Shown: positions 1 to 64,000 of the stretch, one piece after another
Numbering within the stretch: position 1 is the first letter of the stretch
How the letters are laid out: every line of letters starts with the position of its first letter
Assembly: GCA_002774875.1 (NCBI GenBank)
Contig: PCYM01000001.1
Coordinates: 182,153 to 246,152, forward strand
DNA: 64,000 nucleotides
Origin: Candidatus Uhrbacteria bacterium CG10_big_fil_rev_8_21_14_0_10_50_16
GTDB lineage: Bacteria; Patescibacteriota; Patescibacteriia; UBA9934; UBA11717
Reading direction: 5' to 3'
The notes under the pieces: generated by a model
What the model was told of the DNA's origin: nothing
The model's database searches: none
The model's input: only the letters and a program-made list of their open reading frames with translations
Program-made: the position numbers and the translations under genes

Positions 1-952
1 GCTGCCACCTCATTTAGTTGTGAAATTTGGCGTATAGCACGTCTAATCAGTCGTCGTAGAATGTAACCCTGATCTTTGTTGGACGGAAATACACCGTCGG
101 CAACCATCATGACTGACGTCCGTACATGATCCGCAATAATGCGCATGGCTCGCTCGTTATCGGTGTAGGACGCATGTGAAACAGATTCAATCGCCTCGAT
201 GATCGGCACAAACAAGTCCGTCTCAAACACGTTTGACTTACCAGTAAGCACCGCTAATGTTCGCTCCAATCCCATGCCTGTGTCGACATTTTGCTTTGCA
301 AGTGGCGTATAGACACCTTCTGGTGATCGATCAAACTGCATAAACACATTATTCCAAATCTCTACCCAAAGGTTATTCTCGGGATCAAACGTATCTGGCA
401 CAGCATCCGTACCTGTCCAGTAGAAAATTTCCGTGTCAGGTCCCTGCGGTCCTGAATGTTTACCACCTGCGGGCCACCAGTTATCCTCCTTACCAAGTTT
501 TGCAATGCGACCTTCTGGGATACCGAGTTCAAGCCATTTGTTAAAAGATTTTAGGTCATTGTCGCAATCATCATCCCCTGCAAACACAGAAACCGCAATC
601 CGATCCATGTCAACGTGTAAAACATCCTTGAGCAACTCAAAACTCCACGCGATTGATTCCTGTTTAAAATAGTCGCCAAGAGACCAGTTGCCTAACATTT
701 CAAAAAACGTGAGGTGCGTGTTGTCTCCTACTTCGTCGATATCGCCTGTTCGTACACACTTTTGTACGTCCACGAGGCGTGTTCCGGCAGGGTGTGTCTC
801 CCCTTTTAAATATGGGACGAGCGGATGCATTCCGGCTGTGGTAAAGAGCACAGACGGGTCATTCTCGGGAACTAAAGACGCCGAAGGAATCTCCACGTGT
901 CCCTTGGAGACAAAAAAATCGATATAGGCACGGCGTAATTGATGGGCGGTCA
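1..952 (-). CDS. alaS: alanyl-tRNA synthetase, N-terminal ~317 codons; rest of gene lies beyond window start
   Basis: Minus-strand translation from ATG (rc of 950-952): MTAHQLRRAYIDFFVSKGHVEIPSASLVPENDPSVLFTTAGMHP...QKCVRTGDIDEVGDNTHLTFFEMLGNWSLGDYFKQ, the class II AlaRS N-terminal signature. No stop before position 1. Confidence 0.8.
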
Positions 953-1015
953 TAGGAAATTGATAGTTCTAGAGAAATGCTGGTAGATGGGACAGGACAT
1001 GATACACAAAAGATC

Positions 1016-1477
1016 CTAGCGTGCTTTGGCGGCGATTTCAAGTGCCTGCCCGGCTAATTGTATCAAATTTGGGACCGTATCGAGATTTTTGATCTCATCC
1101 TCGGTAAACCAACCAATGGCATGAGCGCCTTCCTCTTCTAAAACGGGATCCGTTGTGATCGCCCTGCAAACATAGCCTAAATCACAATGCCTGTGGGTGT
1201 CACTTACCCAATGAATATTGATAAAATGCGGCCGTAGAAGTGGTGTTGTCTGTGCGTCTTTTTCACACGGACACAGTTCAGCAAGAACCTCTACCTCTAA
1301 TCCACACTCTTCTTGAATCTCCCGTAAAAGTGCCTGGTCCGGATTTTCATCGAGTTCAATATGCCCTCCAATCTGGAGCCATTTATTGAGTTTTTTATGG
1401 TGCACAAGGAGAATTTTATCCTCATGCACAATAAAAGCAGAAGCCGTAAAGTCTATAAGATCGTGAATATGCGCCAT
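1016..1477 (-). CDS. NUDIX hydrolase
   Basis: Nudix box GGHIELDENPDQALLREIQEECG (GX5EX7REUXEEXGU) in the 153-aa ORF. Confidence 0.8.
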   Translation of the reverse strand: MAHIHDLIDFTASAFIVHEDKILLVHHKKLNKWLQIGGHIELDENPDQALLREIQEECGLEVEVLAELCPCEKDAQTTPLLRPHFINIHWVSDTHRHCDLGYVCRAITTDPVLEEEGAHAIGWFTEDEIKNLDTVPNLIQLAGQALEIAAKAR

Positions 1478-1480
1478 AGA

Positions 1481-3142
1481 TTAAAAGGAAGATTCAATCG
1501 CAGAGTCTGCGGATTCGGAAAGTCGATATTTTCGAAACAATCGACGCTGTAAGCTACACCAAAGCGTCGTGAGTTCTGGGCTGCGCCAGATCCACGCAGC
1601 AAGGATATATACAATAAGCCCCGCAATACCCGCCACGAGTCCCTGTCCTAGGATACCAAAAAATGTGTTCGTTGGAATCACGCGTTCGTAGAGTATCTTC
1701 ATAGCTTGAATCATGAGTCCTCCAAGTAAACTCGCGACACAAAAGGTAATGAGTGACTGCAAAATTCTTGATTCATCGAGTCCGTGAAGCTTCCGTGAGA
1801 TAAAAAACCATAAGCAAATGAGCTGCAAAATACTTGCCAAGGAAAACGCCATGGCAATCCCGGCTACGCCGTAGCTGTGACTCCAGTAGAGGGCAAGGAC
1901 AATATTGATAGCAGCCGTAGCTAGCGCAATAAGGGCGGGCGTGAGCGTGTTTTTAAACGCAAAATAAACGCGAACAAGCAACGGAATGAGGGCTTGTGCA
2001 AATAAACTCAGGACAAAAAATGCTAGCGTGTGCGCTGTGAGAATTGTCGAATCCCAATCAATGACGCCTGCTCCTAAAACAACACGGACAATTTGAATGC
2101 GTAATAGTAAGAAGACAACACTGAGAGGGATAATCAAAAACAGGATATTACGAGTGGTGGTGGAAATTGTCGCTCGCATCTTTGCCATGTCTTCATTGTT
2201 TGCTTGCTCACTAAGCAGAGGAAACGCGGCGATAGCAAACGAGATTCCCACGATTCCAATCGGCACATATTGAATATTATTTGCAAAATTAAAGATAGCA
2301 ATACTCCCTACTGCTAGTAACGACGCGATGGCCGTCATAACAATGAGATTTAATTGTGATATCCCAAGGCCGACAATGCGCGGTCCCATTAAATACAAAA
2401 GCGTACGAACATCTGGATCTCTCCAATCCCAAACCATCCGGTATCGCCATCCCGAATGGATCGCCCCCACTAATTGAATAAGAAAATGAAGAAATGAACC
2501 GAGCACAACCCCCCAGGCAACGGTTGCGATACCACCGCCAACAAATCCTGTGACAATAACACCACTAATAATTCCAATGTTATAGAGCAAAGGTGCGATT
2601 GCATACAGTGTAAATCGTTTAAGGCCTTGTAGTACTCCGCCAAAGACGCTTGAAAGTCCCAATAAAATCGTCGCAAAATACATGATGCGAGAGATTCCCA
2701 CAGCCTGATCTACGGTTGCCGCATTAAATCCTGGCGCAATCATGTGCAGAATCTGCGGTGTATAGATCATTCCAATTCCGGACAAGAGGATTAAAAATGC
2801 CCCCATGATATGTAGCACGTTATTGGTGAACTCCCATGCCAGGTCGGAATTTTTAGAAAAGCGTTTTGAGAAAAACGGAATAAACCCTGCCGACAAAGCG
2901 CCGAGAACCAAAAATGTAAAAATGAGGTCTGGGATTCTAAATGCCGCGTAATACACGTCGAGCTCGACACCCGCACCAAATGTTCCTGCAAGGAGTCGAT
3001 CGCGGATGAGTCCAAGAACCCGTGAGGCGAGTGCGGTGGCGCCTAACAAAACAGCAGCGCCAACAATGGTCGGTGCTGCTGCGCCTTCTCGTTGTCTGTT
3101 TCTAGTCCGTCTCATGTTTAGAGGGTCGCAAGATGGTTGCAA
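1481..3142 (-). CDS. murJ: lipid II flippase MurJ/MviN
   Basis: 553-aa polytopic membrane protein. N-terminus LGLIRDRLLAGTFGAG..DVYYAAFRIPDL matches the MurJ consensus. Confidence 0.8.
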   Translation of the reverse strand: MQPSCDPLNMRRTRNRQREGAAAPTIVGAAVLLGATALASRVLGLIRDRLLAGTFGAGVELDVYYAAFRIPDLIFTFLVLGALSAGFIPFFSKRFSKNSDLAWEFTNNVLHIMGAFLILLSGIGMIYTPQILHMIAPGFNAATVDQAVGISRIMYFATILLGLSSVFGGVLQGLKRFTLYAIAPLLYNIGIISGVIVTGFVGGGIATVAWGVVLGSFLHFLIQLVGAIHSGWRYRMVWDWRDPDVRTLLYLMGPRIVGLGISQLNLIVMTAIASLLAVGSIAIFNFANNIQYVPIGIVGISFAIAAFPLLSEQANNEDMAKMRATISTTTRNILFLIIPLSVVFLLLRIQIVRVVLGAGVIDWDSTILTAHTLAFFVLSLFAQALIPLLVRVYFAFKNTLTPALIALATAAINIVLALYWSHSYGVAGIAMAFSLASILQLICLWFFISRKLHGLDESRILQSLITFCVASLLGGLMIQAMKILYERVIPTNTFFGILGQGLVAGIAGLIVYILAAWIWRSPELTTLWCSLQRRLFRKYRLSESADSAIESSF

Positions 3143-4262
3143 GCGACAGGAGAAGAATAACCACTAGCACAATGACAAATGCAAGGAACACGGGATTTGC
3201 AAGATGAAAAAAGGAAATGGTGATAAATGCTCGATCCTCGTTAATCGTTCCATCTTGACTTGTGACCATGAGCTGAACCTCGTACGTGCCGGCACCAGAA
3301 AACACGTGAACCGTGGAGGCATCGTGTGATTGTTCGCCATCTCCAAAGTCCCACGCCACGATTACAGGTACGACATCTGATTGAAACGTCTCAAAAGAAA
3401 ACGTATTCCATCCAAGTTTGTGTACTTCAAAAATGGCATTTGCGGAAAGTGCTTCCGGTTCACCGAGATCTGTCGGTTGCTCGTCACTTGAGCCGGTTTC
3501 TCCAAACGCAAATAACTTTGCAAATAAACTATCCTCCGTTGCAGCTATCTCGGTACTATTTGCTTGTACAGGCTCTTTTTGTTGATCAACGTGAGTATCT
3601 GAGACAGGCACATTGACAACATTTGGCACAAGCGGATCCTCGTCATCTAGGTCTGATATACCGTCATTGTCCGTATCAGCCTTCAATGGATCTGTCCCGA
3701 GGGTTTGTTCTACTTCATCTGTAATTCCATCGTTGTCGTCGTCAATGTCACAGACATCTCCAACCCCGTCTCCATCCGTATCACGTTGGTCCGCATTTGC
3801 TGCACGTGGACAGTTGTCTTGCTCATCCAGAATTGTATCCATGTCTTGATCCTGAATGGGTTGTAATAGCATCGTTACAACCGAGTTGTTTGCCGTAACC
3901 TGATCAACAGGTGTTGTGCTTTCGATCCTAACAGCAATATTAAACGGTTGATTGGGAACGATATAGTCCACAAACACTTCTTCATCGAATCCTCCAACGG
4001 GCAAGGAGATTGCCTGAGAATTCCCGATTTTTGTATCTGCCATATAAAACCCAACGGAGCCCGTAGCATCGACATCTCCATAGTTTCTCAAACGCGCATA
4101 GATACGAACCGTCTGACCAATATACACGTCTTGCTGGGACAAATAGACGCCCTTACCCGCAAAACCGACGTCAACCGTTTCCGCAGAAACAGCAAATGGT
4201 AAAAGAACAAAAACAAAGCAGCTAAGGACGAGGCGGAGAATCCTGTTTGTATTCAAAGTCAT
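3102..4262 (-). CDS. cell-surface protein with thrombospondin type-3-like Ca-binding repeats and a PKD domain, C-terminal TM anchor
   Basis: Signal peptide. DxDxDGxxDxxD repeats (DTDGDGVGDVCDIDDDNDGITD, DTDNDGISDLDDED). PKD-like WDFGDGEQSHDASTVHVFSGAGTYEVQLMV. C-terminal hydrophobic helix. Confidence 0.6.
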   Translation of the reverse strand: MTLNTNRILRLVLSCFVFVLLPFAVSAETVDVGFAGKGVYLSQQDVYIGQTVRIYARLRNYGDVDATGSVGFYMADTKIGNSQAISLPVGGFDEEVFVDYIVPNQPFNIAVRIESTTPVDQVTANNSVVTMLLQPIQDQDMDTILDEQDNCPRAANADQRDTDGDGVGDVCDIDDDNDGITDEVEQTLGTDPLKADTDNDGISDLDDEDPLVPNVVNVPVSDTHVDQQKEPVQANSTEIAATEDSLFAKLFAFGETGSSDEQPTDLGEPEALSANAIFEVHKLGWNTFSFETFQSDVVPVIVAWDFGDGEQSHDASTVHVFSGAGTYEVQLMVTSQDGTINEDRAFITISFFHLANPVFLAFVIVLVVILLLSLATILRPSKHETD

Positions 4263-4941
4263 AGATGGCTGGTTTGCGAATCGGTCCCCTCAGGATCATA
4301 AAGACTTCACTGAGGAAGTACTTGATAGTAAGGCGTACTCGTCCTTCTTTTCTCCAGCGGCGCATGGGTGTGTACACCGAATGTGAACGTAGTATACCAA
4401 ACTCTCCCACATCTGAGCCAAGGCGTGCGTAGTGCATATCTTCGGCAAGCGTAACGGTTTCATCGAACCCGCCAATTGCTTCGTGTACAAACCGTTTTGC
4501 AAACATACATGTGCCTACCGCGTGCGGGAGGTGTTTTCCTAAAAGGTGCGTATACGCGTTATAAAACCGGTATGTGAGTCGATCGAGTTGATTCCCGTCC
4601 GAAGGCCGTACATCAATCGCTGCAAGATCCAGCTGCTTGTGTCGCATTTCACTCAGAGTATCTTGGAGAAAATGATCAGATCGTAAAATGGCGTCTGCGT
4701 CCATAAAGAGAAAGATATCCCCCTTTGCAACAGCCGCCCCTAAATTTCTCCCAGCTCCCGGCAGTCCTCCGTCTACAATAACCGCACTCAACGATTTTGC
4801 AATCTCACGGGTGCGATCGGTAGAAAACGCGTCGGCAACAATCACTTCAAAATCCTTAAAGGATTGCTCGCTGAGCTGAGTCAGTAAGCGTTCAATGTTG
4901 GTCTCCTCGTTTTTTGCCGGTATGACAATGGAGACAAACAT
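4222..4941 (-). CDS. family 2 glycosyltransferase (dolichyl-phosphate sugar synthase-like)
   Basis: MFVSIVIPAKNEE..EVIVADAFSTDRT..DADA motifs typical of GT2. Confidence 0.7.
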   Translation of the reverse strand: MFVSIVIPAKNEETNIERLLTQLSEQSFKDFEVIVADAFSTDRTREIAKSLSAVIVDGGLPGAGRNLGAAVAKGDIFLFMDADAILRSDHFLQDTLSEMRHKQLDLAAIDVRPSDGNQLDRLTYRFYNAYTHLLGKHLPHAVGTCMFAKRFVHEAIGGFDETVTLAEDMHYARLGSDVGEFGILRSHSVYTPMRRWRKEGRVRLTIKYFLSEVFMILRGPIRKPAIYDFEYKQDSPPRP

Positions 4942-4944
4942 AAG

Positions 4945-5436
4945 TTAGTTGAGTTTTATTGGAGGTACGTCTACGAGATAAAAGAGCCCATCGACGTTTT
5001 TCATACGAAACTGTGTCGTATTTTTTTTGATCTGACACTCGGTATCGATACAGACAGGTTGTCGATTCCCTTCACTATCCAAAAACGCCACTGTGTGAGG
5101 AAAGAGACCCGATGTTGTGGCGGTGCCTAACCCATCGATCTCGACGCGTGTGCAAAAATGATCTTCACACAGTGTCTTAAGATCGGACGCAATGTCATCT
5201 GCTGATTTATTTTCTGCGAAACAAGGCTTTGATGAACAGTTTGCCTGTACATACTCGGCTGCCTGGGCATAATTTTTTGCCGCAAGCGCATCAAAGAAGC
5301 TTACAAGCTCCGCGGATCCATCTTCAGAGACCACACGATCACCTGTTACCCCAGGAGCACCAGGCTTATAAACAAAGACAGCGACCAAAATAAGCACAAT
5401 AATTCCAAGTGGTAAAAGCAGTTTGAGAGGTTTCAT
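4945..5436 (-). CDS. hypothetical secreted/membrane-anchored protein
   Basis: 163-aa ORF with N-terminal hydrophobic helix, no recognisable motif. Confidence 0.45.
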   Translation of the reverse strand: MKPLKLLLPLGIIVLILVAVFVYKPGAPGVTGDRVVSEDGSAELVSFFDALAAKNYAQAAEYVQANCSSKPCFAENKSADDIASDLKTLCEDHFCTRVEIDGLGTATTSGLFPHTVAFLDSEGNRQPVCIDTECQIKKNTTQFRMKNVDGLFYLVDVPPIKLN

Positions 5437-5463
5437 AGTTGTTTGATTCAGTAAAAGTATAAC

Positions 5464-5958
5464 TTATTTATGTGTGAGTGCATAGAGTCCTACCCCGCAC
5501 GCAACAGAAATATTGAGGGATGTTTTTGTGCCCTGCATAGGAATGTACAGGCGCAAGTCCGCGGCATTAAGCACGTCTTCCGGCAATCCCTCCGGCTCGT
5601 TACCAAAGAGAATCACAGCGTCCGAGGGGACTTGGACATCTTCCACTGACGGAAAAGACGGGTTCGATTCAAAAGCAACCACGGCTTTCCCTTCTGTCTG
5701 CAGTCGATCGATCAACGCGAGGATGTCTGGTTCGTGTGACCAAGGAATGGTGTCATCCGCTCCAAGCGCCGTTTTTGCAATCTCCAGTCGAGGTGGCGTA
5801 GCTGTATACCCGGCGAGGTAGAGATGTTTGACGCCAAATGCATCACAATTCCTAAAACACGCACCAATATTAAAGAGGCTGCGAATATTGTGAATAACCA
5901 CTTCCATAGTGCTGAGAGTAAACAGGAATGAAACGTTTCGGTCAAGCGGAACATCCAC
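5464..5958 (-). CDS. SpoU/TrmH-family RNA 2'-O-methyltransferase
   Basis: SPOUT motifs: LYLAGYTATPP, LFGNEPEGLPEDV, LYIPMQGTKTSLNISVACGVGLY. Confidence 0.7.
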   Translation of the reverse strand: MDVPLDRNVSFLFTLSTMEVVIHNIRSLFNIGACFRNCDAFGVKHLYLAGYTATPPRLEIAKTALGADDTIPWSHEPDILALIDRLQTEGKAVVAFESNPSFPSVEDVQVPSDAVILFGNEPEGLPEDVLNAADLRLYIPMQGTKTSLNISVACGVGLYALTHK

Positions 5959-5995
5959 CCTTTACAAAAGCCGCATTTTAGGCTAGTATGCCCGC

Positions 5996-6844
5996 ATGAA
6001 AACAGGATTCGTCACACTCTTTGGACGCTCCAACGTTGGCAAGTCCACCTTGCTCAATCGTTTGGTTGGGACAAAGGTTGCCATTACCTCTCCAAAACCA
6101 CAAACAACACGGCATCAAATTCAGGGGGTCGTACATTCAGAGGACGGACAGATTGTCTTTGTGGATACACCGGGAATCTTTACTACGTCTCGTGATAACC
6201 TCACCAAGTATCTTAATAAGACGGCGCAGAGTGCTCTTAAAGACGTCGATATTGTGATCCACGTGGTAGACCCAACGCGCCCAATTGGACCGGAGGACAA
6301 AAAGATTTTTAGCATTATCCGCGAGCTCAAACTGCCAAAGGTCCTCGTGATCAATAAGATTGACGTCTACCAGCCCCGCTATCTCGCCTCTTTTGAAGCG
6401 ATGGCCGATGAGTATGACACCGTCGTGAAACTCTCCGCTAAGGATGGTCAGCACACAAAGGCCCTCGTGAACGCGCTTATCGAATTATTGCCAGAGGGCG
6501 ATCCGATCTACGAACACGGTCAGTTTACCAACCTCGACAATGAATTCTGGTTTGCAGAGTTAATTCGAGAGAAGTTGTTTCTTCGACTCTCTGAAGAAGT
6601 CCCTTACTCTCTCACGGTAAAAGTGGACGAAATTGAACGTCGCGCCGATAACACGCTCTACATCAAAGCACGTATCATCACTAACGCGGATCGATATAAG
6701 GGAATGATTGTAGGAAAAGGCGGACGCGGTATTAAGGAGATTGGTCAGTCTGCGCGTAGAGAGATTGAAAACGCAACCAACTCAAACGTGTACCTGGACT
6801 TACAGGTGAGCGTCAACGAGCATTGGACCGAGGAATATAAATAA
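5996..6844 (+). CDS. era: GTPase Era
   Basis: G1 GRSNVGKST, G3 DTPG, NKID; C-terminal KH domain GKGGRGIKEIG. TTTACA-17-TAGTAT promoter upstream, no Shine-Dalgarno. Confidence 0.9.
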   Translation: MKTGFVTLFGRSNVGKSTLLNRLVGTKVAITSPKPQTTRHQIQGVVHSEDGQIVFVDTPGIFTTSRDNLTKYLNKTAQSALKDVDIVIHVVDPTRPIGPEDKKIFSIIRELKLPKVLVINKIDVYQPRYLASFEAMADEYDTVVKLSAKDGQHTKALVNALIELLPEGDPIYEHGQFTNLDNEFWFAELIREKLFLRLSEEVPYSLTVKVDEIERRADNTLYIKARIITNADRYKGMIVGKGGRGIKEIGQSARREIENATNSNVYLDLQVSVNEHWTEEYK

Positions 6845-6846
6845 CC

Positions 6847-7293
6847 CTACACCGTTTGGTGGAGGGTTATTTTGTTGAGGTTTCCGTTGAGCACCGTTGG
6901 CTGCATGGCAAGCATCTCGTCTGTGTAGGTGAGATTGGGTAATGGATAAAGAACAAAGATCGGCTTGTTGAGTACGTGGGCGAATCCCATTTCCAGGAAT
7001 GTGTTTCCGCCAATGTACCCCGGGACACCATTTTTCTCAATATTGGTTACCAACACGGCATCGCCTTCCGCAATCTTTTTGTAATGCGTGCGAATAGCAT
7101 CATATTGGATGGATAACGTGTGGTGTTGACCTGCTTGTTTAAGCACCTCGAGTTGAGCAAGATCGAGGTCTCCCGCCCGTACCAAATCCGCGCTAAGAGG
7201 CACAATTGTCTCATGACCCAACGCGTCGAGTTCGGTCTTAAGGACATCCATCTCTTTAACAAACGTCAAACTGCCACAAATCACCAGTCGCAT
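6847..7293 (-). CDS. nucleoside 2-deoxyribosyltransferase-like protein
   Basis: MRLVICGSLTF N-terminus and GGNTFLEMGFAHVLNKPI resembling the NDT catalytic-Glu motif (DxGTAFEiGyA..KPv). Start chosen at the ATG 1 nt after the upstream gene's stop (TAAnATG). Confidence 0.45.
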   Translation of the reverse strand: MRLVICGSLTFVKEMDVLKTELDALGHETIVPLSADLVRAGDLDLAQLEVLKQAGQHHTLSIQYDAIRTHYKKIAEGDAVLVTNIEKNGVPGYIGGNTFLEMGFAHVLNKPIFVLYPLPNLTYTDEMLAMQPTVLNGNLNKITLHQTV

Positions 7294-7294
7294 A

Positions 7295-7564
7295 TTAATT
7301 TTGAATCTTCTCGCCTGCGGCCCACAGGCGAAGCGTTGCCTCATCTGTTCCGCCACAGATCCATTGATCCGACTTGGTGTTAAGAAAGAACGGAACGCCA
7401 GGGCAACGATTTTGATTTACCTCATTCATTTTCTTGGCATTTTCCTCGTTATTCCACACCTCCAACTTTTCTATTGCCACGCCCTCGGCAATCAACTTGT
7501 CGATAATTGGCATCATTTCTACACAATGCGGACACGTTTCTCCGTAAAATTCGAGTAAAGCCAT
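7295..7564 (-). CDS. thioredoxin-fold protein (CPHC active site)
   Basis: 89 aa; FYGETCPHCVEMMP CxxC motif, glutaredoxin/thioredoxin-like. Confidence 0.6.
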   Translation of the reverse strand: MALLEFYGETCPHCVEMMPIIDKLIAEGVAIEKLEVWNNEENAKKMNEVNQNRCPGVPFFLNTKSDQWICGGTDEATLRLWAAGEKIQN

Positions 7565-7646
7565 ACAGTCACATTTAGGAATAATTTGTCACATGGCGCT
7601 AGTATAACATCTTGCTGCACGACAGAAAACACCGTACTATAGTCTT

Positions 7647-8189
7647 ATGTCTATAGGAAGATCACAACGTGCACTTCGCCTTTTTGCTGTACTCGCGATT
7701 CCATTTGCACTCTGGCAGACGCTCGACTGGTCTCCACGACCCGTTTTTTTGGTCGCCGATGCCACAGACGGCGTTGCACACCTGCACAAAGAGGTGCATC
7801 TTGTTCCGGGACTACGCATTCTCAGTAGAGCAACTATTCAGACACAATCCCTCCCTGCTCTCCTCACATTCGAAGGGACATCCCTCACGCTCGATTCCCG
7901 ATCACAGGTTAAAATCAAAGAAATTGCAACAGATCATCTCTCGTTTTTTTCTACACGCGGTCATGTTTGGATGACGCCCGACCGACAATTTACGTTCTGC
8001 ACGCGCGCAACATGTACCACAAGCAACGAGCCGATTGAGTTGTTTTACTACACGCCAGGTGAAGTTGTGGAGATCCGCGCTGCCGGCGAGGCGACCGTAA
8101 CATTTTTAGACACAGACTATTTTTTGCACGCAGGCGACAAACTCACCATCGACGAACTCACGCACGACGTGCAGACATTTACACCGTAA
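7647..8189 (+). CDS. hypothetical membrane-anchored protein
   Basis: 180-aa ORF with N-terminal TM helix (LFAVLAIPFALW), no motif. Confidence 0.4.
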   Translation: MSIGRSQRALRLFAVLAIPFALWQTLDWSPRPVFLVADATDGVAHLHKEVHLVPGLRILSRATIQTQSLPALLTFEGTSLTLDSRSQVKIKEIATDHLSFFSTRGHVWMTPDRQFTFCTRATCTTSNEPIELFYYTPGEVVEIRAAGEATVTFLDTDYFLHAGDKLTIDELTHDVQTFTP

Positions 8190-9531
8190 GCCAGGTGCCA
8201 AATTCTGGCATCTCCACATTCTCAACTCCTTTAGTAGCAAGATACGCTTTAAAAGCCTTTTGCGCCTTAACGTCCCCGTGTACAAGCTGCACGTTTTTTG
8301 GTTGCGCGGCCGATACCCAGTTTCCGAGTTTATTGTAATCCGCATGACCGCTATAGCTTTCGATCTTTATTACACGTGCGCGTACAGGCACGGTGTAGTC
8401 AAAAATATGCACGGGTGATTTTCCTTCCGCAATATCATTTCCGAGCGTTCCTGGTGCCTGATATCCCGTAACAAGAAGCGTATTATTGGCGTCGTCCAAG
8501 TAGCGAACAAGATGGTGTTGAATACGTCCCGCGTTCATCATACCGGAACCCGCAATAATCACTTTTGGATTTGGAACTTGGTTGATTTGCTTAGACGCGT
8601 CCACCGTGTCCGTAACATGAAGTTCCTTGAACGCAAAAAAGTTGTTATCTGTAAAACCGTCCGGTACGTCAAACTGCATCATCTCTGTGTCCTGACTGTA
8701 CTTTTGGAAGACGGCAATGGCCGTAATGGCAAGAGGGCTATCCAAAAACACTTGGCCCGGGTTGAGTCCGTCATGTTCGATAAGCTCATTCATTTCAAAC
8801 AGAATTTCCTGTGTACGCTCAATAGAAAACGCCGGAATCATAAGCACGCCATTTTGTTTGTGGTTGCGAAGAATCTCTGCACGTAATTGTTCCTTGCGTT
8901 CCTCGCGCTCCGGATGCAGCCGGTCTCCATACGTTGATTCGCAAACGAGAACATCTAGATTTGTTGGTAGCGCCTCCGTGTCATGGAGGAGTGGTGTGAT
9001 TGTAGAACCTACGTCGCCACTAAACGCGATCCGCTTTCCCTCTAACTCCAAAACCACAAAACTTGAACCCAGAATGTGCCCTGTATCATAGAACGTGGCC
9101 GTCACACCCTCCACGATTTCAAACGAGGAACGATACGTAACGGTCTGCCAACGTTTGTACGCCGCTTCCAAATCCTTTTCGCCGTAGAGTTCGTCCAAGT
9201 GACATTCCTCCGCATGGATGAGCATAATGTGATGCGCGTCCTCTAAGTTGATCTGCCCAAGCTCCTTTGTAGGACCCGTAGAATAAATCTGCGGTTTTCC
9301 ACCTTGATTGAACAATCGCGGAATACGACCAACGTGATCCAGGTGCGCATGCGTGACCAAAAGAACATCGACTTGTTTTGGATCAAACCCAAATTCGTCG
9401 TAATTACGCATATCACAAATACCACCGCCTTGGTAGTATCCGCAGTCAATTAAAATCTGTTTGTCCCCTGTTTTAATGAGGTAACAAGAACCCGGGACCT
9501 GACGTGTGGCACCGAAAAATCCTATTTGCAT
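8179..9531 (-). CDS. MBL-fold beta-CASP hydrolase (RNase J/CPSF-like)
   Basis: LLVTHAHLDHVGRIP (HxHxDH), later H/D motifs, 450 aa. Confidence 0.7.
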   Translation of the reverse strand: MQIGFFGATRQVPGSCYLIKTGDKQILIDCGYYQGGGICDMRNYDEFGFDPKQVDVLLVTHAHLDHVGRIPRLFNQGGKPQIYSTGPTKELGQINLEDAHHIMLIHAEECHLDELYGEKDLEAAYKRWQTVTYRSSFEIVEGVTATFYDTGHILGSSFVVLELEGKRIAFSGDVGSTITPLLHDTEALPTNLDVLVCESTYGDRLHPEREERKEQLRAEILRNHKQNGVLMIPAFSIERTQEILFEMNELIEHDGLNPGQVFLDSPLAITAIAVFQKYSQDTEMMQFDVPDGFTDNNFFAFKELHVTDTVDASKQINQVPNPKVIIAGSGMMNAGRIQHHLVRYLDDANNTLLVTGYQAPGTLGNDIAEGKSPVHIFDYTVPVRARVIKIESYSGHADYNKLGNWVSAAQPKNVQLVHGDVKAQKAFKAYLATKGVENVEMPEFGTWLTV

Positions 9532-9614
9532 ATTAAGTGCAGTATACAGGATTTCTCCCCCTTCGCCGATTCTCGTAGCACAGGCCCAATCCGATCGTGG
9601 GTGATGTCAATTTA

Positions 9615-9674
9615 GCGAAACAAAAAGGAGGGAGAAAGAATAAATTGATTGCTTCGTGAAACTCGCAATGACGA
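9615..9674 (+). repeat. about 60-nt conserved intergenic element, copy 1 (inverted copy at 59116-59175)
   Basis: GCGAAACAAAAAGGAGGGAGAAAGAATAAATTGATTGCTTCGTGAAACTCGCAATGACGA; 56/60 identical to the reverse complement of 59116-59175. Confidence 0.7.
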
Positions 9675-9740
9675 CACGGGATACTAGATGCCCCATGGAC
9701 TCTCGACAAAAACAAGTATTTATGCTAGTCTTGCGTCATT

Positions 9741-10754
9741 ATGGCGTTTGACTGGAACAATCTTCCGCGGCCAATCATTGCTCTCTCTCCCATGGCAGAC
9801 ATGACGGACTCCGCGTTTTGCCAAACCGTCAAAGAAGTTGGTTCCCCTATTTTGTTTCGTGAGATGGTGAGTGCTGAAGCGTTAGTACGTGCAAACGAAA
9901 AAACCATGGAGATGGTAGAGTTTGTAGAGGCAGAACGACCAATCATTCAACAGATTTTTGGATCGGACCCGGACACCATGGCCAAGGCTGCACAGATTGT
10001 GGAACAAACGGCACACCCAGAGGGAATTGATATCAACATGGGATGCCCCGTCTACAAGTTGACGTCGAGCTTTAATGGCGCCGCACTCATGAAAAACCCT
10101 GAGCTTGCCACACAGATTATCCAAAAAGTGAAAGTGGCGATTACCTGTCCTCTCTCTGTAAAAATTCGTGCGGGCTGGGATGACCCCGAGGAATGTATTG
10201 CGTTTGCAAAAGTTGTTGAGGCAGCCGGTGCGGACCTCATTACGATTCACGGCCGCACAAAGGCGCAAGCCTATGCCGGTTACTCGGACTGGGGTATTAT
10301 AAAGCGCGTAAAAGAGGCAGTGTCGATTCCGGTGCTTGCCAACGGTGATATCTTTTCTGCAGACGACGCACAGCGTGCGCTTGCCGTAACAGGTGCCGAC
10401 GGAGTCTTGGTGGCGCGCGGTGCACTTGGGAATCCGTGGATTTTTCCGCAGATCGTCGAGCAGCTCACCACGGGTACGATTGCAACCCGTCCAACCGTGC
10501 GTGAACATTTTGAACTTGTTCTGCGCCATGCCAAACGACACGTAGAACAATACGGAGAGCAAGGTCTTGTAACGTTTAGAAAACATTTGAGCTGGTACAC
10601 AAAAGGAATGCAGGGTGCAAAAGAAGTTCGATCTTCCCTGGTACGCATTCACACGTTTGAAGAATTAACCAATCTCTTGCAACCATTCTTGCAAGATAAT
10701 CGTCCAATGGAGCTTCAACGACTGGCGTCTCTTCAGCCAGAGTCTTACGACTAA
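9741..10754 (+). CDS. dus: tRNA-dihydrouridine synthase
   Basis: LSPMADMTDSAFCQ, DINMGCPVYK, TIHGRT motifs of Dus family. Confidence 0.85.
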   Translation: MAFDWNNLPRPIIALSPMADMTDSAFCQTVKEVGSPILFREMVSAEALVRANEKTMEMVEFVEAERPIIQQIFGSDPDTMAKAAQIVEQTAHPEGIDINMGCPVYKLTSSFNGAALMKNPELATQIIQKVKVAITCPLSVKIRAGWDDPEECIAFAKVVEAAGADLITIHGRTKAQAYAGYSDWGIIKRVKEAVSIPVLANGDIFSADDAQRALAVTGADGVLVARGALGNPWIFPQIVEQLTTGTIATRPTVREHFELVLRHAKRHVEQYGEQGLVTFRKHLSWYTKGMQGAKEVRSSLVRIHTFEELTNLLQPFLQDNRPMELQRLASLQPESYD

Positions 10755-10773
10755 TCCCTCTGGGATCTCATCT

Positions 10774-12099
10774 ATGTCAACAACCAAAAAGACAACACGA
10801 TCGTGGCACGCCGGTAAGGATCTCGTTTTATTTGTAGAACGCATGCCCGTTGGTGCGGAAAAAATCATAAAGGCACACGGCCGCACCCATGGACGCAACC
10901 TAAAGGTGGGTGTGATTTATGACTCTCGCAGTTCCCTTTCCAAAACCTACATCCTCAAACATAAATCCATGTTTGATGTTCTGATTCCCTGTGATTTTTC
11001 GGATCATAAATTTATTACCAAGGCTTTGCAGCCCTATCTCGATCGACTCCTAGCCATCACCTGCCGGTCCGAAGCCAACATGATGAAGTTCCGACAAATT
11101 ATTCCGCACGTTCCTTATTTGCGAACACCCACGATGGATTCGCTTTCCTGGTCCACAAACAAGCTCGCCATGCGACGCCGTTTTGCCGCTTGGGATAAAG
11201 CCATTACGCCTGCCTACACGGTTGTTCACGATGGAGGTAAAGAGAGCATTAAAAAGATTAAGAAAAAAATTGGTTTTCCGCTCGTTGTTAAGCCAACCGG
11301 ATTAGCACAAAGCATTTTGGTGACACTCTGTTTTCATGAAGAAGAATTAGAGGCGGCTTTGCGTCGCACGTTTAGAACGGTGAATCGTATTTACCGAGAA
11401 CGTGACAGTAAGGAGGAAGCAACTGTACTTGTGGAACAATTCATTGAAGGAGAAATGTATTCCGTGGACGCTTACGTTGATACACGCGGACGCATTACGT
11501 TCTGCCCGATGGTGTGGATTAAAACAGGTCGCGCGATTGGATTTGACGACTTCTTTGGTTATCAGCAAATGACGCCAACACGCCTCACCAAAGAGAGCGT
11601 CGCGGCAGCTGAGAAAACGGCGACCGCGTCAATCCGTGCCCTTGGTCTACGTAGTACAACGGCACACATTGAGATGATTCGCGACGATAACACGTGGAGG
11701 ATCGTGGAGGTTGGTGCACGACCAGGTGGGTTCCGAGTCGAGCTTTATAAACTCTCCTACGGAATCGACCATATTCTCAACGACGTATTAATTCGCATCC
11801 CCGAGAAAGTGAGCGTATCTCGACGCATAAAAGGCACGACCGCTGCCATGAAATTTTTTGCCAAACAAGAAGGAAAACTGGTAAAGATCAAAGGGCTCAA
11901 AAAGGCCGAAAAGCTTAAATCGTTTTACGAGGTGACGGTTAATAAGGTTCCCGGAGATCCATGTAAGTTTGCAAAAAATGGTGGAACGAGCGTATTTAAC
12001 ATCATCATGTTTAACAAGGAACGTTCGGAACTCCTTGCAGACATCCGCCGGTTAGAGCAAATGATCGATATTCAAACCGTTAAGAAGTCTTCCAAGTAG
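10774..12099 (+). CDS. ATP-grasp domain protein (unknown substrate)
   Basis: IGFPLVVKPTGLAQS, VLVEQFIEGEMYSVDAYV, EVGARPGG: ATP-grasp fold signatures; 441 aa. Confidence 0.55.
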   Translation: MSTTKKTTRSWHAGKDLVLFVERMPVGAEKIIKAHGRTHGRNLKVGVIYDSRSSLSKTYILKHKSMFDVLIPCDFSDHKFITKALQPYLDRLLAITCRSEANMMKFRQIIPHVPYLRTPTMDSLSWSTNKLAMRRRFAAWDKAITPAYTVVHDGGKESIKKIKKKIGFPLVVKPTGLAQSILVTLCFHEEELEAALRRTFRTVNRIYRERDSKEEATVLVEQFIEGEMYSVDAYVDTRGRITFCPMVWIKTGRAIGFDDFFGYQQMTPTRLTKESVAAAEKTATASIRALGLRSTTAHIEMIRDDNTWRIVEVGARPGGFRVELYKLSYGIDHILNDVLIRIPEKVSVSRRIKGTTAAMKFFAKQEGKLVKIKGLKKAEKLKSFYEVTVNKVPGDPCKFAKNGGTSVFNIIMFNKERSELLADIRRLEQMIDIQTVKKSSK

Positions 12100-12100
12100 G

Positions 12101-12138
12101 TAAAAACTCCTCGAGCAATTCGAGGAGTTTTTATTTGA
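12101..12138 (+). terminator. bidirectional intrinsic terminator
   Basis: AAAAACTCCTCGagcaattCGAGGAGTTTTTATTT. Confidence 0.7.
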
Positions 12139-12361
12139 TTCAATGTGTGAGATTAACGTTCTCCGGCGATTGGCAGATGTAGGGGCTCCAGAGGTGACGG
12201 CTGTATCTTAACGGCAATCAATGCGCCAAAAAACGCGATAAGAAGTATAACGATAAGGAAAAATCGGTAGTGATCTTTGAAGGTCATGCTAAAAGTATAC
12301 CGCGTTGACAGGTGCCTGTGAATACGATACACTCGTGTTGCCTTAATTGAGGCATGGAGAT

Positions 12362-12435
12362 TCGGGGATCGTCTAATGGTAGGACACCAGGTTCTGGTCC
12401 TGGGAATCGGGGTTCGAGCCCCTGTCCCCGAACCA
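12362..12435 (+). tRNA. tRNA-Gln (anticodon CTG), CCA encoded
   Basis: Cloverleaf: acceptor TCGGGGA/TCCCCGA, anticodon stem CCAGG/CCTGG with loop TTCTGGT, T-arm CGGGG-TTCGAGC-CCCTG, then ACCA. Promoter TTGACA-17-TACACT at 12305-12340. Confidence 0.8.
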
Positions 12436-12476
12436 AAGAAAAACCACGGCAGCGCGCCGTGATTTTTCTTTGTGTG
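12416..12476 (+). repeat. tRNA 3' end plus terminator, copy 1 of a 60-nt direct repeat
   Basis: gagcccctgtcccc..aaaaaccacggcagcgcgccgtgatttttctttgtg; repeated 202 nt downstream. Confidence 0.7.
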
Positions 12477-12617
12477 ATGGGGTGGAGAGAACATGCCATT
12501 GAGGCATGTTTGACGGGTGAGAACGGCCGGAGCCATGTTGCGCTGATATTGGCGAGAAGCGCAACGGCGAGGCCCGGACCCGAACCCGAATTTTCGGAAG
12601 AACATGAGAGGTGAGGG

Positions 12618-12678
12618 CGAGCCCCTGTCCCCTTCCACAGGAAAAATCACGGGCGCTGCCGTGATTTTTCTTTGTGAG
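12618..12678 (+). repeat. copy 2 of tRNA-3'-end/terminator repeat (partial tRNA duplicate, putative att-like scar)
   Basis: gagcccctgtcccc..aaaaatcacgggcgctgccgtgatttttctttgtg; terminator hairpin preserved with compensatory changes. Confidence 0.65.
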
Positions 12679-12704
12679 AGGAATGTGAGTTCTTACTGAA
12701 GCGA

Positions 12705-13061
12705 CTATTCTTTTATAACGCGTACAACCTGCTTGCAGCTTGCGTATCCTTCTGATAGCGTCCTGTACATTCCTGTGCTCGCCTGTCTTGTCCGTTCAAG
12801 TTCACTCCCTAAAGCACTTAGTTGAGAAGCAACGTGCTTAAACAGAGGAAGACTGTCACGAGGCTGCAAAGCCTCTCGTACGGAAGAAATAACAAGATAA
12901 GCTTCTCTTGCAAAAGGCGACGGTTCTTCTCCTGTTTCCCTATCCACAACCACCTCGTCTTTCGACGTTACAGGAGCGGTTTCGACCTCCGACTTGGCAG
13001 CTCCTAGGTGACAATCGTTTGTGTGACCAGTAAAACTTGGTGACCCGCACGCCTCACACAC
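12705..13061 (-). CDS. hypothetical protein (GTG start)
   Basis: 118-aa ORF, AGGA 9 nt upstream of GTG; no homology recognised. Confidence 0.3.
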   Translation of the reverse strand: MCEACGSPSFTGHTNDCHLGAAKSEVETAPVTSKDEVVVDRETGEEPSPFAREAYLVISSVREALQPRDSLPLFKHVASQLSALGSELERTRQASTGMYRTLSEGYASCKQVVRVIKE

Positions 13062-13348
13062 GATTCCGATCCTGACTCGATATTGAACATAAGGAGATAG
13101 GAGTGACTCTCTTAGAAATATGTAAATGATGTGTCTATCTTAGTGGAAGCACCATTCGAGCAGCTGTACTGGATGAATCCCGTTCGAGCTGTGCACGGAG
13201 GATCCCCCGCAGTTCCCGTCTCCAACCTCGAGCAAGATTATGCATGACGTTTCCCCTCTCCAATGATGCTGGTCTACATCCCTCTTGACGTATGCTATTC
13301 ATGACGTTGTATCAACAATAAAAAAAACACCCCGCAAGAGAGGTGTTT

Positions 13349-14911
13349 TTAGCTTACCACCGTGCCACCAAACGCCTCCAAAACACTTGTTACCTGCGGG
13401 TCCTGCTCCACATTGGAGAAGATGGCCTGTATCCCCACATTTTCTCCAACCACCTCGGTGAGGATTCCTGCAAGGAGGTGATTATTCTTTGGCTGATTAA
13501 CCGTCTCCGCGTAGAACTCAAATTTTACTTTGATAATGGCACGGCCGCCATCCACACGTATCGGCTCTGCTAACTCAAGCGCGAGAGGAAGTGATGCATG
13601 CCGTTCCCGCACGGTTTTTTGAAACGTGCTCCAATACCGTTTAATTATCTCAAACGTCACCTTTTCACCTGGTACCGTCTCCGCCTTTGGATCCGCATCA
13701 ATCCGAACAGCCTCAACAGTGGGTACTACGACGGATTTTTTTTCAATCACCACCGGCGTAACCTCTTGAGGAGCTTCTATTACTGCCGGTCGTGCCTCAA
13801 CGATAGGAGACAGGGGTAAGGTTGCTATTTGTACGCCATCACAAGCATCGATAATTGCAAGTTCAATGCCTAATTGTGGAAGATGATACGAGTACTCCTT
13901 GTACTGTGTCTGGGCCGACAAAAAAAGATCCAGCAACTGCTTAATACGAGAAATACTTACGTCCGTAAAACACGCACGGAGATCCGCTTGTTGCTCCTGT
14001 GTATATCCTTTATCTTCTCCACCCCCAATACGTTGCAAAAGTGCCAATCGCATAAGCTGCACAATCTCCCCCACGAGTCTTGCAGGTTCTGCGCCCGTAT
14101 CAATAAGCTCATGTACGCAATGGAGTGCTTGATCGACGGTTTGACTCACTAACAATGTTAACAAGCGCATGGTCTGTTCCACATCCACGATCGGCATTAC
14201 AACTCGTGCCCGCTCGGCTGTAATGGACTTTGCGTCCAACGTCAACACTTGTTCGAGTAAACTAATGGCATCACGCACATGTCCGCCAGACCGGCGCGCG
14301 ATCTCCTCTAACACCAACGTGTCCACGTGCACACCTTCCCTTTTTGCGATTACGTCTAATCGGTCCGTCAACAATTCTGCAGGCACATTGGTAAAATCGT
14401 ACCGCTGACACCGACTCACAATGGTGTCTGGAATTTTGTGCAACTCCGTGGTCGCCAAAATAAACATCGCGTACGACGGTGGTTCTTCGAGTGTTTTAAG
14501 TAATGCATTAAACGCGCCCTTGGAGAGCATGTGTACCTCGTCTACAATAAACACTTTCTTGGCAAGTTGCGTGGGCGCAAAACGCACGTTCTCAATCACA
14601 TTCTCGCGCACATTGTCGACACCGGTGTGAGACGCTGCATCAATCTCAATCACATCCATTGCGGAACCTTCTGTGATAGACCTACACGCTGGACACACCT
14701 CACACGGCTCTGCACCCTTACGGTCTGCACAGTTAACGGCCTTGGCAAGTAATCGTGCAATAGTTGTTTTTCCAATCCCGCGAGGTCCAGAAAACAGGTA
14801 GGCATGTGCCACGGTGTCGGTTTCTAATTGATGCCGAATTGGCGTCACAACATGATGTTGCCCTGTAACCTCCTTGAATGTTTGTGGTCGATAGGTGCGA
14901 TAAAGGCTCAT
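13349..14911 (-). CDS. dnaX: DNA polymerase III subunit gamma/tau
   Basis: MSLYRTYRPQTFKEVTGQHHVV..LFSGPRGIGKTTIARLLAKAVNC (clamp-loader Walker A), zinc module CEVCPAC. Start set at Met8 by homology. Confidence 0.85.
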   Translation of the reverse strand: MSLYRTYRPQTFKEVTGQHHVVTPIRHQLETDTVAHAYLFSGPRGIGKTTIARLLAKAVNCADRKGAEPCEVCPACRSITEGSAMDVIEIDAASHTGVDNVRENVIENVRFAPTQLAKKVFIVDEVHMLSKGAFNALLKTLEEPPSYAMFILATTELHKIPDTIVSRCQRYDFTNVPAELLTDRLDVIAKREGVHVDTLVLEEIARRSGGHVRDAISLLEQVLTLDAKSITAERARVVMPIVDVEQTMRLLTLLVSQTVDQALHCVHELIDTGAEPARLVGEIVQLMRLALLQRIGGGEDKGYTQEQQADLRACFTDVSISRIKQLLDLFLSAQTQYKEYSYHLPQLGIELAIIDACDGVQIATLPLSPIVEARPAVIEAPQEVTPVVIEKKSVVVPTVEAVRIDADPKAETVPGEKVTFEIIKRYWSTFQKTVRERHASLPLALELAEPIRVDGGRAIIKVKFEFYAETVNQPKNNHLLAGILTEVVGENVGIQAIFSNVEQDPQVTSVLEAFGGTVVS

Positions 14912-14955
14912 AGTGGAGGCAGTATACCACAATCAAAAGACCGCCCTGAGGCGGC

Positions 14956-15570
14956 CTATTTCTTGATAATATTCTCAACGGCGGCCCAAGATGCGGTCTG
15001 TCCTTGCGGCAAAAGCCCCACAATCTCGTCGCCTGCCTCCCCTCGAAAATACGTGACGCTTGCCGTGAGAACGTGGTAAGAGGTTCCGTCTTCGTCGATG
15101 AGCGCATAGTTGCCGTAATCGTCAATGGCCAACGTTCCAACCACACGATCCCGCTCCACCGGTCCGATTTGCTTAAAGATAAACGATCCATCTTCCTTAA
15201 TAACGAGCTTCATAATGTCCCCTTCCACCAGTTTGGATTTAGAAGCGTAGTTGGGAGGAATATTATATTTAACCCCATCGGTCCCCATCATACGCTCCCC
15301 ATCAAACACACCTTCTACAGTACGATCCTCCCCTTCCTCATCACGAGGAGCCACTTGTGTTTTATAGAGCGCCGTGTCGAGTTCCAGGTCTCCTTCTCCA
15401 CGTTCGAGCATGTCTAACACATTGTCCATTTGCTGACGCATTTGTCGCAGAGCACGAATCGCAACACGCACCCGCTGGTCGGGTGATCGTACCTCTTCGC
15501 TCTGGCCGTGCATGTTTGGCTCTAGAGCAAACTGGTCGTTGGCGTCATCGAATGTTGGGAGAAACGGCAT
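14956..15570 (-). CDS. hypothetical protein
   Basis: 204-aa acidic ORF immediately upstream of dnaX, own terminator GGCCGCCtcaGGGCGGTC+T-run. Confidence 0.5.
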   Translation of the reverse strand: MPFLPTFDDANDQFALEPNMHGQSEEVRSPDQRVRVAIRALRQMRQQMDNVLDMLERGEGDLELDTALYKTQVAPRDEEGEDRTVEGVFDGERMMGTDGVKYNIPPNYASKSKLVEGDIMKLVIKEDGSFIFKQIGPVERDRVVGTLAIDDYGNYALIDEDGTSYHVLTASVTYFRGEAGDEIVGLLPQGQTASWAAVENIIKK

Positions 15571-15683
15571 TTTATTTTTCTTTTTGCCCAGAACGTTTTT
15601 GTGGGCGCCTCCTTAGTAGCCTCAGTATAACATCTGTACGCGCGTTGGAGTAGAACAAGATCACGTGTTGCCTGTGGAAAAGT

Positions 15684-18239
15684 CTACAACGATGCAGGGA
15701 GTGTTGGCGCAACGGGCGGTGGCGGTGTTGGCGATCCGTATCCAGAACGTCGCGCGATGTCGCGTTCTACCTGTGCACGCGGTTTTCCGTAGGTAAGTCG
15801 TGCAAGCTGACGGATTTTTTCTGCAAGTTCTGGATTTGATTTGACGGGCGGTAAACTCGTCATAGTAAACGGCGGCAACTGCGTATTATTTTTTATCATC
15901 TTTGTGTACCACGTAAACGGATCGGAGTTAATGAGGTCGTTGGCATTAAACTCTGGTGCGAAGACTTTAATAAAGGTGTCCGTGTCCTCCGGTCCAATGC
16001 GACTCACAAACATCGATCCCACGTTTCCCAAAATCGCGTCGCGAATTTCCGTGTCCCCGCGTTGCACCACTTGGCTCATGTATTGGTGAGCCAAAATGAG
16101 ATCGAGTCGATATTTACGCGCCTCGGAAAGAATTGTTGCAATACTTGGCGTCACAAAGTTTTGAAACTCGTCGATATAAAGGTAGAAGTCTTTTCGCAGC
16201 TCCTCTGCCATGTCGGCGCGTGCCATAGCCGCCATTTGAAGTTTCGACACAATCACCAATCCCAAAAGCTGCGCGTTTACCTCTCCTGTTTTTCCTTTGG
16301 AAAGATCGATCAACAAGATTTTTTCCTTGTCCATCACCTCGCGGAAACTAAATCCGGAATGCGTTTGACCAATAATATTGCGCATCATGGCGTCCTCCAC
16401 AAAACGACCAACCTTGGAGATGAGGTAACCTAACATCTCGGACTTATGGAAGTCACTCACCTTTGCCATCTCTTGTTCCCAATACGCACGCACAACAGGA
16501 TCCTTAACCTTTGCAACCCATTGCTTCTGAAAGTCTTCGTCGCTAAACATGCGAGGGATCTCGGCAATCGTCCCCGGGTTCTCAAAATCTGACATAAGCG
16601 TAAGCATCACGTTGCGCATATGATGCTCAAACGTTGGCCCGATCATGTCTGGCGGAAACAACTTATAGAAAATGGAAATCATGTCCTGCACCGTAAGGTC
16701 GATCAACGCAGGCGTTGGTGCCTCCAACATGTTGAGTCCAACCGGCATGTCTGTGTCATATGGCGCAAACACCACCACATCCTCAATACGGTCCGGTGGA
16801 ATCGCCCCAAGAATCGTCGTAATAGCGTCTCCATGGGGATCCACGTAGCAAACACCGTGACCAGCAACAATATCGGCCACCGCCATGGCAACAATTTCTG
16901 TGGTTTTTCCGGAACCAGACTTACCGATAAAATACATGTGGCGCTGACGATCCGATGCAGAAATGCGAATCGGCGTCTTGGCACCTCTGTATTTATTGTG
17001 ACCAAGCAAAATTCCTTCCTTTGGCATATCGGCAGGCGCCGGTGCTGTGCGTGCGCCAAGCCAATCAATGTTCGACACAGGCGTGCCCGACATGGGAGGA
17101 TGCCACAAACTGGCAAGCTCTTCCGTGTTTAATACCAATCCTTCAGAATCGACGTAATTGCGATAAATAAAATCTTGCACCATGCGTGAGATATTACGTG
17201 GCACACTCTTTTCAAAACTATTCCCGAATTGGTAAATGTTGTATTGCGAAAAACTATTAAGAATATTATTGAGCGACGCTTGTGCAGATCCAACGTTTTC
17301 TGCACTCACGAGTATACGAATATTCACATCAAGCCCTGCACGTGAGGCCTTGTCTTCGATCCCTTTAAGCATCTCACGCTCGCGATCACTCATCTGACGC
17401 TGCGGCTCCTGCGACCCAGAACCATTTTTATCGCTTTTTCCAGAGATCAAACTCCCAAGTTTCATTCCGGAACCTCCTTCCTTTGGACTCTTCCCTTTTA
17501 ACGCCTGCTTGATTGTTGCCCCCTCCTGCATTAATTTGACAACGTTCAAGCCTCTTTCTCGCCAGGAACCTTTTGCAGAACGCGCGACAACCTGGATTGC
17601 TGCTCCGTCTGTTTCTGGGACTTTTGCCAATGCATTCAACAAGGCATAAAGAGGATCAGATTCAAGCTGTTTGTACGTTTTAATAGGAAACAAGTCCTCG
17701 CGCTTTAACGTGACATAGCTTCCAAGCACAACACCCGTTGGCGTAAACATATTGTAATCTTCCGCCTCCTCTACCTCTGCATCCGGAAACTGCGCATGCA
17801 ACTGCTGTACCATAAGCTCCTTCATAGCCGCAGGCGTTGCCACATAAAAATAAATAACCCCCGCTTTTACGACCATCTCAAATGCAATGTGATCTGTCCT
17901 GCCGTGCAACCATGCATTAAATCCTTTCTGATATGGTAGTCCACCGAGCGCCGAAAAAAACGTCTCTGCCACAGCAATGTCTTCCTGCACTTGTCGCAGT
18001 TCTAATGCTTCCTCACGCTCGCTCGATACAAATCGCGGGATCCGAACACGTAATACACGCATGTGCAAATTACCTCCCGCTTTACGGTGCGCGCGTAGAT
18101 GAAACCCACGGAACACAAAGAGCGCCGCTACGAGAATTCCTATCACCAGCAGCCCAATGACAACAGGAACAAGGCTCTCGATCATCGAAGGCGTGGATGA
18201 GAGTGTTGAGGCACTCGTGTTGAGGGTGATGGCAAACAT
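15684..18239 (-). CDS. TraD/VirD4/TrwB-like P-loop ATPase with N-terminal TM segment (type IV coupling-protein family)
   Basis: N-terminal TM helices, Walker A YFIGKSGSGKTT, Walker B LYIDEFQNF, 851 aa. Confidence 0.55.
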   Translation of the reverse strand: MFAITLNTSASTLSSTPSMIESLVPVVIGLLVIGILVAALFVFRGFHLRAHRKAGGNLHMRVLRVRIPRFVSSEREEALELRQVQEDIAVAETFFSALGGLPYQKGFNAWLHGRTDHIAFEMVVKAGVIYFYVATPAAMKELMVQQLHAQFPDAEVEEAEDYNMFTPTGVVLGSYVTLKREDLFPIKTYKQLESDPLYALLNALAKVPETDGAAIQVVARSAKGSWRERGLNVVKLMQEGATIKQALKGKSPKEGGSGMKLGSLISGKSDKNGSGSQEPQRQMSDREREMLKGIEDKASRAGLDVNIRILVSAENVGSAQASLNNILNSFSQYNIYQFGNSFEKSVPRNISRMVQDFIYRNYVDSEGLVLNTEELASLWHPPMSGTPVSNIDWLGARTAPAPADMPKEGILLGHNKYRGAKTPIRISASDRQRHMYFIGKSGSGKTTEIVAMAVADIVAGHGVCYVDPHGDAITTILGAIPPDRIEDVVVFAPYDTDMPVGLNMLEAPTPALIDLTVQDMISIFYKLFPPDMIGPTFEHHMRNVMLTLMSDFENPGTIAEIPRMFSDEDFQKQWVAKVKDPVVRAYWEQEMAKVSDFHKSEMLGYLISKVGRFVEDAMMRNIIGQTHSGFSFREVMDKEKILLIDLSKGKTGEVNAQLLGLVIVSKLQMAAMARADMAEELRKDFYLYIDEFQNFVTPSIATILSEARKYRLDLILAHQYMSQVVQRGDTEIRDAILGNVGSMFVSRIGPEDTDTFIKVFAPEFNANDLINSDPFTWYTKMIKNNTQLPPFTMTSLPPVKSNPELAEKIRQLARLTYGKPRAQVERDIARRSGYGSPTPPPPVAPTLPASL

Positions 18240-18243
18240 GCGA

Positions 18244-18750
18244 TTAACCGAGTAAATGATCAGATTCGGCGAGAGCCAAAATATGATCTGTTTTAATTTT
18301 AGACTCTTGTTCGAGATAGTGCTTATTGAGTTTTGGTGCCATGCCTAACCATTCGCGGATCAATCTCAACACGCGTGACGCCACAAGTTTTGCTTCTTGC
18401 CTCCAAACTAAAATTGTCCTCGCAACTTCTTCTCCTTTTGCCTTAAAGGCTGGTTTGAGATCTTGCGGCAATTCCTTATAGAAATCTTGTAGCCCTTCGG
18501 ACAAAATATCCTCTACCTGTACAAGTTCAGGATCTTTTTCTACAACGGGTGCCGCAACAGGCGTAACGGGCGTAACGGGTTGCTGCTGTACAGGTGCCTC
18601 GACAACAGGAGTTTGCTCCACAACCTCCGACGTTTGCTCATGTGTCGATTCAATATCCGTAAGTACCTCGGCCGCCGGCAACGGTTGCACATCCAATGTT
18701 TTCTTTACGCTTCCTTCCATAGTCATCAAATTATACCACGGCACACGCAT
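18244..18750 (-). CDS. hypothetical Pro/Val-rich protein, probably co-transcribed with the ATPase
   Basis: 168-aa ORF 4 nt upstream of the ATPase start; PVxxP repeats. Confidence 0.45.
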   Translation of the reverse strand: MRVPWYNLMTMEGSVKKTLDVQPLPAAEVLTDIESTHEQTSEVVEQTPVVEAPVQQQPVTPVTPVAAPVVEKDPELVQVEDILSEGLQDFYKELPQDLKPAFKAKGEEVARTILVWRQEAKLVASRVLRLIREWLGMAPKLNKHYLEQESKIKTDHILALAESDHLLG

Positions 18751-18782
18751 GCGTAAACGATGTTTTTCCGTTCTATCCCCAT

Positions 18783-19748
18783 ATGGCTGTGCACGCAGTC
18801 TGCGAAGGCACGCTGGCTATGTTATACTTTTGGTACATGACAAGGAGGTCAACGGTGCAACGTCTTAAGCGTGGAAACACGGAATGGTTCAACGTGGAAC
18901 ATGCACGCTCCCTAGACGTACAATCTCTTGTAAAACCCTTCCATCTTTCCGACGAAGATATTCGTTTGATTTTGGATGCCAGTCATAGATCACGGTTATT
19001 CGTACGACCTGATTATCTCATGGTGTTTTTAACGCATCCCGTTTACGATCGCGTACGAGATGATGTCGTGATACAGGAAATTGACCTATTGCTTACTCCC
19101 CACGCAATCGCCACTATTCACCACAGTCCTTTTAATCAGGTATCTAGCCTATTTTCGACATTACAGGCAACAAAGTCGCAAACAGCGCTCGGTGATCCCG
19201 CGCTCATTTTTGCCGATGTTCTATCTCTCCTCATTGAAGACGTGCGTGACATCTTAGAAATCCTTGCAAAACAAATCGACGTCGTAGAAGAGCAATTGTT
19301 TCATAATCGTCGCAGTCTATTGCAAGAGCTGCTTAGCATCCAAACCAACCTTATTGATGTGCAAAAAACGCTTGAATCACGTACAACGATTATCGATCGC
19401 TTGCTGGCCGCATTGCCAAAACGAACCGGATCCGCACGTACAGCAACCTACGCAGAGCTTCATCGTCAGACAGACGAGCTTCAAAATAGTCTCAACACGG
19501 AATATCAAACGATTGTTACCCTGCACCGTGCGCATGAGACCTACCTCAACTCGCGTACCAACAGGTTGATTTACATTTTGACATCTGTGACAATTATCGT
19601 AATGCCTGCCACGTTGCTTGCTGGGATTTTTGGGATGAATACGGTGCATCCATGGATTCTGGGAACAGAAAAAGACTTTTCGATTATTATTGCCATCATG
19701 GTTCTCAGCGGAACCTTTCTGTGGCTGTTTCTGCGTCGCAAACGTTAG
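18783..19748 (+). CDS. corA: CorA-family divalent cation transporter
   Basis: C-terminal two TM helices with GMN motif (FGMNTVHPW). Confidence 0.7.
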   Translation: MAVHAVCEGTLAMLYFWYMTRRSTVQRLKRGNTEWFNVEHARSLDVQSLVKPFHLSDEDIRLILDASHRSRLFVRPDYLMVFLTHPVYDRVRDDVVIQEIDLLLTPHAIATIHHSPFNQVSSLFSTLQATKSQTALGDPALIFADVLSLLIEDVRDILEILAKQIDVVEEQLFHNRRSLLQELLSIQTNLIDVQKTLESRTTIIDRLLAALPKRTGSARTATYAELHRQTDELQNSLNTEYQTIVTLHRAHETYLNSRTNRLIYILTSVTIIVMPATLLAGIFGMNTVHPWILGTEKDFSIIIAIMVLSGTFLWLFLRRKR

Positions 19749-19782
19749 AACCCAAAACGGGCTCAGAGGAGCCCGTTTTTTT

Positions 19783-21159
19783 CTACAATTCCGTAATTTT
19801 TTGACCGTCTGCTGTGTCATCCACGTGATAGCCCATGTCTGCAATCAATGACCTCAAGCGGTCTCCTTCCTCCCAGTCTTGTGTTTCACGCGCCACTTGT
19901 CGTTGATCAACCAGCTCCTGGACCTCTTCGGAAACCACGAGCGGTCGTGCAATGTAATCAATCAGCCCAAGCCCAAGCACCGCGTCCCATTTTTTGAGTG
20001 TTTGTGCCTTAGATGAGCTTGCGAGTTGAGAATCATTTACCAGCTCCCACACCAAGGCAATCGCACGTGGTGTATCTAAATCGTTATTTACCGCCTCTAA
20101 AAATCGAATATCAAAGTCAGCCGATCCAACTGAGGGCATCTCCCATTCTCGCACCATTTGACGAAGACGTTTGAGGGCGCTTTGTGCCGCCGCAAGCGAG
20201 TCCCAAGTAAAGTTAAGTTGCTGCCGGTAGTGCGCGGTCAGCGTGAGGTAGCGGAAAATCACCGGATCAAATCTCTTCTCGATCAACTGATCTGCCGTAT
20301 ACACGTTTCCAATCGACTTACTCATCTTACCGCCGTCTACGAGCAGAAATTCGTTATGCATCCACACGCGTGCCTCCGTAGTCCCTTTGCTACCCTGCGC
20401 TTGCGCCATCTCGTTGGGATGATGAATCATTTTGTGATCAATCCCGCCCGTGTGAATATCGTAGAGCTCGCCGAGCTCCTTAATGGACATAGCTGTACAT
20501 TCCACATGCCAACCGGGAAATCCAATACCCCAGGGAGATTCCCATTCCATTTGACGATGTTCCTCGGGTGAAGAGAACTTCCAAAGCGCAAAATCTGCTG
20601 AGTGTTTCTTTTCTGTGTTCTCTTCTATTCGTGCCTCCTCGTTTTCTGATTCCCCCATACCACGCAACACGCCGTAGTCGGCAAGCGTGGACGTATCAAA
20701 ATACACACCGTCGGAGGTTGTGTAGGTGTGTCCGTTTGCTTCGAGCTCCTGTACGATGGCAATCTGTTCTGCAATGTGATCTGTAGCCTTAGGAAGTGCA
20801 TCTGGTCGCGAAATATGGAATCGATCCATGTCCAGATAGAACTGATCTGTGTGGTGCTTTGCAACTTCCCATGCGGTCATCCCCTGCTCTCGCGACCCTT
20901 TTTCCATCTTGTCCTCACCCTGGTCCGCGTCGTCTGTCAGGTGACCTACGTCGGTAATATTCATCACCCATTTAACCTCCAATCCGTTAAAACGAAGGGT
21001 GCGTACCAAAATATCGGCAAAAATAAACGCGCGAAAGTTTCCAATGTGCTGCGTGTTGTACACCGTAGGCCCACACGTGTAAACACCGACCAGGTCTCGA
21101 TAAAGCGGTTCAAAAACTTCCTTTTTCTTTGTAAGCGAGTTGTAAAGCTGAATGTCCAT
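19783..21159 (-). CDS. cysS: cysteinyl-tRNA synthetase
   Basis: CGPTVYNTQHIGNFR (HIGH region) and KMSKSIGN. Confidence 0.9.
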   Translation of the reverse strand: MDIQLYNSLTKKKEVFEPLYRDLVGVYTCGPTVYNTQHIGNFRAFIFADILVRTLRFNGLEVKWVMNITDVGHLTDDADQGEDKMEKGSREQGMTAWEVAKHHTDQFYLDMDRFHISRPDALPKATDHIAEQIAIVQELEANGHTYTTSDGVYFDTSTLADYGVLRGMGESENEEARIEENTEKKHSADFALWKFSSPEEHRQMEWESPWGIGFPGWHVECTAMSIKELGELYDIHTGGIDHKMIHHPNEMAQAQGSKGTTEARVWMHNEFLLVDGGKMSKSIGNVYTADQLIEKRFDPVIFRYLTLTAHYRQQLNFTWDSLAAAQSALKRLRQMVREWEMPSVGSADFDIRFLEAVNNDLDTPRAIALVWELVNDSQLASSSKAQTLKKWDAVLGLGLIDYIARPLVVSEEVQELVDQRQVARETQDWEEGDRLRSLIADMGYHVDDTADGQKITEL

Positions 21160-21189
21160 AGTGAGGCTAGTTTACCAGATCTGTTGCAA

Positions 21190-21603
21190 ACACAAAACCT
21201 GTATAAAAGAACAGCCCCACCGAGACATTCGGTGGGGGCCGGGAGGGAGAGGTGGCGCCACCGAATGTTTCTCGATGGAACCGTTCTACTGTGTGGTTGA
21301 AGCGTAATTAGGCACTGTCACAAACGCTTAATCAACACACACAGGCCAGAATTTCCACGCAGGCGAGGGGGAATTCCTGCAATGGCTAGGGGACAGCACG
21401 GGGCGGCGTGCTGTCTCAACTGTAGCGTCTGGCGGCTACGATCCGTTATGAACCTGGTCGAACAGGTGCTGCAGCGTGAGCCACAACGCGATTTCCCCGT
21501 AGGAGAACCGTCATAACAGGACCTACGCGTGACATAAGGATCGTTGGGTCGAACGCTCCCTATGCCAGTCACGTATGGCAAAAAATTATCACAATCCAAG
21601 AGC
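21190..21603 (-). promoter_or_regulatory. about 400-nt structured cysS leader with promoter and terminator/antiterminator (attenuator, possibly T-box-like)
   Basis: Minus-strand promoter TTGACA(21596-21601)-15-TGtGATAAT. Leader ends in terminator CCCCACCGAatgtcTCGGTGGGG + CUGUUCUUUUAU (21192-21227). Upstream AAACATTCGGTGG (21248-21260) can pair with the terminator 5' half as an antiterminator. No separate promoter seen between terminator and cysS ATG. Confidence 0.5.
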
Positions 21604-21814
21604 CCTGTCAACCCCTGGATACAACAACCCCACCATGAGTCGTTTGGTGGGGGAAGAGAGTCCCACCGTACGTAGGTGGGATTGCTGGTATGTCGTGCCT
21701 GATCGCCCGAGGACAATGCAACTGCACAGGCGCACGCGCGAGCGTGGGCACAGGCGGCACGGGGAAATCATGGCGGTTGGACCATGACGACCGTGCCGGG
21801 CAAGGAGCAAACTA

Positions 21815-21850
21815 CCACAAACAAAAAAAGAGGTCAAGCCCCTGCCTCTC
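21815..21850 (-). terminator. intrinsic terminator of upstream membrane-protein gene
   Basis: minus strand AGAGGcaggggcttgaCCTCT + TTTTTTTGTTTG. Confidence 0.65.
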
Positions 21851-21874
21851 CTATCCTTTTATGAGACAGGTTCG

Positions 21875-22459
21875 TTAATCTCGTGTTACACCGATGCAAA
21901 ATATTGGTGCCACAATCCACAAGATCGTTCCAAGCGGACTCATAAAAAGAGACTGCATAAATACCGAGAATCCACTCACTGTTTCTGCATTAAACTGTTG
22001 AAAGAGGATGACTGTCAACATTCCGAGTGCAGACGCAGACACAAAAACGGATGCCGCGCGCGAGCCTCGCTCCTCCTCTAATGTATCGCCAATTCCGTAC
22101 TGAACAATTGCAAACACGATTCCCGCAAGCCCGGCAATCACGCCAATGCGTCCCGGAATACTCGTTGGAATCCCAAACGTGCCGTGTATCCACGCAAGTG
22201 CTGCACTTACGCTCACGATTCCTACAACCACATAACCTGCGATCACAAACGCGAGCGTCTTCCCTCTCCCCCACATCCCAACAAAAAATGCGAGGCCTAC
22301 AAGTAAGGCCGTTAACAAAACATCCCAAGAAGGGTGCTCTCCAAAAATCGACAAGCCCCAGGCAAGTGCCGTGGCTGACCATTGTGCAAGTTGATCCATA
22401 AAGACTAGTCTATCAAACTCGCGCCGCTTGTACGACGTGGATAAAAAGAACAGGCTCAA
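21875..22459 (-). CDS. hypothetical polytopic membrane protein
   Basis: 194 aa, about 6 predicted TM helices. Confidence 0.5.
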   Translation of the reverse strand: MSLFFLSTSYKRREFDRLVFMDQLAQWSATALAWGLSIFGEHPSWDVLLTALLVGLAFFVGMWGRGKTLAFVIAGYVVVGIVSVSAALAWIHGTFGIPTSIPGRIGVIAGLAGIVFAIVQYGIGDTLEEERGSRAASVFVSASALGMLTVILFQQFNAETVSGFSVFMQSLFMSPLGTILWIVAPIFCIGVTRD

Positions 22460-22467
22460 TGCCTGCT

Positions 22468-23532
22468 CTATTCCTCTCGCAAATCGAGTTCTTGCAAAAG
22501 TTGTTTCTGCTTCTTGTTAAGCTTTGTTGGTGTGACAACAAAGATCGTCACAAGTTGATTTGCTCGACCGCGCCCTGTCTCAATTCCCTTTCCTTTAATA
22601 CTCAACACGTCGCCAGATTGCGTACCGGGTGGCACCTTCATCTTCACCTTTCCATCAATCGTCTCCACTTCCACGGAATCTCCAAGTGCGGCTTGCGTGA
22701 ATCCCACCGTCACCGAAGATCGCAGGTCAAACCCATCGCGCTCAAAACGCGCATCATCCTTAATAAACACACGGATAAACAAGTCGCCCGGCTCACCACC
22801 AAAGGGTGCCGCCTCTCCTTTACCGCGCACACGCACAGATTCTCCGTCGCTCATACCAGGTGGCAACGTAATCTTAATCGTAGATTGTTTTTTGACGGTT
22901 CCGGTGCCGGAGCACTCCCCGCAAGCGTGCTCAGCTTCCTTGCCTTGTCCATGGCACACGTCGCAGGCAACGGTTTGTGCAATTTGTCCAAACGGCGTGT
23001 TGCGTGCCACGCGCTTTACTCCTTGGCCACTGCAGCTTGTACACGTCTTAGTTTTGCCATCTTTTGCGCCTGTCCCCGCACAGTTGTCGCACGTGTCTGT
23101 CTTGCGTAACGTAATCTCCTTCTCTGCACCACGCACCACCTCCTCAAACGTGAGCTGCATGTCGGTTTGAATATCCTGGCCTTGCGAGCGACGTCGACCA
23201 CGGCCACCACCTCCAAACATGCCGCCAAAGATATCTCCCAGGTCTCCCAAATCTCCAAAATCAAAATTCACGCCTTGTGCGCCAAATCCACCAAAGCCCG
23301 CGCCAGGTGCACCTCCGCCGCCACCAAACGCCGCCTCTCCAAACTGATCGTACTGCTGGCGTTTTGACTCGTCTCCCAAGACTTGGTATGCGGAGTTGAT
23401 CTCTTTAAACTTAGCCTCATCTCCCCCCTCCTTATCCGGGTGATATTTGTGCGCCAGTTTTCTAAACGCCTTTTTGATCTCCTCCTGCGTCGCTCCCCGC
23501 TCAACTCCTAAAATTTTATATGGATCTGGCAT
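22468..23532 (-). CDS. dnaJ: chaperone DnaJ
   Basis: J domain with HPD (YKILGV..KYHPDK), G/F region, four CxxCxGxG zinc repeats. Confidence 0.9.
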
Positions 23533-23546
23533 GCAATGAGAAAGAA

Positions 23547-24521
23547 TTACTTGATCTGAAACGTTCCTAAACCTCCACGATTAAAGACGTAAGAATGACT
23601 GCCAATGGCAAAGTGAATCTCCTCTGGGCGGTCCAACATCGCCACCCAGTCCACACCAAATTCATCCACTTGTCCTTTGAGTACCGACGTTGAATCAGAC
23701 GCAGACGAGAGTAGATACGAAGGATTCGTTCCGTTTGTATCAATCGTCACCTCCAAATCTCCTCGTTTGATTGTGGTGATCGCCCATCCTCGCTCATCCT
23801 GTGTCGACGTTGCCGACCCGATCAACGCGCGATATTTTGTATTCAGATCGATCGTAAAGGCGTCTTCCATACTCACGCCTGCATCACCCATACCCATACT
23901 AATGAGTAGCTTGTCGCCAACCATCTGCATCTCTCCCACGGTTCCCGTCTCCCCTTCTGGAAACCCTTGTGTGGTGGACAACGTTGAGAAAAATCCTAGG
24001 ATTTCTACGTTATTCACATTCTTTTGACGCATCACAACGCAGAGACTCTGCCCATATATTCCGCAATATTCCTGGTTCACATCCTTGTCTGGAACAGACA
24101 TAATGCGAATATCATCCAGAGCGGCGATGTGCAGACGATCCACCTCTACAAGAAGTCCGGTCTGCAACGCCTCACGAAGCATCTCTTGGAGATCCACAGA
24201 CGCATTTCCCGCAGCTGGATACCCTTCCAGCACATACTGATCATAAATAGAGCGAACCGTTACGGCATCTACTTCATTCTCCATCATCTCATCCATCATG
24301 TCTCCATCACCCTCCTCCACGTTTGCCGAGTCCTCCACGGAGTCCTTTTCCTCACGCGGCATGGTGGTAAGAATACCTCCACCCACAATCGCAATAGACA
24401 CAATAAACAACGCCATCCAAAACACCAAGGAACTCTCCTTCTCCTTTGCACCGCGCGTAGGTGTCTCTACGCGCGGTGTTGCTTTTATTGTCTTCTTTGT
24501 TGTGGTTTTTTTAGTGGCCAT
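23547..24521 (-). CDS. hypothetical membrane-anchored protein encoded inside the dnaK-dnaJ operon
   Basis: Lys-rich N-terminus then TM helix ([20 protein letters not shown]). ATG 1 nt after dnaK stop (TAAnATG). Confidence 0.55.
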
Positions 24522-24522
24522 A

Positions 24523-26430
24523 TTATTCCGCCTTTGTTTTCTCACCGCCTTCCTTTACATCCTCGACCTCTGCCTCTTTGATGTCTTCCTTCTTTTCGCC
24601 TTCCGTTGATTCTGCACTCTTAGCTTCTTGTTCTGCCTGATACATAGCCGCACCAACTTTTTGCGCCGATGTTGTGAGTTCGTCTGCGGCCTTTTTGATA
24701 GCCTCCATGTCTGTTCCGTCTTTAACGGCCCTCAATGCCTCTAATTTTTCCTCAACCTCTTTTTTATCTGCCTCGCTTACCTTGCCTCCACCCTCCTTGA
24801 GCATTTTCTCCGTGGTGTACACAAGTGTATCGGCAAGGTTCTTGGTCTCAATTTCTTCGCGCTTCTTTTTGTCTGCCTCCGCGTTTGCCTCCGCGTCCTT
24901 CTTCATCTTCTCCACTTCTTCCTTACTCAAACCGGTGGACGATGTGATGGTAATCTTCTGCTCCGTGCCAGTTCCCTTATCGACCGCCTTTACATTAAGG
25001 ATACCGTTTGCGTCGATGTCAAAACTCACCTCAACTTGTGGAACACCACGCGGTGCCGGTGGAATACCTGAGAGGATAAACCGACCAAGCGTCTTGTTGT
25101 CTTGTGCCATTTCTCGTTCACCCTGCAACACGTGAATCTCCACCGAGTTTTGATTGTCAGCCGCGGTTGAGAAGATTTGTGACTTGGACGCCGGAATTGT
25201 GGTATTGCGTTCGATCAATTTGGTCGACACACCACCCAACGTCTCCAACCCAAGAGATAACGGCGTAACGTCCAGCAAAAGCACGTCCTTCACGTCTCCC
25301 TGTAACACACCTGCCTGCACAGCCGCACCCATGGCAACCACCTCGTCTGGGTTAACTGTAACGTTTGGTTTTTTGCCAAAGAATTCTTCCACGGTCTTTA
25401 AGACGAGTGGCATGCGCGTCATTCCACCCACCATAATCACCTCATCAATATCCGATGCCTTCATACCGGCATCCTCCAAGGCCTTTTTACAAGGCTCGAG
25501 CGTCTTGATCGCAAGGTCATACACCAACTCCTCCAATTTTGCACGTGTCATGGTCATCACCAAGTGCTTTGGACCATCGGCGCCCTGTGTAATAAACGGC
25601 TGATTGATCTCGGACTGTTGTGACGTGGACAATTCGATCTTCGCTTTTTCTGCTGCCTCTTTTATACGTTGAAGTGCTAGAGGATCTGCACCCAAGTCAA
25701 TCCCTTCTTGATTCTTAAATTCTGCAATGATCCACTTAATAATCACCTGGTCAAAATCGTCTCCACCAAGATGTGTGTCTCCGTTGGTTGACTTTACCTC
25801 CACCGTGTCGTCGGAGATATCCAAAATGGACACATCAAACGTTCCACCACCAAGGTCGTACACGGCGATTTGCTGACCAACCTTTTTATCGAACCCATAT
25901 GCCAATGCTGCAGCCGTTGGTTCGTTGATAATACGTCGTACTTTAAGACCCGCAATCTCTCCTGCGTCTTTTGTGGCCTGTCGTTGTGCGTCGTCAAAAT
26001 ACGCTGGTACCGTAATCACCGCCTCTTCAATCTTCTCGCCAATTTTAGCTTCTGCGTCCGCTTTAAGTTTACCCAAAATCATGGCAGAGATTTCTTGAGG
26101 CGTGTATTCCTTGTCACCCAACGCAACCTTAATCCCTTCGCCAGACTGTACGAGCTTAAATGGAAACAGTTCCGCGTCGCGCTTAACTTCTGGGTCATCC
26201 CATCGACGACCAATCAGACGCTTTAATGAGAACAACGTATTCCCTGGGTTTGTAACTGCCTGCCGTTTTGCTGCGATTCCCACCAAGCGCTCTCCCGTTT
26301 TTGATTCTCCAACCACAGACGGGGTTGTGCGATGTCCTTCTGCATTTTCTAAAATAAGAGGTTTTCCTCCTTCAATCACCGCGATAGCGGAGTTGGTTGT
26401 CCCAAGGTCGATTCCGAGTATTTTTGCCAT
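24523..26430 (-). CDS. dnaK: chaperone DnaK (Hsp70)
   Basis: [18 protein letters not shown].., DLGGGTFD, full-length 635 aa. Confidence 0.95.
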
Positions 26431-26451
26431 ATGATTTGATTCTGATTGATG

Positions 26452-27000
26452 TTAGTTGATCGTGTTCTTTGCTTTTGCCACCACTACGCGTGCGGGGCGA
26501 ATAAGCTTGTCGAACAGTTTAAATCCACGTTGTAACACCTGCAAGATAGTTCCCTCCGGTTGATCGCTTTCCCGCTCCTCCGCCGATTCCTGCTCATTAG
26601 GATTAAACATTCCTACAGGTTCCAGCACAGTGAGCCCTTGCTCCGTCAACTTGTCCAACAAGAGCTTTTGCACATGCCCGATTCCAATGAGCCAATTCTG
26701 GATCTCCTTTTGTGTGGCCTCGTCACAGCGCTCCGTATTTGGAGGTTGACGCATCGCCGCGTCAAAGTAGTCGATCGTTGGCAGTAGGTCTTGAATGAGT
26801 GCCGCCGTGGCGTATTTGGCAAATTCTGTGCGTTCTTGTGACGCATTACGTTTGAGGTTCTCATAGTCCGCAAGTGCGCGCTGCCATCCGGCTAAATAGT
26901 CTGATGCGAGTTGATCAGGAGTTTTCTCAACAGGCACGTCTACAATTTCTTCCTCCATTTCTGTGGCCGAAATCTTTTTTACTGGTTCTTTTTTTGCCAT
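26452..27000 (-). CDS. grpE: nucleotide exchange factor GrpE
   Basis: DYENLKRNASQERTEF..; position between hrcA and dnaK. Confidence 0.85.
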   Translation of the reverse strand: MAKKEPVKKISATEMEEEIVDVPVEKTPDQLASDYLAGWQRALADYENLKRNASQERTEFAKYATAALIQDLLPTIDYFDAAMRQPPNTERCDEATQKEIQNWLIGIGHVQKLLLDKLTEQGLTVLEPVGMFNPNEQESAEERESDQPEGTILQVLQRGFKLFDKLIRPARVVVAKAKNTIN

Positions 27001-27003
27001 ACG

Positions 27004-27696
27004 TTAATTGGTAAGGAGTCTTCGCACTTCACGCAACAACGCGCGATTATAACCGTAATTCATGCGCGTGGGGCCAATAATGCTCACCACGCCATGCACG
27101 CCCGACGGATCATCGAATGAGATAAACAGAGAGGAAAGCTGCTCGCCAAACGGGTTCTCGTTTCCGATGAGAATACACACATCGTCAAACCGTCTGCGCA
27201 TGAGTTGGGCCATAGTTGCGTCCATGACATCCATGAGTTGACTAAACCGGCGCATTTGGTCTGCACTGGCAAACTCAGGAAGTTCAAACAGCCGAGAGAT
27301 GCCCGTGGTATAGGAATGACGCGGACCCAGGGTAAACACGACGGCGTTTCCGGTGAGTGCGGCGAGTTGCACGCAGAGTTGACGCAGTCGCACCTCCATA
27401 TTGCGCACCCGCGATTGATCCACGAGTTGTTTATACTCACGTTCCAGGCGTCGCTTTTGCTCAAGGAATGTCTCAATGTAATACCGATACCCCGTGTCCG
27501 TTGGAATGCGGCCGGCAGAGGTGTGTGGAGAAACAAGGTATCCTTCTTCCTCCAACTCCGCGAGATCGTTCCGAATGGTTGCGCTTGAGACACCAATGTC
27601 TGGCAACTGCGCCAACCACGAAGAGCTCACCGGCTCGGCAGATTGTATGTAACTCTCCACGAGCAGCTTCAAAATTTGTTCTTGTCTCTGTGTCAT
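27004..27696 (-). CDS. hrcA: heat-inducible transcription repressor HrcA (short form)
   Basis: N-terminal wHTH EPVSSSWLAQ..ATIRNDLAELEEEGYL..; first gene of operon. Confidence 0.8.
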   Translation of the reverse strand: MTQRQEQILKLLVESYIQSAEPVSSSWLAQLPDIGVSSATIRNDLAELEEEGYLVSPHTSAGRIPTDTGYRYYIETFLEQKRRLEREYKQLVDQSRVRNMEVRLRQLCVQLAALTGNAVVFTLGPRHSYTTGISRLFELPEFASADQMRRFSQLMDVMDATMAQLMRRRFDDVCILIGNENPFGEQLSSLFISFDDPSGVHGVVSIIGPTRMNYGYNRALLREVRRLLTN

Positions 27697-27702
27697 GGGG
27701 TA

Positions 27703-27744
27703 TTAGCACTCGTCATTCTACACTGCTAGTTTTTGGGTGTCAAG
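27703..27744 (-). promoter_or_regulatory. sigma70 promoter overlapped by an imperfect CIRCE operator
   Basis: Minus strand TTGACA-17-TAGAAT. Inverted repeat CTAGCAGTG-N9-GAGTGCTAA (consensus TTAGCACTC-N9-GAGTGCTAA) spanning -10 and the start site. Confidence 0.6.
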
Positions 27745-27784
27745 ATAACTGAAGAGGCCGCTGTTTGCGACCTTTAATAGAAAC

Positions 27785-27822
27785 AATCGACGGGCGGCAG
27801 GGAGAGTTCCCCGCCGCCCGTT
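27785..27822 (-). terminator. terminator of cassette G
   Basis: CGGGCGGCagggagagttccCCGCCGCCCG hairpin then U-rich tract on minus strand. Confidence 0.6.
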
Positions 27823-27835
27823 TGGAAGTTGTGGG

Positions 27836-28546
27836 TCATTCGATGCGACGCTCCTTGAGCAGTACCAGCGTGAGGACATCGGCCGCCAAGGTTACCGCGA
27901 TGCATAGCCGAATCACCGGCACGTTGAGCGAGCCCGGGACGTTCTCCACAAAGAGCAGGAGTACTACACCGGTGGTTGCAGCATCTGCCAAGAACCGTGC
28001 ACGTTGCGCCCACATCGAGAGCTGCTGCGGTTCCTGCGCTTGCATCACAAACGGCACGTAGGCCACGGAGATGTAAGCGCCGATGATCACCGCGCCGGAG
28101 ATGGGATCCTGCACGTTAAACTGTTGCGCGAAACTCTGGTACAGCACCGTCGTCAAAGTGAGCACGGCGCCCGCGGTCAGAGCCTTGAGCATGCGGCTAG
28201 TGCCCTTGTCGGCAAACAGTACCCAGCACACCACCAGCACAGTATCCATGGCCAGCCATGGCCACTCGATGATGCGCAGCGGCAGCTCGACTGGATCCGT
28301 AGGCGGCCACACAAGAGTGAACGTGTACTCAAAGCTCCACATCATTGCCAGACCCAGCAACGGAATGTTGTTGACCTTGTTCTTGATGCTTCCTCGAATC
28401 AACAAGATGAAGGTTGCCGTCCACCCGGCAAGCACGCCCACCAAGCTCAGACACGCCATCAAGGCAAGCGGCCACGGCAGACTCTTGAGGACGACCAACG
28501 TCTCACGAATCGCGTCCAACGTTACAAGGGGTTCACACGTTTCCAT
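27836..28546 (-). CDS. GC-rich ORFan polytopic membrane protein (cassette G)
   Basis: about 58% GC. Minus-strand promoter TTGACA-16/17-TAAGTT, Shine-Dalgarno GGAGAGGAGAAAG, 4 nt, then ATG (METCEPLV..). About 6 TM helices; own terminator. Confidence 0.55.
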   Translation of the reverse strand: METCEPLVTLDAIRETLVVLKSLPWPLALMACLSLVGVLAGWTATFILLIRGSIKNKVNNIPLLGLAMMWSFEYTFTLVWPPTDPVELPLRIIEWPWLAMDTVLVVCWVLFADKGTSRMLKALTAGAVLTLTTVLYQSFAQQFNVQDPISGAVIIGAYISVAYVPFVMQAQEPQQLSMWAQRARFLADAATTGVVLLLFVENVPGSLNVPVIRLCIAVTLAADVLTLVLLKERRIE

Positions 28547-28625
28547 GTCTTTCTCCTCTCCAAGTACGTCAGCGTCATAACGACTCTGCGAACTTATCAG
28601 ATTTTTGAAATTTGTCAACGGAGCC

Positions 28626-28660
28626 GCCTAAACAAAAAAGAGCCCGAGGCTCTTTTAAGC
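28626..28660 (-). terminator. bidirectional terminator after K+ channel gene
   Basis: AAAAAAGAGCCcgaGGCTCTTTT. Confidence 0.7.
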
Positions 28661-28669
28661 AATGAATCG

Positions 28670-29005
28670 TTATTTTTTTCTTCGTTTTTTTGTGATACGC
28701 CCACGAATACTCATTTGATCGTGATAGCGTGCAAAAACTAGCTCGCCGACGATTCCAATTCCAAAGAGCAACAATGGAATAGAGAGGAGTGCGTAGACAC
28801 TTGTTACCAAGCGAGAGGTGTCCGATGAGGGTGCAAGATCTCCATAGCCGACTGTCGTCACCGTTGCCACGGAAAAATAAAACGCCTGGATCCATGTCCA
28901 ATTCTCAAGCCGCTGAAAAATGATCGTACCTCCTACCAAGAGCGCCGCGAGCACCACAAAGATCAGGAAGATACGTTTTACAAACTGGTTTGTAATCGTA
29001 TTCAT
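28670..29005 (-). CDS. two-TM potassium channel (pore-only, KcsA-like)
   Basis: Selectivity filter TVGYGD flanked by two TM helices; 111 aa. Host-like GC, extended -10 TGaTACAAT close to the ATG (leaderless-like). Confidence 0.7.
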   Translation of the reverse strand: MNTITNQFVKRIFLIFVVLAALLVGGTIIFQRLENWTWIQAFYFSVATVTTVGYGDLAPSSDTSRLVTSVYALLSIPLLLFGIGIVGELVFARYHDQMSIRGRITKKRRKK

Positions 29006-29247
29006 GATGACATTGTATCAATAAAGGATCCTTTTCTCTCTCCTTTTGTGTGGATAACAAACTCGCGCAAACGGAGGTTCTTCTATTGACAGGATCCGAA
29101 TTTAGAGATATGTTCATTTTATTGGAAAGGTTTATTGAGTCTGTGAGATAAGCGCTGTGTTTATCGATCATTGGTAAACAAGGCGCTTGTCTCATGCACG
29201 AGATGGCCGTGACCGTCCGAAGACGGATCGATTCTAGGGAGACGGTG

Positions 29248-30117
29248 ATGAAGAATTTCACACCCCCGCAGTTGGACATGTTCCGGGAGGCCGTCGAGTT
29301 GGAGGCTTCCGCCCTCAACCTAAGTCGAGAGCAGCTTCAAGGAGTCCTGGGCAGCAGGAGGCTCCGCGGCATGCTGCGAGACCTTCTGGTGGAGCTCGGA
29401 CAGGAGTATCCGCCAAACGCGGACGAGGCTCGCGTGCGTCTGTGGGACCATTTCCTGGGAGTCGCCGAGGCCCGCAAGGCGTTCGGAGTCCTGATCTCGG
29501 ACAGCATGATCCGGGAACTGGGCGATGTGCCGGACGACCTGTTGGGCCGTATCATGGCGAGCCACGGCCCTGGCGAGAAGGAGTATCTCCGGCTCTTCCT
29601 GGATCCGGGACTGTCCGTCGCGACCATGATTCGCTCGCAGGGAGTCCAGTACAAGGGGAGCTACGACGACTCCATGCTCTCCAGCTTCAACCAGCCGTGC
29701 TGGCGACTTGTGGATGTTCGCCACTTGTACAACCAGAGTGCCCGGCGGATCCTGACCATGGAGCTGATGAGCTTGCTCTCCAAGGGCATCAGCCAGACGG
29801 GTGAGTTGGAGCAACTCCAGCTCGGCCGTAAGGACACCGCTGGTCACACGGTCTACATGTCCTCGCGACAGAAGGTTCAGTACCACAAGCTGCAAATCAT
29901 CGGGTCGGCTCGGCCGAGCCAGGTGATGACCATCACGGTCCCCCTGATCCGTCCGTCGACTCAGAAATACCGGCACGCAACGCCGGAAGAGATCCGATCT
30001 GCCTACAGCAGAGAGATTGCGCTGGAAAGCGTTATGCTGCCTGACGGGAGGTGGTTCTTGTCCACCAGGATCGACAGAGTCGTTGTCCTGGTGAGCGAGA
30101 TCACCTGGATCAAGTAG
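29248..30117 (+). CDS. GC-rich ORFan protein (cassette A)
   Basis: about 60% GC. Promoter TTGACA(29085-29090)-17-TATGTT, Shine-Dalgarno AGGGAGA, 5 nt, then ATG (MKNFTPPQ..). Terminator 30139-30180. The antisense 284-aa ORF has an R/G/L-rich artefact composition. Confidence 0.6.
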   Translation: MKNFTPPQLDMFREAVELEASALNLSREQLQGVLGSRRLRGMLRDLLVELGQEYPPNADEARVRLWDHFLGVAEARKAFGVLISDSMIRELGDVPDDLLGRIMASHGPGEKEYLRLFLDPGLSVATMIRSQGVQYKGSYDDSMLSSFNQPCWRLVDVRHLYNQSARRILTMELMSLLSKGISQTGELEQLQLGRKDTAGHTVYMSSRQKVQYHKLQIIGSARPSQVMTITVPLIRPSTQKYRHATPEEIRSAYSREIALESVMLPDGRWFLSTRIDRVVVLVSEITWIK

Positions 30118-30138
30118 CCCAGCGCCTAGCACCCACAA

Positions 30139-30180
30139 GGGGGCGTCCGCAATCCTGCGGACGCCCCCTCTCACTTTATC
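30139..30180 (+). terminator. terminator of cassette A
   Basis: GGGGGCGTCCGCaatcctGCGGACGCCCCC + TCTCACTTTAT. Confidence 0.7.
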
Positions 30181-30238
30181 TACCCTCTATTGACGTCCTG
30201 TCTCTTTTCTTGTATCCTCTCGTTGCGTTTCAATTCAC

Positions 30239-30313
30239 GGCCCCATCGTCTAACGGTTAGGACAGCAGGTTCTCATCCTGCAAATCCGGGTTCGATTCCC
30301 GGTGGGGTCACCA
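30239..30313 (+). tRNA. tRNA-Glu (anticodon CTC), CCA encoded
   Basis: Acceptor GGCCCCA/TGGGGTC, anticodon stem GCAGG/CCTGC with loop TTCTCAT, T-arm CCGGG-TTCGATT-CCCGG, then ACCA. Followed by terminator CCGAGctcgtCTCGG+T7 (30317-30350). Confidence 0.8.
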
Positions 30314-30372
30314 ACAAAAAATCCGAGCTCGTCTCGGGTTTTTTGTTGGTACCTCCCGCGGAAATTGGACAA

Positions 30373-30413
30373 GGGGCACTGGGAAGGGAGAAATTCTCCC
30401 TTCCCAGTGCCCC
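30373..30413. other. 18-bp perfect hairpin (GGGGCACTGGGAAGGGAG aaatt CTCCCTTCCCAGTGCCCC)
   Basis: Perfect inverted repeat 60 nt downstream of tRNA-Glu, no U-tract; candidate recombination/att-type structure at the island border. Confidence 0.6.
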
Positions 30414-30454
30414 TATTATGAGGTTTAAAATGCGATCGACACCACGCATACACT

Positions 30455-30503
30455 CATATCTTATTCTAAATTAACAACACGGTGGGGTCCGGAGACCCCA
30501 CCG
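30455..30503 (-). terminator. terminator of cassette F
   Basis: CGGTGGGGTCtccgGACCCCACCG then UGUUGUUAAUUU on minus strand. Confidence 0.5.
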
Positions 30504-30522
30504 CTATCAGGAGTGGGTGCGT

Positions 30523-31008
30523 TCAGCCGCCGCCGCACCGACACGAGCTACGCTGACCGTGATCGCTGTTGCAGCAACCCTGCGCGTGACCCCAGTCGCG
30601 TTCACCATCCTCGGGCCAGATCTCGGTGTCGAGATCGGCGTACAGGCCGCACAGGTACTCACGGGTGCGCGCGTAGGTTCCCGGCTCCATCGATCCCGGC
30701 AGATCGCACGGGTCGTGGTGAAGGTAATCCACGCCCATGGACTGACAGAAGTCGGTGTACGGCTTGCTGTAGAGCAGGAACGTGTGCCACGCCTCATCGG
30801 CTAGATGTGACGGAGCAAGACGACGACCTTCCGGAACTGCGCAAGCGCGCAGGAACTGGATGGCGCCATCAAAGGCTCGACGGGCCACATCCTCGTCGAT
30901 ACTCATATTCTTGACCATGCGAGCTATCACGCGGTCACGAATGGATGAGTCGAGGTTGTAGTCGGGGAGTCGAATCTGAGACTCGACCAAACAAAGGGCG
31001 GCAGACAT
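30523..31008 (-). CDS. GC-rich ORFan protein (cassette F)
   Basis: about 62% GC. Minus-strand promoter TTGACA-17-TAGAGT, Shine-Dalgarno GAGGTG, 4 nt, then ATG (MSAALCLVES..). Conserved-looking core EAWHTFLLYSKPYTDFC..YLHHDP, Cys-rich tail. Confidence 0.5.
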   Translation of the reverse strand: MSAALCLVESQIRLPDYNLDSSIRDRVIARMVKNMSIDEDVARRAFDGAIQFLRACAVPEGRRLAPSHLADEAWHTFLLYSKPYTDFCQSMGVDYLHHDPCDLPGSMEPGTYARTREYLCGLYADLDTEIWPEDGERDWGHAQGCCNSDHGQRSSCRCGGG

Positions 31009-31079
31009 AAGCACCTCAATCAATCGTCTCGAACGGCATGTCCGAGACGCTTACTCTACGTGCCTCACAGCCATGTTGT

Positions 31080-31125
31080 CAACATATCACTGGTCGGGTC
31101 TATAAAAATAGTGGCGCCCGCCCAG
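31080..31125 (-). terminator. terminator of cassette E
   Basis: GCCCGCCCGGGatcctccTGGGCGGGCGC + CACUAUUUUUAUAG on minus strand. Confidence 0.6.
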
Positions 31126-31148
31126 GAGGATCCCGGGCGGGCGTACGT

Positions 31149-31739
31149 TCACTTGATGTTCGGACAGACCTTGGGCAAATCGGAGAACTGCCAAGAGACT
31201 CCGAGATCCTGCAGATTCCGCAGTTCTTGTTCCATGCGGTTGCGAGTGTTGTTGAGACCGATTGCCATGGCCTGTATGAACCAGGTGCACACGTCGCTGA
31301 TCTCCTGCCAGGTCAACAGCTCGTACTTGGCGAGAACCGCAGACAGACGGCCGTCCTGCCCCTTGTCGAGTCTGCCACTGATGCCATCCACGGCAATCGT
31401 GTTCTGCATCACGTAGACGAGCAGACGGCCGGTCGAATCACTCCCCAGGCGACCCTGCCCGCCCGCGATCATGAGGTCCGCCACCTCCCGATACGAGCTC
31501 CACGCACCCTGGGAGGCTTGGAACATCTCGGCGATCTGCTGTAGTCCGCAGGTCAGCACCTTTGCGTTCTCCACGCGTTCTTCCCGACTCTCCCGTGCCT
31601 GAACCTTGGCCTCGTCTCGAACAGACTGATCCGACACGGACCCGGTGGCCCACGCATTCGTGCAGGACCCCGGTGCCAACAAGAGCACCAACACCACCAA
31701 CATGCAAAACCCCACGAACTTCAATTGCTTCTCCATCAT
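31149..31739 (-). CDS. GC-rich ORFan secreted protein (cassette E)
   Basis: Minus-strand promoter TTGACA-17-TATAAA (31775-31808), Shine-Dalgarno GGGAGAG then ATGATG. Signal peptide MMEKQLKFVGFCMLVVLVLLLAPGSC; 196 aa. Confidence 0.55.
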   Translation of the reverse strand: MMEKQLKFVGFCMLVVLVLLLAPGSCTNAWATGSVSDQSVRDEAKVQARESREERVENAKVLTCGLQQIAEMFQASQGAWSSYREVADLMIAGGQGRLGSDSTGRLLVYVMQNTIAVDGISGRLDKGQDGRLSAVLAKYELLTWQEISDVCTWFIQAMAIGLNNTRNRMEQELRNLQDLGVSWQFSDLPKVCPNIK

Positions 31740-31815
31740 CTCTCCCGTCTCGCCATCTATTCGGCGGATCAACTTCTTTATAGTCAAAAAAAGACTCCGT
31801 GTCAATAGGCCGGGG

Positions 31816-32025
31816 CTAAACCGTCGTCGACCACCACAGGAGAAACGTGACCGTCTCCTCCACAGTGCCAAGCGTCAACAACAGCGTCTTCATCCGTCTT
31901 GTTCCCATACGGCGCCTCAACAAAGCCACCAACGTATTCCACTGCAGAAGATTTAGATCCAGGCCGGTCTGCCTCAGACGTGCGCATACATTTTTCTCAA
32001 CATCTTCCAACGAGAAATCATTCAT
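31816..32025 (-). CDS. possible small ORFan gene with strong Shine-Dalgarno (candidate cassette I)
   Basis: GGAGGT 5 nt before ATG (MNDFSLEDVEK..), 69 aa, about 50% GC. The stop abuts cassette E's promoter; weak TTGACG promoter. Confidence 0.3.
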   Translation of the reverse strand: MNDFSLEDVEKNVCARLRQTGLDLNLLQWNTLVALLRRRMGTRRMKTLLLTLGTVEETVTFLLWWSTTV

Positions 32026-32137
32026 CTATACCTCCAGGCGTTAGAGAGAAACCTGACATCTTAATACGTAATTTTCAGTTTCCGTCATGCGTCAATCAAA
32101 AACGACCCCACATACGCGAGGTCGTTAATTCCACCCA

Positions 32138-33805
32138 TCACACAGACAAAAACCGTTTTGCTTCTGCATGCCAGGACCGCTTAAGCGTTTTTTTCTTTTT
32201 GAGTAACTCTGCAAAAAATTCTCCTCCCATTACGCTTGGCACAATCACAAATGTTGCACCGTGCTTGTAGAGATATTCCGCATCCAGTGTATTGCGTGCG
32301 GTTACAATTACAATCGTCGTACCCCGTTGACGTTTCATGTAGGACAAAATCTCTTCGTTCACTTCCCTATCCGGAATGGTAGACACAAGGAGTTTTGCTT
32401 TGTGCGCTTGCAGTCCCACCAAAAGTTCCTCGTTAGAGACATCCCCATAAACCGCCTGAACAGGCCTATCCTGAAGCGCTTCAATTTGTTGTGGATCATA
32501 ATCCACTACCAACACATCCTTATGCACGCACAAGAGCGATGGCAAAATTGCCGCACCCATGTCCTGATACCCAAATAATAAAATGGCGGATGCACGAGAC
32601 CGGACACTCTCCAGTGGTGCGTATCCCGGTGCCATCCATTCAAACATCCATGCAAATAATTTGTAAACCGACTCTCCGTAAAGAATCAGGTAGGAGGAGA
32701 CGGCAATAGTGATCATCCCAACCATGGTGGCCATCGGGAGAATCTCCTCCGCAATTAAGCCAGCGGCAATTCCTGCGGCAAGAACAATAAAAGAAAATTC
32801 GCTCACCTGGGCCACCGTCGCACCCGTCATAAATCCTGCACGTGGGTGATAGCCAAACACACGCAACAAAGGAACGATAATTAAAGGCTTCCCTAACAAC
32901 ACAACGGTGCTAAACACAAGTGCTGGCACCCACATGGTTTGCAACGCCTCCAAAGAAAGGTTTGTCCCTAGAACGATAAAGAAAATGATAAGGAAAAAAT
33001 CGCGCAACGGCTTGATTTTAGATTCGATCTCTCGATGAAACCCGGTGCCAGCCAGCGAGATTCCTGCGAGCAACGCGCCAATCTCAATGCCAAATCCTAG
33101 AAAGAACAACACGCTTGTGACGGCAAAACACCAACCAACGGCCGTCAAAAACAAGAGTTCCTGCAAGCGCGCGGCATAACGAAACACGGCCGGCAATACA
33201 AAACGCGCCACCACCCACAAACTCACTAACACAACAACCGCCTTTACCAAAGAAATAGTAATTAACTCCGTTACATTTCCGTGATCTCGCAAGGCACCCA
33301 GTACAAGCAGTAAACCCATAGCAAGTAAATCCTGCACAATCAAAATTCCAATGCTTAATCGTCCGTGTAACCGTTCTAATTCCTCTTTGTCTGCGAGCAT
33401 TTTTACCACCACGATCGTACTAGAAAACGCAAATGCAGTACCCAAAAAGAGGCTCGTTGTCGCATTGAATCCAAGCAACATTCCCACACCGTAACCCAAT
33501 CCCGTCGTCAACACCGTTTGACCAAGACCAACAACGATCGCCGCGGAACCAATGTCCTTAATCTTTCGCCAATCTAAATTTAGACCGACCAAAAACAACA
33601 AAAACGCAATACCAACCTCCGAGAAGGCCCGCATGGTTTCCGTTTGATGCACAAACCCAAGAACACCTGGGCCAATAATCAACCCTGCCACCATGTAGGC
33701 AATCAATAATGGCTGTTTGATTTTAAATGCAAGTAATGCCAAACTACTCGCCGTTACAATCACGAAGGCAATTTGCAAGAAAATATTTTGTAGCAATAGG
33801 TCCAT
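32138..33805 (-). CDS. CPA2 (Kef-type) cation/proton antiporter with C-terminal TrkA-N/RCK domain
   Basis: 12-13 TM N-terminal domain (GLIIGPGVLG..), C-terminal Rossmann VLVVDYDPQQIEAL. ATG 1 nt after kinase stop. Confidence 0.8.
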   Translation of the reverse strand: MDLLLQNIFLQIAFVIVTASSLALLAFKIKQPLLIAYMVAGLIIGPGVLGFVHQTETMRAFSEVGIAFLLFLVGLNLDWRKIKDIGSAAIVVGLGQTVLTTGLGYGVGMLLGFNATTSLFLGTAFAFSSTIVVVKMLADKEELERLHGRLSIGILIVQDLLAMGLLLVLGALRDHGNVTELITISLVKAVVVLVSLWVVARFVLPAVFRYAARLQELLFLTAVGWCFAVTSVLFFLGFGIEIGALLAGISLAGTGFHREIESKIKPLRDFFLIIFFIVLGTNLSLEALQTMWVPALVFSTVVLLGKPLIIVPLLRVFGYHPRAGFMTGATVAQVSEFSFIVLAAGIAAGLIAEEILPMATMVGMITIAVSSYLILYGESVYKLFAWMFEWMAPGYAPLESVRSRASAILLFGYQDMGAAILPSLLCVHKDVLVVDYDPQQIEALQDRPVQAVYGDVSNEELLVGLQAHKAKLLVSTIPDREVNEEILSYMKRQRGTTIVIVTARNTLDAEYLYKHGATFVIVPSVMGGEFFAELLKKKKTLKRSWHAEAKRFLSV

Positions 33806-33806
33806 A

Positions 33807-35561
33807 CTAGGCAGCTCGTTGTGACTCTTCGGGTGCGTCCGCTTCTTTATTCGTCGTTGATTTTATCTCCGCCAAGAGTTGCGCAAGGTCTTCTTGTTCT
33901 TGAGCCGTTAACGGTTGTTCGTCTGGCTCGCGCAACGCACGGGATTCTTCCACGAGATGATCCATCTCTGCACGTTCTTCTCCTTCGATCTCCTTGGACA
34001 CCTCCAGCCCCGTTTCCTCCCCTAACTGACGCAACGCGTGCTGCGCCAAAACGCACACAAACTCTGCATCCTCGCGTGTATCCATGGTACGCAGGTTCTT
34101 GTTGAGCGTCTCTATGCGTGCGGAGAAATCAACCATCCTCTCTCCCTCATACCGTCGCCACAGCTCTTGTGCACGTAAGACGAGATTTGTTGCCTCTTGT
34201 TTTGTCTGTTGTTCGATCTCCTCCCGCCAGGATTCTTCCTCTTCTCGGCTCACATAGGCGCATCCCCCTTCTGCGAATAAATCCTCCAAACAATCCGAAA
34301 GACCTTCGGCAAACATCGTGAGATCCATTCCTCGCCCATCTGCATACGATTTCCATGCATTCACGCGCTCATTCTTCAGCGCATTTGCATATGGCAACAC
34401 CACATCCCACGCTAACTCGGCTAGCTTCAGCTCCGCAGGACTCAAAGGCTCACCCGTTTGCTGCGTGATAAATTCTTGAATTGATTCTCGATTCTCTGCA
34501 GAGAGATGAAACGTACCATTCATGATTTCGATAATCTTGTTCTGAATATCCAATTCTACCTTCTTTGGATCTCGGATAATCAATTTAAACCCTCTCGCAA
34601 GACACATGGCCAAGGAGTACATGTCTTCCAACGACTTCTCCATCGGAACGTCGATGTATTGTTCCGGAGCTGCAAAGAAAGGCGTTCCTGAATAACGTCC
34701 CGTAGGCCTTGGAACACCTGTCCGTTCTGAAATGCCAAAATCCACCGCACGTGCCCTGTGTGGTAATGCTGTATCCACGCGAATGTTTGCAGGTTTTATA
34801 TCGTGATGCGCCCAGCCAAGCTTACGCATATCGATCAACTGCCGCGCAACCGATTCAAACGCTAACGCCCCCATCGCACGCGCGTCATGAATCTCCATGA
34901 CGGACTCACCCGCCTCAATTGCCTCCCAAATGGTTTTCATGTCCTGCCCTGGAACATACCCCATAAGGAGAGCAAGTTTTCTCTCCCCACGCTTATCCTC
35001 CACACGTCGCACATCTTGGAGCGCGCCCATTTCGAGTGTTGCAGCAATTTCGTGCTCCATACGATCACGCGCCGAGCCAATTTTATCCGCATTTGTATCG
35101 AATCCCTCGTCAGGATGGTACTTTGCCACCTCTTCCGCATAAAAACGCGCGTTGCCCGCAGAGGGTTCATACATCGTTTTGATTACACCCAGTCGCCCCT
35201 GACTCCCCATCATGGCACGTTCCCAGCCTTTTTCTGGCATTTTTCGAACACGAAACACCTCGCCAAATACACCCGCACCCTCCCTCTTCTCAATCTTCCA
35301 TGGGCCAAACGTATCTGCGAGCGCCTGCTGCGCCTCCCTTGTAAACATACTCACATTGTCCACGTTTAAAATAGGAATTGCCTCTAACGCAACACCTCCG
35401 CCCTCCGCAGGATGTTTTGCACGATCAATCTCGTCTTCTTCTAACGCCGCCTCCTCCATTGGACGGGTAACATCAATGGACGATTCTAACTCTGCTCGCC
35501 GTTGTTGGCGCCGCGCATTGCGTTCCTCATCCCATCCAACATAATGTCCTCCAAAGTCCAT
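33807..35561 (-). CDS. Hanks-type Ser/Thr protein kinase
   Basis: HHDIKPANIRV, DFGIS, GTPFFAAPEQ; C-terminal acidic coiled region. ATG 1 nt after murF stop. Confidence 0.8.
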   Translation of the reverse strand: MDFGGHYVGWDEERNARRQQRRAELESSIDVTRPMEEAALEEDEIDRAKHPAEGGGVALEAIPILNVDNVSMFTREAQQALADTFGPWKIEKREGAGVFGEVFRVRKMPEKGWERAMMGSQGRLGVIKTMYEPSAGNARFYAEEVAKYHPDEGFDTNADKIGSARDRMEHEIAATLEMGALQDVRRVEDKRGERKLALLMGYVPGQDMKTIWEAIEAGESVMEIHDARAMGALAFESVARQLIDMRKLGWAHHDIKPANIRVDTALPHRARAVDFGISERTGVPRPTGRYSGTPFFAAPEQYIDVPMEKSLEDMYSLAMCLARGFKLIIRDPKKVELDIQNKIIEIMNGTFHLSAENRESIQEFITQQTGEPLSPAELKLAELAWDVVLPYANALKNERVNAWKSYADGRGMDLTMFAEGLSDCLEDLFAEGGCAYVSREEEESWREEIEQQTKQEATNLVLRAQELWRRYEGERMVDFSARIETLNKNLRTMDTREDAEFVCVLAQHALRQLGEETGLEVSKEIEGEERAEMDHLVEESRALREPDEQPLTAQEQEDLAQLLAEIKSTTNKEADAPEESQRAA

Positions 35562-35562
35562 A

Positions 35563-36864
35563 TTAATTTGCAAGCCATTTTCCGTACTGACGCACAAGAA
35601 GCTCTGGTGCTCTCAACGGTTCTGCCATGAGTTCTTTGACAATCTTCTCTGTACGAATACCCTGCGATCCTTTAACAAGAATCGCGTCTCCACGTTTCAT
35701 CCGCTCCTGTAAAAATCGCCCCGCGTCCACCGAATTTGCATACGTGTAGACCTGCGTCTGTGCCATTCCCTGCTCCAACGCCGCACGTGCGGCATCGCGT
35801 GCATGTTCTCCCACCGTCACAAACAAATCAATCGGCAATGTTGCGACATGTTTACCAACATCTTTGTGCGCCTGTTCCGAGTAGCGTCCCAACTCCAACA
35901 TATCTCCCACAACCGCAATACGTTGTGCACCCGCATTAATAGGCACACCACACAACACTTCCAGCGCCGCATGCACCGCCTCCGGTGACGCATTATAGGT
36001 ATCATCAATTAACAACGTATGTTTAATACCTGGCAACAACCGCAATCGACCCGGCATAGGGATGTAGGACTGGACATTTTTTGCGATCGTTGAAGGAGAC
36101 AGTCCAAGCTGCAGAGCTACGGCTGCGCCTGCCAATACAGATCGTACGTGCGCGTCTCCAATCACGTTTTTCATTGTAACGGGCACGGAGTCTCGTCCCA
36201 TTCTGAGCGTAAACATTAACTGAGACATTGTGTCACCAACAAGCGTCTCACCATTTTGACGCATATCAACGCGAATATCCTCCGCCGTAATATCCGCCAT
36301 ACCTAATCCATACGTCACCACAGACCCCTTGGCGAGATGACTCATGCCTGACACATTTGCATCGTCTGCATTTAAAATCGCGATTCCATCCGCTGCCAAT
36401 CCGCGAATTAATGCGCTTTTTTCCTCTTTTACATCCTCGATCGTTCCAAAATATTCTGCGTGCGCCACACCAACAGCTGTTACAACTGCTATATAGGGAC
36501 GCGCCATCTGACAAAGGTATTGAATGTCTCCTCGTGCGTCCGCTCCAAATTCCAGCACAAGAATTTCTGGATAATCATGCGCGCCACCCTGAGAGCATCG
36601 CCATCCGCGCCACAACACACCCACCCAACCAAAGAATGAGCGGCCAGGTGACGTCTCGTTGAGGATAGTCAACGGCACACCAATCTCATTATTATAGTTT
36701 TCTACTGTCGCGCGCACGCGTCGTGAAGAACCAATGGCAGCAACAATCGCATGGCGTGTGGACGTCTTACCGACCGACCCGGTAATTGCAATAACTTTTG
36801 GTTTATACGCACGTAACGTTTTTTTGGCAAGGCGCGCAAGAACGCGCTGGAGGAGTTGTTTCAT
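35563..36864 (-). CDS. murF: UDP-N-acetylmuramoyl-tripeptide--D-alanyl-D-alanine ligase
   Basis: ITGSVGKTST P-loop, VVGDMLELG motif, Mur ligase fold. Confidence 0.8.
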   Translation of the reverse strand: MKQLLQRVLARLAKKTLRAYKPKVIAITGSVGKTSTRHAIVAAIGSSRRVRATVENYNNEIGVPLTILNETSPGRSFFGWVGVLWRGWRCSQGGAHDYPEILVLEFGADARGDIQYLCQMARPYIAVVTAVGVAHAEYFGTIEDVKEEKSALIRGLAADGIAILNADDANVSGMSHLAKGSVVTYGLGMADITAEDIRVDMRQNGETLVGDTMSQLMFTLRMGRDSVPVTMKNVIGDAHVRSVLAGAAVALQLGLSPSTIAKNVQSYIPMPGRLRLLPGIKHTLLIDDTYNASPEAVHAALEVLCGVPINAGAQRIAVVGDMLELGRYSEQAHKDVGKHVATLPIDLFVTVGEHARDAARAALEQGMAQTQVYTYANSVDAGRFLQERMKRGDAILVKGSQGIRTEKIVKELMAEPLRAPELLVRQYGKWLAN

Positions 36865-36889
36865 ACAGGCAGGAATGCGGCTCTATAGG

Positions 36890-38707
36890 TTATCGTTCGG
36901 GGGAAATTTGCTTATAGTGTAGCAGAAAATCCGCGATCTCCCCAAACAAGGGAGCGGCGGTTCCGGCAGCCCATTCTGACGCACGTGGGTGATCTATTCG
37001 AATCAACATCACAAACCGTGGATCACGCGCTGGACCGTAGCCCACAAACGTTGCAATCGTATTGCCCGTTTGATATCCCGTACCACTATCGTTGGCCACC
37101 TGCGCCGTTCCTGTCTTTCCGGCAATGTAATATCCATCGACCTTTGCAAGCCCTGCATGTCCATTCTCAACTGTGGATACGAGCATCGCGGTAGTAAGTT
37201 GGGCGGTTTTTGGGGAGACAACTTGGCGAAGTTGCACAGGATCCGTCTTCTCAACGGTACCATCTTGATGTCGAACTTCCTTTACAAGGTAGGGTTGCAT
37301 CATCGCTCCCCCGTTGGCAAGTGCCGTATAAGCGCGTGCCATTTGCAGCGGTGTCACCGTCAATCCCTGACCGTAGGAACTCGTCGCAGAATAAATCTCA
37401 TGCCCTTTATCCACAGCACTAATCTCCCCTTGTACCTCACTGTTAAGCGAGATCCCAATAGTCTCGCCAAATCCAAAATCATGCACATAGCGCGCCAGAA
37501 CATCACCTCCCATTTTACGCATCACAAAAATCATCCCCGTATTGAGCGACTTCTCCAGCACTTCCGTCATGGTTTGGATACCGTTGGCCTTATGGTCTGA
37601 GTTGCGGATAGTATAGCGATCAATCTTCTCTTCTCCCGTGTCGTTATACGTCATGCTCGGTGTAACAGCGCCCGCATCCAATCCCGCCGCCATCACGAGC
37701 GGTTTAAACACGGAACCTGGTTCATATGCAGAAAAGATTGCCTGATTATTATAGACAGAAATTGATTCTACCTCGTTGTATACGTTGGGGTTATAGGTAG
37801 GCACACCGCACATAGCCCAAACAGCACCCGTTTTTGAATCCAAAATAATCAAAGATCCACTATCGGCCTCAAAGCGATCTACGTTCTCTTGCAATTTTGT
37901 ACAGGCCACATGCTGAATGGTGCGATCAAGTGTCAATACAAGATCCGCACCATTTTGTGCATCGTGAAGATTACGTGCGCCGATCCCAATCCAATTGCCT
38001 TTTGCATCCAGCTCTGAGAATAAAAATCCCGGCTGCCCTGCGAGCGTGTCATTAAAGTAACCCTCCAATCCATATTTTCCACTTACGGTTCCATTGGGGT
38101 CCTCACTCACAAAGCCCGTCACATGTGCCGTCGTTTCCTCCTCAGGATAAAAGCGAAATTGCTCACGCAATAAATGAATCCCCGTGAGATTTGCGCGCGT
38201 AATCTCGTCTCCCAATTCCTCGCTTACTCGACGTTTAATCGGCTCGTAGGGGTCGTCGGCTTTTTGTAATTGCGCAAGGACGTGATCGTATTCCGAAGGT
38301 AACGTAATGGTTTCTCCTTGATCATTCACAGATTCCTCTCCCTCACGAGACAATCCTAAAATGTCAGACAATACATCTGCGGTACGCACAGGGTCGTCGA
38401 CTTTACGAGGTTCTGCCCACACAAGATTTAAAAATTGATTCGTGGCAATCGCCACCTCTGTGCCATCTCGATCTTCTACAAGAATGGACCCGCGCTGTGG
38501 ATACAGGTCTTTATAGAGCTCCCGTTGCCCGCTCGCCAAGGCCTCATACACCCCGTGCTTGAGGATCTGTAAATACCCCAAACGGACAATAAGCATGGCG
38601 GCAACCAGAAAAAACGCGGCCTGCAAAAGACGCACACGAGAAGGCGTGGAGACGGATGCAGAGCGATTCCCGTAATACGCCCGTGTTTTTGGGGATTTTT
38701 GTGTCAT
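36890..38707 (-). CDS. penicillin-binding protein 2 / FtsI-type transpeptidase
   Basis: N-terminal TM, SVFKP (SxxK), SxN and KTGTA motifs. Confidence 0.85.
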   Translation of the reverse strand: MTQKSPKTRAYYGNRSASVSTPSRVRLLQAAFFLVAAMLIVRLGYLQILKHGVYEALASGQRELYKDLYPQRGSILVEDRDGTEVAIATNQFLNLVWAEPRKVDDPVRTADVLSDILGLSREGEESVNDQGETITLPSEYDHVLAQLQKADDPYEPIKRRVSEELGDEITRANLTGIHLLREQFRFYPEEETTAHVTGFVSEDPNGTVSGKYGLEGYFNDTLAGQPGFLFSELDAKGNWIGIGARNLHDAQNGADLVLTLDRTIQHVACTKLQENVDRFEADSGSLIILDSKTGAVWAMCGVPTYNPNVYNEVESISVYNNQAIFSAYEPGSVFKPLVMAAGLDAGAVTPSMTYNDTGEEKIDRYTIRNSDHKANGIQTMTEVLEKSLNTGMIFVMRKMGGDVLARYVHDFGFGETIGISLNSEVQGEISAVDKGHEIYSATSSYGQGLTVTPLQMARAYTALANGGAMMQPYLVKEVRHQDGTVEKTDPVQLRQVVSPKTAQLTTAMLVSTVENGHAGLAKVDGYYIAGKTGTAQVANDSGTGYQTGNTIATFVGYGPARDPRFVMLIRIDHPRASEWAAGTAAPLFGEIADFLLHYKQISPER

Positions 38708-38864
38708 CTAGCACACAGTATACCACCTTGACAAAATCGCCATTTTCTGATAGGTTAGACCGTCACATTCCGTCTGAGGTTTGTGCAAAATTCACCAGAA
38801 ACATGCCTGTTTGAGGCTGTGCAACACATTTGATCTGCGCCTACGTGCGCGAGAGGAGGATGCG

Positions 38865-41018
38865 ATGAGCGTGAACGTGAAGAAGATTGGTTGGATGGGC
38901 TTCCACTCGGGTCGTCCGCATTTGGACGACTTGTTGGCAGCCGTGATTGGATGCGTGCTTGGCCTCTTTGAGGTCGAGTTCATGGACCCGAAGAGTTCCG
39001 TAAACCTTATCCTGGACGCGAGCGGCATCTCCAATGCCCTGGCGCGCCAGATGAGCGAGACGGGGCGGGACGCCGACGGCGTGCAGTTGTACGCCGCGTG
39101 GATCGGCACGACCCCCAACGGTGGGACCTCCCCCGTCTCCGAGGGCGACCAGTGGTGGTCGCCCTACGACGAGCACGGGAGTGGCAACCCCGCGGACTCG
39201 GCCACGGAGCTCATGCTCCACCTGGCCGGGGACGACAAGGCCATTGGCCGGCGGCTCCAGACCCTCTTCCGGGGATGGGGCATCCGCGCCTCGGAGGCGC
39301 AGGTCGCGGAGTCGGTGGAAAAGCTCCACCACATGGTGGCCTACACCACCATGAAGGACAACTTTCCCGTCGCCATGCGCGGCGGAATCAGCTGGCTCCT
39401 CAAGCAGCTGAACCGGGTGTGCTGCTTCCAGATCGGAGAAGGTGGGAAGATCCGGGAGGAGTCCTACTCCTCCCAGGAGGTCCTCCGTGACCTCCGTTGG
39501 ATCTACCGACTGCTCGTCACCTACATGACGAGCAACCTGCAGATTGAGACCTCCGATCTGGCCGCCGTGGACCAGGAGATGGTTCACTGGTACCTCCAGC
39601 GTGAGGACGTGAGCCCGGCATGGAAGCCGGACACCGCTCCACGCACGATGGCGGAGCTGACGGCCATGATCCGGACGGAGGTGCGCCGCAAGGCGCTGGA
39701 GGCCAAGAAGGCCAACCGGGCATTCAGCCCGCCCTCCACGCTGCTCCGCCGTTTGCGGAGCCTCACCGCTCTGGTGAGTGACTTGCGCAACCCCAGCAAC
39801 TGGGCATCGGTGGAGGCATGGATGCTCCACCAATGGATGGGGGGCAAGAAGGTCCACCTCGGGATGAACGTGGGTAACACCACGACCATCCAGGAGGTGA
39901 TCGCCAACCTCGCCGCCCGCGCGGAAGCTCTCAAGGAGAGCGCGCGGGCGGACACACCCCGCCAGCAGGAGAAGCTGGAGGGCTGGATCCGGCAGCTGCA
40001 GGAGTTGCAGCTGCGCGTGGAGGATGAAGAGCAGACCCGCCAGCTGATGGCGGGAGATGAGCGGATGGATGAGCGGACCGCCGCCTCCCCCTACGGGGTG
40101 GTGGCGACCACGGTCCTGCTCCTGCGGCGTTCCCGCCGCACGGACGGCCTGGCCTTCCCCGAGGGTCAGGCCGTGGCCGAGGAGTACCTCTTCATGGCGC
40201 TGGACGCGCTGTGGGGAAAGATGCTCCTGGCGGAGGCCGCCTCCCGTCAGATCCAGGAGGCACAGGCGGACCCCACCTGCACGCCGGCCATCGCGGTCGA
40301 CTGGCAGGTGAAAGGTGTGGAGCAGCCGGGACTGCTCCACTCCGATGGCATCAACCCCGAGACCCCGGCGGAGGCCCGCCGGATCTTGGGCAAAGGCCAG
40401 GTGGGTGGTCGCCAGGTGAAGCGCTTCCCGCTGATCCTGGTCACCTGCGAGAAGCTGCCGGACGGTACGCCGTTCGGAAGCGCCTACCTGGGCGCCGACC
40501 AGCGGTACTTCGGTACCGACTGGACGGACGGATTCTTCCGTCACATCACGTCCTGGCTCCGAGTCATGGAACTCCGGCGCCAGGGCAATCCGTTGCCGGA
40601 GGACCTCGATACCCTCGAGGCGCCCGACAAGGTGCAGGACCACGTGTGGTTCCTACACCTCAACGGAGACGGAAAGGCCGTCCAGGTGATGGCCAAGAGC
40701 CTCCACCGCCGGGATTCGCCCGGTACGGAGCTGGACGCCAAGCAGGAGATCCTGGCCGCCCAACTGGTGGTCTACACCGTCTTCTGCGCCTGGCGGTCTC
40801 TCGGAGTGTTCGGCAGCCAGCAGGGCCGCCTCAGCCTCCGGGCACGGGACAGCGCCCTGCGGGCGCTCCGCCACCGCCTCGCCGGCGCCGAGGACATGGC
40901 CGCCGAGCTGCAGCTCATCTTGAGCGAGCTCCGCAGCCAGATCGTCATCCACCAGACCGCCCTCCTCCCCCTGCGGGAGTCGAAGGCGCCGGGTGAAGAG
41001 CTCGCCCCCACGAGCTAA
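38865..41018 (+). CDS. large GC-rich ORFan protein, 718 aa (cassette B)
   Basis: about 65% GC against about 48% in flanking genes. Promoter TTGACA(38729-38734)-17-TAGGTT, Shine-Dalgarno GAGGAGGA, 4 nt, then ATG (MSVNVKKIGW..). Balanced amino-acid composition, whereas the other five frames give R/G/L/H-rich artefacts. Terminator 41050-41092. Confidence 0.65.
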   Translation: MSVNVKKIGWMGFHSGRPHLDDLLAAVIGCVLGLFEVEFMDPKSSVNLILDASGISNALARQMSETGRDADGVQLYAAWIGTTPNGGTSPVSEGDQWWSPYDEHGSGNPADSATELMLHLAGDDKAIGRRLQTLFRGWGIRASEAQVAESVEKLHHMVAYTTMKDNFPVAMRGGISWLLKQLNRVCCFQIGEGGKIREESYSSQEVLRDLRWIYRLLVTYMTSNLQIETSDLAAVDQEMVHWYLQREDVSPAWKPDTAPRTMAELTAMIRTEVRRKALEAKKANRAFSPPSTLLRRLRSLTALVSDLRNPSNWASVEAWMLHQWMGGKKVHLGMNVGNTTTIQEVIANLAARAEALKESARADTPRQQEKLEGWIRQLQELQLRVEDEEQTRQLMAGDERMDERTAASPYGVVATTVLLLRRSRRTDGLAFPEGQAVAEEYLFMALDALWGKMLLAEAASRQIQEAQADPTCTPAIAVDWQVKGVEQPGLLHSDGINPETPAEARRILGKGQVGGRQVKRFPLILVTCEKLPDGTPFGSAYLGADQRYFGTDWTDGFFRHITSWLRVMELRRQGNPLPEDLDTLEAPDKVQDHVWFLHLNGDGKAVQVMAKSLHRRDSPGTELDAKQEILAAQLVVYTVFCAWRSLGVFGSQQGRLSLRARDSALRALRHRLAGAEDMAAELQLILSELRSQIVIHQTALLPLRESKAPGEELAPTS

Positions 41019-41049
41019 CCCCCTCCTGCACATGGAGGGACGCGAAAAA

Positions 41050-41092
41050 AGAGGGGCTCCGCAATCTGCGTGAGCCCCTTTTCCTTTTATCT
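41050..41092 (+). terminator. terminator of cassette B
   Basis: AGAGGGGCTCcgcaatctgcgtGAGCCCCTTTTCCTTTTAT. Confidence 0.7.
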
Positions 41093-41098
41093 CTTTTT

Positions 41099-41455
41099 TT
41101 ATTGCGCCGCAGCAATCGCTGCAACAAGTTTTGCTTTAAGACCCGTAAGTGCCGTGACGGCCGTTGCATAATCTTCATCACGGATTGCACGCGATCCCAC
41201 ATATCCTTCTTCCTCCCACACACTCAATTGTGTTGCATCCACACCCGCGGTACTTGCATCCACGAGCAACTGTCCCACGTCGAGCATAAGGTTAAGCGCT
41301 TGGGTCTTTGCGGCACTATCCACGGGAGCCGCTGTCTTAGGGATCTCCTGCGCAGGCACTGCTAATGGTTCAACAGGAATTGAATCGGAGGGTTTGGAAG
41401 CACATCCAGCTCCCACGAGTGAGAAGGCCATGAGCGAGAGAATGAGTTTTTTCAT
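41099..41455 (-). CDS. hypothetical lipoprotein
   Basis: Signal peptide with lipobox-like LVGAGC; 118 aa. Confidence 0.5.
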   Translation of the reverse strand: MKKLILSLMAFSLVGAGCASKPSDSIPVEPLAVPAQEIPKTAAPVDSAAKTQALNLMLDVGQLLVDASTAGVDATQLSVWEEEGYVGSRAIRDEDYATAVTALTGLKAKLVAAIAAAQ

Positions 41456-41709
41456 AAGTGCTGAATTACATCTATTAATTTTTTTGTAAACGGAAACAGT
41501 CGCAAGATCGTAAGCACAATGGCAACAACGACCGTGGCTCCAATCGCCGAGCCGACACCTCGTATCACCCCCGCCCCAAATTGCAACCCAACAAACGTTC
41601 TCTTGTTACCCGCAAATGAGAATCCGTCGATTTTTTGGATACGATCAAGATTGGCATTGAGACGTCGCATTTCGCGTGCAAGCGTCCTTTCTCCTGTTGC
41701 TTGTTTCAT
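41452..41709 (-). CDS. hypothetical small membrane protein
   Basis: 85 aa, C-terminal TM helix, 4-nt ATGA overlap with downstream lipoprotein gene. Confidence 0.4.
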   Translation of the reverse strand: MKQATGERTLAREMRRLNANLDRIQKIDGFSFAGNKRTFVGLQFGAGVIRGVGSAIGATVVVAIVLTILRLFPFTKKLIDVIQHL

Positions 41710-42011
41710 AAAGACAGTATATCAAATTTCCGCAACATCTTCTTTTTGCAGCGCATTATGGGCATCAATTACATCACTATTAATCGAGGTAAGGGGGTGC
41801 GTTTCTGTACAGACGGGTAATTCACGCACAACACGAATCCTCCCCGTGAATCAAATCAATGCCTTGCAGGCCGTAAACGGTTTCCTGACGTGTATATTCC
41901 AGCATTGCGGTTTGCGTTGCCTTTGTCAACTTCATCTGCAACGCTTCTTCACCAGTGACCCATACTGCCTCCCGATGTTCTGCCGACAAAAGAATCGTCA
42001 AATGCTCATTC

Positions 42012-45000
42012 TTAACTACATCCACTTGTAGACCCACAATTGAGACACTTATAACAAGCCGCATTGCGCACCATAATGGATCCACAGGTATCACACGCCG
42101 GCGCGTCCGACTGATTGTCAAACGTCTGCGTAAGTGACGCTGCCTTGTATCCGTAGGTTTCCCCTTCTGCCTTTGCGTCGAACAAGCTCACTTGATCCAA
42201 CGGGTCTTTTACCTCAGGTTCCTCTGCATGTGGTCTGCTCAAATGATCATCCATTCCCTGCTTATCCACCTGAATTCCCAATTCGATCTGCTTATTAACA
42301 TCCAAGAACTTGTACGCCATCCATCGGAAGATGTAATCCACTACGGACTTTGCAATGCGGATATTGGCGTTATTGGTAAATCCGGACGGTTCAAAGCGCA
42401 TGTGTGCAAATCGATTTACAAGCGCCTCCAACGGTACGCCATACTGCAGGGCGATAGAGACGGCAGACGCGAGCGCGTTCATGAGCCCAGAAATCACTGA
42501 TCCTTCCTTGCTCATCATGATAAACACTTCTCCCGGTGTTCCATCGTCGTACAACCCAACCGTCAAATATCCTTTGTGACCGGCAATCGAGAACTTATGC
42601 GTAACGGATCGGCGCTCGTCTGGCAACCGTCGTCGGCGTGGGGTAGAAACCTCACGTGTAATCACCACGGGCTGTGGGGCTTCTTGCACAGGCGCGGACG
42701 TCTCTTCCGCGGAATCTCCTTTTGCTCCGTCGTCCTTCTGTTTGAGTGACGTGGTGAGCGGCTGTTGACGCTTAGATCCATCACGGTAAATTGCAATGGC
42801 CTTAAGTCCCATCTTCCACCCTTCGCGATACACTTCCTCCACATCCTCTACCGTTGCCGTTTCTGGCATATTGACGGTCTTGGAGATAGCACCCGACAAA
42901 AACGGTTGCACCGCCGCCATCATGCGCACGTGTCCCATGTAATGAATGGTGCGTGTTCCCTGTGCGGCTTTAAAGGCACAATCAAACACAGGCAAATGCT
43001 CGTCTTTAAATCCAGGTGCCCCCTCGATCGTATCCTTCTCTTTAATGTAGTCAATAATCGACGCGCATTGTTCTGGGTTGTAGTTAAGGAACTCGAGCGC
43101 CTCCGGCACCGTTCCATTGACCAACTTCTCCATGCCGCCGTCTACCATCCATTTGTACTTAACGAGAGCGATATCTGGCTCCACACCTGTTGTGGCACAA
43201 TCCATAAGGAATGAGATGGTTCCCGTCGGTGCCAATACGCTAATTTGCGCATTGCGGAATCCATGTTTTGTTCCATACTCCAACGCCCTGTCCCAACTCG
43301 ATCGCGCAGCTGCCAACACTTCTGCCGGCACACCTGCCTCTGGAATGCGATACGCCGCTTCACGATGCATGCGAATCACGCCCAACATAGACTCGCGATT
43401 CCGCTCGTACCCAGCAAACGGACCAAGCTTCTCGGCAATTTTGGCGCTTTGATAGTACGTCTGGCCCGACATGATAGACGTAAGTGCCGCCGACAAGTTA
43501 CGACCTTCGTCCGAGTCATACGGTAATCCGCGGCTCATCAACAACGCGCCAAGGTTGGCATAACCAATGCCCAGAGGTCGGTAATCGAAACTGTTTTGTT
43601 CAATAGAGGGAGTTGGATAATCCGAGTTTCCAACAGCAATCTCCATAGCCGTAATCATCACTTCCAACGCATGGTTGTATTCCTCAACGTTAAAACTCTT
43701 GTCCTCGCGTCGGAACAACATGAGGTTAAGACTCGACAAATTACACGCCGTGTCGTCCAAAAACATGTACTCCGAACAAGGATTGGATCCGTTAATTTGA
43801 TCTGTCACTTTACACGTGTGCCATGCGTTAATGGTGTCATGATATTGCACACCCGGATCTCCGCACCACCACGCGCTCTCTGACATTTTACGCATCAACT
43901 CGCGCGCCTTGTACGTTTGTGCCACATTCCCCGTTGTGCGCTCGATCGTAGAAAAGTCGCCATCGGTCTCCACAGCACGCATAAACTGATCCGTTACGCG
44001 CACCGAGTTGTTGGCGTTTTGAAAGAAAATGGAACTGTATGCATCTCCCGTAAAGGACCCATCATAACCCGCATCAATCAGCGCCCATGCCTTCTTCTCC
44101 TCTTTTACTTTACACTCGATAAACTCCTCTACATCTGGATGATCGATGTTTAAAATCACCATCTTCGCTGCCCGTCGCGTTTTTCCGCCAGACCGCACGA
44201 TCCCGGCGAACGAATCCCAGCCCTTCATAAAACTCACAACGCCTGAGCTCTTGCCATTGGACTTTGCCAAGTACTCACACGACCCACGAAGATTCGACAA
44301 GTTGGAACCCGTACCCGATCCATACTTAAACAGCATGGTCTCCGTGGTAGCCAGGTTCATAATGGATCGCATGTCGTCCTGCACCGAGTTAATAAAACAG
44401 GCCGAACATTGTGGATGTTGGCTCACACCGACATTAAACCAAACGGGGCTATTAAACGCCGCCTTCTGGTTAATGAGAATATGCGCCAACTCCGCCTCAA
44501 ATATATCTGCGTCCTCCGCCGTCTGAAAATAGCCGTCGTTGCGGCCCCAATTTGCCATTGTCGTTGCTACGCGTCCAATCAACTGACGAGCACTTGTTTC
44601 ACGCTCCGGTTCACCAATCTTTCCTTTAAAATACTTTGAGACAACAATATTGGTAGCTGTTTGCGACCAGGTTGCTGGGACTTCTACGTCTTTCTGCTCA
44701 AAAATAACATTCCCTTTCTCATCTTTGATCGCTGCAACACGCGTCTCCCACGTGATTTGATCAAATGGGTGTACACCGGGAGTTGTAAAATGCCGTGCTA
44801 CCGTAATGCCGTTTCCATATTTTGGTTCGGAACGGTGTGTGGGAATGAGGTTTTGTTTTTGACCCATGTACGCGCGCGCCACAAACGCAAGGTTGTTGTC
44901 GATACACGTAAGCGAGACCATCTCGCGAATGTCACCCGTTGTTGGCACTAATACGCCGTCATACACTTTATTCAAACGCGTAATCACATGACCCGTCATG

Positions 45001-45200
45001 CGCTCGGCATAACGCAGCGCCTTATCTTGCTTCAACCCAGCGGTACGCACCGCTGCATCGATTGATTTGTAAAGCTTCTCTTGTGAGAACGTCTCCTCGC
45101 GCCCGTCCATTTTTTTTACCAGTTTGACGGAGGTGAGAAACGTCCAAACAGCGTCGGCAGAGCCTGCGACTGTTTGCTGCAGTTTATTGGTTGAAGACAT
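42012..45200 (-). CDS. nrdJ: class II (adenosylcobalamin-dependent) ribonucleotide reductase with N-terminal ATP cone and C-terminal zinc ribbon
   Basis: ATP-cone LVKKMDGREETFSQEKLYKSIDAAVR, RNR catalytic core (about 1060 aa, single chain), C-terminal CDTCGS..CYKCLNCGS. Confidence 0.85.
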   Translation of the reverse strand: MSSTNKLQQTVAGSADAVWTFLTSVKLVKKMDGREETFSQEKLYKSIDAAVRTAGLKQDKALRYAERMTGHVITRLNKVYDGVLVPTTGDIREMVSLTCIDNNLAFVARAYMGQKQNLIPTHRSEPKYGNGITVARHFTTPGVHPFDQITWETRVAAIKDEKGNVIFEQKDVEVPATWSQTATNIVVSKYFKGKIGEPERETSARQLIGRVATTMANWGRNDGYFQTAEDADIFEAELAHILINQKAAFNSPVWFNVGVSQHPQCSACFINSVQDDMRSIMNLATTETMLFKYGSGTGSNLSNLRGSCEYLAKSNGKSSGVVSFMKGWDSFAGIVRSGGKTRRAAKMVILNIDHPDVEEFIECKVKEEKKAWALIDAGYDGSFTGDAYSSIFFQNANNSVRVTDQFMRAVETDGDFSTIERTTGNVAQTYKARELMRKMSESAWWCGDPGVQYHDTINAWHTCKVTDQINGSNPCSEYMFLDDTACNLSSLNLMLFRREDKSFNVEEYNHALEVMITAMEIAVGNSDYPTPSIEQNSFDYRPLGIGYANLGALLMSRGLPYDSDEGRNLSAALTSIMSGQTYYQSAKIAEKLGPFAGYERNRESMLGVIRMHREAAYRIPEAGVPAEVLAAARSSWDRALEYGTKHGFRNAQISVLAPTGTISFLMDCATTGVEPDIALVKYKWMVDGGMEKLVNGTVPEALEFLNYNPEQCASIIDYIKEKDTIEGAPGFKDEHLPVFDCAFKAAQGTRTIHYMGHVRMMAAVQPFLSGAISKTVNMPETATVEDVEEVYREGWKMGLKAIAIYRDGSKRQQPLTTSLKQKDDGAKGDSAEETSAPVQEAPQPVVITREVSTPRRRRLPDERRSVTHKFSIAGHKGYLTVGLYDDGTPGEVFIMMSKEGSVISGLMNALASAVSIALQYGVPLEALVNRFAHMRFEPSGFTNNANIRIAKSVVDYIFRWMAYKFLDVNKQIELGIQVDKQGMDDHLSRPHAEEPEVKDPLDQVSLFDAKAEGETYGYKAASLTQTFDNQSDAPACDTCGSIMVRNAACYKCLNCGSTSGCS

Positions 45201-45564
45201 AATGGGTCCGATGTTTGTTTCTTAAAGCCTTGTAGCTTATTCTCTTGGTGCGGACAAAAACAACATCCCAATCAAGGAGATATTGGAACCTCATCAAACC
45301 TTTATTCCCGCGGACAAAGGATTAGCGAAGTTCATCCAACACACTGTAAAAGACAAGCCTGCAAAGAGCGAACGTGTGAGCCGTGTCACCAGGGACAGGT
45401 TCGACGACAATCCCACATCTTGTGCTCCAATGTGGATTCTACCACAAGATACGGTGTCCCATCCCTCCATTATAGTGTCGCACAACGCTACGTTTGGGGA
45501 TAACCTTTTTTCCCTTCCAACACGCGCCCAATCTTAGCACGTTTTGACTCAAGATGCTCACCAC

Positions 45565-46140
45565 TTAAAGCGGCATTGAGAGGTTGATGGAGGCGGCAAG
45601 CTCTACCTCCGGCGCCACAGAAAAGGCAATCTCATGCACCTGCCCCATCCGGTCCTCAAACAACACATGCCCATGCTCGCGTGCAAATTCATAAATCTCT
45701 TTCGTGACACGGACATCTTGCAAACAATAGTCGGCGAGTTCCTGAATTTTTCCTTCCTTCCAAAACTCTACTGCCTGTAATCCGTGACCAGACTTTCCCA
45801 TACCAAGCGTGGACTTTGCCACGTCATCTAACTTGACGCGATAGCCGAGCGTCTGGTGAATTTTTTCCAACAGGTCGAGTTGTGGAATTTGATTCAAATC
45901 ACCCGCGTAGTAATTATTCATAACCGGGTTATCGAACCCTTTTTGGTTGTAGCCGATAATACGATCCGCTTGCTCAAGCCGCGGCCAAAGTTTTGGCAGG
46001 TCCGGCTCCAAAAAATATTCGTAACTGTCTGTTTCAAAAAAATACACCCCAACGAGCGATATGCGGAGCTTGTCATGATGCCATCCGCCAACGTCTTCAA
46101 AGGTGTTTTGAGTTTCAATATCGAGAACAATTTCTTTGGA
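45565..46140 (-). CDS. 3'-5' exonuclease, PolB-exo-like (DEDDy) fold
   Basis: VLDIETQ (Exo I), FDNPVM, YCLQDV; start taken at MSKEIVLDIE. Confidence 0.55.
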   Translation of the reverse strand, partial: SKEIVLDIETQNTFEDVGGWHHDKLRISLVGVYFFETDSYEYFLEPDLPKLWPRLEQADRIIGYNQKGFDNPVMNNYYAGDLNQIPQLDLLEKIHQTLGYRVKLDDVAKSTLGMGKSGHGLQAVEFWKEGKIQELADYCLQDVRVTKEIYEFAREHGHVLFEDRMGQVHEIAFSVAPEVELAASINLSMPL

Positions 46141-46274
46141 CATAGATAAAAGAGGAGGTCGAGCTAGGACACGATTATAACATATTGATTTTATCTCTAA
46201 TCTGAGAGAACCCTTGACAAAATCTGCAAAGACAGGTTGAATGGACATGCGTCAAATTCCACGACGCAAGGAGC

Positions 46275-46521
46275 CGACATGCGCAGCGCCAATACCGTGG
46301 AGACTGGGGAAGAACGAGACTGGAGGAAGAACGAGGAGGAGGGCCGGAAGCTCGCTGGGTGGGTCGACGTCCGCCTGCGCAACGGAAGGGTCCAGCACGA
46401 GGTCGTACAGGATCTCATCGACACCGGAGTTGGCCGCGAGGTCGCCGGATGGGCTCTCGCCATCGCCATCAGGAACAACGGAGGCAAGCCGCCCGAGGTT
46501 CTGCCGCACGTGACCGCCTGA
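46275..46521 (+). CDS. small GC-rich ORFan protein, 82 aa (cassette C)
   Basis: about 65% GC. Promoter TTGACA(46214-46219)-17-TTGAAT, Shine-Dalgarno AAGGAG, 6 nt, then ATG (MRSANTVE..). Terminator GAAGCCCGCCC..GGGCGGGCTTC+T5 (46539-46581) abutting the MTase stop. Confidence 0.45.
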
Positions 46522-46538
46522 CGGTCCTGAACACGAAC

Positions 46539-46581
46539 GAAGCCCGCCCGGGACACTACTTGGGCGGGCTTCCTGTTTTTA
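46539..46581 (+). terminator. terminator of cassette C
   Basis: GAAGCCCGCCCgggacactacttGGGCGGGCTTC CTGTTTTT. Confidence 0.7.
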
Positions 46582-47115
46582 CCATTCGTACAACCGAGCC
46601 GTAGCACGACCGACCGGTTGTTCTTTTTTTATCGTCGCCCCACCGGAAAGCGTAAAGTCGTGAGAGAGGACTTTGACATGCGTGTATCGGTCTCTAAGTC
46701 GCTGTTCGATTTTCTGCATGGCTTTTGGAAGAAGGTACAGAACCACCACATCCGTATCCGGCAGATCAACCTTAAAGATGTTCCCTCGAATAATCGTAAC
46801 CATATCCGATACACCGTTGCGATACGCGCGCCATCGTGCCAACCACACCAATACGGGATTGAGTTCGATGCCTATACACACGGCGCCATATTCGCGCGCC
46901 GCAACCAGCAACATACTCGCATCTCCACACCCCAGATCCACGACACGATCACCTGGTTTAATCCCGCCAAGACCACACATCGCGCGCGTGATCGCCTTAT
47001 TTGTTGGGACCCACGGCGCGCCCGAGAAAATCGTCAACGTCACCGCCACCATAAACACCGAAAAAATGCACAAACAAATCAACACAATCAACAAAATAAT
47101 CGTTGCTAGTTCCAT
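46579..47115 (-). CDS. class I SAM-dependent methyltransferase with N-terminal TM helix
   Basis: VVDLGCGDASMLL (motif I), ELNPVLV; ATG 1 nt after upstream stop. Confidence 0.65.
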   Translation of the reverse strand: MELATIILLIVLICLCIFSVFMVAVTLTIFSGAPWVPTNKAITRAMCGLGGIKPGDRVVDLGCGDASMLLVAAREYGAVCIGIELNPVLVWLARWRAYRNGVSDMVTIIRGNIFKVDLPDTDVVVLYLLPKAMQKIEQRLRDRYTHVKVLSHDFTLSGGATIKKEQPVGRATARLYEW

Positions 47116-47116
47116 A

Positions 47117-48490
47117 TTACACAACCTCTGCCATCGTCGCCGCACCTGCGACCGCTTCTGAATACGTTGGATAGGCGTGTATCATTTCCGCCAGATCATC
47201 CATGCGCGCCTTCAGATGAATCGCAAGCGCCACTTCATGAATCAGCTCCCCGGCTCGCTCGCTTACTATGTGGCCGCCAAGCAGTTTGCGCGTTTTTGGA
47301 TCCGCAACAAGCTTTACAAATCCCTTTGTGTTGCCATCAATATAGGCACGACCAAGACCTCGCATATAAAATGTTCCCACCAGCACGGTGCCGTATTTTT
47401 CTCGCACTTCTGCCTCCGTCATTCCCACACTCGCCACCTCTGGGTCTACAAACGTCACCCGCGGCACCACGCGTTCGTCCACCTGTCGTGGAGTTTTAGC
47501 AAACGCATTCGCACCTGCAAGTGACCCTTCATAGTGTGCCGTGTGCGTAAACAACATCCCACCGTCCACATCCCCCGCCGCCCAGATGTTTTGCGCGCTC
47601 GTTACGAGCTCTGAGTTAGTGAGAACATTTCCCCGCGCATCCAATTGCACACCCGCAGCCTGACAACCAAGGCCTGCGGTATTTGCCTTCTTACCCGTTG
47701 CCAACACAAGCACTTGTGATTTGATTATTTTCATCTCCTTTCCCACGCGCACTTTTGTCTGTGTCCCTTTTTCTGCTTTCTCGACACGAATCACCTCCGC
47801 GTTTAATTCAACATGGATATTCAAAACGGCAAATTGATTTGCAACAAGCTCTGAGATTTCTGGTTCTTCTCGATTTAACAGCGCGCCCGCATGTTGAATA
47901 ATCGTGACCCGCGTGCCAAAACTCGCATAAATCAATGCCAACTCGCACCCAACAGGCCCGCCCCCGATAATGGTCATAGACTCGGGCAGCGCATCAAACG
48001 TCACCGCCTCTTTAAATCCAATCCACGCCACCTGATCAATCCCCGGGATCTCGGGAACAAACGTGGAGGATCCAGTCGCGATTACAAACTTGTCCGACGT
48101 CACCTGCTTGTCATCGATCTGTACCGTATGCGCGTCCAAAAATGTTGCAAACCCATGTAACACATCTATGCCAAGTTTATCGGCGATTTTTTCGATACGC
48201 GATCCACCGAGGGCACCAACAATCTGACCACGCCGCTTCATAATCTCCACAAAATCTGCCGTCACATCCTTGCTCGTCACGCCATACATCTGCGTCTGCA
48301 ATAAATCTCTGTAGACTTTGGCGCTTTTTAAGAGAGCTTTCGTTGGCACGCACGCCCAGTTTGGACACTCACCTCCAAGACGATCCGCCTCCACAATGCC
48401 AATCTTACGACCCTGCCCTTTTGCTGCATGCGCCGCGGAGAATCCTGCAGAACCGGATCCAATCACTAATAAGTCGTAGTCGTATTTCAT
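47117..48490 (-). CDS. class I pyridine nucleotide-disulfide oxidoreductase (dihydrolipoamide dehydrogenase / mercuric reductase family)
   Basis: FAD GxGxxG (VIGSGSAG), redox-active disulfide GGECPNWACVPTK, NAD site, C-terminal dimerisation domain. Confidence 0.8.
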   Translation of the reverse strand: MKYDYDLLVIGSGSAGFSAAHAAKGQGRKIGIVEADRLGGECPNWACVPTKALLKSAKVYRDLLQTQMYGVTSKDVTADFVEIMKRRGQIVGALGGSRIEKIADKLGIDVLHGFATFLDAHTVQIDDKQVTSDKFVIATGSSTFVPEIPGIDQVAWIGFKEAVTFDALPESMTIIGGGPVGCELALIYASFGTRVTIIQHAGALLNREEPEISELVANQFAVLNIHVELNAEVIRVEKAEKGTQTKVRVGKEMKIIKSQVLVLATGKKANTAGLGCQAAGVQLDARGNVLTNSELVTSAQNIWAAGDVDGGMLFTHTAHYEGSLAGANAFAKTPRQVDERVVPRVTFVDPEVASVGMTEAEVREKYGTVLVGTFYMRGLGRAYIDGNTKGFVKLVADPKTRKLLGGHIVSERAGELIHEVALAIHLKARMDDLAEMIHAYPTYSEAVAGAATMAEVV

Positions 48491-48526
48491 AGATGGGTTG
48501 AGATGTCTGTCACAAATAATCGTTCA

Positions 48527-49870
48527 TCAACCACGTTGATGATTCTTTTTCCACTCGTTGAGAATGTCGGTGGTTCCATGCCCCAAGAACCGAAGGAAGT
48601 CGTGCTCAATGGCATTCTTTTCTGCAATCATACCGTAGACCATGGCACTCGTGCGAGGTGTTCGCTTCATGGTCGTGCGATCAACCTCGATAAGTCCAAA
48701 CGTAGGCGCAAATCCTTTTGCCCATTCAAAGTTATCCAACAAAGACCAGTGAAAGTACCCGCGCACGTCGGCACCTTCCTGTACGGCGTAGTACAGCTGC
48801 ATCAAAAATCCCACAATCACCCGGATACGCTTGTCGTCGTTGGTCGTCGCTAACCCATTCTCCGTAATATAGATCGGTTTTTTGTAACTCGCCATGTCCA
48901 TACAGACATCAAATATTCCATGGGGAAATAATTCCCAGCCAATGTCAGACGATTCAAACTGCGCACTTTGTGAATTCTCCACCGGCCCTTTACGCTTTAA
49001 AAAATCCCACGCACTTTTGAGTCTAAAGTGAAAATAATAGTTGAGCCCCAAAAAGTCGTGCGTGCGCATGCCACTGACATAGTAGAACACGTGATTCATG
49101 CCGCGATCGATCGCCGCTGCTGCCACATGATCCACAAAACTATGCTTGCGGTAAATGGTCATGGAGGAGACATTGTTGGCAATCCCGACCTGTGTTGTTC
49201 TATTGCGTGCACGCGCCCACGCATGAATCAGTTTGTACGCTGCTCTGTGACACCGTGTCTGCCACCACACCACCTTGGCCGCCTTGTAATAGCTCCGTCG
49301 TTGCGGAGGCCACTCCAAAAAAACATACCCCTGCAGCACATAGACCATCGGCTCGTTGATTGTGCACCATAGGTCGACAAACTCCCCGAGCTCCTCACAC
49401 ACCTTTTCTACAAATCGTGTGTAGTATTTAACCACTTTATGTGTCTCCCAACCTCCCTCGTCCATCAACCATTGCGGGTTGGTAAAGTGATGCAACGTCA
49501 ACATAATTTGCAAACCCTGGTTTTTGGCCTCTGAAAGCAGATCACGATAGTGCGCAAACGCCTCCCCGTCCCATGTTCCCTCGCTCGGCTCCAAACGTGA
49601 CCATTCCACACTCATCCGATAGGCGTTGTTGTGCAGATGATCTTTTGCAAGCGCAAAATCTTCCTTGTAGTGATTCCAATGATCCACCGCACTCCCAGAC
49701 GTTGTACCGTCGGCAATGTGTCCGCCTTCTTGCTCCCACTTCCACCAGTCGGCGTTTTTATTTCCGCCTTCAATTTGATACGAGCTCGTTCCCGTGCCCC
49801 ACAAAAACCCCTCCGGGAATTGACGGGGTTCGTAATGGAGATCCTTTGTGCGCTCACTCATGAGTCCCAT
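48527..49870 (-). CDS. GH1 beta-glucosidase
   Basis: FLWGTGTSSYQIEGG, TLHHF.P, ITENG catalytic nucleophile. Confidence 0.85.
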   Translation of the reverse strand: MGLMSERTKDLHYEPRQFPEGFLWGTGTSSYQIEGGNKNADWWKWEQEGGHIADGTTSGSAVDHWNHYKEDFALAKDHLHNNAYRMSVEWSRLEPSEGTWDGEAFAHYRDLLSEAKNQGLQIMLTLHHFTNPQWLMDEGGWETHKVVKYYTRFVEKVCEELGEFVDLWCTINEPMVYVLQGYVFLEWPPQRRSYYKAAKVVWWQTRCHRAAYKLIHAWARARNRTTQVGIANNVSSMTIYRKHSFVDHVAAAAIDRGMNHVFYYVSGMRTHDFLGLNYYFHFRLKSAWDFLKRKGPVENSQSAQFESSDIGWELFPHGIFDVCMDMASYKKPIYITENGLATTNDDKRIRVIVGFLMQLYYAVQEGADVRGYFHWSLLDNFEWAKGFAPTFGLIEVDRTTMKRTPRTSAMVYGMIAEKNAIEHDFLRFLGHGTTDILNEWKKNHQRG

Positions 49871-49871
49871 A

Positions 49872-50885
49872 CTACCAGCGAATTGTACGTGCAGCCTCCC
49901 ACAACTCAGGGTGCCCCACTTGTCTTAATGCCAACCACCATTCCACACCCCAGACCATCACCTCGTCCATTCCAACCTGATTTGCATAGTCGACATTTTT
50001 CCGTAAATCGTCCGCAGAAAAAATATCAACTTGTTCTTGAGGCGAGTACGTTTGAATGGACCGCTCAAACCACGGCTCCATCTGAAGTTCTGATATCACC
50101 ACATGCGCCGGGCGCACAAGCCATGCCTTGGCTCGGTACATCCACGGAGGAATTGGGTATGTCGTGTAACCAATCCCCTTTGTAAACGTCGTACGATACA
50201 CGGACACGCCAATTGTATCAGACAGCTTGGCCACGCGATTCCACAGTTCCAACTCACCGCTTGCCGTAAGCTGCACCGGATGGCTTGGATCAATACGACG
50301 CACCAACGCAACCTCGTCTGATAACGTTGCAAGCGTTTCCCCGTCCCCACACTCCCCGAAGGCTCTAAAAAATGGTTCGTTTTCCACTTGCCAACGCAAG
50401 AGCGATGAACTGTTTTTGTAGCGTGTCACGGTCTGCTCAACAAATGTCAATTGTGCATGTATTTGATCCTCGGTCGACAACGCATTAATCCATGCGGGCA
50501 CAAAGCACTCGGGCCATCGCGGAACACGGCGACCGACCACCAACACAACATCTGCCCCATGTTCTTCGGCAAGTTGCATAAGCGCGTCCATCTCACTCCA
50601 ATCATAGCTGTTCTGTTGTGCCTCAACGCGATCCCAATACACAGGGATACGAAGCAGAGAAATACCAAGATCCTCCATAGATTCCCGCAGTCCATCCACC
50701 GGGTCCACGCCAATATATTCCGCGTACTGTGCCGACCACGTGGCGCCGTAGCGAATCTTATCTGTCTCAACACGTCGAGGAAGCACAAACGGTCCGCCAG
50801 CAAGAACAAGGATCAACGCAACGCCGATCCCGAGAATGATTCTTGTGAACCGTTTTTTTGTGTTTGTGTGCATTCCTCCAGTCAA
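49872..50885 (-). CDS. membrane-anchored GH5-like (cellulase superfamily) glycoside hydrolase
   Basis: N-terminal TM; TIM-barrel glycosidase NEP motif (WQVENEPF). Confidence 0.5.
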   Translation of the reverse strand: MTGGMHTNTKKRFTRIILGIGVALILVLAGGPFVLPRRVETDKIRYGATWSAQYAEYIGVDPVDGLRESMEDLGISLLRIPVYWDRVEAQQNSYDWSEMDALMQLAEEHGADVVLVVGRRVPRWPECFVPAWINALSTEDQIHAQLTFVEQTVTRYKNSSSLLRWQVENEPFFRAFGECGDGETLATLSDEVALVRRIDPSHPVQLTASGELELWNRVAKLSDTIGVSVYRTTFTKGIGYTTYPIPPWMYRAKAWLVRPAHVVISELQMEPWFERSIQTYSPQEQVDIFSADDLRKNVDYANQVGMDEVMVWGVEWWLALRQVGHPELWEAARTIRW

Positions 50886-50894
50886 GATAACCTA

Positions 50895-52604
50895 CTATTC
50901 AATTTCTTCTTTTTGGGCCTTCACAAACGCGATCCACCCTTCCACAAGCTCAATAGCAAGTTTGATTGGTGCCTCGGCAACGTAATCCAAGAAAAAGGCA
51001 AACACATTCAACTTACTTGCACGCAACGTCATCCAACGGCCGGCGCGAGTAATCGGCAACAGAAAGAAATCAAACAGTGTTCCAAACACACTTCCTTGCC
51101 GTTCCACAACCAATAATTCCAATGTGCTCTGACGAATCCGCAATCCAAAGAACGTCACCAACGAGAAGAAGAGTAAGAACAACATCACGGACACCACATT
51201 AAAGGAGAGGACCACTGCCAAGAACCAGGCAAGGAATCCGTAACTCACCACGTAGGTCAACAAGTACAGCGTCGTAAAGAACCGTCCAAGTGCACCCTGC
51301 GTCCAGGGCTTGCGAATCTTAAACACCACGCCCAATGCTTGATCTTTTCCACTCAACACCGCCTTTACAAACGTGAGCAGTTGCGCCGTGTTGCGCTTTG
51401 CAGGAATGGTAAGCGTTGTGCCAATGAGCGCCAAGAAAAACGGATGGAATAGGATATTGATCGCTAACGATGTCTGGTTGATGTGCTGCAGCGCAAAGAA
51501 TTCATACGGAACCTCAATAATCAACGCCAACAACATTTTTGTAATAAACAAGAACAGCACGGCACGAGCCACCGTACGCGTGCGGCGTTTCTTAAATCGA
51601 TCGTAACGCGCGTAGGCTACATTGCGGACGGCCGTCGCAAGACGATCATCGTCCCGTGCCACTTCTGCAAAGTCTTTATGTTTCTCAATGAGGTCATGCA
51701 AGGTCCAAAACACAAACGTAAACCGCCGCATGTAGCGGAACAGTTGATCGGCTAATGGATGCTGAATCTGTCCATCAATTGCCTTCATGATTTTAGGCAA
51801 CTTGTGGGCGACGTCGTCAATTTCCGCCTGCGTGGCTTTTCCCCAATGCGGGAAGTACAACAACATAACTCGGTAGCGGAGCGATCCAAGATTAGACTTC
51901 AATAACGAACGGTGGATTGCGATATAAATGAGCAAATCCTTTTGCTTATCATCGATCTTCCCAGCCTCCCACACCAACTCGCGCCTGACGCGATCAAACA
52001 TAAAGTTTGCCAGCGCCTCATTCCCCTTTGGTGGGTGTAACAAATATTCAATTTCTGTAGAGATGACGTCAAACAGCCACTCCTCCATGTCGTTTTGCTC
52101 GTCACTGTTCTGTGGAATGACGGCAAATAGGCGATCGTATTTTTGAATCACCTTTTCCACCGTGTCGATCATCTCAATCGGCACCTGCTTGTTGGGAAGA
52201 TACTTGGCCCAAATCAACTCACGCAACACCAATTCTCCGCGTGAGATGCCGTGTTGATCGATTCCCTGAATCCGACGTTGCAAAATACGACGAATCGCAT
52301 TACGTCGCACCAAATGTTCTTCCTCGTACTCCACCGCGCGCCGTACCTTCTCGTAGGCAGATCCGGCCGTGCGACTTGTTTTACTCACCGTTATTTTTTC
52401 TCCATCTTCCGGCCACTCCTGCGTGGAGTGAATCGCCGATATGAGGTGCTTTACATGTTCCATAGTGAGGATAGTATAACATGGCGAGCAAAAGACTGCG
52501 GATATCTCCGTCTCCTTTCGTTCCCTCTTATTATTGGTTGTATACAAAAAGGCATGTCTCCATGCCCTTTGTTCAGTTGTTTGTAAATCGTGTGTGGAGG
52601 GCAA
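50895..52604 (-). CDS. hypothetical polytopic membrane protein
   Basis: 569-aa ORF (true start may be MEHVKHLI at about 52463), soluble N-domain plus about 8 TM helices. Confidence 0.45.
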   Translation of the reverse strand: MPSTHDLQTTEQRAWRHAFLYTTNNKRERKETEISAVFCSPCYTILTMEHVKHLISAIHSTQEWPEDGEKITVSKTSRTAGSAYEKVRRAVEYEEEHLVRRNAIRRILQRRIQGIDQHGISRGELVLRELIWAKYLPNKQVPIEMIDTVEKVIQKYDRLFAVIPQNSDEQNDMEEWLFDVISTEIEYLLHPPKGNEALANFMFDRVRRELVWEAGKIDDKQKDLLIYIAIHRSLLKSNLGSLRYRVMLLYFPHWGKATQAEIDDVAHKLPKIMKAIDGQIQHPLADQLFRYMRRFTFVFWTLHDLIEKHKDFAEVARDDDRLATAVRNVAYARYDRFKKRRTRTVARAVLFLFITKMLLALIIEVPYEFFALQHINQTSLAINILFHPFFLALIGTTLTIPAKRNTAQLLTFVKAVLSGKDQALGVVFKIRKPWTQGALGRFFTTLYLLTYVVSYGFLAWFLAVVLSFNVVSVMLFLLFFSLVTFFGLRIRQSTLELLVVERQGSVFGTLFDFFLLPITRAGRWMTLRASKLNVFAFFLDYVAEAPIKLAIELVEGWIAFVKAQKEEIE

Positions 52605-53241
52605 TCGCTACAGCGTGACCCACATTCAGTGATTCAAGTGCCTCCTTGTGGCTAATCGACACCGACGTTCCCTCAACCGGTAGTTGTAATCCGTTCCCTT
52701 CACTTCCCACCACCAAGACAATCTCCTTTTGCTCGTTGAGGCCGTTTAACGACGTTCCGCCTTTTTCTAATCGATACACCGGTCGTCCAAGCTGCTCGAT
52801 CACCGTGAGTGCTTCTGGCCGTGACACAACCACCCAAGGGACCTGGAACAAGGCACCGACAGACGATCGCACCACCTTTGGATTGGTGACATCCACGGAA
52901 TCAATCAACAGCACAGCACCGTCAAATCCCAAGCAAAGTCGCAAAATCGCTCCCACATTCCCAGGATCTTGTACGCCATCTAGTACAAGGATCGTTGAAG
53001 CGTTTTTAACGTCCTCCAAACTCCACTCGGGGATTCGCGCCATCGCGGCATGATCTTGAGGAGTATCGGTCGTCACCAACCCATCAAACTCCAACACGTC
53101 ACCTCGTGTAAAACGCGTGACCACGGCGTCTCCCGCTAGGGCGATCACCTTTTCCCCCTCCACTAAACAGAGACCGTGTTTTGCACGTCCTTTTTTGGTC
53201 TGCAGCGACCGAACAATTTTTTCTTGGGCATTGCTTAGCAT
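52573..53241 (-). CDS. TrmH-family rRNA 2'-O-methyltransferase (RlmB-like)
   Basis: VLDGVQDPGNVGAILR, VLVVGSEGNGL SPOUT motifs; start at MLSNAQEKIVRSL avoids overlap. Confidence 0.7.
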   Translation of the reverse strand: MLSNAQEKIVRSLQTKKGRAKHGLCLVEGEKVIALAGDAVVTRFTRGDVLEFDGLVTTDTPQDHAAMARIPEWSLEDVKNASTILVLDGVQDPGNVGAILRLCLGFDGAVLLIDSVDVTNPKVVRSSVGALFQVPWVVVSRPEALTVIEQLGRPVYRLEKGGTSLNGLNEQKEIVLVVGSEGNGLQLPVEGTSVSISHKEALESLNVGHAVAIALHTRFTNN

Positions 53242-53299
53242 AGTGGGAGGACCTAACCACATATCCTGCGATCCGTCAACCGGGGATCTCTGTGGACAA

Positions 53300-53653
53300 C
53301 TAGCCGTCCTTACGGAATTTAACGGAAAATGAGGGGACCCAGCGTTGATCGGCTTTATCCACAACCTCCACCTGTTCCTTGGCGAGGTACATGTTAAGCG
53401 ACAAATCTGAGAGGAGTTCTTGCAAACTCATGATCTCCAGCTTGAGATCGTCCAAGCGTTGTGCATCTTTGAGCGCGTGCGATTTAACTTCGTTCTCAAT
53501 GCTCTTCTTTTTTTCACGAAGAATCTTCATTTCTTCTGTGACTTTATTGTATTCCGCGTTATGTGAGAGCTCATCCTTAATGGTTTTGCTCAAATCGCGG
53601 CGTTCCATTTTTACGTCTAAAAGGTCGTTATAGGTTTCTTGTAATCGAGACAT
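53300..53653 (-). CDS. hypothetical coiled-coil protein
   Basis: 117 aa, heptad-rich K/E sequence. Confidence 0.4.
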   Translation of the reverse strand: MSRLQETYNDLLDVKMERRDLSKTIKDELSHNAEYNKVTEEMKILREKKKSIENEVKSHALKDAQRLDDLKLEIMSLQELLSDLSLNMYLAKEQVEVVDKADQRWVPSFSVKFRKDG

Positions 53654-53768
53654 ACAAAAGGGTTATGTGCGCGCCATTGTATCACAATGTTCTTCTTGCA
53701 CGGTTGACAGTCTCACAAAAAATAGGTACAACCTCTGTACTGATCAAAGATATCAGTGGAGAACAGGT

Positions 53769-54290
53769 ATGGAAGATGGTAAGGATTTCTATTTTGAGAG
53801 CGTGATCATTCACGTGGGAGACAAGACGGTGGAGCTGGAGCATGTGCACAGCACCAACAGGCGGTTGCAACGGCTCATGGAGCAGGGTTACGACATAGCC
53901 GCATCGCTCGAGTTCACGGTGGACCCGAATAATCAGGTGGCGACCCAGCTGGGTCTACTGCAGTACCTGCCTGACCCGCGGCAGACGGAGGTCGCGGAAC
54001 CCGAGGTGGGCACTCAACCCGTCGACCTCGCCAACACCGGATTCACGCAAGAACAAGTGAACCTCCTCAACACCCCGGTTAGTGAGCTCCCCCAGATCTT
54101 CGTCGTCCAAGAAATTGTGAGCCTGGCTAGTCGCCATCTGACGCGTCTTCACCACGTAGTGGTGGGCGGTGGACCGAGGTCCCTGAGCCTTTCTGAGGCG
54201 ACAGAGACCAGATATCAGAACTTGCTCAACGCGCACGGCCTGAAGATCTATTCGCCACTTTCGAGCATTGAGGACCTCCTCCTCGTCTAG
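53769..54290 (+). CDS. GC-rich ORFan protein, 173 aa (cassette D)
   Basis: about 57% GC. Promoter TTGACA(53712-53717)-17-TACAAC, Shine-Dalgarno GGAGAA, 6 nt, then ATG (MEDGKDFYFE..). Terminator GAGCCCGcaccactggtgtCGGGCTC+AAACATTTTTC (54306-54342). Confidence 0.55.
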   Translation: MEDGKDFYFESVIIHVGDKTVELEHVHSTNRRLQRLMEQGYDIAASLEFTVDPNNQVATQLGLLQYLPDPRQTEVAEPEVGTQPVDLANTGFTQEQVNLLNTPVSELPQIFVVQEIVSLASRHLTRLHHVVVGGGPRSLSLSEATETRYQNLLNAHGLKIYSPLSSIEDLLLV

Positions 54291-54305
54291 CAGCCCCTAC
54301 AACAA

Positions 54306-54342
54306 GAGCCCGCACCACTGGTGTCGGGCTCAAACATTTTTC
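54306..54342 (+). terminator. terminator of cassette D
   Basis: GAGCCCG/CGGGCTC hairpin plus T-run. Confidence 0.65.
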
Positions 54343-54356
54343 AACCGTTCCTCTGT

Positions 54357-54782
54357 TTAACGTGCGCGATAGGGGTAGGCTTTTCTAAAATCATCCTCGG
54401 TTCCCTCTACCCCATCCTTCCCCGCGGAAACCAATTGAATCATGGTTGCATCCGTCTCGGGTGTCACAAGGTGAATGGACTGCGTAAACGTATCCGTGGT
54501 TGGATACGCGTCCCCCGTGAGCGTCTGCCACTCCACAAAACGCTGCGTCAGGCTCACCGAAGCATCCGTATCGTACTCGTGTTCAAAGACCCACGTCATA
54601 AACCCATCGGCCACTTGATCAAACACCGTCTGCGTCAGCGACCCATCGATTCCCACAAACGCGCTGTCCTGCGTGGTATCCACCGTTTTATTACTCACCA
54701 AACCACCCGACACGCACCCCGCGCCCAGCACGAGTGTAAGCATACCAAGCATCCCTATCTGCAACAGAGGTTTATTCACCAT
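54357..54782 (-). CDS. hypothetical lipoprotein
   Basis: Signal peptide with lipobox LVLGAGC; 141 aa. Confidence 0.45.
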   Translation of the reverse strand: MVNKPLLQIGMLGMLTLVLGAGCVSGGLVSNKTVDTTQDSAFVGIDGSLTQTVFDQVADGFMTWVFEHEYDTDASVSLTQRFVEWQTLTGDAYPTTDTFTQSIHLVTPETDATMIQLVSAGKDGVEGTEDDFRKAYPYRAR

Positions 54783-56343
54783 AAAGTAATTGAGCGGCGG
54801 CAGGCGCCATTTGATAATTAGAATGAGCTACACCTGGGACCACCTGAAACGTCCAGTTAAACAACAACCCATTATCCATTGCAAATTGTCTCGCAGCGTT
54901 ATAAAAGTTTGTCGCACGTTCAACGCGTTGAGATCCCTGTAACTTGGCGGCAGCTGATTTTGATAAGTTTTCCGCATTTGGGTCCGTGTCCTCCGATCCA
55001 ACAATGACTTGCATTGGGACGGAAAACGATTGTGCCAAACGATCGTGATCAAAAAACGCTTCTCCAAATCCCGCAGGATAGGTCTGACCATAGTCTGGCC
55101 ACAGATACCAACCCGAGCTCGCTGCAATCACGCGTCTGACCTTTGCGTAAGGCTTGGCAAAAATAGCACGATGAACGAGTTGTCCACCACCAGAAAACCC
55201 AAATAAATCATAGAGTTGCTCCGTACTGTTCGATGTGGCAATAACCTGATCGAAAATCGCATCAAACATCGTTGCATACCAATAATTCTCTGGGAGAGCC
55301 ATACGGCTGCTCGTATAAATGTTTCCGTAAGGGTATTGATACCCCGAGGTATACACATCGGCTGGGAAATGAGGAAGCAATAACACAAAACCGTATTGTT
55401 CAGCATAGGGGACCCAACTAGACCTATACCCCTCAACAGCTCGACTTGCCCCATGAATAACAAACAAGATCGGAGCATCCTGTGGTAATCCCGCAGGGCG
55501 ATACGTGTAAACGGTCATTGGAATTGTAGGATTTATTGAAGGGTCCTGAAAAACAAATGAGCCGTATCCTTCTGGAATCAAAGAAGAAATGAGCGATATC
55601 TCTCCTTGTTCAAGCGGGATCTGCTCGCCGGCAACGGGCGCATGATCCACAACAGGCGCAAATAATTGTGCTGCATCTACAACCTCATCAACATGTCCCG
55701 TCATTACCTGTCCAATAGCCCGTGTAGGTGTAATAGTATCCGTCCAAATTCTCAAATCCGAACGCAAAGCATTTGCCGTGATCGCCGCTGCCGTCAACAA
55801 ATGTTTCTCCCCATTCCACACCATCCACGGATCACCACCGTTTGTGTAGACCAATCCGTTATACCCTTGGGATACATTCTCCGTAGTAATTGCCTCACCT
55901 ACGTGGTAATTCAAAAAAAACGTGTCAGGGACATCTCGTACGCGCGATTGCCACTGGTACGTGCCCGAAAGTTGTTGCGCCACCTGCTCACTCTCAATCC
56001 ATCGAATCTCGCCACCCTGCCCAACCGCATATACTTTTGGCAATGATTGAATTTTAATCCAGTACGTTCCGGGTCGATAAACAATATTCGCTCTTAATGG
56101 CAATGCAGCCATCTGAGATTGAGAGATAATGGTAACAGCAGAAAAATCTTGATACCAAGAGAAAAATACTTGTTCGTCTGGGAACGCGTGCCGGTTTCCC
56201 TGTGTATCAACGTAGTACACAGCGGATGCCTGCTCCGTTTTAACAAGCGATTGTGGAGCAATAGCCAAACTTGCATGCACAAATAGAGAGGAAGCTAGCA
56301 TTAATCCAAAACTCAATAAGCCCAGTGAGACGCAACGCTGCAT
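54772..56343 (-). CDS. secreted alpha/beta-hydrolase (esterase/PHB-depolymerase-like) with N-terminal extra domain
   Basis: Signal peptide; GxSxG nucleophile elbow LFGFSGGGQL in C-terminal half. Confidence 0.6.
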   Translation of the reverse strand: MQRCVSLGLLSFGLMLASSLFVHASLAIAPQSLVKTEQASAVYYVDTQGNRHAFPDEQVFFSWYQDFSAVTIISQSQMAALPLRANIVYRPGTYWIKIQSLPKVYAVGQGGEIRWIESEQVAQQLSGTYQWQSRVRDVPDTFFLNYHVGEAITTENVSQGYNGLVYTNGGDPWMVWNGEKHLLTAAAITANALRSDLRIWTDTITPTRAIGQVMTGHVDEVVDAAQLFAPVVDHAPVAGEQIPLEQGEISLISSLIPEGYGSFVFQDPSINPTIPMTVYTYRPAGLPQDAPILFVIHGASRAVEGYRSSWVPYAEQYGFVLLLPHFPADVYTSGYQYPYGNIYTSSRMALPENYWYATMFDAIFDQVIATSNSTEQLYDLFGFSGGGQLVHRAIFAKPYAKVRRVIAASSGWYLWPDYGQTYPAGFGEAFFDHDRLAQSFSVPMQVIVGSEDTDPNAENLSKSAAAKLQGSQRVERATNFYNAARQFAMDNGLLFNWTFQVVPGVAHSNYQMAPAAAQLLYGE

Positions 56344-56409
56344 AGTTTATCGTTTGCCCACATGATATCATGGCATAGACAGATCTTCCAATCCTGCTAA
56401 TCTCCTGTT

Positions 56410-57774
56410 ATGCAAACATTTTCCAACAAAACATTCACCTTTGTCTCCTACGCATTTGAAACAACAACCGGTGTCATTACCCTTTTGTATGATTTGAACG
56501 GCGATACCTACAAGGAGCGCATCACTGTGCCAATGAGCGATATCAATATGGACTGCGTCCCCCAGGAAGATCTTGATCGCGCACTTTTCTCTCTGCACCT
56601 CATGGTTGGAATCGGCTATTGGAAAACGTACTGCCCAAAAAACATCGTCATTCAAAGCGGCCAACTCACCCGCACACAGGCGCATTTTTGGAACACCGTC
56701 TACACCAACGGGCTTGGTGAATTGTATTACAAAAACGACATCGACTTTCGCGATCAAGTACATTTTCCCTACAATAAAGACTTGGAGGCACTCGTTCCAC
56801 AGGGCAGCAACGAGCGTAAGGAGCATGTATTGGTCCCCTTTGGTGGCGGAAAGGACTCCGTGGTGACGGCCGAGCTCATGCGCAAGCTCGGATTTACTGT
56901 GACCCTTTTCTCCATTCAAGACGCGGCACCAATCCAAGACGCCGCCCGTGTTTTTGACGCCCCACACGTGATTGTCGACAGAGCACTGGATCCAAACATC
57001 GTTGATCCCACCTCTGCCGTGCGCACAGACCCACAGGCGTTTAACGGTCACGTACCCATTAGTGCTATCTGGTCCATGATCACCGTTGTGACCGCAATCC
57101 TCCATGGTGCTACAGATATCGTGTACTCCTGGGAGCGGTCTGCATCGGAGGGAAACTTGGAGTATCTCGGCATGGAGATCAACCATCAGTGGAGCAAGTC
57201 GTTGGCATTTGAACGCTCACTCCAAGCCTACGTAGATACATTCATTACCAAACGCACACGCATCTATAGCCTTGTACGACCATTGAGTGAATTTCATATC
57301 GTGCAGCTCTTTACGCGCTATCCGCAGTATTTTGATTCTTTCTCGAGCTGTAATCGCAACTACACGCAGGAGGCCATTGCCAATCACGCGCCGACGTTTT
57401 GGTGCAATCAGTGCCCAAAATGTGCGTTTATTTTCTCGCAACTCAATGCGTTTTTGCCGCACACACAGGTGGTAAACATCTTCGGCGAAGACATGTTTGC
57501 CAATGACAACTTACTTGATCTCTACCGCGAGCTCCTAGGGATTCAGGGAAACAAGCCATTTGAGTGTGTCGGTGAGGCTAAAGAGGTGGTTGCCGCTATG
57601 GAACTTGCCTACCGTCGCGCCGATGCAAACGACGCACCTGTCATGCAACTCTATGCGGGTGAAGTACGAGACACCGTTGAGGATCATGATGCCGTAATCC
57701 AAGACTTGCTCACGCCAAGCACGGATCATGCGGTTCCATCTGACATCGTTGCACGCGTGGATTATGCGGCTTAA
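56410..57774 (+). CDS. PP-loop ATP pyrophosphatase-family protein; candidate UDP-MurNAc-L-Ala-L-Glu epimerase MurL
   Basis: SGGxDS-type PP-loop VPFGGGKDSVV, C-terminal Cys cluster WCNQCPKC. Overlaps and is co-oriented with a MurD-like ligase gene. Confidence 0.5.
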   Translation: MQTFSNKTFTFVSYAFETTTGVITLLYDLNGDTYKERITVPMSDINMDCVPQEDLDRALFSLHLMVGIGYWKTYCPKNIVIQSGQLTRTQAHFWNTVYTNGLGELYYKNDIDFRDQVHFPYNKDLEALVPQGSNERKEHVLVPFGGGKDSVVTAELMRKLGFTVTLFSIQDAAPIQDAARVFDAPHVIVDRALDPNIVDPTSAVRTDPQAFNGHVPISAIWSMITVVTAILHGATDIVYSWERSASEGNLEYLGMEINHQWSKSLAFERSLQAYVDTFITKRTRIYSLVRPLSEFHIVQLFTRYPQYFDSFSSCNRNYTQEAIANHAPTFWCNQCPKCAFIFSQLNAFLPHTQVVNIFGEDMFANDNLLDLYRELLGIQGNKPFECVGEAKEVVAAMELAYRRADANDAPVMQLYAGEVRDTVEDHDAVIQDLLTPSTDHAVPSDIVARVDYAA

Positions 57775-59095
57775 AGACCTTGCCAACAAACGTGTTGCTT
57801 TGATTGGATTTGAGGCGACCAACCGTTCCCTATTTTATGCACTTCGCTCCGTCTGCCCCAACCTCTGGGTAGAGATTCGCGATCTTCGCACCACCGTCAC
57901 GCTGCCAGAGGACCCGTTTGTTACGCACACACTCGGCGAAACATACCTAGACCATCTACAAACGTTCGACGTCATTATTCGATCACCTGGCGTGCGCTAT
58001 TGGCCACAGTTGCAAGCGGTGCAATCGCATGTCACCACAAGTCTCAATCTCTTCTTTGACGAGGTACGATCAACGACCACGGCAACGATGATTGGTGTCA
58101 CCGGGACCAAGGGAAAATCAACCACTGCCACCCTGTTGGCACATGTTTTGCGTGAGGCGGGTAAAGCTGTGACGCTCATTGGCAACATGGATATTCAGGA
58201 ATGGGATCACCTACACGAGATTAACGACGACACAATTGTCGTGTACGAGATGTCCAGCTACATGTTGGAAGATTTTAACAACTGGCCAGACATTGCCCTC
58301 CTGCTCCCCTTATACCCGGATCATATGGACTGGCATGGATCATTTGCCGCATACACCGAGGCTAAATCTCGCATTACGGCTCGTCAAACAAGCGAAAACA
58401 TGTTGATCTTTCCTGCTAAAAACGCGGAGGCTCTCTCCATTGCAAAACAGACAGACGCCACAACCATCCCCGTGCAGATTGTAAGCGGTCTTCATTGGCA
58501 AAACGGTTTCTTTTTTGATGGAACACAGCAACTTTTTTCTACAAACGCGCTCCCGCTCCCCGGAGAGCATTGGTTAGACGATGCACTGCTCGTTCTCGCT
58601 GTCGTTAAACAGTTGGACATTCCCTTTGACCGTGCCCAGCGTGCGTTCACCAGCTTCAAAGGTTTGCCACATCGATTAGAGGTTGTGGCAACAATCAACC
58701 AAGTAACCTACGTGGACGATGCTATTTCCACCACACCAGAATCAACAATCGCGGCTGTAAAGGCGTTCGATACGGTCGGATCCATTGTCTTGGGCGGTAT
58801 GGATCGCGGATATGATTATGTGGCACTTGCGCAGCTACTCACAGAACGTCACGTGCCAAACGTCCTCCTCTTCCCCGGCGCCCGTGAGAAATTTCAACAC
58901 GCTCTTACACGCGCTCAGTTTGCTGGTAGCGTGATTCTTGTGGAATCCATGCAGGAGGTCGTTTCTACCATGGCGCAGTGCACACCCGCAGGGTCTGTGG
59001 CACTCTTGTCTACCGCCGCACCAAGTTACGATCAGTTTAAGAATTACAAAGATCAGGGGCAACAGTTTGTGGATTGTGTTCGAAAGTTGTCTTAG
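57764..59095 (+). CDS. MurD-family UDP-MurNAc-L-Ala--glutamate ligase (candidate MurD2)
   Basis: GVTGTKGKSTTATLLAHVL P-loop, Mur ligase central and C-terminal domains; start at MRLKDLANKRVALIGFE. Confidence 0.65.
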   Translation: MRLKDLANKRVALIGFEATNRSLFYALRSVCPNLWVEIRDLRTTVTLPEDPFVTHTLGETYLDHLQTFDVIIRSPGVRYWPQLQAVQSHVTTSLNLFFDEVRSTTTATMIGVTGTKGKSTTATLLAHVLREAGKAVTLIGNMDIQEWDHLHEINDDTIVVYEMSSYMLEDFNNWPDIALLLPLYPDHMDWHGSFAAYTEAKSRITARQTSENMLIFPAKNAEALSIAKQTDATTIPVQIVSGLHWQNGFFFDGTQQLFSTNALPLPGEHWLDDALLVLAVVKQLDIPFDRAQRAFTSFKGLPHRLEVVATINQVTYVDDAISTTPESTIAAVKAFDTVGSIVLGGMDRGYDYVALAQLLTERHVPNVLLFPGAREKFQHALTRAQFAGSVILVESMQEVVSTMAQCTPAGSVALLSTAAPSYDQFKNYKDQGQQFVDCVRKLS

Positions 59096-59115
59096 ATGCT
59101 ATCACCCTCGTTTGA

Positions 59116-59175
59116 TCGTCATTGCGCGTTTCACGAAGCAATCTATTTATTCTTTCTCTCTCCTTTTTGTTTCGC
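59116..59175 (-). repeat. about 60-nt conserved element, copy 2 (inverted relative to 9615-9674)
   Basis: tcgtcattgcgcgtttcacgaagcaatctatttattctttctctctcctttttgtttcgc. Confidence 0.7.
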
Positions 59176-59495
59176 CAAAAAGGAGGCAAAAAGCATCGTG
59201 TCTGTACGGCGTACTCGTGGGGACACGCTGAGGGAACTCGCGATTTTGCTCACGATCAGATCAGCTCTGATCAATCCAGCCCTTCGCCCCCGAGGATATG
59301 TGCGTTTTGAAAGACGAAGCCTATGCGGAGAATTATCAAAACACGCATGTCCGAAGATGAGCGAGTTCGGCGAAGGATTTAAGCGTGATGAATAATGCGG
59401 TTAAGGTCCCTAGGCGGGCTCGGGATGACGGATGGTTTGCTCACGATCTAATCTGTTTCAGACTTCGTCGGCGAAGGATTTAAGAAATAAAAAAC

Positions 59496-59535
59496 ACCCG
59501 CGCGAGGCGGATGTTTTTTTAGACACGGTGCTTGT
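59496..59535. terminator. bidirectional terminator
   Basis: AAATAAAAAACACCCGCgcgagGCGGATGTTTTTTT. Confidence 0.55.
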
Positions 59536-59716
59536 TGCTGCGAAGACTCTTTGCTGCCGTCTTTTTTGCGACACGCTTCAACTTTGGCAATTTTACGCCC
59601 GTTGAGGCACTTTTTCCTTTGCGAGACATAGATGTATGTGAGTAGTGATCGTTCCACCCCGTAGATCTACGAGACAGAATCTGCTAATACGCCAGAGTAT
59701 AGGCCAAGAGACGGGT

Positions 59717-60037
59717 TTAGTCAAGCCTCTCGCGGACAAAGCGTTGAAACTCCTGTTTCATGCGTAAAATCTCGCGTTCCACCGTTGGTCCATCGTATTC
59801 CCCGCTATGCATATTAGAGCCTGCATAGCTGGCCTTTTTTTGATCAAGGTGCAGATCAAACGTTACGACTTTGTCGGTCTCCTTTACATACACATGGAAT
59901 CGCGGATAAAACTCTCCACCGATTTTCCGCGTATAACTCAACTTCCCCATTTTACGGTCGTAGTGTGGAGAATACCGAGCCGCACGCAATAAGCGTTCGG
60001 GTGTTCCCGGCAACGGTTGTGCAAAGTGAATCTTCAT
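59717..60037 (-). CDS. hypothetical protein
   Basis: 106-aa ORF, basic, no motif. Confidence 0.45.
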   Translation of the reverse strand: MKIHFAQPLPGTPERLLRAARYSPHYDRKMGKLSYTRKIGGEFYPRFHVYVKETDKVVTFDLHLDQKKASYAGSNMHSGEYDGPTVEREILRMKQEFQRFVRERLD

Positions 60038-60082
60038 TTCTCTAGTATACCAAAACCCCAGACATGCCGGGGTTTTTGCTGT

Positions 60083-60367
60083 TTACAAGATTGCCTCTTT
60101 TGCGGCCTTGCTCAAACGGAATTTTACGACCGTCTTTGCAGGGATGCTGATTGCCTCACCTGTTGCTGGGTTGCGTCCCATGCGTGCGGCACGGTTCTGC
60201 TTAACGAGCTTTCCCAATCCTGGGAGCGTCAACTCACCTTTCCCACGAACCTCACCGTATACGAGGTCAACAAACTTCTCGTAACCTTCTGCGGCCTCCT
60301 TTTTGGAGAGTCCCCATGCTTCTGAAAGAGCTGCTGTAAACTGTGACTTGGTTAGTCCTGATGCCAT
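60083..60367 (-). CDS. hup: DNA-binding protein HU
   Basis: KAARMGRNPATGEAISIPAKTVVKF HU/IHF arm signature, 94 aa. Confidence 0.85.
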   Translation of the reverse strand: MASGLTKSQFTAALSEAWGLSKKEAAEGYEKFVDLVYGEVRGKGELTLPGLGKLVKQNRAARMGRNPATGEAISIPAKTVVKFRLSKAAKEAIL

Positions 60368-60475
60368 AATCTAGCGGTTAAGAATGCTTCTTAGAGGGAG
60401 TGTACACCAAACGCTCAAAAACGCTAGGGTTTATCCACATTTGCCATACACGCTCCAAAAAAGCTGTCAACAAAA

Positions 60476-62032
60476 TTAATTTTTAGCGCGATCAGACAAT
60501 AACGCCGACAAATGTTGCTGAATACGATCGATCGCAAATTCTGATCCGTCTTCTAACTCCAGACTCCAAATCATGGACGTTGCGATCTCAATGGTTTGTT
60601 CTTCATTGAACGTCTCAAACCAAGAAATCGTGCTTTCAAGAATCGCGATCGTTTCCATTATTGTTTGTCGCTCCGTTGCCTCTTCGATTTGCTGCCAAAT
60701 CTGTTGATCTATTAATGGTTGCAGGGCATCTCGCGCACGATCCTTGTCGCCATTAACAAGCGCGTTATACGCATATGTTTCCTGCCGTTGAATGTAGGCA
60801 AGCAATGTGGGCTGTACATCGGTCACGGTGAACGACCGATCATAGGCTCGCAATCGCGCATAAAGCGTGGCAACTTGTTCTGCCGCCGCGTCTTCATTGT
60901 AATGAATATCCTGGGCATGTGGCGTAGTGGCTGGTGCTGTTCTGTGTGTAATCCGTTTTGTGTCTTCTCGTGCCTTGCTTGTCTGAGCCCACGCGATTAA
61001 TCCGCGCGCCACGTTATAGGGCATATCTGTATCAATTAGGTGATAGAGCGCAAACTGTGCCGTTTTGGGTAAGGCGTCCACCATGTCGATCCGATGCACG
61101 AGCAAATCCTCCAAAAATAATGACTGATTGTAGCTGCGTTGCACATCCCCAAGAGCGTAACTCTTTCTATGACGCAAATATTGCAGGGTGGTGGTTGGAT
61201 CATAGGAAAGCGCACGTAATACCCCTTGTGCCTGAGAGAATCCCACCAATACGCGATAGTCCACTGGTTGACCCGTGATCTTCTCCACGCGCGACACAAA
61301 CTCATCGACGCCCAAATATTCACACACGTTGGAGATGTATTGTTCCTTTGCCCAAGCGAGCGACACGACGTCTGGCTCTTCCTCTGGAACCAAGGTGGAT
61401 TCTTGCGGCAACAACGTCGGCGCCTCACTCTCGGAGACTTCTTGGTTTGTAAACCAAGCCGCTTCTTCTGCCTGCCGCTCTTCTTCCACACGTTTGAGAT
61501 CCACATCGACGGCGTCCAATAATTCCGTTTGCGGCGTCCAGTGTTCTTGTCGTGGGATATAGCTATACGTTCCGCGTGGGACATTCACAAACTCCACGGT
61601 GTCTTTAGCGGTGTCAATCGTGATTGAATGAATTGCGTCGCAGTGAACCTCCTTTGCCCCCTTGCGAGAATCCACCCCCACCACTAACACGGTCACTTTT
61701 TCGGGCGTCTCGATATCTGTGTCAACACCCAATAAACCCGCGATTTGCGAGGAAAGGCTCCAAGTAGACCCCTCATCGCACGACTGTGAAGAGCAGACAG
61801 GGACAACAAACACCACAACAAAGAGCGTTGTGGCAGCCATGAGAATCGCAATCCATTTTAACGGTTTAGCTGCTTTCATGTGTGGAATTAGCCCCATCAT
61901 AGCATTGCCGCCGTCAAACCCGCAAAAGACGGTCTCTTCTTCGAAACTCAAACATGTCTCTTCCATAGTTGACAACACTGGCATTTTTTGATATGAATGA
62001 TAGGTACGTAGCCACAATGGTTGTGGTTGCAA
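60476..62032 (-). CDS. LytR-CpsA-Psr (LCP) family cell-envelope phosphotransferase
   Basis: TM anchor then LVVGVDSR..AIHSITID..VNVPRGTY LCP core. Real start probably MMGLIPHMKAAK (about 61906), leaving room for cassette H's promoter. Confidence 0.65.
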   Translation of the reverse strand: MQPQPLWLRTYHSYQKMPVLSTMEETCLSFEEETVFCGFDGGNAMMGLIPHMKAAKPLKWIAILMAATTLFVVVFVVPVCSSQSCDEGSTWSLSSQIAGLLGVDTDIETPEKVTVLVVGVDSRKGAKEVHCDAIHSITIDTAKDTVEFVNVPRGTYSYIPRQEHWTPQTELLDAVDVDLKRVEEERQAEEAAWFTNQEVSESEAPTLLPQESTLVPEEEPDVVSLAWAKEQYISNVCEYLGVDEFVSRVEKITGQPVDYRVLVGFSQAQGVLRALSYDPTTTLQYLRHRKSYALGDVQRSYNQSLFLEDLLVHRIDMVDALPKTAQFALYHLIDTDMPYNVARGLIAWAQTSKAREDTKRITHRTAPATTPHAQDIHYNEDAAAEQVATLYARLRAYDRSFTVTDVQPTLLAYIQRQETYAYNALVNGDKDRARDALQPLIDQQIWQQIEEATERQTIMETIAILESTISWFETFNEEQTIEIATSMIWSLELEDGSEFAIDRIQQHLSALLSDRAKN

Positions 62033-62045
62033 TGCGGAGGTGGGA

Positions 62046-62259
62046 CATGACCTACAAGGATCTGCAGGAGCTGTACATGGAGATCGGCCTAACGGCCGAT
62101 CAGGCCCATGCGGCCATCATGGGCGTCGCGCAACTCATGCTGCGTGCCGCCACCGGACGCGACAACATCCACGCGATCGGCGCCGCGGGATTCATCCCGC
62201 GTAAGAGCACGATGGACAATCAGTGCCCCCTCCCCCGGCGGAGGACGGCGACGGCGTGA
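62046..62259 (+). CDS. small GC-rich ORFan protein, 71 aa (cassette H)
   Basis: about 62% GC. Promoter TTGACA(61966-61971)-17-TATGAA, Shine-Dalgarno GGAGGTG, 4 nt, then ATG (MTYKDLQELY..). Terminator AAGAGCC..GGCTCTT+CGTTTTT (62291-62327). Confidence 0.4.
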
Positions 62260-62290
62260 ACAACCTGAACAGCGACAACGTGTCGCCCTG

Positions 62291-62327
62291 AGAAGAGCCC
62301 TCTTCTCAGGGTGGCTCTTCGTTTTTA
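62291..62327 (+). terminator. terminator of cassette H
   Basis: AGAAGAGccctcttctcagggtgGCTCTTCGTTTTT. Confidence 0.55.
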
Positions 62328-62344
62328 GGGTATACTGTCCAAAA

Positions 62345-63454
62345 ATGTCTATGCAAAAACTCCTCCTTCTCCTCTGCCTCCCCGTATTCATCCTGTTTGC
62401 GCGCCCCGTATACGCACAATCCTCACAAGAGATCCGCGCCACCGTCGACACCATTACCCTCGATGAAACCGTTAACGGGGTTAGACACGTCGTGTTTAGC
62501 GCAACAGACAAGGCAGGTGATCAATTTACCGTTGATAGCGGCGATTCCTATCTGCAGGGAATTAAATACAACATTCGCCCCGGACAAGACGTCTTATTGC
62601 AACTAGTGGATTTTGGCGACGGGTCACCCAGCACCGTTTTCCTTGTAGACGTCGTCCGTTTTAATGCACTCGTGCTCATCGGTCTCCTCTTTGCCCTGCT
62701 CACGATCGTCGTAGGCTACGCGCGCGGTGGGTTTGCGCTATTGGGGCTAGGCATTACAGTTGCCATTCTTTTTGGCTATATCTTGCCGCAAATTCTCGCA
62801 GGCCATAATCCCGTCCTCGTCACCATCCTTGGCTCGATCGTCATTCTCGCCGTCAACATGCACCTCACCCATGGTTGGAATAAACGCACCTGGTATGGAT
62901 TTTTAAGTACCGTTATCGGCCTCTTGTTTGTGTGGGGATTCGCCGAGGTCTTTGTGTGGTTTGCGCAACTTTCCGGTCTCGCCTCTGAGGAAGTTTCTCT
63001 GCTCTTCCTCACAACCGATCAAATCGCTCTCCCAACAGGGCTCCTGCTCGCTGGCATTATTTTAGGTGCCACGGGCGTGTTGGATGACATCGCCGTAACA
63101 CAAACAGAAACTGTTGAGGAATTAAAACAAACAGACCCCACGCTTTCGCAGAAGGATCTCTTTCTTAAAGCCATGAACATTGGACGGCACCACATTGCCT
63201 CCGTGGTCAACACGTTGGTTCTTGCTTACGCGGGTGTTGCCCTTCCAATTTTTCTCCTATTTTACCTTCGTGAAGATATGAGCATTTGGCGGTTCATTAA
63301 CGAGGAGCTTGTGGCTGAGGAGATGATTCGCACGCTTGCGGGCACTATGGCGCTCATCTTACTCGTTCCTATCTCCACGTGGATGGCAACCTTGGTGCAC
63401 GGAGAATCTGCACACCATTACACAACCGCCAAGAAGTCCGCACACACGCACTAA
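62345..63454 (+). CDS. YibE/F-family membrane protein
   Basis: Signal peptide plus extracytoplasmic domain followed by 8 TM helices, typical YibE/F layout. Start MSMQKLLLL chosen because the upstream ORF extension overlaps cassette H. Confidence 0.6.
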   Translation: MSMQKLLLLLCLPVFILFARPVYAQSSQEIRATVDTITLDETVNGVRHVVFSATDKAGDQFTVDSGDSYLQGIKYNIRPGQDVLLQLVDFGDGSPSTVFLVDVVRFNALVLIGLLFALLTIVVGYARGGFALLGLGITVAILFGYILPQILAGHNPVLVTILGSIVILAVNMHLTHGWNKRTWYGFLSTVIGLLFVWGFAEVFVWFAQLSGLASEEVSLLFLTTDQIALPTGLLLAGIILGATGVLDDIAVTQTETVEELKQTDPTLSQKDLFLKAMNIGRHHIASVVNTLVLAYAGVALPIFLLFYLREDMSIWRFINEELVAEEMIRTLAGTMALILLVPISTWMATLVHGESAHHYTTAKKSAHTH

Positions 63455-63924
63455 TAATGATACGTCTTGCCGGCTAAAATCGTCATGGCTCGGTAGAGTT
63501 GCTCCGTGAGCATAACCAGCGCAAGATCGTGCGGGTAAGTTTGTTTAGACAATGCAAACGTTTTATCGGCAGATCGTTTAACCACATCTGCTAATCCCAA
63601 CGGCCCACCCACAATAAACGCCAAGTGCTGCGTTTGCTGTTCGGCCAATGTGTCGATCCACTCAGCAAGCTCCGTTGAATTGGGTTCTCGGCCATCGGCG
63701 TCCATCACAATTGGACGTGCGTCACTAGGGAGTATCGACGCGATTTTCTCGGCCTCCACCGACAAAACGTATTCACGCTCCTTGGCTGTACCAAATTTTT
63801 CCTCCTTCACTTCCAATAATTCCACCTGCGCGAATGGAGATAACCGCTTCAGATACCCGTCCACAAGCTCCTGATGTGGACCGTTTTTTAATTTTCCAAC
63901 GTGAATGATTGTAAATTTATACAT
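63451..63924 (-). CDS. rlmH: 23S rRNA (pseudouridine1915-N3)-methyltransferase RlmH
   Basis: 157-aa SPOUT protein; LAFIVGGPLGL and TYPHDLALVMLTEQLYRA match RlmH/YbeA. Confidence 0.8.
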   Translation of the reverse strand: MYKFTIIHVGKLKNGPHQELVDGYLKRLSPFAQVELLEVKEEKFGTAKEREYVLSVEAEKIASILPSDARPIVMDADGREPNSTELAEWIDTLAEQQTQHLAFIVGGPLGLADVVKRSADKTFALSKQTYPHDLALVMLTEQLYRAMTILAGKTYHY

Positions 63925-64000
63925 AGAGTATTTTGAAATAGATACGCCCCAACATTCTACCGTTCGTTGACGAAATGAGCGAATTATGGTAAATCCCGGG

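Follow-up and report, generated by a model that had tools for sequence, protein, structure and literature searches.

Does the GC-rich stretch around a tRNA-Glu gene in the chromosome of an uncultured groundwater Candidatus Uhrbacteria (CPR/Patescibacteria) represent a single acquired system, or have its genes arrived separately? The first-pass annotation had proposed a horizontally acquired multi-gene system made up of the ORFs G, A, F, E and possibly I. All five are present in the 64-kb stretch of DNA analysed here (the window), where they span an island of about 4.4 kb between hrcA and a Na+/H+ antiporter gene, centred on tRNA-Glu(CUC) (Table 1). The island is not an assembly artefact, as six contigs, each assembled independently and from different samples, carry exactly this sequence.

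Table 1. Features of the tRNA-Glu locus and of the related cassette outside it (window coordinates)
Feature	Position	Strand	Description
G terminator	27790-27821	-	14-bp GC-rich stem, poor T tract
G	27836-28546	-	236-aa multi-pass membrane protein, Pyr4-like family
G promoter	28591-28618	-	TTGACA-N14-GATAAGTT, i.e. TTGACA-16-TAAGTT; motif common to A and the 717-aa cassette
Mini K+ channel gene (host)	28670-29005	-	111 aa; Ion_trans_2, 71 bits
A promoter	29086-29114	+	TTGACA-N15-GATATGTT, equivalently TTGACA-17-TATGTT
Hairpin in leader of A	29143-29195	+	about 24 bp; leader about 130 nt
A	29248-30117	+	289-aa ORFan, predicted cytoplasmic
A terminator module	30138-30181	+	hairpin 30138-30169, 14-bp perfect stem
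tRNA-Glu promoter	30190-30218	+	TTGACG-17-TATCCT
tRNA-Glu(CUC)	30239-30313	+	ARAGORN; Rfam 61.9 bits
tRNA-Glu terminator	30323-30341	+	canonical
Perfect palindrome	30372-30414		arms 30372-30392 and 30394-30414; 21+1+21 nt
F terminator	30479-30504	-	
F	30523-31008	-	161-aa UCP032817-like protein
F promoter	31053-31082	-	TTGACA-18-TAGAGT
E terminator	31115-31143	-	
E	31149-31739	-	196-aa ORFan, N-terminal signal-like hydrophobic segment, predicted helical
E promoter	31777-31805	-	TTGACA-17-TATAAA, read from sequence
I	31816-32025	-	possible 69-aa ORF, SD GGAGGT
717-aa GC-rich ORFan cassette	38728-41092	+	outside the island; CDS 38865-41018

The composition of these genes deviates from that of their surroundings. 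In comparison with the 46 other ORFs of the window (GC3 0.507 +/- 0.052), GC3 is raised in G (GC 0.584, GC3 0.751, z=4.7), A (0.606, 0.807, z=5.7), F (0.609, 0.698, z=3.6), E (0.591, 0.777, z=5.2) and, to a lesser extent, I (0.510, 0.657, z=2.9). The GC-rich block described earlier is therefore borne out for G, A, F and E (GC3 0.70-0.81 against 0.51±0.05; z 3.6-5.7), and the 57-62% GC attributed to it holds for these four (0.584-0.609) and not for I (0.510). The same four follow the normal coding pattern, GC1>GC2<GC3, and the codon choice of the cassettes is unlike that of host genes (AAG 96% vs 47%, CTG 39% vs 10%). The mini K+ channel gene within the block had been singled out as host-like; indeed, its GC3 is 0.482, it has no Shine-Dalgarno sequence (SD), its product matches Ion_trans_2, and synonymous sites are saturated in comparison with its orthologue in a sister genome. 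The gene is evidently ancestral and outside the acquired DNA, and it splits the "island".

Expression signals also set the cassettes apart. Each of the five ORFs carries an SD, as previously noted (AGGAG at 6 nt for G; GGAG at 6 nt for A; GAGGTG at 3 nt for F; GGAG for E; GGAGGT at 4 nt for I), whereas among the nearest host genes, taken with gene-caller starts, none was found within 25 nt for the eight encoding Mur ligase, Pkinase, Na/H antiporter, hrcA, grpE, dnaK, dnaJ and cysS; the more distant host gene corA (18783-19748) is an exception, with AAGGAGG. The perfect TTGACA boxes with 16-17-nt spacers ascribed to every gene are present upstream of G, A and E, while the spacer of F is 18 nt and I has only TTGACG with no convincing -10 element. 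Five of the 28 TTGACA sites of the window fall within the island, all in promoter position; however, the box is not island-specific, since the host gene hrcA likewise has a perfect TTGACA-17-TAGAAT. An intrinsic terminator of its own, also claimed for each gene, is found in four cases (G, A, F and E). The I-E interval contains none, and I is without a clear promoter or terminator of its own; at this position gene callers mostly favour a 61-aa frame that overlaps it (31802-31987). G, A, F and E each stand between promoter-like and terminator-like sites of their own, and the genes are distributed on both strands. In addition, the leader of A is structured (29120-29260, MFE -51.4 kcal/mol, z=-4.6), and gene callers extend the ORF itself to 307 aa, from 29194.

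The collections searched held one related genome (Uhrbacteria UBA11717), so presence and absence rest on a two-genome comparison. This sister is syntenic from dnaJ to PBP, with amino acid identities of 92% for hrcA, 72% for the K+ channel and 79% for the antiporter. At its syntenic locus no match to G (tblastn), F, E or I was found; relative to it, G has been inserted between hrcA and the K+ channel gene. The site is not empty in the sister, which retains A with the same GC3 and carries different cargo, including SD-bearing, GC3-richer genes (sec171, 0.70; orf122, 0.66). The block is thus a mosaic of at least three histories: G lies to the left of the ancestral channel gene, A is common to both genomes, and F, E and I are unique to this one. 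A foreign origin of the GC-rich genes in this genome is well supported, as GC3, codon choice, SD use and terminator style are unlike those of the backbone and G, F, E and I are missing in the relative. Of the earlier proposal, the foreign origin is borne out and the single system is not. We consider it probable that the hrcA-antiporter stretch is a gene-transfer hotspot that has taken up moron-like single-gene cassettes on separate occasions, three or more of them, and that these form no co-functional system.

No protein family had been recognised in any of the products, and this has to be revised for two of them. G matches Pfam PF25129 nearly over its full length (36.1 bits vs a cut-off of 27), and its hydropathy suggests 6-7 TM segments. 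It resembles the Pyr4-like transmembrane terpene cyclases of this family in its full-length model match above the curated cut-off and in its compact multi-pass form of the usual family size; it differs in its CPR host, in catalytic residues that are not alignable, and in that no prenyltransferase, P450 or other terpenoid gene is nearby. G is thus predicted to be a Pyr4-like integral membrane protein outside a terpenoid context, a situation also described for 843 of 1107 bacterial homologues (PMC13307353). F matches PF27765 (precomputed Pfam), and its alignment displays a conserved D/W/H/Y/C/HH motif and a Cys/Gly-rich tail; its product may be a UCP032817-like, Cys/His-rich cytoplasmic protein, possibly metal-binding. 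A search of 5.8 billion proteins returned only F itself, and the only relatives found, by tblastn, are hypothetical proteins (25-37% identity) on plasmids of the GC-rich soil bacteria Streptomyces, Ralstonia, Rhizobium and Rhodococcus, in unrelated contexts.

A and E, by comparison, remain true ORFans after database searches, with no homologue found in any other organism. A occurs in two Uhrbacteria species only: the 5.8 billion proteins contain itself and one relative, 1.84 billion cluster representatives add nothing further, and an exhaustive HMMER search retrieved only itself. Its product is probably a fast-evolving cytoplasmic protein. E, found only as itself among the 5.8 billion proteins and without a match in Pfam, NCBIfam, PHROG, PADLOC or PDB, is predicted to be an exported helical protein, with the hydrophobic segment at residues 8-26. 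Since E and the sister's sec171 share their position and a weak collinear similarity (E=0.5), E could be an old, fast-evolving resident. A donor was found for none of the cassettes, and searches of viral and plasmid collections gave no matches.

The tRNA gene provides a further clue to how the locus has been built. ARAGORN and Rfam both confirm the annotated tRNA-Glu, and the whole unit (30190-30341) is conserved in the sister genome. There, a 152-nt direct repeat comprising the tRNA 3' end and downstream sequence (96% identity) flanks the cargo, together with one more, partial copy of the 3' end (the third), fragments of the tRNA 5' part and a 44-aa remnant of a GIY-YIG gene. These scars mark tRNA-Glu as a genuine site of integration in the clade, in agreement with the role first suggested for it. 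The palindrome sits in a conserved module downstream of the tRNA, a module that in the sister lies within the att-like repeat; it is perfect, as described, but longer than the 18 bp originally given (20-21 bp), its 21-nt arms being 100% complementary and folding as a 20-bp stem (z=-7). In this genome neither an att-like repeat nor a target-site duplication flanks G or F/E/I.

Given this setting, F, E and I, perhaps with the palindrome, might be what is left of a prophage, an ICE or a cis-mobilizable element that entered at the 3' end of tRNA-Glu and later lost both its integrase and its distal att repeat. The segment does adjoin the tRNA 3' end, the sister carries integrase-less cargo between tRNA-3' direct repeats at the same site, the palindrome belongs to the module repeated there, and a gene for a T4SS coupling protein is found at a distance of 10 kb. 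Nevertheless, we regard a decayed element as unlikely: neither the tRNA 3' end nor the downstream module recurs anywhere in the window; phage, conjugation and recombinase genes are missing from the segment and its surroundings (the first-pass annotation saw no integrase, and the whole 64 kb contain neither an integrase nor any other recombinase); F and E differ in promoter type and have separate terminators; and such an element would explain neither G and A nor the cassettes at 38.7 and 53.7 kb.

Those last cassettes (38.7-41.1 kb and 53.7-54.3 kb) show that cassettes of this kind are found beyond the block too. The first, about 7 kb from the island, encodes a 717-aa protein (GC3 0.873, dN/dS 0.23) with 93% amino acid identity to P0012 at the syntenic site of the sister. 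A, in turn, is 79-80% identical to its sister homologue P0002, with a dN/dS of 0.49 (p=4e-4 against neutrality), no indels and equal GC3 in both species (0.81 and 0.82), while the stretch 29140-29259 is 100% identical in the alignment and identity profile. The fourfold-site difference to the sister is 0.143 for A and 0.130 for the 717-aa cassette vs 0.55-0.69 for ten backbone genes (F81 distances 0.15-0.16 vs 1.0-2.1); the composition-corrected saturation level is 0.62-0.68, and the neighbours of A are near it. Synonymous divergence of A is roughly ten-fold below that of every flanking gene, also by NG86, which argues for its foreign origin, and a difference of 14% against 55-69% in the backbone points to a recent transfer. 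The tracts of low divergence coincide with the two cassettes (that of the 717-aa cassette spans about 38715-41100).

The two cassettes have more in common than their low divergence. The motif TTGACA-N12-16-GATAnGTT occurs three times in 64 kb, upstream of G, A and the 717-aa gene (0.04 expected), and is absent from 165 unrelated loci; the terminator pattern TCCGCAATC(C)TGCG..TTTATCT is found at just two places in the window, A and the 717-aa gene (0 expected), within a homologous module of about 55 nt in the alignment; and the dinucleotide signatures of A and the 717-aa gene are close to each other (delta* 56) compared with their distance to the host (183-200). These shared signals hint at a common source or mobile chassis and not at fully independent origins. 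It is conceivable, then, that at least G, A and the 717-aa gene are one family of autonomous single-gene mobile units that circulate among Uhrbacteria and enter fixed intergenic sites with help in trans, as the equal divergence of A and the 717-aa gene and the tracts that stop at cassette edges would also fit. Such a family is, however, decidedly unlikely: the motifs were derived after the fact, from the very sequences they describe, and are missing from F and E; descent from one donor genome accounts for them just as well; searches for terminal repeats, target duplications and a recombinase were negative; and the case rests on two genomes.

The original idea of one acquired system, with a membrane component (G), cytoplasmic components (A, F) and a secreted one (E) that cooperate, draws on the proximity of the genes, their similarly deviant composition and expression signals, and the promoter motif common to G and A. 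It must now be considered very improbable, as the sister retains A without G, F, E and I, an ancestral host gene lies inside the block, the transcription units are insulated and on both strands, PADLOC and PHROG give no matches, and no homologues of the cassettes co-occur anywhere, the relatives of F being found in unrelated contexts; the mosaic histories, the cassettes beyond the block and the lack of an att-like repeat argue likewise. Scarcely credible, finally, is that these are ancestral genes of the clade whose composition and low divergence are kept by nucleotide-level selection or biased gene conversion: A and the 717-aa gene do occupy identical syntenic positions in both species, with matching GC3 and a fully conserved leader for A, but their fourfold difference (0.13-0.14) is far under saturation while neighbours approach it, the K+ channel gene, which is unaffected despite its place between G and A, excludes a regional effect, the dN/dS of A speaks against strong sequence-level constraint, SD use is unlike that of neighbouring host genes, and G, F and E are missing from the sister.

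Under the hotspot reading, each cassette would be autonomous, with a sigma-70-type promoter, sometimes a structured leader, an SD and a GC3-rich ORF, and a GC-rich hairpin terminator would insulate it from its neighbours. Individually transferred genes and many islands, exchanged mostly among Patescibacteria, have been described in aquifer members of this group (PMC12455944). G would have inserted between hrcA and the ancestral K+ channel gene; A, located between that gene and the tRNA, may have spread into or between the two Uhrbacteria species long after their split; and F, E and perhaps I would have settled downstream of the tRNA, where the sister has other cargo bracketed by tRNA 3' repeats. 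Delivery might have relied on site-specific integration by a recombinase encoded elsewhere, or on DNA uptake followed by homology-facilitated or illegitimate recombination anchored on the tRNA.

Among known systems, integron gene cassettes are alike in being small, single-ORF foreign units stacked at one locus. Integron cassettes carry no promoter, have attC sites in common, all face one way and depend on an IntI integrase next to them; nothing of this holds here. With islands and integrase-less (cis-mobilizable) elements linked to tRNA genes the locus shares cargo of deviant composition at the tRNA 3' end and, in the sister, tRNA 3' direct repeats around integrase-less cargo; it differs in that the 64 kb hold no integrase, direct repeats do not flank the cargo in this genome, the pieces, at 0.7-1.1 kb, are very small, and G and A lie upstream of the tRNA with a host gene between them. 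Chromosomal HGT hotspots between core genes, a concept reportedly put forward by Oliveira, Touchon and Rocha in 2017, are matched by the fixed hrcA-antiporter interval near a tRNA, whose accessory content varies between relatives and includes no recognisable mobile-element genes; here, in contrast, the genome is from the CPR with two comparable lineages, the cassettes have complete expression signals, and two of them occur in both species with a synonymous divergence about ten-fold below that of the backbone. Morons of temperate phages (the Hendrix/Juhala concept), which by definition have a promoter and a terminator of their own and deviate in GC content (PMC3594210), differ in location: the cassettes are chromosomal between housekeeping genes, the window is free of phage genes and PHROG gave no matches; the cassettes deviate from the host in SD use too. 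Like morons, however, they are single genes between conserved neighbours, each equipped with a promoter and a factor-independent terminator and set off from its surroundings by GC content, and they make up differing cargo in otherwise syntenic relatives.

The best-supported explanation of the GC-rich island around tRNA-Glu(CUC) is a hotspot of gene transfer that lies between two conserved genes, has the tRNA as its anchor and collects autonomous single-gene cassettes. The left part of the locus reads dnaJ, hyp324, dnaK, grpE, hrcA, G, a mini K+ channel gene and A, and the right part tRNA-Glu(CUC), a palindrome, F, E, I, a Na+/H+ antiporter gene (TrkA_N domain), a Ser/Thr kinase, a Mur ligase and a PBP gene. 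G, A, F, E and I denote the ORFs of the island, whose products are listed under COV06_01140 to COV06_01170, as hypothetical proteins of 'Candidatus Uhrbacteria bacterium CG10_big_fil_rev_8_21_14_0_10'. Composition sets these genes apart. Indeed, when the 46 other ORFs of the window are taken as background (GC3 0.507 ± 0.052), G, A, F and E are all deviant in their GC3 profile. The GC content of 57-62% that the first-pass annotation had ascribed to the island holds for these four (0.584-0.609) and fails for I (0.510), and its description of the K+ channel gene inside the block as host-like is borne out. In GC1, GC2 and GC3 the island genes look like genuine coding sequence that stems from a genome of ~60% GC, and their codon choice is clearly foreign: AAG represents 96% of Lys codons (host genes, 47%) and CTG 39% of Leu codons (host genes, 10%).

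Features of the tRNA-Glu locus and related cassettes (z, deviation of GC3 from the window background)
Feature	Position	Strand	GC	GC3	z	Predicted promoter	Remark
T4SS coupling protein gene	15684-18239	-					851 aa; host-like composition
corA	18783-19748	+					host-like; GTG start
G	27836-28546	-	0.584	0.751	4.7	TTGACA-16-TAAGTT	
K+ channel gene	28670-29005	-	0.452	0.482			host-like
Leader of A	29115-29247	+					~130 nt
Hairpin in leader of A	29143-29195						~24 bp, z=-4.6 (folding)
A	29248-30117	+	0.606	0.807	5.7	TTGACA-17-TATGTT	
Variable middle of A	29540-29700						~residues 100-150
tRNA-Glu(CUC)	30239-30313	+					
Inverted copy of tRNA 3' end	30333-30370						degenerate
F	30523-31008	-	0.609	0.698	3.6	TTGACA-18-TAGAGT	
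E	31149-31739	-	0.591	0.777	5.2	TTGACA-17-TATAAA	
61-aa frame overlapping I	31802-31987	-		0.48			
I (69-aa frame)	31816-32025	-	0.510	0.657	2.9		
717-aa ORFan cassette	38728-41092, CDS 38865-41018	+	0.66	0.873	7.0	TTGACA-17-TAGGTT	7 kb right of island, between PBP and small host gene
173-aa cassette-like ORF	53704-54332, CDS 53769-54290	+		~0.67		TTGACA-17-TACAAC	
Sister tRNA-Glu scars (locus L007)	11028-11315, 11374-11525, 11590-11622, 12724-12875						

The cassettes also appear to carry their own expression signals, the promoter and terminator sites being predictions from consensus scans and direct reading. A TTGACA box with a spacer of 16-17 nt, formerly assigned to every island gene, is found for G, A and E; the spacer of F is 18 nt, and I has no convincing promoter by either approach. 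The host gene hrcA also has a perfect -35 box in a promoter-like site (TTGACA-17-TAGAAT), so that such a box does not distinguish the island. GC-rich hairpins with weak T tracts lie directly 3' of G, A, F and E and may work as their own terminators, a feature that had been extended to I and was not found there; the K+ channel gene and the tRNA end in canonical, A/T-flanked terminators. All five island ORFs carry a Shine-Dalgarno (SD) sequence 2-6 nt from the start codon, and none is present at the eight nearest host genes with gene-caller starts (Mur ligase, kinase, antiporter, hrcA, grpE, dnaK, dnaJ and cysS), as had been noticed at first sight. The more distant corA, with a strong SD (AAGGAGG), is the sole exception among the backbone genes checked. 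At the far end of the island (31802-32025, minus strand), two ORFs overlap in different frames: the 61-aa frame is picked by most gene callers, while GC3 and the SD both favour the 69-aa frame, that is I, whose status as a gene is doubtful.

An hrcA-anchored search for relatives covered 185,579 species genomes and the metagenome contigs. A single related species was found, Uhrbacteria UBA11717 (GCA_003509895.1, the sister genome), the next hits having 37-39% identity. Synteny with the sister spans dnaJ to PBP, and tblastn identities are 92% for hrcA, 72% for the K+ channel, 80% for A and 79% for the antiporter. A and tRNA-Glu are common to both genomes, G, F, E and I have no tblastn match in the syntenic sister locus, and other cargo follows the tRNA there, namely an AT-rich gene for a 227-aa membrane protein and two SD-bearing, GC3-richer ORFs (orf122, GC3 0.66; sec171, GC3 0.70). 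Since hrcA and the K+ channel gene are adjacent in the sister, G is an insertion. The horizontal origin of the GC-rich genes, already proposed in the first-pass annotation, is thus supported by GC3 (z 3.6-5.7), by the absence of G, F, E and I from the sister and by the anomalously low divergence of A. At least three separate histories are present in the island: G would have entered to the left of the ancestral K+ channel gene, A would have spread recently across species, and F, E and I, which are unique, would have been added on the tRNA-distal side, where the sister has att-type scars. The proposal that the island represents one co-functional multi-gene system of membrane, secreted and cytoplasmic parts is not supported, as the parts do not travel together, each gene is insulated from the others and the block is interrupted by an ancestral host gene.

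The history of A can be read from its divergence. In ten backbone genes the fourfold-site difference from the sister is 0.55-0.69, with saturation at ~0.74 and F81 distances of 1.0-2.1, whereas it is 0.143 in A (distance 0.16) against a composition-corrected saturation level of 0.68. The Nei-Gojobori pS agrees with this result, being 0.21 in A and 0.66-0.79 in the flanks. A is under weak purifying selection, with a dN/dS of 0.49 (p=4e-4 vs neutrality) and zero indels, the dN/dS of backbone genes being 0.03-0.14. Low divergence begins at ~29100, where the -10 box lies, and extends to ~30180, a little beyond the terminator; at the edges of this tract, identity drops to 55% in the promoter spacer and to 72% beyond the terminator. 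Within it, the leader and the first codons are essentially the same as in the sister, with 100% identity over 29140-29259 and ~93% in the 40-nt windows on either side; the surrounding DNA has 55-85%. An in-frame upstream ATG (29194) lies inside the 3' arm of the leader hairpin. The middle of the gene has 50-80% nucleotide identity to the sister, far below that of its ends, with clustered multi-base changes. Diversity-generating retroelements (DGRs) are recognized by adenine-specific variation together with a nearby reverse transcriptase or template repeat. A DGR target in the middle of A was rejected, as the changes are clustered, involve all bases and are not adenine-specific; reverse-transcriptase domains are absent from the window annotations. 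No homologue of A outside the two species was found among 5.8 billion proteins or among 1.84 billion cluster representatives; the latter were scored exhaustively with a profile, which returned A itself only, and tblastn against phages gave nothing. A is therefore shared with the sister yet, as its divergence suggests, not ancestral in the ordinary sense, and probably spread recently across species. The fourfold-site data contradict a reading of the GC-rich genes as native and slow-evolving, and so does the K+ channel gene, which is unaffected. Because that gene lies inside the block, a regional GC effect such as biased gene conversion was rejected as well. An assembly artefact is ruled out, because the island is identical in six contigs from independent assemblies of different samples, with a single mismatch in one of the six.

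In the sister, the membrane-protein gene is bracketed by a 152-nt direct repeat (96% identity) made up of the final 17 nt of tRNA-Glu, its terminator and the hairpin module. The tRNA 3' end occurs there in a third, partial copy as well, and the interval from the tRNA promoter to the tRNA contains two tRNA 5'-half fragments and a 44-aa GIY-YIG remnant. These scars indicate that tRNA-Glu is a real integration site in this clade. The earlier suggestion that the tRNA is an integration target is thus upheld by the sister and not by a second tRNA end in the window, as the 64 kb contain one copy only of the tRNA 3' end and downstream module when up to 3 mismatches are allowed. One contig, L003 (Logan SRR6240789), breaks inside tRNA-Glu, its end corresponding to window position 30284, which could fit strain heterogeneity downstream of the tRNA and equally chance. 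A degenerate inverted copy of the tRNA 3' end and terminator arm, 76% complementary over 38 nt, follows the tRNA terminator and is kept in the sister genome and in the sister's repeat. The perfect hairpin described at first as having an 18-bp stem is indeed a perfect palindrome, of larger size: its arms of 21 nt are 100% complementary and fold as a 20-bp stem (z=-7). The palindrome module lies immediately 3' of the tRNA terminator, is conserved in the sister and falls within its 152-nt repeat. The homologous sister hairpin has an 11-bp inner stem only, and the window version has lost ~35 nt and is now perfect. Termination does not require this third hairpin, because separate terminators already serve the tRNA and F; the hairpin may belong to an attachment site or may have arisen by template-switch palindromisation. 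Apart from the tRNA, Rfam at a permissive threshold gave nothing but spurious miRNA-like matches to the palindrome.

Domains of recombinases or transposases were found neither on the island proteins nor on any called gene across the window, in agreement with the initial reading that an integrase is missing. Delivery might plausibly have occurred by site-specific integration through a recombinase encoded elsewhere, and equally plausible would be uptake of DNA and its recombination, homology-facilitated or illegitimate, with the invariant tRNA as the anchor. A TrwB/TraG/VirD4-like T4SS coupling protein is encoded ~10 kb from the island and could be relevant to DNA transfer in this organism.

A similar anatomy is also present outside the island. 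The 717-aa ORFan cassette is built as the island genes are, with a ~100-nt leader, a GC-rich terminator and an SD (AGGAGG) spaced 5 nt from the ATG. Its protein has no Pfam, PHROG or PADLOC family and no tblastn match in phages and plasmids, and is found at the syntenic sister site with 93% amino acid identity. The fourfold-site difference of the gene is 0.130 (distance 0.15) vs 0.55-0.69 in the backbone, with a dN/dS of 0.23, and its low-divergence tract (~38715-41100) coincides with the cassette; by fourfold-site distance the gene would have the same age as A. In dinucleotide signature, A and the 717-aa gene closely resemble each other, with a delta* of 56 as compared with 183-200 vs host genes. 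Paralogy of the two proteins was considered and rejected. A terminator module of ~55 nt is common to both genes; its pattern TCCGCAATC(C)TGCG..TTTATCT has exactly two occurrences in the whole window (0 expected), one in each terminator. In parallel, the motif TTGACA-N12-16-GATAnGTT occurs exactly three times in 64 kb (0.04 expected), upstream of G, A and the 717-aa gene, and is absent from 165 unrelated loci. These shared motifs, which were defined post hoc from the same sequences, are suggestive and do not represent proof. A pairwise comparison of the non-coding ends of all cassettes revealed no shared terminal repeats. At 53.7 kb, a further cassette-like ORF combines a hairpin terminator with an SD (GGAGAA) spaced 5 nt from its ATG; no Pfam family matches it, at 90% identity it remains a singleton, and it is unique to the window genome. 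Together the cassettes make up ~9% of the window, in line with aquifer Patescibacteria, in which up to 13% of genome length has been attributed to horizontal transfer, mostly among Patescibacteria (PMC12455944). Going beyond a tRNA-anchored hotspot, G, A and the 717-aa gene, and possibly others elsewhere in the genome, might belong to a class of autonomous single-gene cassettes of Uhrbacteria that has not been described before, which we regard as unlikely. A promoter (TTGACA-N14-15-GATAnGTT), an SD and a terminator would in that case wrap unrelated ORFan cargo, and the units, lacking a recombinase in cis, would pass from species to species and insert at fixed intergenic positions. Such a chassis would explain why the low-divergence tracts end at cassette edges in a saturated backbone.

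The first-pass annotation had recognized no family in any product, which stands for A and E and is revised for G and F. G, a compact membrane protein with ~6-7 predicted TM segments, matches the Pyr4-like transmembrane terpene cyclases (PF25129) with 36.1 bits (cut-off 27), residues 34-225 covering model positions 20-216 of 227, and the precomputed annotation agrees. Pyr4-like cyclases use one or more acidic membrane residues as a Bronsted acid (PMC13307353), and E73 and D223 of G lie inside hydrophobic segments, as placed by hydropathy. G adjoins hrcA and the K+ channel gene, and no prenyltransferase or P450 appears in the window annotations. As only 264 of 1107 bacterial Pyr4-like candidates adjoin terpenoid genes (PMC13307353) and G does not, its family assignment gives no activity. 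A tblastn search of plasmids with G gave nothing. F has a precomputed hit to the uncharacterised family PF27765 (UCP032817-like). One search with F returned F itself only; tblastn found 53 plasmid records at 25-37% identity, mostly from Ralstonia, Streptomyces and Rhizobium, all annotated as 'hypothetical protein' and in inconsistent contexts. D71, W74, H75, Y84, C88, H97, H98, P100, W131 and C145 are invariant between F and three plasmid homologues, which, together with a Cys/Gly-rich tail, suggests that F may bind a metal. E has an N-terminal hydrophobic segment followed by A-W-A and is predicted to be helical; no relatives were found, and homology to the sister's secreted protein is not clear (E=0.5). 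Structure predictions reached a pLDDT of 34 for A (two-sequence alignment) and 38 for E (single sequence), values too low for the models to be used. The products do not match a known anti-phage defence system, as PADLOC returned no family at E<=0.1 for G, A, F, E, I and the 717-aa protein; viral-contig scans with G, A, F and E gave nothing, and PDB sequence, PHROGs and NCBIfam searches nothing useful. All in all, the products comprise a Pyr4-like membrane protein, one rich in Cys and His, a predicted exported protein and two ORFans, and they are candidates for a role at the surface or in interaction with a host.

Patescibacteria, or CPR bacteria, have tiny genomes, and gene gain in them is poorly understood. 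The locus offers a clean and small example of foreign genes that would arrive singly, each with a promoter, a ribosome-binding site and a terminator, in a setting where the surrounding host genes examined carry no recognisable SD; two of the cassettes crossed a species boundary across which the synonymous sites of core genes are saturated. If the shared modules do mark a mobile chassis, this would represent a new route of gene flow in these bacteria.

Among known systems, integrons have arrays of promoterless cassettes with shared attC-type sites and an adjacent IntI, whereas the cassette ends here share no repeat family, the cassettes have their own predicted promoters and no integrase is present. 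Integrase-type tRNA islands have a recombinase gene at one end, which is missing here, and a distal direct repeat of the tRNA 3' end, which is missing in the window and present in the sister (152 nt); their deviant composition and absence from relatives are seen here, except that A is present in the sister at low divergence. Morons consist of a single gene between its own promoter and terminator, as predicted for G, A, F and E and not for I, and differ in GC from the neighbouring genes, as the cassettes do. Morons are located in phages or prophages, whereas the cassettes have no PHROG matches, no relatives on viral contigs and housekeeping neighbours. The cassettes fit the moron definition in every respect save the absent phage. 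Horizontal-transfer hotspots and moron-like accretion at a tRNA are a known phenomenon, and the ORFan families carried here are new; what appears unusual is the combination of cassette-sized tracts, a synonymous divergence estimated as ~ten-fold lower than that of the backbone, two syntenic sites and shared modules.

Follow-up and report, generated by a model that had tools for sequence, protein, structure and literature searches.

The Candidatus Uhrbacteria genome studied here (candidate phyla radiation / Patescibacteria) appears to run two gene-expression modes side by side. On the best reading of the 64,000-nucleotide stretch that we analysed, referred to below as the window, roughly every seventh gene is a GC-rich unit standing by itself, equipped with a classical promoter, a ribosome-binding site and a terminator, while most other genes lack a ribosome-binding site and would be leaderless. 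We lean, with somewhat better than even confidence, toward the view that these units are native and make up a second expression class under selective maintenance, whose genes evolve fast and are restricted to the lineage; it would exist alongside the leaderless core mode, with gain and loss at a few of the intergenic slots. At least two of the units, B and C, have been inherited across related species and are neither recently imported nor engineered. The evidence comes from approximately 64 kb of the genome, supplemented by six syntenic loci of 6-22 kb.

Expression signals and composition

The second class accounts for 8-9 of the ~62 genes in the window, and its protein-coding units are G, A, F, E, B, C, D and H, together with the newly noticed J, which the original prediction had missed (Table 1). 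A -35 box precedes all nine, being an exact TTGACA in eight and TTGACG in J, and the spacers measure 16-18 nt; the original description of the eight promoters is thus borne out, with a slightly longer spacer in F than the 16-17 nt given there, and B, C and G indeed start with TTGACAAA. The -10 boxes of the eight are weak. Overall, TTGACA is not enriched in the window (28 copies seen, 30.7 expected); intergenic DNA, however, totals 6.3 kb and holds 12 of the 28 copies against an expectation of 3.0. Seven of these 12 are unit promoters, the TTGACA of E having been counted as coding because hyp61, a doubtful automatic call, spans it. The predicted leaders span 30-127 nt, and nearly all have a hairpin, located either at the transcript's predicted start or immediately ahead of the Shine-Dalgarno, those in the short leaders being individually modest (z between -0.4 and -1.9). 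As had been claimed, a strong Shine-Dalgarno sets the units apart: its core (GGAG, AGGAG, GGAGG or GAGGTG) stands 3-7 nt before the ATG in 9/9 units, against 6/53 host genes on a generous count (Fisher p = 2.5e-7), and the sole strong host example is CorA, a gene of host composition. Dedicated terminators were likewise found in eight units, namely GC-rich hairpins of 11-15 bp with dG of -28 to -43 kcal/mol, located 12-30 nt past the stop codon, and the T-tail of the C terminator does contain the stop codon of the convergent methyltransferase gene (46579-46581). J is the only unit without a strong hairpin terminator; it continues into the E promoter and may be co-transcribed with E. When the units are compared with one another, their promoters and terminators share functional features and no common repeat sequence. 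One further proposed member, I, said to have no terminator of its own, is actually an ordinary, conserved tRNA-Glu(CUC) gene that does have one; it adjoins the K+ channel gene in the relative L093 too.

Table 1. Units, tRNA gene and host-type promoters in the window; leaders are predicted.
Feature	Extent	Strand	Promoter (-35, spacer, -10)	Leader and Shine-Dalgarno	CDS or gene	Product	Terminator
G	27785-28618	-	TTGACA 28618-28613, 16 nt, TAAGTT	~38 nt with hairpin; GGAGAGGAG	27836-28546	236 aa, multi-pass membrane protein	27790-27821
A	29086-30175	+	TTGACA 29086, 17 nt, TATGTT	~127 nt, strongly structured (z = -4.7); GGGAG	29248-30117	289 aa, no family	30138-30169
tRNA-Glu(CUC)	30190-30345	+	TTGACG, 17 nt, TATCCT		30239-30313		30325-30341
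F	30479-31082	-	TTGACA 31082-31077, 17-18 nt, TAGAGT	~38 nt with 7-bp hairpin; GAGGTG	30523-31008	161 aa	30479-30504
E	31115-31805	-	TTGACA 31805-31800, 17 nt, TATAAA	~34 nt with hairpin; GGGAG	31149-31736	195 aa	31115-31143
J	31816-32095	-	TTGACG 32095-32090	GGAGG 5 nt before ATG	31816-32025, overlapping hyp61	69 aa, GC3 0.66, GGAGGtatagATG	none of its own
B	38728-41100	+	TTGACA 38728, 17 nt, TAGGTT	~102 nt, hairpin directly upstream of AGGAGG	38865-41018	717 aa, GC 0.67, GC3 0.88, DHH/DHHA1-like fold	~41050-41100
C	46214-46582	+	TTGACA 46214, 17 nt, TTGAAT	30 nt, 5'-terminal hairpin (GCGTC...GACGC), then AAGGAG	46279-46521	80 aa	46539-46572
D	53704-54345	+	TTGACA 53704, 17 nt, TACAAC	30 nt, 5'-terminal hairpin (ACTGAT...ATCAGT), then GGAG	53769-54290	173 aa, no family	~54305-54345
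H	61969-62327	+	TTGACA 61969, 17 nt, TATGAA	43 nt with hairpin; GGAGGTG	62047-62259	70 aa	62282-62315 + T-tract
Host-type, PBP	38708-38725	-	extended -10 TGGTATACT, 38725-38717, ending 9 nt before start codon
Host-type, RNase J-like	9541				8179-9531
Host-type, DnaX	14921
Host-type, CysS
Host-type, DUF5665	41716
Host-type, hyp522	52473
Host-type, hyp106	60044
Host-type, YibE_F	62331
Host-type, K+ channel gene

The proteins encoded by the units show no paralogy when compared with one another. No family was found for A and D. The original label of ORFans fails for G, which matches Pfam PF25129 (Pyr4-TMTC), for F, with a precomputed PF27765 hit, and for B, a divergent protein of DHH-type fold that is presumably phosphoesterase-like. 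The true start of A is probably 29248, where there is a Shine-Dalgarno, rather than 29194, and the N-terminus of E looks like a lipoprotein signal (...LLAPGSC).

Host genes carry a different type of signal, namely an extended -10 (TGnTATACT) with no -35 box, ending 6-9 nt before the ATG, and their mRNAs appear leaderless; transcription start sites and leaderless status are, for units and host genes alike, predictions from the sequence. TATACT occurs 19 times in the window, where ~34 copies are expected, and 7 of the 19 end 6-9 nt before an annotated ATG, compared with ~0.06 by chance. The two types meet at the start of B, which stands back-to-back with the leaderless-type promoter of the PBP gene. 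Host tRNA genes and the hrcA operon have a -35-type promoter like that of the units, and the organism's own RNA polymerase therefore reads promoters of this type.

The units are also GC-rich, as first described: their coding sequences have a GC content of 0.57-0.67 and a GC3 of 0.70-0.88 (0.66 in J), and these GC3 values show zero overlap with the 0.39-0.63 of the window's host genes (mean 0.50, sd 0.054, n = 52). At codon positions 1/2/3 the pooled units have a GC of 0.64/0.43/0.81 and the host genes one of 0.57/0.40/0.51 and, since the gap is greatest at the third position, the difference is mostly one of synonymous codon choice. For instance, AAG makes up 95% of the lysine codons in units versus 45% in host genes, and in relative synonymous codon usage (RSCU) the correlation of B is r = 0.92 with the other units and r = 0.12 with host genes. 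A single codon dialect in fact unites the units, both within and between lineages (RSCU r = 0.80-0.92). The enrichment is limited to coding sequence: unit promoters have 31-51% GC (seven of eight lie at 31-40%, F at 51%), and GC is lowered over the initial 60 nt of the coding sequences. The unit GC3 is not accounted for by ordinary translational selection, because HU, DnaK and GrpE, typically highly expressed host genes present in the window, lack this bias.

Conservation and turnover in relatives

Unit B occupies the same slot (PBP, B, DUF5665 ... RNR) in all six diverged Candidatus Uhrbacteria lineages examined, that is, the window genome, L092, L093, L095, L124 and L125, which are all the lineages where the B family was found. 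Its homologues share the TTGACA-17-TAGGTT-like promoter, the long leader, the Shine-Dalgarno, the terminator and the high GC3; in the promoter, TTGACA, the spacer T-tract and TAGGTT are conserved base for base, and the leader hairpin keeps its position while its sequence changes. The five genomes beyond the window are natural ones: the samples they come from include groundwater and marine (TARA) material, among others, and protein identity is 19-71%. What is more, the divergence of B tracks that of the host as measured by RNR (Spearman 0.69, p = 0.004), and C is syntenic in four lineages (window, L092, L093 and L095). On this reading B and C are old, vertically inherited residents of fixed slots, and these two are the sole units for which vertical descent is shown.

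The GC3 of B remains at 0.74-0.88 across lineages whatever the GC3 of the host (0.35-0.64), and six lineages split by saturated synonymous divergence have the same excess of +0.2 to +0.4. The split between units and host genes recurs in all five relatives, and GC3-outlier genes with TTGAC[AT], a Shine-Dalgarno and a terminator also occur in the more distant Uhrbacteria L006, L018 and L081. In the closest pair, L092 and L093, core genes have 92-94% protein identity, dS of 1.0-2.2, which marks synonymous sites in the flanking genes as saturated, and dN/dS of 0.02-0.05, against 62-71% identity, dN of 0.18-0.30, dS of 0.45-0.79 and dN/dS of 0.33-0.39 for the GC-rich genes, where NG86 dS values are biased downward by extreme codon bias. 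In other words, the proteins of the class change at about ten times the rate of core proteins, yet under purifying selection.

Turnover by gain and loss does take place at a few intergenic slots. Namely, G is absent from the HrcA-K+ channel spacer of L093, and the island between the K+ channel and Na/H exchanger genes holds different GC-rich genes in different lineages, the variable units being G, A, F, E and J here and genes of 266, 249 and 146 aa in relatives. No orthologues of A, D, E, F, G, H or J were found in the loci and data compared. In L013, a gene of GC3 0.91 with M1 aminopeptidase sequence motifs, read by eye, looks like ordinary horizontal transfer.

Maintenance, import and other explanations

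How might the two modes work? In the core mode, genes of ~49% GC would be transcribed from extended -10 promoters without a -35 box into leaderless mRNAs, with operon-internal genes lacking a Shine-Dalgarno as well. The second mode would comprise mostly monocistronic units, in which a perfect TTGACA and a weak -10 are followed by a structured leader, with a hairpin at its start or end and a strong Shine-Dalgarno left unpaired, by coding sequence in the shared G/C-ending dialect and by a strong intrinsic terminator. GC-rich, structured mRNAs may be unable to use the leaderless, Shine-Dalgarno-independent route and would hence need a Shine-Dalgarno, the leader hairpin could guard an exposed 5' end against 5'-end-dependent decay (the window contains an RNase J-like gene), and the -35-dependent promoter would put the class under transcriptional control separate from that of the core genome. 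Since the high GC3 has outlasted deep divergence, selection or a gene-specific bias probably maintains it, and it does not read as the fading signature of import. Given the differences between lineages, part of the class could be imported, and a horizontal origin of the lineage-variable members is possible.

An alternative that we take seriously, while considering it rather unlikely, is that the units are moron-like acquisitions, imported at various times from GC-rich Shine-Dalgarno users, whether organisms or mobile elements, with the ribosome-binding site, codon usage and terminator of the donor kept and with B and C as very old imports. Several features agree with this: the units deviate in composition, are ORFans or lineage-restricted, evolve fast and lie between conserved operons, each equipped with promoter and terminator. 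The presence/absence variation between lineages and the L013 gene fit as well, and Uhrbacteria genomes at 63-66% GC (L007, L009) are possible donors. Against it, word-index searches of 5.8 billion proteins returned no donor homologues of B, G or F, and neither did a profile search with B among 1.84 billion cluster-representative proteins, where the B family has 9 representatives; all seven recovered B loci, i.e. the window and six members whose contexts were looked up, lie in this clade. No relatives of the units were found in viral contigs, and searches of PHROG, PADLOC and NCBIfam gave zero hits. Old imports, moreover, should have ameliorated, whereas B and C stay at a GC3 of 0.74-0.88 across synonymous-saturated splits, and the units follow one codon dialect and one promoter/leader design despite their unrelated proteins, with promoters that are AT-rich and conserved in place. 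The original interpretation is upheld as regards one shared expression logic, which differs categorically from that of the surrounding host genes and extends to one codon dialect, and not as regards recent foreign origin, a single donor, a cassette-type mobile mechanism or engineering: no donor is seen, B and C are syntenic, the divergence of B tracks the host and GC3 has not ameliorated.

An active cassette-type mobile system, integron-like or otherwise site-specific, that inserts ready-made promoter-gene-terminator modules between genes would account for the uniform design, the solely intergenic insertion and the concentration of turnover at few slots, one of them beside tRNA-Glu. We consider it very improbable: the Pfam lists for the window contain no integrase, transposase or recombinase genes, no flanking direct repeats or attC-like sites were found around the units, the promoters and terminators are alike in function only, and B and C have been immobile over the whole history of the clade. 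Just as hard to credit is the idea of T-DNA-like genes meant for expression in another cell, with sigma-70 promoter, Shine-Dalgarno and codons tuned to a GC-rich host organism of the CPR bacterium. Selection would then keep foreign-looking codons and signals in fast-evolving, lineage-specific genes, and the window does encode a TraG/TrwB-like coupling ATPase (15684-18239). The units are, however, scattered, with no sign of clustering, DNA transfer or border sequences, the fold of B is that of a DHH phosphoesterase, an intracellular enzyme, the cell's own polymerase reads the -35-type promoter, and CorA combines host composition with a strong Shine-Dalgarno. Finally, the composition changes sharply at the boundaries and the design is so regular as to look textbook-like, which might suggest chimeric metagenome assembly or deliberate engineering. 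This explanation is effectively refuted and we reject it, as four independent assemblies produced by different pipelines (ENA ERZ27293400 and ERZ27293412, JGI 3300004210, Logan SRR6240789) agree on the window sequence down to the junctions, and the same architecture stands at orthologous positions in the five other natural genomes.

Comparison with known systems

Phage morons, reportedly described by Hendrix and colleagues as autonomous promoter-gene-terminator units of deviant GC between conserved prophage genes, resemble our units in their own sigma-70-type promoter and intrinsic terminator, their position, their deviant composition, their often unknown function and their varying presence between relatives. 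Unlike morons, the units sit on a bacterial chromosome among housekeeping operons and have no PHROG or viral-contig relatives, and B and C are fixed and have co-diverged with the host across the clade, with no compositional drift toward it. Horizontally acquired genes and ORFans in general are likewise compositional outliers of narrow distribution, with elevated dN/dS and gain and loss. In the amelioration model attributed to Lawrence and Ochman, however, the foreign compositional signature of such genes is said to decay, whereas the excess GC3 of the units is undecayed in six lineages, with one codon dialect throughout. Integron cassettes, which are promoterless, end in attC and are arrayed beside the intI integrase, are similarly small, mostly single-gene and of unknown function, with a gene set that varies between relatives; the units differ in having their own promoter and terminator, and in being scattered without attC and intI.

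As for the leaders, the 5' stem-loop and Shine-Dalgarno mRNA stabilisers of Firmicutes (for example the ermC, aprE and cryIIIA STAB-SD leaders) have the same layout of a short leader with a 5'-terminal hairpin and then a strong, unpaired Shine-Dalgarno, in organisms that also encode an RNase J-type nuclease. Unlike theirs, the hairpins in the short unit leaders are modest, the start sites are predicted and a stabilising role is putative. The literature searched yielded no description of two-class expression in Uhrbacteria or Parcubacteria. Mixed leaderless and Shine-Dalgarno-led initiation reportedly occurs in Actinobacteria such as Mycobacterium tuberculosis and in Deinococcus (Cortes and colleagues are said to have described it in 2013), and there, as here, the two modes coexist and the leaderless -10 precedes the start codon by a short, fixed interval. 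In Uhrbacteria, by contrast, the leaderless, Shine-Dalgarno-free mode would, judging by motif positions, be the large majority, and the Shine-Dalgarno minority forms a class separate in composition, in its -35-dependent promoter and in evolutionary rate.

Composition and expression signals of the two gene classes

The best-supported reading of our results is that two gene-expression classes coexist in the Uhrbacteria clade. The core class would be leaderless, lacking Shine-Dalgarno sequences and served by extended -10 promoters. The minority class would consist of mostly monocistronic, lineage-specific and fast-evolving genes, each with a promoter that depends on its -35 box, a leader protected by a hairpin, a Shine-Dalgarno sequence, a dialect of G/C-ending codons and a terminator of its own. 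In our gene map of 62 genes, merged from gene calls over the window, the minority class comprises eight GC-rich stand-alone protein genes, here called units G, A, F, E, B, C, D and H, and a ninth, small unit, J, which the original prediction had overlooked. As that prediction held, the units that it named are compositional outliers. Namely, their coding sequences have a GC content of 0.57-0.67 and a GC3 of 0.70-0.88, while the GC3 of 52 host genes averages 0.50 (sd 0.054) and reaches at most 0.63. With pooled GC values at codon positions 1/2/3 of 0.64/0.43/0.81 in the units versus 0.57/0.40/0.51 in the host genes, the difference lies mainly at synonymous positions. Lysine, for example, is encoded by AAG in 95% of cases in the units versus 45% in the host, and isoleucine by ATC in 77% versus 32%. 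All units share one codon dialect: the relative synonymous codon usage of B correlates with that of the other units at r = 0.92 and with that of the host genes at r = 0.12 (0.71 versus 0.20 if only G/C-ending codons are considered). The enrichment is limited to coding sequence, the unit promoters being 31-51% GC (seven of the eight at 31-40%, F at 51%). Within each coding sequence, GC is lower over the first 60 nt than over the remainder. An all-against-all BLASTP comparison of the unit proteins returned orthologue pairs only and no paralogy between units. What is more, five of eight units lie on the plus strand versus 8 of 54 host genes (Fisher p = 0.008). Since the cumulative GC skew falls steadily along the whole window, replication probably runs in the same direction as most host genes, so that it would meet B, C, D, H and A head-on.

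The expression signals of the units largely follow the original prediction. The shared promoter with a fixed spacer is confirmed for eight units, where motif reading finds an exact TTGACA, a spacer of 16-18 nt and a weak -10 hexamer. Over the whole window TTGACA is not over-represented (28 copies seen, 30.7 expected), while the 6.3 kb of intergenic DNA holds 12 copies versus 3.0 expected, seven of them belonging to units. A Shine-Dalgarno sequence of GGAG type lies 3-7 nt upstream of the ATG in all units, as against 6 of 53 host genes by a generous count, with a strong one in corA only; the predicted contrast therefore stands. So do the claims that every unit has its own terminator, a GC-rich hairpin of 11-15 bp shortly 3' of the stop codon in 8/8, and that the terminator tail of C contains the stop codon of the convergent methyltransferase gene. 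In other words, as far as motifs tell, each is an autonomous unit with its own promoter, a single gene, its own terminator and a composition unlike its flanks. The doubtful additional unit, 'I', which was said to have no terminator, has to be removed from the list: it is tRNA-Glu(CUC), a host gene with its own terminator, found at the same place in one relative.

The leaders of C, D, E, F, G and H are short (30-43 nt). Each has a hairpin at or a few nucleotides from the predicted 5' end and, after it, a Shine-Dalgarno sequence left unpaired. The long leaders, those of A, of B and of the genes for 146 and 249 aa in relatives, are strongly structured (z-scores down to -6.5) and also carry a hairpin directly upstream of the Shine-Dalgarno sequence; in the B leaders of six lineages the position of this hairpin is kept and its sequence altered. 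Between stop codon and terminator hairpin, the 3' UTR of the units has a C/A-rich spacer, also seen in the orthologues from L092 and L093, two loci of related genomes. In the 3' UTRs the motifs CCACAAC, ACAACCTGA and CTCCTGA recur in 11 of 20 units versus 10 of 84 host genes. The elements CTCCT and CCTCC look like an anti-Shine-Dalgarno sequence and might base-pair with the Shine-Dalgarno sequence of the same unit; such motifs occur in 7 of 20 units versus 5 of 84 host genes, the units here including orthologues and hence being non-independent.

The host genes were predicted to lack Shine-Dalgarno sequences, and the contrast proves sharper still, since their promoters appear to be of leaderless type. 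The first genes of host operons have an extended -10 element, TGnTATACT, which ends 6-9 nt upstream of the ATG and has no -35 box. TATACT occurs 19 times in the window (34 expected), and in seven of these copies the end lies 6-9 nt ahead of an annotated start, versus about 0.06 by chance. Operon-internal host genes have no Shine-Dalgarno sequence either. Given the position of the -10 element and the missing Shine-Dalgarno sequences, the host core mRNAs are likely leaderless. The -35-type promoter, for its part, does not appear foreign to the organism, because it also drives hrcA (TTGACA-17-TAGAAT, kept in L093), tRNA-Gln (TTGACA-17-TACACT), tRNA-Glu and two probable non-coding RNAs. The corA gene, with a 26-nt leader starting from a TGTTATACT promoter, carries a strong Shine-Dalgarno sequence, which suggests that the ribosome of the organism is able to use such sequences.

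Persistence and turnover in related genomes

We compared the 64-kb window with six syntenic loci. B, a 717-aa protein encoded between PBP and the DUF5665...RNR genes, has three homologues in a word index of 5.8 billion proteins, all syntenic orthologues, and a profile search among 1.84 billion proteins gave nine representatives of its family. The six members whose context was looked up all lie between the PBP/Mur-ligase operon and DUF5665...RNR on the opposite strand, as in the window, and the slot is shared by L092, L093/L094, L095/L096, L124, L125 and the window (seven loci). In the relatives, the GC3 of B versus that of the host is 0.87/0.55, 0.82/0.53, 0.84/0.62, 0.74/~0.38 and 0.84/0.45. 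The relatives also keep the promoter (TTGACA-17-TA(G/A)(G/A/C)TT), the long leader, the terminator, a purine-rich motif of Shine-Dalgarno type (GGAG; GAGG in L125) and the back-to-back arrangement with a leaderless TGGTATACT-type PBP promoter. Orthologues of the 80-aa protein C, 70-85 aa long, lie in synteny in L092, L093 and L095, and their promoter is again TTGACA-17-TTGAAT. Thus B is present in all six lineages examined and C in four, and for neither does the comparison provide an orthologous site from which the gene is absent. Pairwise identities are 19-71% for B and 74-94% for RNR, and the two sets rank similarly (Spearman 0.69, p = 0.004). Synteny, together with this ranking, argues that B and C are old, vertically inherited genes. 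For D and H, a metagenome scan anchored on MurL returned distant loci only, at no more than 45% identity.

Evolutionary rates were compared for the closest genome pair, L092 and L093. Their core genes have 92-94% protein identity, dS of 1.0-2.2 and dN/dS of 0.02-0.05, and four GC-rich genes have 62-71% identity, dN of 0.18-0.30, dS of 0.45-0.79 and dN/dS of 0.33-0.39. By these estimates purifying selection acts on the GC-rich genes, which are thus real genes, their proteins would evolve roughly an order of magnitude faster than those of the core, and their synonymous sites appear less free to change. Synonymous sites are saturated even between these two nearest genomes, and the other splits go back much further, so that a foreign composition left to decay passively should be gone by now; high GC3, constant across hosts with GC3 of 0.35-0.64, argues that the composition is maintained.

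Judged from these loci, the class also gains and loses members. In particular, G is missing from the HrcA-K+ channel spacer of L093, and the stretch from the K+ channel and tRNA-Glu to the Na/H exchanger, which holds A, F, E and J in the window, holds in L093 unrelated GC-rich genes of 249 and 146 aa and a TrmB regulator. G and the units of this island are thus absent from the orthologous sites there. An extra GC-rich 266-aa gene, divergent from C, occurs in L092 and L093, the window and L095 being without it. In the more distant Uhrbacteria loci L006, L018 and L081 there are GC3-outlier genes with TTGAC[AT], a leader, a Shine-Dalgarno sequence and a terminator, and L013 has a gene of GC3 0.91 in which sequence motifs of an M1 aminopeptidase were recognised by eye. 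A horizontal origin of some members is possible.

Unit proteins and other features of the window

The claim that the units code for ORFans holds in so far as most of them have no assignable function, and fails for G and F, which belong to Pfam families. G is a multi-pass membrane protein of a Pyr4-like family, and the N-terminus of E resembles a lipoprotein signal. For B, no match was found in Pfam, NCBIfam or a PDB profile search, while the structure predicted by AlphaFold with 11 sequences shows the DHH-type fold of DHH/DHHA1 phosphoesterases (a model from four sequences had a pLDDT of 57). Across the 11 sequences H14, H19, D21 and D165 are invariant, and D102, E103 and H104 invariant or nearly so. 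A Foldseek search of the structure against the PDB gave nothing significant.

Coordinates of units and other features in the window
Feature	Position	Strand	Remarks
Unannotated 44-aa hydrophobic ORF (MTFKDHYRFFLIVILLIAFFGALIAV...)	12156-12288	minus	TATACT ends 6 nt before ATG
tRNA-Gln(CUG) 3' end and terminator, repeated	12416-12480, 12617-12682		about 80% identity, copy about 200 nt downstream
TraG/TrwB-like coupling-protein ATPase, large (DUF8128, TrwB_AAD_bind)	15684-18239		among housekeeping genes
corA	18823-18857		Shine-Dalgarno AAGGAGGT, 5 nt before GTG start; sole strong one at host composition
Gene-free gap of 715 nt, cysS to hypothetical gene	21160-21875	minus	two units bounded by promoter and terminator
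C/A-rich 3' UTR spacers of units	27822-27835, 30505-30522, 62260-62281		stop codon to hairpin
Perfect 21-nt inverted repeat, 1-nt loop (AGGGGCACTGGGAAGGGAGAA / TTCTCCCTTCCCAGTGCCCCT)	30372-30414		between terminators of tRNA-Glu and F
Unit J	31816-32025
Class II (B12-dependent) RNR upstream region	45201-45564		364 nt without ORF
RNase H-like gene	45565-46248		automatic start 46248 overlaps leader of C

The promoter of the 44-aa ORF stands back-to-back with the TTGACA promoter of tRNA-Gln (AGTATACCgcgTTGACA), an arrangement like that of PBP and B (AGTATACCaccTTGACA). The gene-free gap has promoters with TTGACC at ~21836 and TTGACA at 21611-21606; both of its units end in a GC hairpin and a T-run, and neither has a convincing ORF, two non-coding RNAs, ~170 and ~370 nt long, being the probable products. 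Rfam found only two tRNAs in the window; for the gap at 21.1-21.9 kb it gave no family, even with the threshold at E = 1. The repeated tRNA-Gln 3' end, which is unrelated to the units, looks like the kind of scar left by an element once integrated at a tRNA gene; the ~135 nt between the copies are GC-rich. The sequence just before the perfect inverted repeat (30346-30370) is an inverted tRNA 3' end in degenerate form. The length of the RNR upstream region is kept in relatives, with similar sequence right before the ATG (…ttaagaaacaaa…), and Rfam detects no riboswitch there. For the RNase H-like gene, an ATG at 46142, after TTATAAT, fits better, the protein of relatives being 190-202 aa; with this start the intergenic region shared with C is 136 nt. 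No other conjugation genes lie near the TraG/TrwB-like ATPase.

Origin of the minority class and comparison with known systems

The sequence is natural and reproducibly assembled. The window matches contig k141_1155395 (228 kb) of ENA ERZ27293400, parts of it recur in ERZ27293412, JGI 3300004210 and Logan SRR6240789, and two of its proteins are NCBI COV06_01140 and COV06_01160. Uhrbacteria and Patescibacteria genomes in GTDB encode class II ribonucleotide reductases with 62-68% identity to that of the window, which marks the organism as an uncultured member of the candidate phyla radiation (CPR). With the same junctions assembled reproducibly and B found in other natural genomes, the suggestion of deliberate engineering falls away, and we regard artefact or engineering as very improbable, as we do a T-DNA-like function. 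A site-specific cassette system, the mobile mechanism originally proposed, has hardly more to recommend it. Namely, we found no meaningful direct or inverted repeats flanking the units, no shared imperfect inverted repeat of attC type beyond ordinary terminators, no recombinases with the units and no integrase Pfam family among the genes called in the whole window. The neighbours of the units are housekeeping genes (hrcA-grpE-dnaK, PBP/Mur ligase, RNR, MurL), and the tRNA-Glu beside the variable island is intact and conserved. Nor do the data bear out a single foreign donor: B and C are syntenic and co-diverging, and in the word index G and F match only themselves and B only its three syntenic orthologues. 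PHROG, PADLOC and NCBIfam gave no matches for the nine unit proteins, and viral contigs held no relatives of B, A or F. The main rival is that the units came in as moron-like imports, their donors being unsampled, rich in GC and users of Shine-Dalgarno sequences. We consider this doubtful, though worth keeping in mind: it would explain the turnover, but leaves the missing amelioration, the single shared dialect and the promoters conserved in place all unexplained.

As for causes within the organism, ordinary translational selection is unlikely to account for the high GC3, since HU, DnaK and GrpE are unbiased, and a regional mutational or conversion bias fits poorly, because the limits of the enrichment follow the coding sequences. 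On the reading of two expression classes, GC-rich mRNAs may plausibly require a Shine-Dalgarno sequence, being too structured for initiation independent of it, the 5' hairpin may guard against RNase J-type decay, and -35 dependence may permit separate regulation. One could go further and propose a second "genetic dialect" kept by selection, in which codons, initiation, promoter and mRNA design co-vary, an idea that we put forward only tentatively. The tRNA-Glu-CUC and tRNA-Gln-CUG of the window are examples of the C34 tRNAs that would then read the G/C-ending codons, and Shine-Dalgarno initiation with 30S binding would stand against leaderless initiation with 70S binding. The result would be a separately switchable channel for fast-evolving, lineage-specific genes, possibly serving interaction with a host organism; in the extreme form, the dialect would be tuned for expression in a partner cell.

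Compositional outliers are routinely taken as recent horizontal transfer, yet here at least B and C appear old, syntenic and kept different, and the outlier class seems tied one-to-one to another promoter type and another mechanism of translation initiation. Should this hold genome-wide, it would be a natural case of a very small genome running two expression regimes insulated from each other, with a mostly leaderless, Shine-Dalgarno-poor CPR lineage retaining Shine-Dalgarno-dependent initiation for a defined set of genes. Detection of horizontal transfer by GC content and prediction of gene starts would then misjudge such genomes; in the automatic gene calls, the start of A is placed 54 nt too far upstream, and the 44-aa leaderless ORF and J are missed or miscalled. 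The short list of fast-evolving, lineage-specific proteins also offers candidates for the symbiotic biology of Uhrbacteria.

The ingredients all have precedents: morons, genes of atypical composition, and genomes that mix leaderless with Shine-Dalgarno-led initiation. In the literature that we searched, we found neither leaderless or Shine-Dalgarno usage nor bimodal GC described for Uhrbacteria or Parcubacteria, and no account of so strict a coupling of these ingredients, or of its deep persistence in evolution, in a CPR lineage. Integron gene cassettes have an attC end, with an intI integrase and attI nearby, and no promoter of their own, whereas the units have neither attC nor intI and every one of them carries TTGACA and a -10 box spaced 16-18 nt apart. 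In a genomic islet one would expect mobility genes, flanking direct repeats or integration into the 3' end of a tRNA, none of which accompanies the units. Phage morons are similar in that they, too, combine their own promoter, a single gene, a terminator and a composition unlike the flanks, which for the units is read from motifs; however, morons sit in a prophage or phage genome and the units among housekeeping genes. The host class, finally, is like known leaderless-mRNA genes, in which the -10 element ends ~6-10 nt before the start and the Shine-Dalgarno sequence is missing, a likeness of motif positions.

What the first reader, a model, noticed from the sequence alone, without database searches (positions are those of the whole stretch)
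38729..41092. 65% GC, 718-aa ORFan gene as an autonomous plus-strand cassette wedged between PBP2 and nrdJ
A 2.3-kb compositional spike (about 65% GC) interrupts a run of minus-strand cell-wall and nucleotide genes. It carries its own TTGACA-17-TAGGTT promoter, Shine-Dalgarno GAGGAGGA, ORF and strong terminator. The protein has a normal, non-repetitive composition but no motif I can recognise (no P-loop, no catalytic signature), so it is not a GC-frame artefact. The five alternative frames are R/G/L/H-rich. A large protein of unknown function that is clearly foreign to its host makes it a candidate effector or toxin.
Basis: partly seen in the sequence, partly recalled or inferred. Interest (0 to 1): 0.75.

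Follow-up and report, generated by a model that had tools for sequence, protein, structure and literature searches.

The report
GC-rich fast-evolving Uhrbacteria phosphoesterase-like gene
The GC-rich gene is real, but it is not a recent foreign insert: it sits at the same spot in a whole clade of Candidatus Uhrbacteria, probably encodes a very divergent DHH/MYG1-type metal phosphoesterase, and has stayed far more GC-rich than its host genomes for reasons not yet explained.

Summary
Window 38865-41018 (+) is a 717-aa ORF with 66.7% GC and GC3 0.88, against 49.7% and about 0.5 for the host. It has its own conserved promoter, Shine-Dalgarno sequence and terminator.

The interpretation "clearly foreign, candidate toxin" is not supported. 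The gene is found only in Candidatus Uhrbacteria. In every locus with enough flank it lies divergent from PBP2 and convergent with DUF5665/nrdJ. All ten loci measured are 9-20 GC points above their flanks (GC3 0.74-0.92), whatever the host GC (39-58%). Four-fold sites have turned over but remain G/C, so the GC-rich state is stationary and not un-ameliorated DNA.

The protein evolves about five times faster than its neighbours. One cassette-sized tract (about 38717-41140) was recently exchanged with another Uhrbacteria species: dS is 0.16 in the ORF against more than 1.6 in the flanks.

The parts
38717..38733 (.). Conserved divergent-promoter core AGTATACCACCTTGACA. On the + strand it ends in the -35 TTGACA (38728-38733). 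On the - strand it reads TGGTATACT, an extended -10-like element only 9 nt from the PBP2 start codon.
   Evidence: Nearly identical in nine loci; sequence read.
38748..38756 (+). Extended -10 element TGaTAGGTT of the ORF promoter, with a 17-nt spacer after TTGACA.
   Evidence: TAnnTT is conserved in 9 of 9 loci and the TGn in 8 of 9. Not flagged by the consensus scan.
38763..38864 (+). Inferred 5' UTR of about 100 nt with host-like GC (0.51), ending in the Shine-Dalgarno GAGGAGGA (38853-38860).
   Evidence: No consensus RNA structure was found and there is no Rfam match. The transcription start is inferred, not shown.
38865..41018 (+). CDS of 717 aa (identical to P0133 / PIR47998.1, 'hypothetical protein', Candidatus Uhrbacteria). 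GC is 66.7% and GC3 0.884; the first 120 nt are less GC-rich (0.54). Predicted architecture: N-terminal alpha/beta domain (about 1-200) with the motifs H14-x4-H19-x-D21-D22, D102-E103-H104 and K164-D165-N166; an all-helical insertion (about 200-470) with D402-E403-R404; and a C-terminal alpha/beta domain (about 480-700) with N497-P498, R566, E569, D592 and W595.
41021..41039 (+). Small hairpin directly after the stop codon (CCCUCC-UGCACAU-GGAGGG). An analogous hairpin is present in most homologues.
41049..41100 (.). Strong hairpin (41049-41082) with an A-tract before it and a U-tract after it. It lies between the convergent ORF and the 118-aa lipoprotein gene and is probably a bidirectional intrinsic terminator.
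   Evidence: MFE -36.4 kcal/mol, z -5.3. Equivalent hairpins are present in the homologous loci.
38717..41140 (.). Tract of about 94% nucleotide identity to Candidatus Uhrbacteria UBA11717 (L006), set within flanks of about 75% identity. This is the recently exchanged allele; it includes the non-coding promoter and terminator.
   Evidence: Four-fold site difference is 0.13 in the ORF against 0.58-0.66 in the flanks, and dS is 0.16 against more than 1.6.

Best explanation
The gene is a clade-specific but positionally fixed, single-gene transcription unit of a sub-clade of Candidatus Uhrbacteria (CPR/Patescibacteria).

Inferred function: a cytoplasmic, two-lobed, metal-dependent phosphoesterase of the DHH/DHHA1 superfamily. 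It is closest in motif pattern to MYG1/UPF0160 and in fold to NrnA/PggH/pAp-phosphatase-type enzymes, with an insertion of about 270 residues that is all helices. It most likely hydrolyses nucleotides or short RNAs.

Shown: its high GC is not the residue of a recent import. It is a stationary property of the coding sequence in every lineage; synonymous sites keep changing but stay G or C.

Shown: the protein evolves about five times faster than its neighbours. Whole alleles, with promoter and terminator, are occasionally replaced between species by recombination. The window's allele and that of UBA11717 are an example.

Inferred and unresolved: the GC-rich state is maintained either by selection acting on the coding sequence or mRNA, or by GC-biased gene conversion linked to the recurrent recombination.
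For: Synteny. PBP2(-) | ORF(+) | [small ORF] DUF5665 ... nrdJ(-) is seen in loci L001-L005, L007, L010 and L011; L006 aligns colinearly with the window from PBP2 to nrdJ; L009 and L018 show the part of the arrangement that their short contigs hold. A more distant relative, L019 (PBP 52% identical), has a different gene at this position.

GC excess. The ten loci measured have 59-68% GC and GC3 0.74-0.92, which is 9-20 points above their flanks of 39-58% GC.

Stationarity. Between the window and L001, 57% of four-fold sites in the ORF differ and 54% of those differences are G<->C. In PBP2 only 16% of the differences are G<->C.

Confinement to the CDS. The 100 nt upstream have 0.41-0.59 GC, and the first 120 nt of the CDS are lower than the rest of the CDS in 9 of 10 loci.

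No sign of translational selection. DnaK in the same window has GC3 0.505.

Fast evolution. Between L001 and L002, PBP2 and nrdJ are 94% identical but the ORF only 71%; dN is 0.219 against 0.04.

Allele exchange. Identity between the window and L006 steps from 0.75 to 0.94 across 38717-41140. dS is 0.16 in the ORF and above 1.6 in the flanks. ORF distances disagree with flank distances: L001 and L011 have flanks 76-87% identical but ORFs 27% identical.

Motifs. H14, H19, D21, D165, D402, E403 and D592 are invariant, and D102, E103 and H104 nearly so. hhalign places H14/H19/D21/D22 on the HxGTFHCDE motif of MYG1 with a score of 24.9; 120 column shuffles gave a mean of 14.9 and a maximum of 20.2. 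MYG1 is a DHH-motif 3'-5' RNA exonuclease (PMC6582341).
Against: Fold and family:
- Foldseek finds nothing significant (E >= 0.13).
- No Pfam DHH, DHHA1 or MYG1 model matches any of the 12 members, even at E <= 10.
- Full-length hhalign against MYG1 gives probability 1.2% and P 0.045.
- The central motif is DEH, not DHH.
- I could not inspect the model coordinates to check that the invariant residues cluster in one cleft.

Evolution:
- dN/dS is 0.24 and 0.33 in the two unsaturated pairs, so fast evolution may be relaxed constraint rather than diversifying selection.
- Only one clear exchange event was observed.
- A housekeeping nanoRNase would not be expected to evolve this fast.

GC maintenance:
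- Gene conversion bias should also enrich the UTR inside the exchanged tract, and it does not.
- No mechanism for selection on GC3 is demonstrated.
Confidence: 0.55

Rival explanations
1. Recent horizontal acquisition of a foreign cassette from a high-GC donor, possibly a toxin or effector.
For: The compositional step is sharp and the codon usage is unlike the host's. The unit carries its own promoter and terminator.
Against: The locus and orientation are the same in all relatives over deep divergence. Synonymous sites have turned over yet remain GC-rich. No homologue exists outside Uhrbacteria. Phage, plasmid and IMG/VR collections give no hit. There are no flanking repeats or mobility genes. 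There is no signal peptide and no partner gene.
Confidence: 0.03
2. Recurrent replacement from an unsampled GC-rich reservoir. Alleles would circulate in a GC-rich pool, such as an unknown plasmid or phage, a GC-rich Uhrbacteria lineage, or the bacterial host of these episymbionts. They would be repeatedly re-introduced at this locus by recombination through the conserved promoter and terminator flanks, so composition never equilibrates with the resident genome.
For: The exchange tract is cassette-sized and its ends lie in the conserved flanks. The ORF phylogeny disagrees with that of the flanks. ORF GC is nearly independent of host GC. The same genome has other GC3-rich ORFans in a variable island next to a tRNA gene.
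Against: No copy was found in any non-syntenic, viral or plasmid context. All known carriers have at most 58% GC. Alleles of sister genomes (L001 and L002) have diverged in place, with near-saturated synonymous change.
Confidence: 0.15
3. The protein is not a DHH-type phosphoesterase. It would be a novel enzyme or scaffold whose resemblance to DHH/DHHA1 is a generic alpha/beta similarity. The rest of the evolutionary picture is unchanged.
Confidence: 0.25
4. The high GC3 is maintained to keep an overlapping antisense gene open (596-codon frame at 38841-40643, minus strand).
For: A long open antisense frame is present in the window and in most homologues.
Against: Synonymous-codon shuffles give equally long antisense frames (mean 555 against 596 observed). 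The frame is broken at different places in different homologues, giving 432-728 codons. Its product is low-complexity and rich in R, G, L and H.
Confidence: 0.02

Closest known systems
MYG1 / UPF0160 (Pfam PF03690), a DHH-motif 3'-5' RNA exonuclease
   Same: The order of elements in the N-terminal domain matches: beta-strand, H-x4-H-x-D-[DE] plus helix, beta-strand, G-x-x-GG loop, D-[HE]-H, then x-D-N. hhalign aligns motif I. MYG1 is assigned to the DHH phosphoesterases (PMC6582341).
   Different: No HMM-level match. The protein is about twice as long, with a helical insertion of about 270 residues. The motif is DEH instead of DHH. The family is restricted to one CPR sub-clade and evolves fast.
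Stand-alone DHH/DHHA1 phosphodiesterases and phosphatases (NrnA-like: PggH 7d62, TM1595 5o1u, pAp phosphatase 8a8k, NrN 9lq9)
Replacement-type hypervariable loci exchanged by homologous recombination through conserved flanks
   Same: The chromosomal position is fixed and the alleles are highly divergent. The allele tree disagrees with the flank tree. One recent exchange is bounded by the conserved flanks. This comparison rests on my general knowledge of such loci.
   Different: This is a single enzyme-like cytoplasmic gene, not a surface-polysaccharide or receptor cluster. It is GC-richer, not AT-richer, than the core genome.
GC-biased gene conversion in recombining bacterial genes (Lassalle et al. 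2015, PMC4450053)
   Same: It links recombination with raised GC3, more strongly at third positions. This locus shows both recombination and raised GC3.
   Different: The excess here is about +35-40 GC3 points in a single gene and is confined to the CDS. From my recollection of that paper's Figure 1, which was not re-read here, this is much larger than the average recombinant versus non-recombinant differences it reports.

Membership tests
DHH phosphoesterase superfamily | Match to the family HMMs (Pfam DHH PF01368, DHHA1 PF02272 or MYG1_exonuc PF03690) | tested here: not met
   None of 12 family members matches any of these models, even at E <= 10. The PDB profile search is also empty.
DHH phosphoesterase superfamily | Two-lobed DHH + DHHA1 alpha/beta fold | tested here: inconclusive
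DHH phosphoesterase superfamily | Metal-binding motif I (DxD, or HxDE in MYG1) after the first strand, and motif III (DHH) | tested here: inconclusive
   H14, H19 and D21 are invariant and position 22 is D or E. D102-E103-H104 is nearly invariant, but reads DEH, not DHH. hhalign aligns motif I to MYG1 with P 0.01, and 0 of 120 shuffles score as high.
DHH phosphoesterase superfamily | Mn2+/Co2+-dependent phosphoester hydrolysis | not testable with these tools
   Needs a biochemical assay.
MYG1 / UPF0160 | Profile-level homology over the whole domain | tested here: inconclusive
   hhalign of A3 against A4 gives probability 1.2% and P 0.045 over 115 columns. A single MYG1 sequence gives no relevant alignment.
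Recently acquired genomic island or foreign cassette | Atypical composition | tested here: met
Recently acquired genomic island or foreign cassette | Patchy presence: absent from close relatives, or present in unrelated genomes or mobile elements | tested here: not met
   The gene is present at the same site in all sub-clade relatives examined. It is absent only in a distant relative (L019). It is found nowhere else.
Recently acquired genomic island or foreign cassette | Mobility hallmarks: integrase or transposase, flanking direct or inverted repeats, adjacency to a tRNA gene | tested here: not met
   The neighbours are housekeeping genes. Only short, chance-level repeats were found. The nearest tRNA gene is about 8.5 kb away.
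Secreted toxin or effector | Secretion signal, and/or an adjacent cognate immunity or chaperone gene | tested here: not met
   The N-terminus carries the invariant H14/H19/D21 motif within a domain modelled at high confidence. The gene is monocistronic, lying between a divergent and a convergent neighbour. No dedicated signal-peptide predictor was available.

The most novel reading that the evidence does not exclude
A bacterial gene whose synonymous sites have been held at about 75-90% G/C throughout the history of a CPR clade, in host genomes of 39-58% GC. The cause would be a gene-specific force not yet described at this strength in bacteria.

One candidate is an extreme, locus-restricted recombination and GC-biased-conversion hotspot. 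Another is selection for GC-rich codons or mRNA tied to what the gene does. Examples are protection of its own message from an AU-directed nuclease activity, or expression in or exchange through a GC-rich partner organism of these episymbionts.

This would be coupled to rapid protein evolution and between-species allele replacement.
Probability: 0.2. Interest if true: 0.8.

Novelty: new variant of a known kind. Interest (0 to 1): 0.6.

Why it matters
Composition outliers are routinely read as recent horizontal transfer. Here a +17-point GC (+35-40-point GC3) outlier turns out to be a positionally conserved, clade-wide gene at compositional equilibrium. It is therefore a clean counter-example, and a natural test case for what can hold local base composition away from the genomic mean in bacteria: selection on synonymous sites, or biased gene conversion.

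It also defines a new, uncharacterised protein family, with nine 50%-identity clusters among 1.84 billion representatives. The family has a probable DHH/MYG1-like catalytic core, in organisms whose nucleotide and RNA turnover enzymes are poorly known.

The combination of fast protein evolution and cassette exchange suggests a role in some conflict or niche-specific process in CPR bacteria.

Tried and rejected
- Sequence-family searches of the ORF (Pfam, NCBIfam, PADLOC, PHROGs, PDB by phmmer) found nothing. Repeating them with the family profile and with all members also found nothing.
- The word-indexed homologue search with the 12-sequence profile returned only the four close clusters again.
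- The first AlphaFold run on 4 sequences was unusable (pLDDT 56.7). The second run on 11 sequences was good.
- The afdb50 fold library was not available.
- Foldseek against PDB and BFVD gave no significant hit.
- An Rfam scan of the cassette gave only a chance-level hit (E 0.99).
- A consensus fold of six 5' UTRs gave no structure.
- The overlapping antisense gene was rejected by synonymous shuffles.
- Translational selection for high expression was rejected because DnaK has GC3 0.505.
- No mobile-element boundaries were found.
- Phage, plasmid, IMG/VR and JGI pattern scans for homologues were empty. The A3 alignment was too divergent for pattern scanning.
- Assembly chimera was rejected. The same strain is recovered at 99.98-100% identity in four other assemblies, and the synteny is seen in many independent samples.
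Full report
**1. What is there**

The window has about 50% GC. 1-kb windows at 39001-41000 reach 66-69%. The spike coincides with one ORF on the + strand, ATG 38865 to TAA 41018, 717 aa. Its GC1/2/3 are 0.667/0.450/0.884. The rest of the window has 49.7% GC, and most other ORFs have GC3 near 0.5.

Codon usage is radically different from the adjacent genes. TTC is used at 0.88 against 0.21, AAG at 0.92 against 0.44, and TAC at 1.00 against 0.44.

A Shine-Dalgarno GAGGAGGA lies 4 nt before the ATG. TTGACA-17-TAGGTT lies at 38728-38756. Downstream, a strong hairpin (41049-41082) with a U-tract folds at -36.4 kcal/mol for 41019-41100, z = -5.3. The simple promoter scanner does not flag the promoter. 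Comparison of nine homologous loci shows the block TATACCACCTTGACA-N17-TGnTAnnTT almost unchanged, even where the proteins share only 20-30% identity. That is much better evidence of function than a consensus score.

**2. Host and distribution**

The protein is identical to PIR47998.1 / UniRef A0A2H0RNB4, a 'hypothetical protein' of Candidatus Uhrbacteria. One genome hit in GTDB is Candidatus Uhrbacteria UBA11717, at 93% identity.

The word-indexed search of 5.8 billion clusters found four clusters. An exhaustive profile search of 1.84 billion representatives found nine (E from 0 to 1e-17, lengths 586-734). Every named member is from Uhrbacteria or Patescibacteria. Phage, plasmid, IMG/VR and JGI pattern scans found nothing.

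**3. It is not a recent insert**

Every homologue with enough context has the same neighbourhood. It lies divergent from PBP2 (followed by a Mur ligase, a Ser/Thr kinase and a Na+/H+ exchanger). It is convergent with a small lipoprotein gene, DUF5665, CobA/NUDIX in most relatives, and class II ribonucleotide reductase. A PBP2-anchored scan found one further syntenic copy (L018). A more distant relative (L019, PBP2 52% identical) has a different, co-directional gene at the site. The family therefore arose at, or entered, the base of a sub-clade and has stayed put.

There are no flanking repeats or mobility genes. Four other assemblies recover the same strain at 99.98-100% identity, which excludes a chimera.

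**4. The compositional anomaly is conserved and stationary**

The ten loci measured have 59-68% GC and GC3 0.74-0.92. That is 9-20 points above their own flanks, which range from 39 to 58% GC.

Between the window and L001, the flanking genes are saturated at synonymous sites. In the ORF, 57% of four-fold sites in conserved codons also differ, but 54% of those differences are G<->C. In PBP2 only 16% are G<->C. Synonymous sites have therefore been replaced many times while remaining G or C. This is an equilibrium, not un-ameliorated foreign DNA.

The excess is confined to the coding region. The 100 nt upstream have host-like GC, and the first 120 nt of the CDS are lower than the rest of the CDS in 9 of 10 loci.

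Highly expressed DnaK in the same window has GC3 0.505, so ordinary translational selection is not the cause.

The 596-codon antisense frame is what the codon usage gives by itself (shuffle mean 555) and is broken at different places in different homologues.

**5. Fast protein evolution and allele exchange**

Between L001 and L002, PBP2 and nrdJ are 94% identical but the ORF only 71%. dN is 0.219 against about 0.04, and dN/dS is about 0.33. At a PBP2 identity of about 75%, the ORF is 27-50% identical.

The window and UBA11717 show the opposite. PBP2 is 85% identical and the ORF 93%. dS is 0.16 in the ORF and above 1.6, or not calculable, in all five neighbours compared in both calls. Four-fold differences are 0.13 against 0.58-0.66.

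Nucleotide identity steps from about 0.75 to about 0.94 at about 38717, directly after the PBP2 start codon. It steps back at about 41140. The tract includes the non-coding promoter, UTR and terminator.

Because L001 and L002 show near-saturated synonymous change in the ORF, a general synonymous constraint cannot explain this. The cassette was recently exchanged between the two species.

ORF distances also disagree with flank distances elsewhere. L001 and L011 have flanks 76-87% identical and ORFs 27% identical, whereas the window and L001 have flanks 75-83% identical and ORFs 50% identical. This is compatible with further exchanges or with old allelic lineages.

**6. What the protein is**

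An AlphaFold2 model built on 11 family members is confident (pLDDT 86.4, pTM 0.86). It has an N-terminal alpha/beta domain, an all-helical region of about 270 residues, and a C-terminal alpha/beta domain.

The family's invariant residues are mostly His, Asp and Glu: H14, H19, D21, E65, D165, D402, E403 and D592, with D102-E103-H104 nearly invariant. Their order recalled the MYG1/UPF0160 pattern (HxGxFHxDE ... DVGG ... DHH ... DN). I tested that lead with real MYG1 sequences (PDB 24ah, Pfam PF03690):
- Full-length hhalign gives P 0.045 and probability 1.2%.
- The N-terminal domain alone gives a score of 24.9 (P 0.01) and aligns H14/H19/D21/D22 with the MYG1 motif.
- 120 column-shuffled controls gave a mean of 14.9 and a maximum of 20.2.

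MYG1 is a DHH-motif 3'-5' RNA exonuclease (PMC6582341).

Taken together, the most likely reading is a very divergent DHH-superfamily metal phosphoesterase acting on nucleotides or short RNA. The HMM criterion for membership is not met, and the fold and motif criteria are only suggestive. I therefore state this as 'works like', at roughly 55-60% confidence.

**7. What maintains the GC**

This is unresolved. Two explanations remain:
- GC-biased gene conversion linked to recurrent recombination. It is known to raise GC3 in recombining bacterial genes (PMC4450053). Against it, the excess is confined to the CDS, and as I recall that paper's figures it is much larger than the average differences reported there.
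- Selection on the coding sequence or mRNA. It fits the CDS-limited pattern and the 5' dip, but has no demonstrated mechanism.

A third possibility is repeated re-import from an unsampled GC-rich pool. It fits the cassette exchange and the other GC-rich ORFans in this genome, but no such pool was found.

**8. Verdict**

The interpretation as recent foreign DNA or a toxin is not supported. What is there is a new, Uhrbacteria-restricted protein family with a probable DHH/MYG1-like catalytic core. It sits in a positionally fixed, self-contained transcription unit that evolves fast, is swapped between species, and is held at a GC content far above that of its hosts. The last property is the surprising part.

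Noticed in passing
window 27836-31739: A second GC-rich stretch (57-60% GC) holds four ORFs with GC3 0.70-0.80. Three have no Pfam hit here, and the fourth has only a Pyr4-like terpene cyclase hit. A tRNA-Glu(CTC) gene lies in the middle at 30239-30313. The stretch is not shared with UBA11717 apart from the tRNA. In relatives this position between HrcA and the Na+/H+ exchanger holds TrmB and other genes. It looks like a variable island next to a tRNA gene, and is a better candidate for acquired DNA than the flagged gene.
   Followed up: partly
window 53769-54290 (+): Another ORF with no Pfam hit (173 aa) and raised GC3 (0.73), on the + strand.
   Followed up: no
window 38707-38725 (- strand): The conserved block next to the ORF's -35 reads TGGTATACT on the minus strand. 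This is an extended -10-like element ending only 9 nt before the PBP2 start codon. It suggests back-to-back divergent promoters and a leaderless or nearly leaderless PBP2 mRNA.
   Followed up: no
window 41021-41039, and the equivalent position in L001, L002, L004, L007, L011: A short hairpin directly after the stop codon, ahead of the main terminator, recurs in most homologous loci with different sequences. Its function is unknown.
   Followed up: no
window 41710-42011: Relatives carry CobA/CobO (cob(I)alamin adenosyltransferase) and NUDIX genes between DUF5665 and the B12-dependent nrdJ. In this window CobA is absent and only a weak NUDIX remnant remains (tblastn E 0.008 at 41894-42010). The retrieved UBA11717 locus has neither.
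   Followed up: partly
window 39732 and codon 521 of the ORF; same-strain contigs L005, L015, L017: About 40 kb of same-strain sequence from other assemblies contains only three SNPs. Two of them are non-synonymous changes in this ORF (P290T, F521L). The numbers are too small for significance (P about 0.07).
   Followed up: partly
window 33807-35597 (-): The Ser/Thr protein kinase next to the Mur ligase is also fast-evolving. It is 46% identical to its UBA11717 orthologue, whereas the adjacent genes are 79-86% identical.
   Followed up: no
window 15684-18239 (-): An 851-aa protein has type IV secretion coupling-protein domains (TrwB / TraG-D).
   Followed up: no
window 41099-41455 (-): The 118-aa gene convergent with the ORF encodes a probable lipoprotein (MKKLILSLMAFSLVGAGC lipobox). 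Its last 40 nt or so lie inside the exchanged tract.
   Followed up: no
whole window: GC skew of the + strand is negative throughout and nearly all genes are on the - strand. The flagged gene is therefore probably transcribed head-on to replication, in all relatives. This is an inference from skew only.
   Followed up: no
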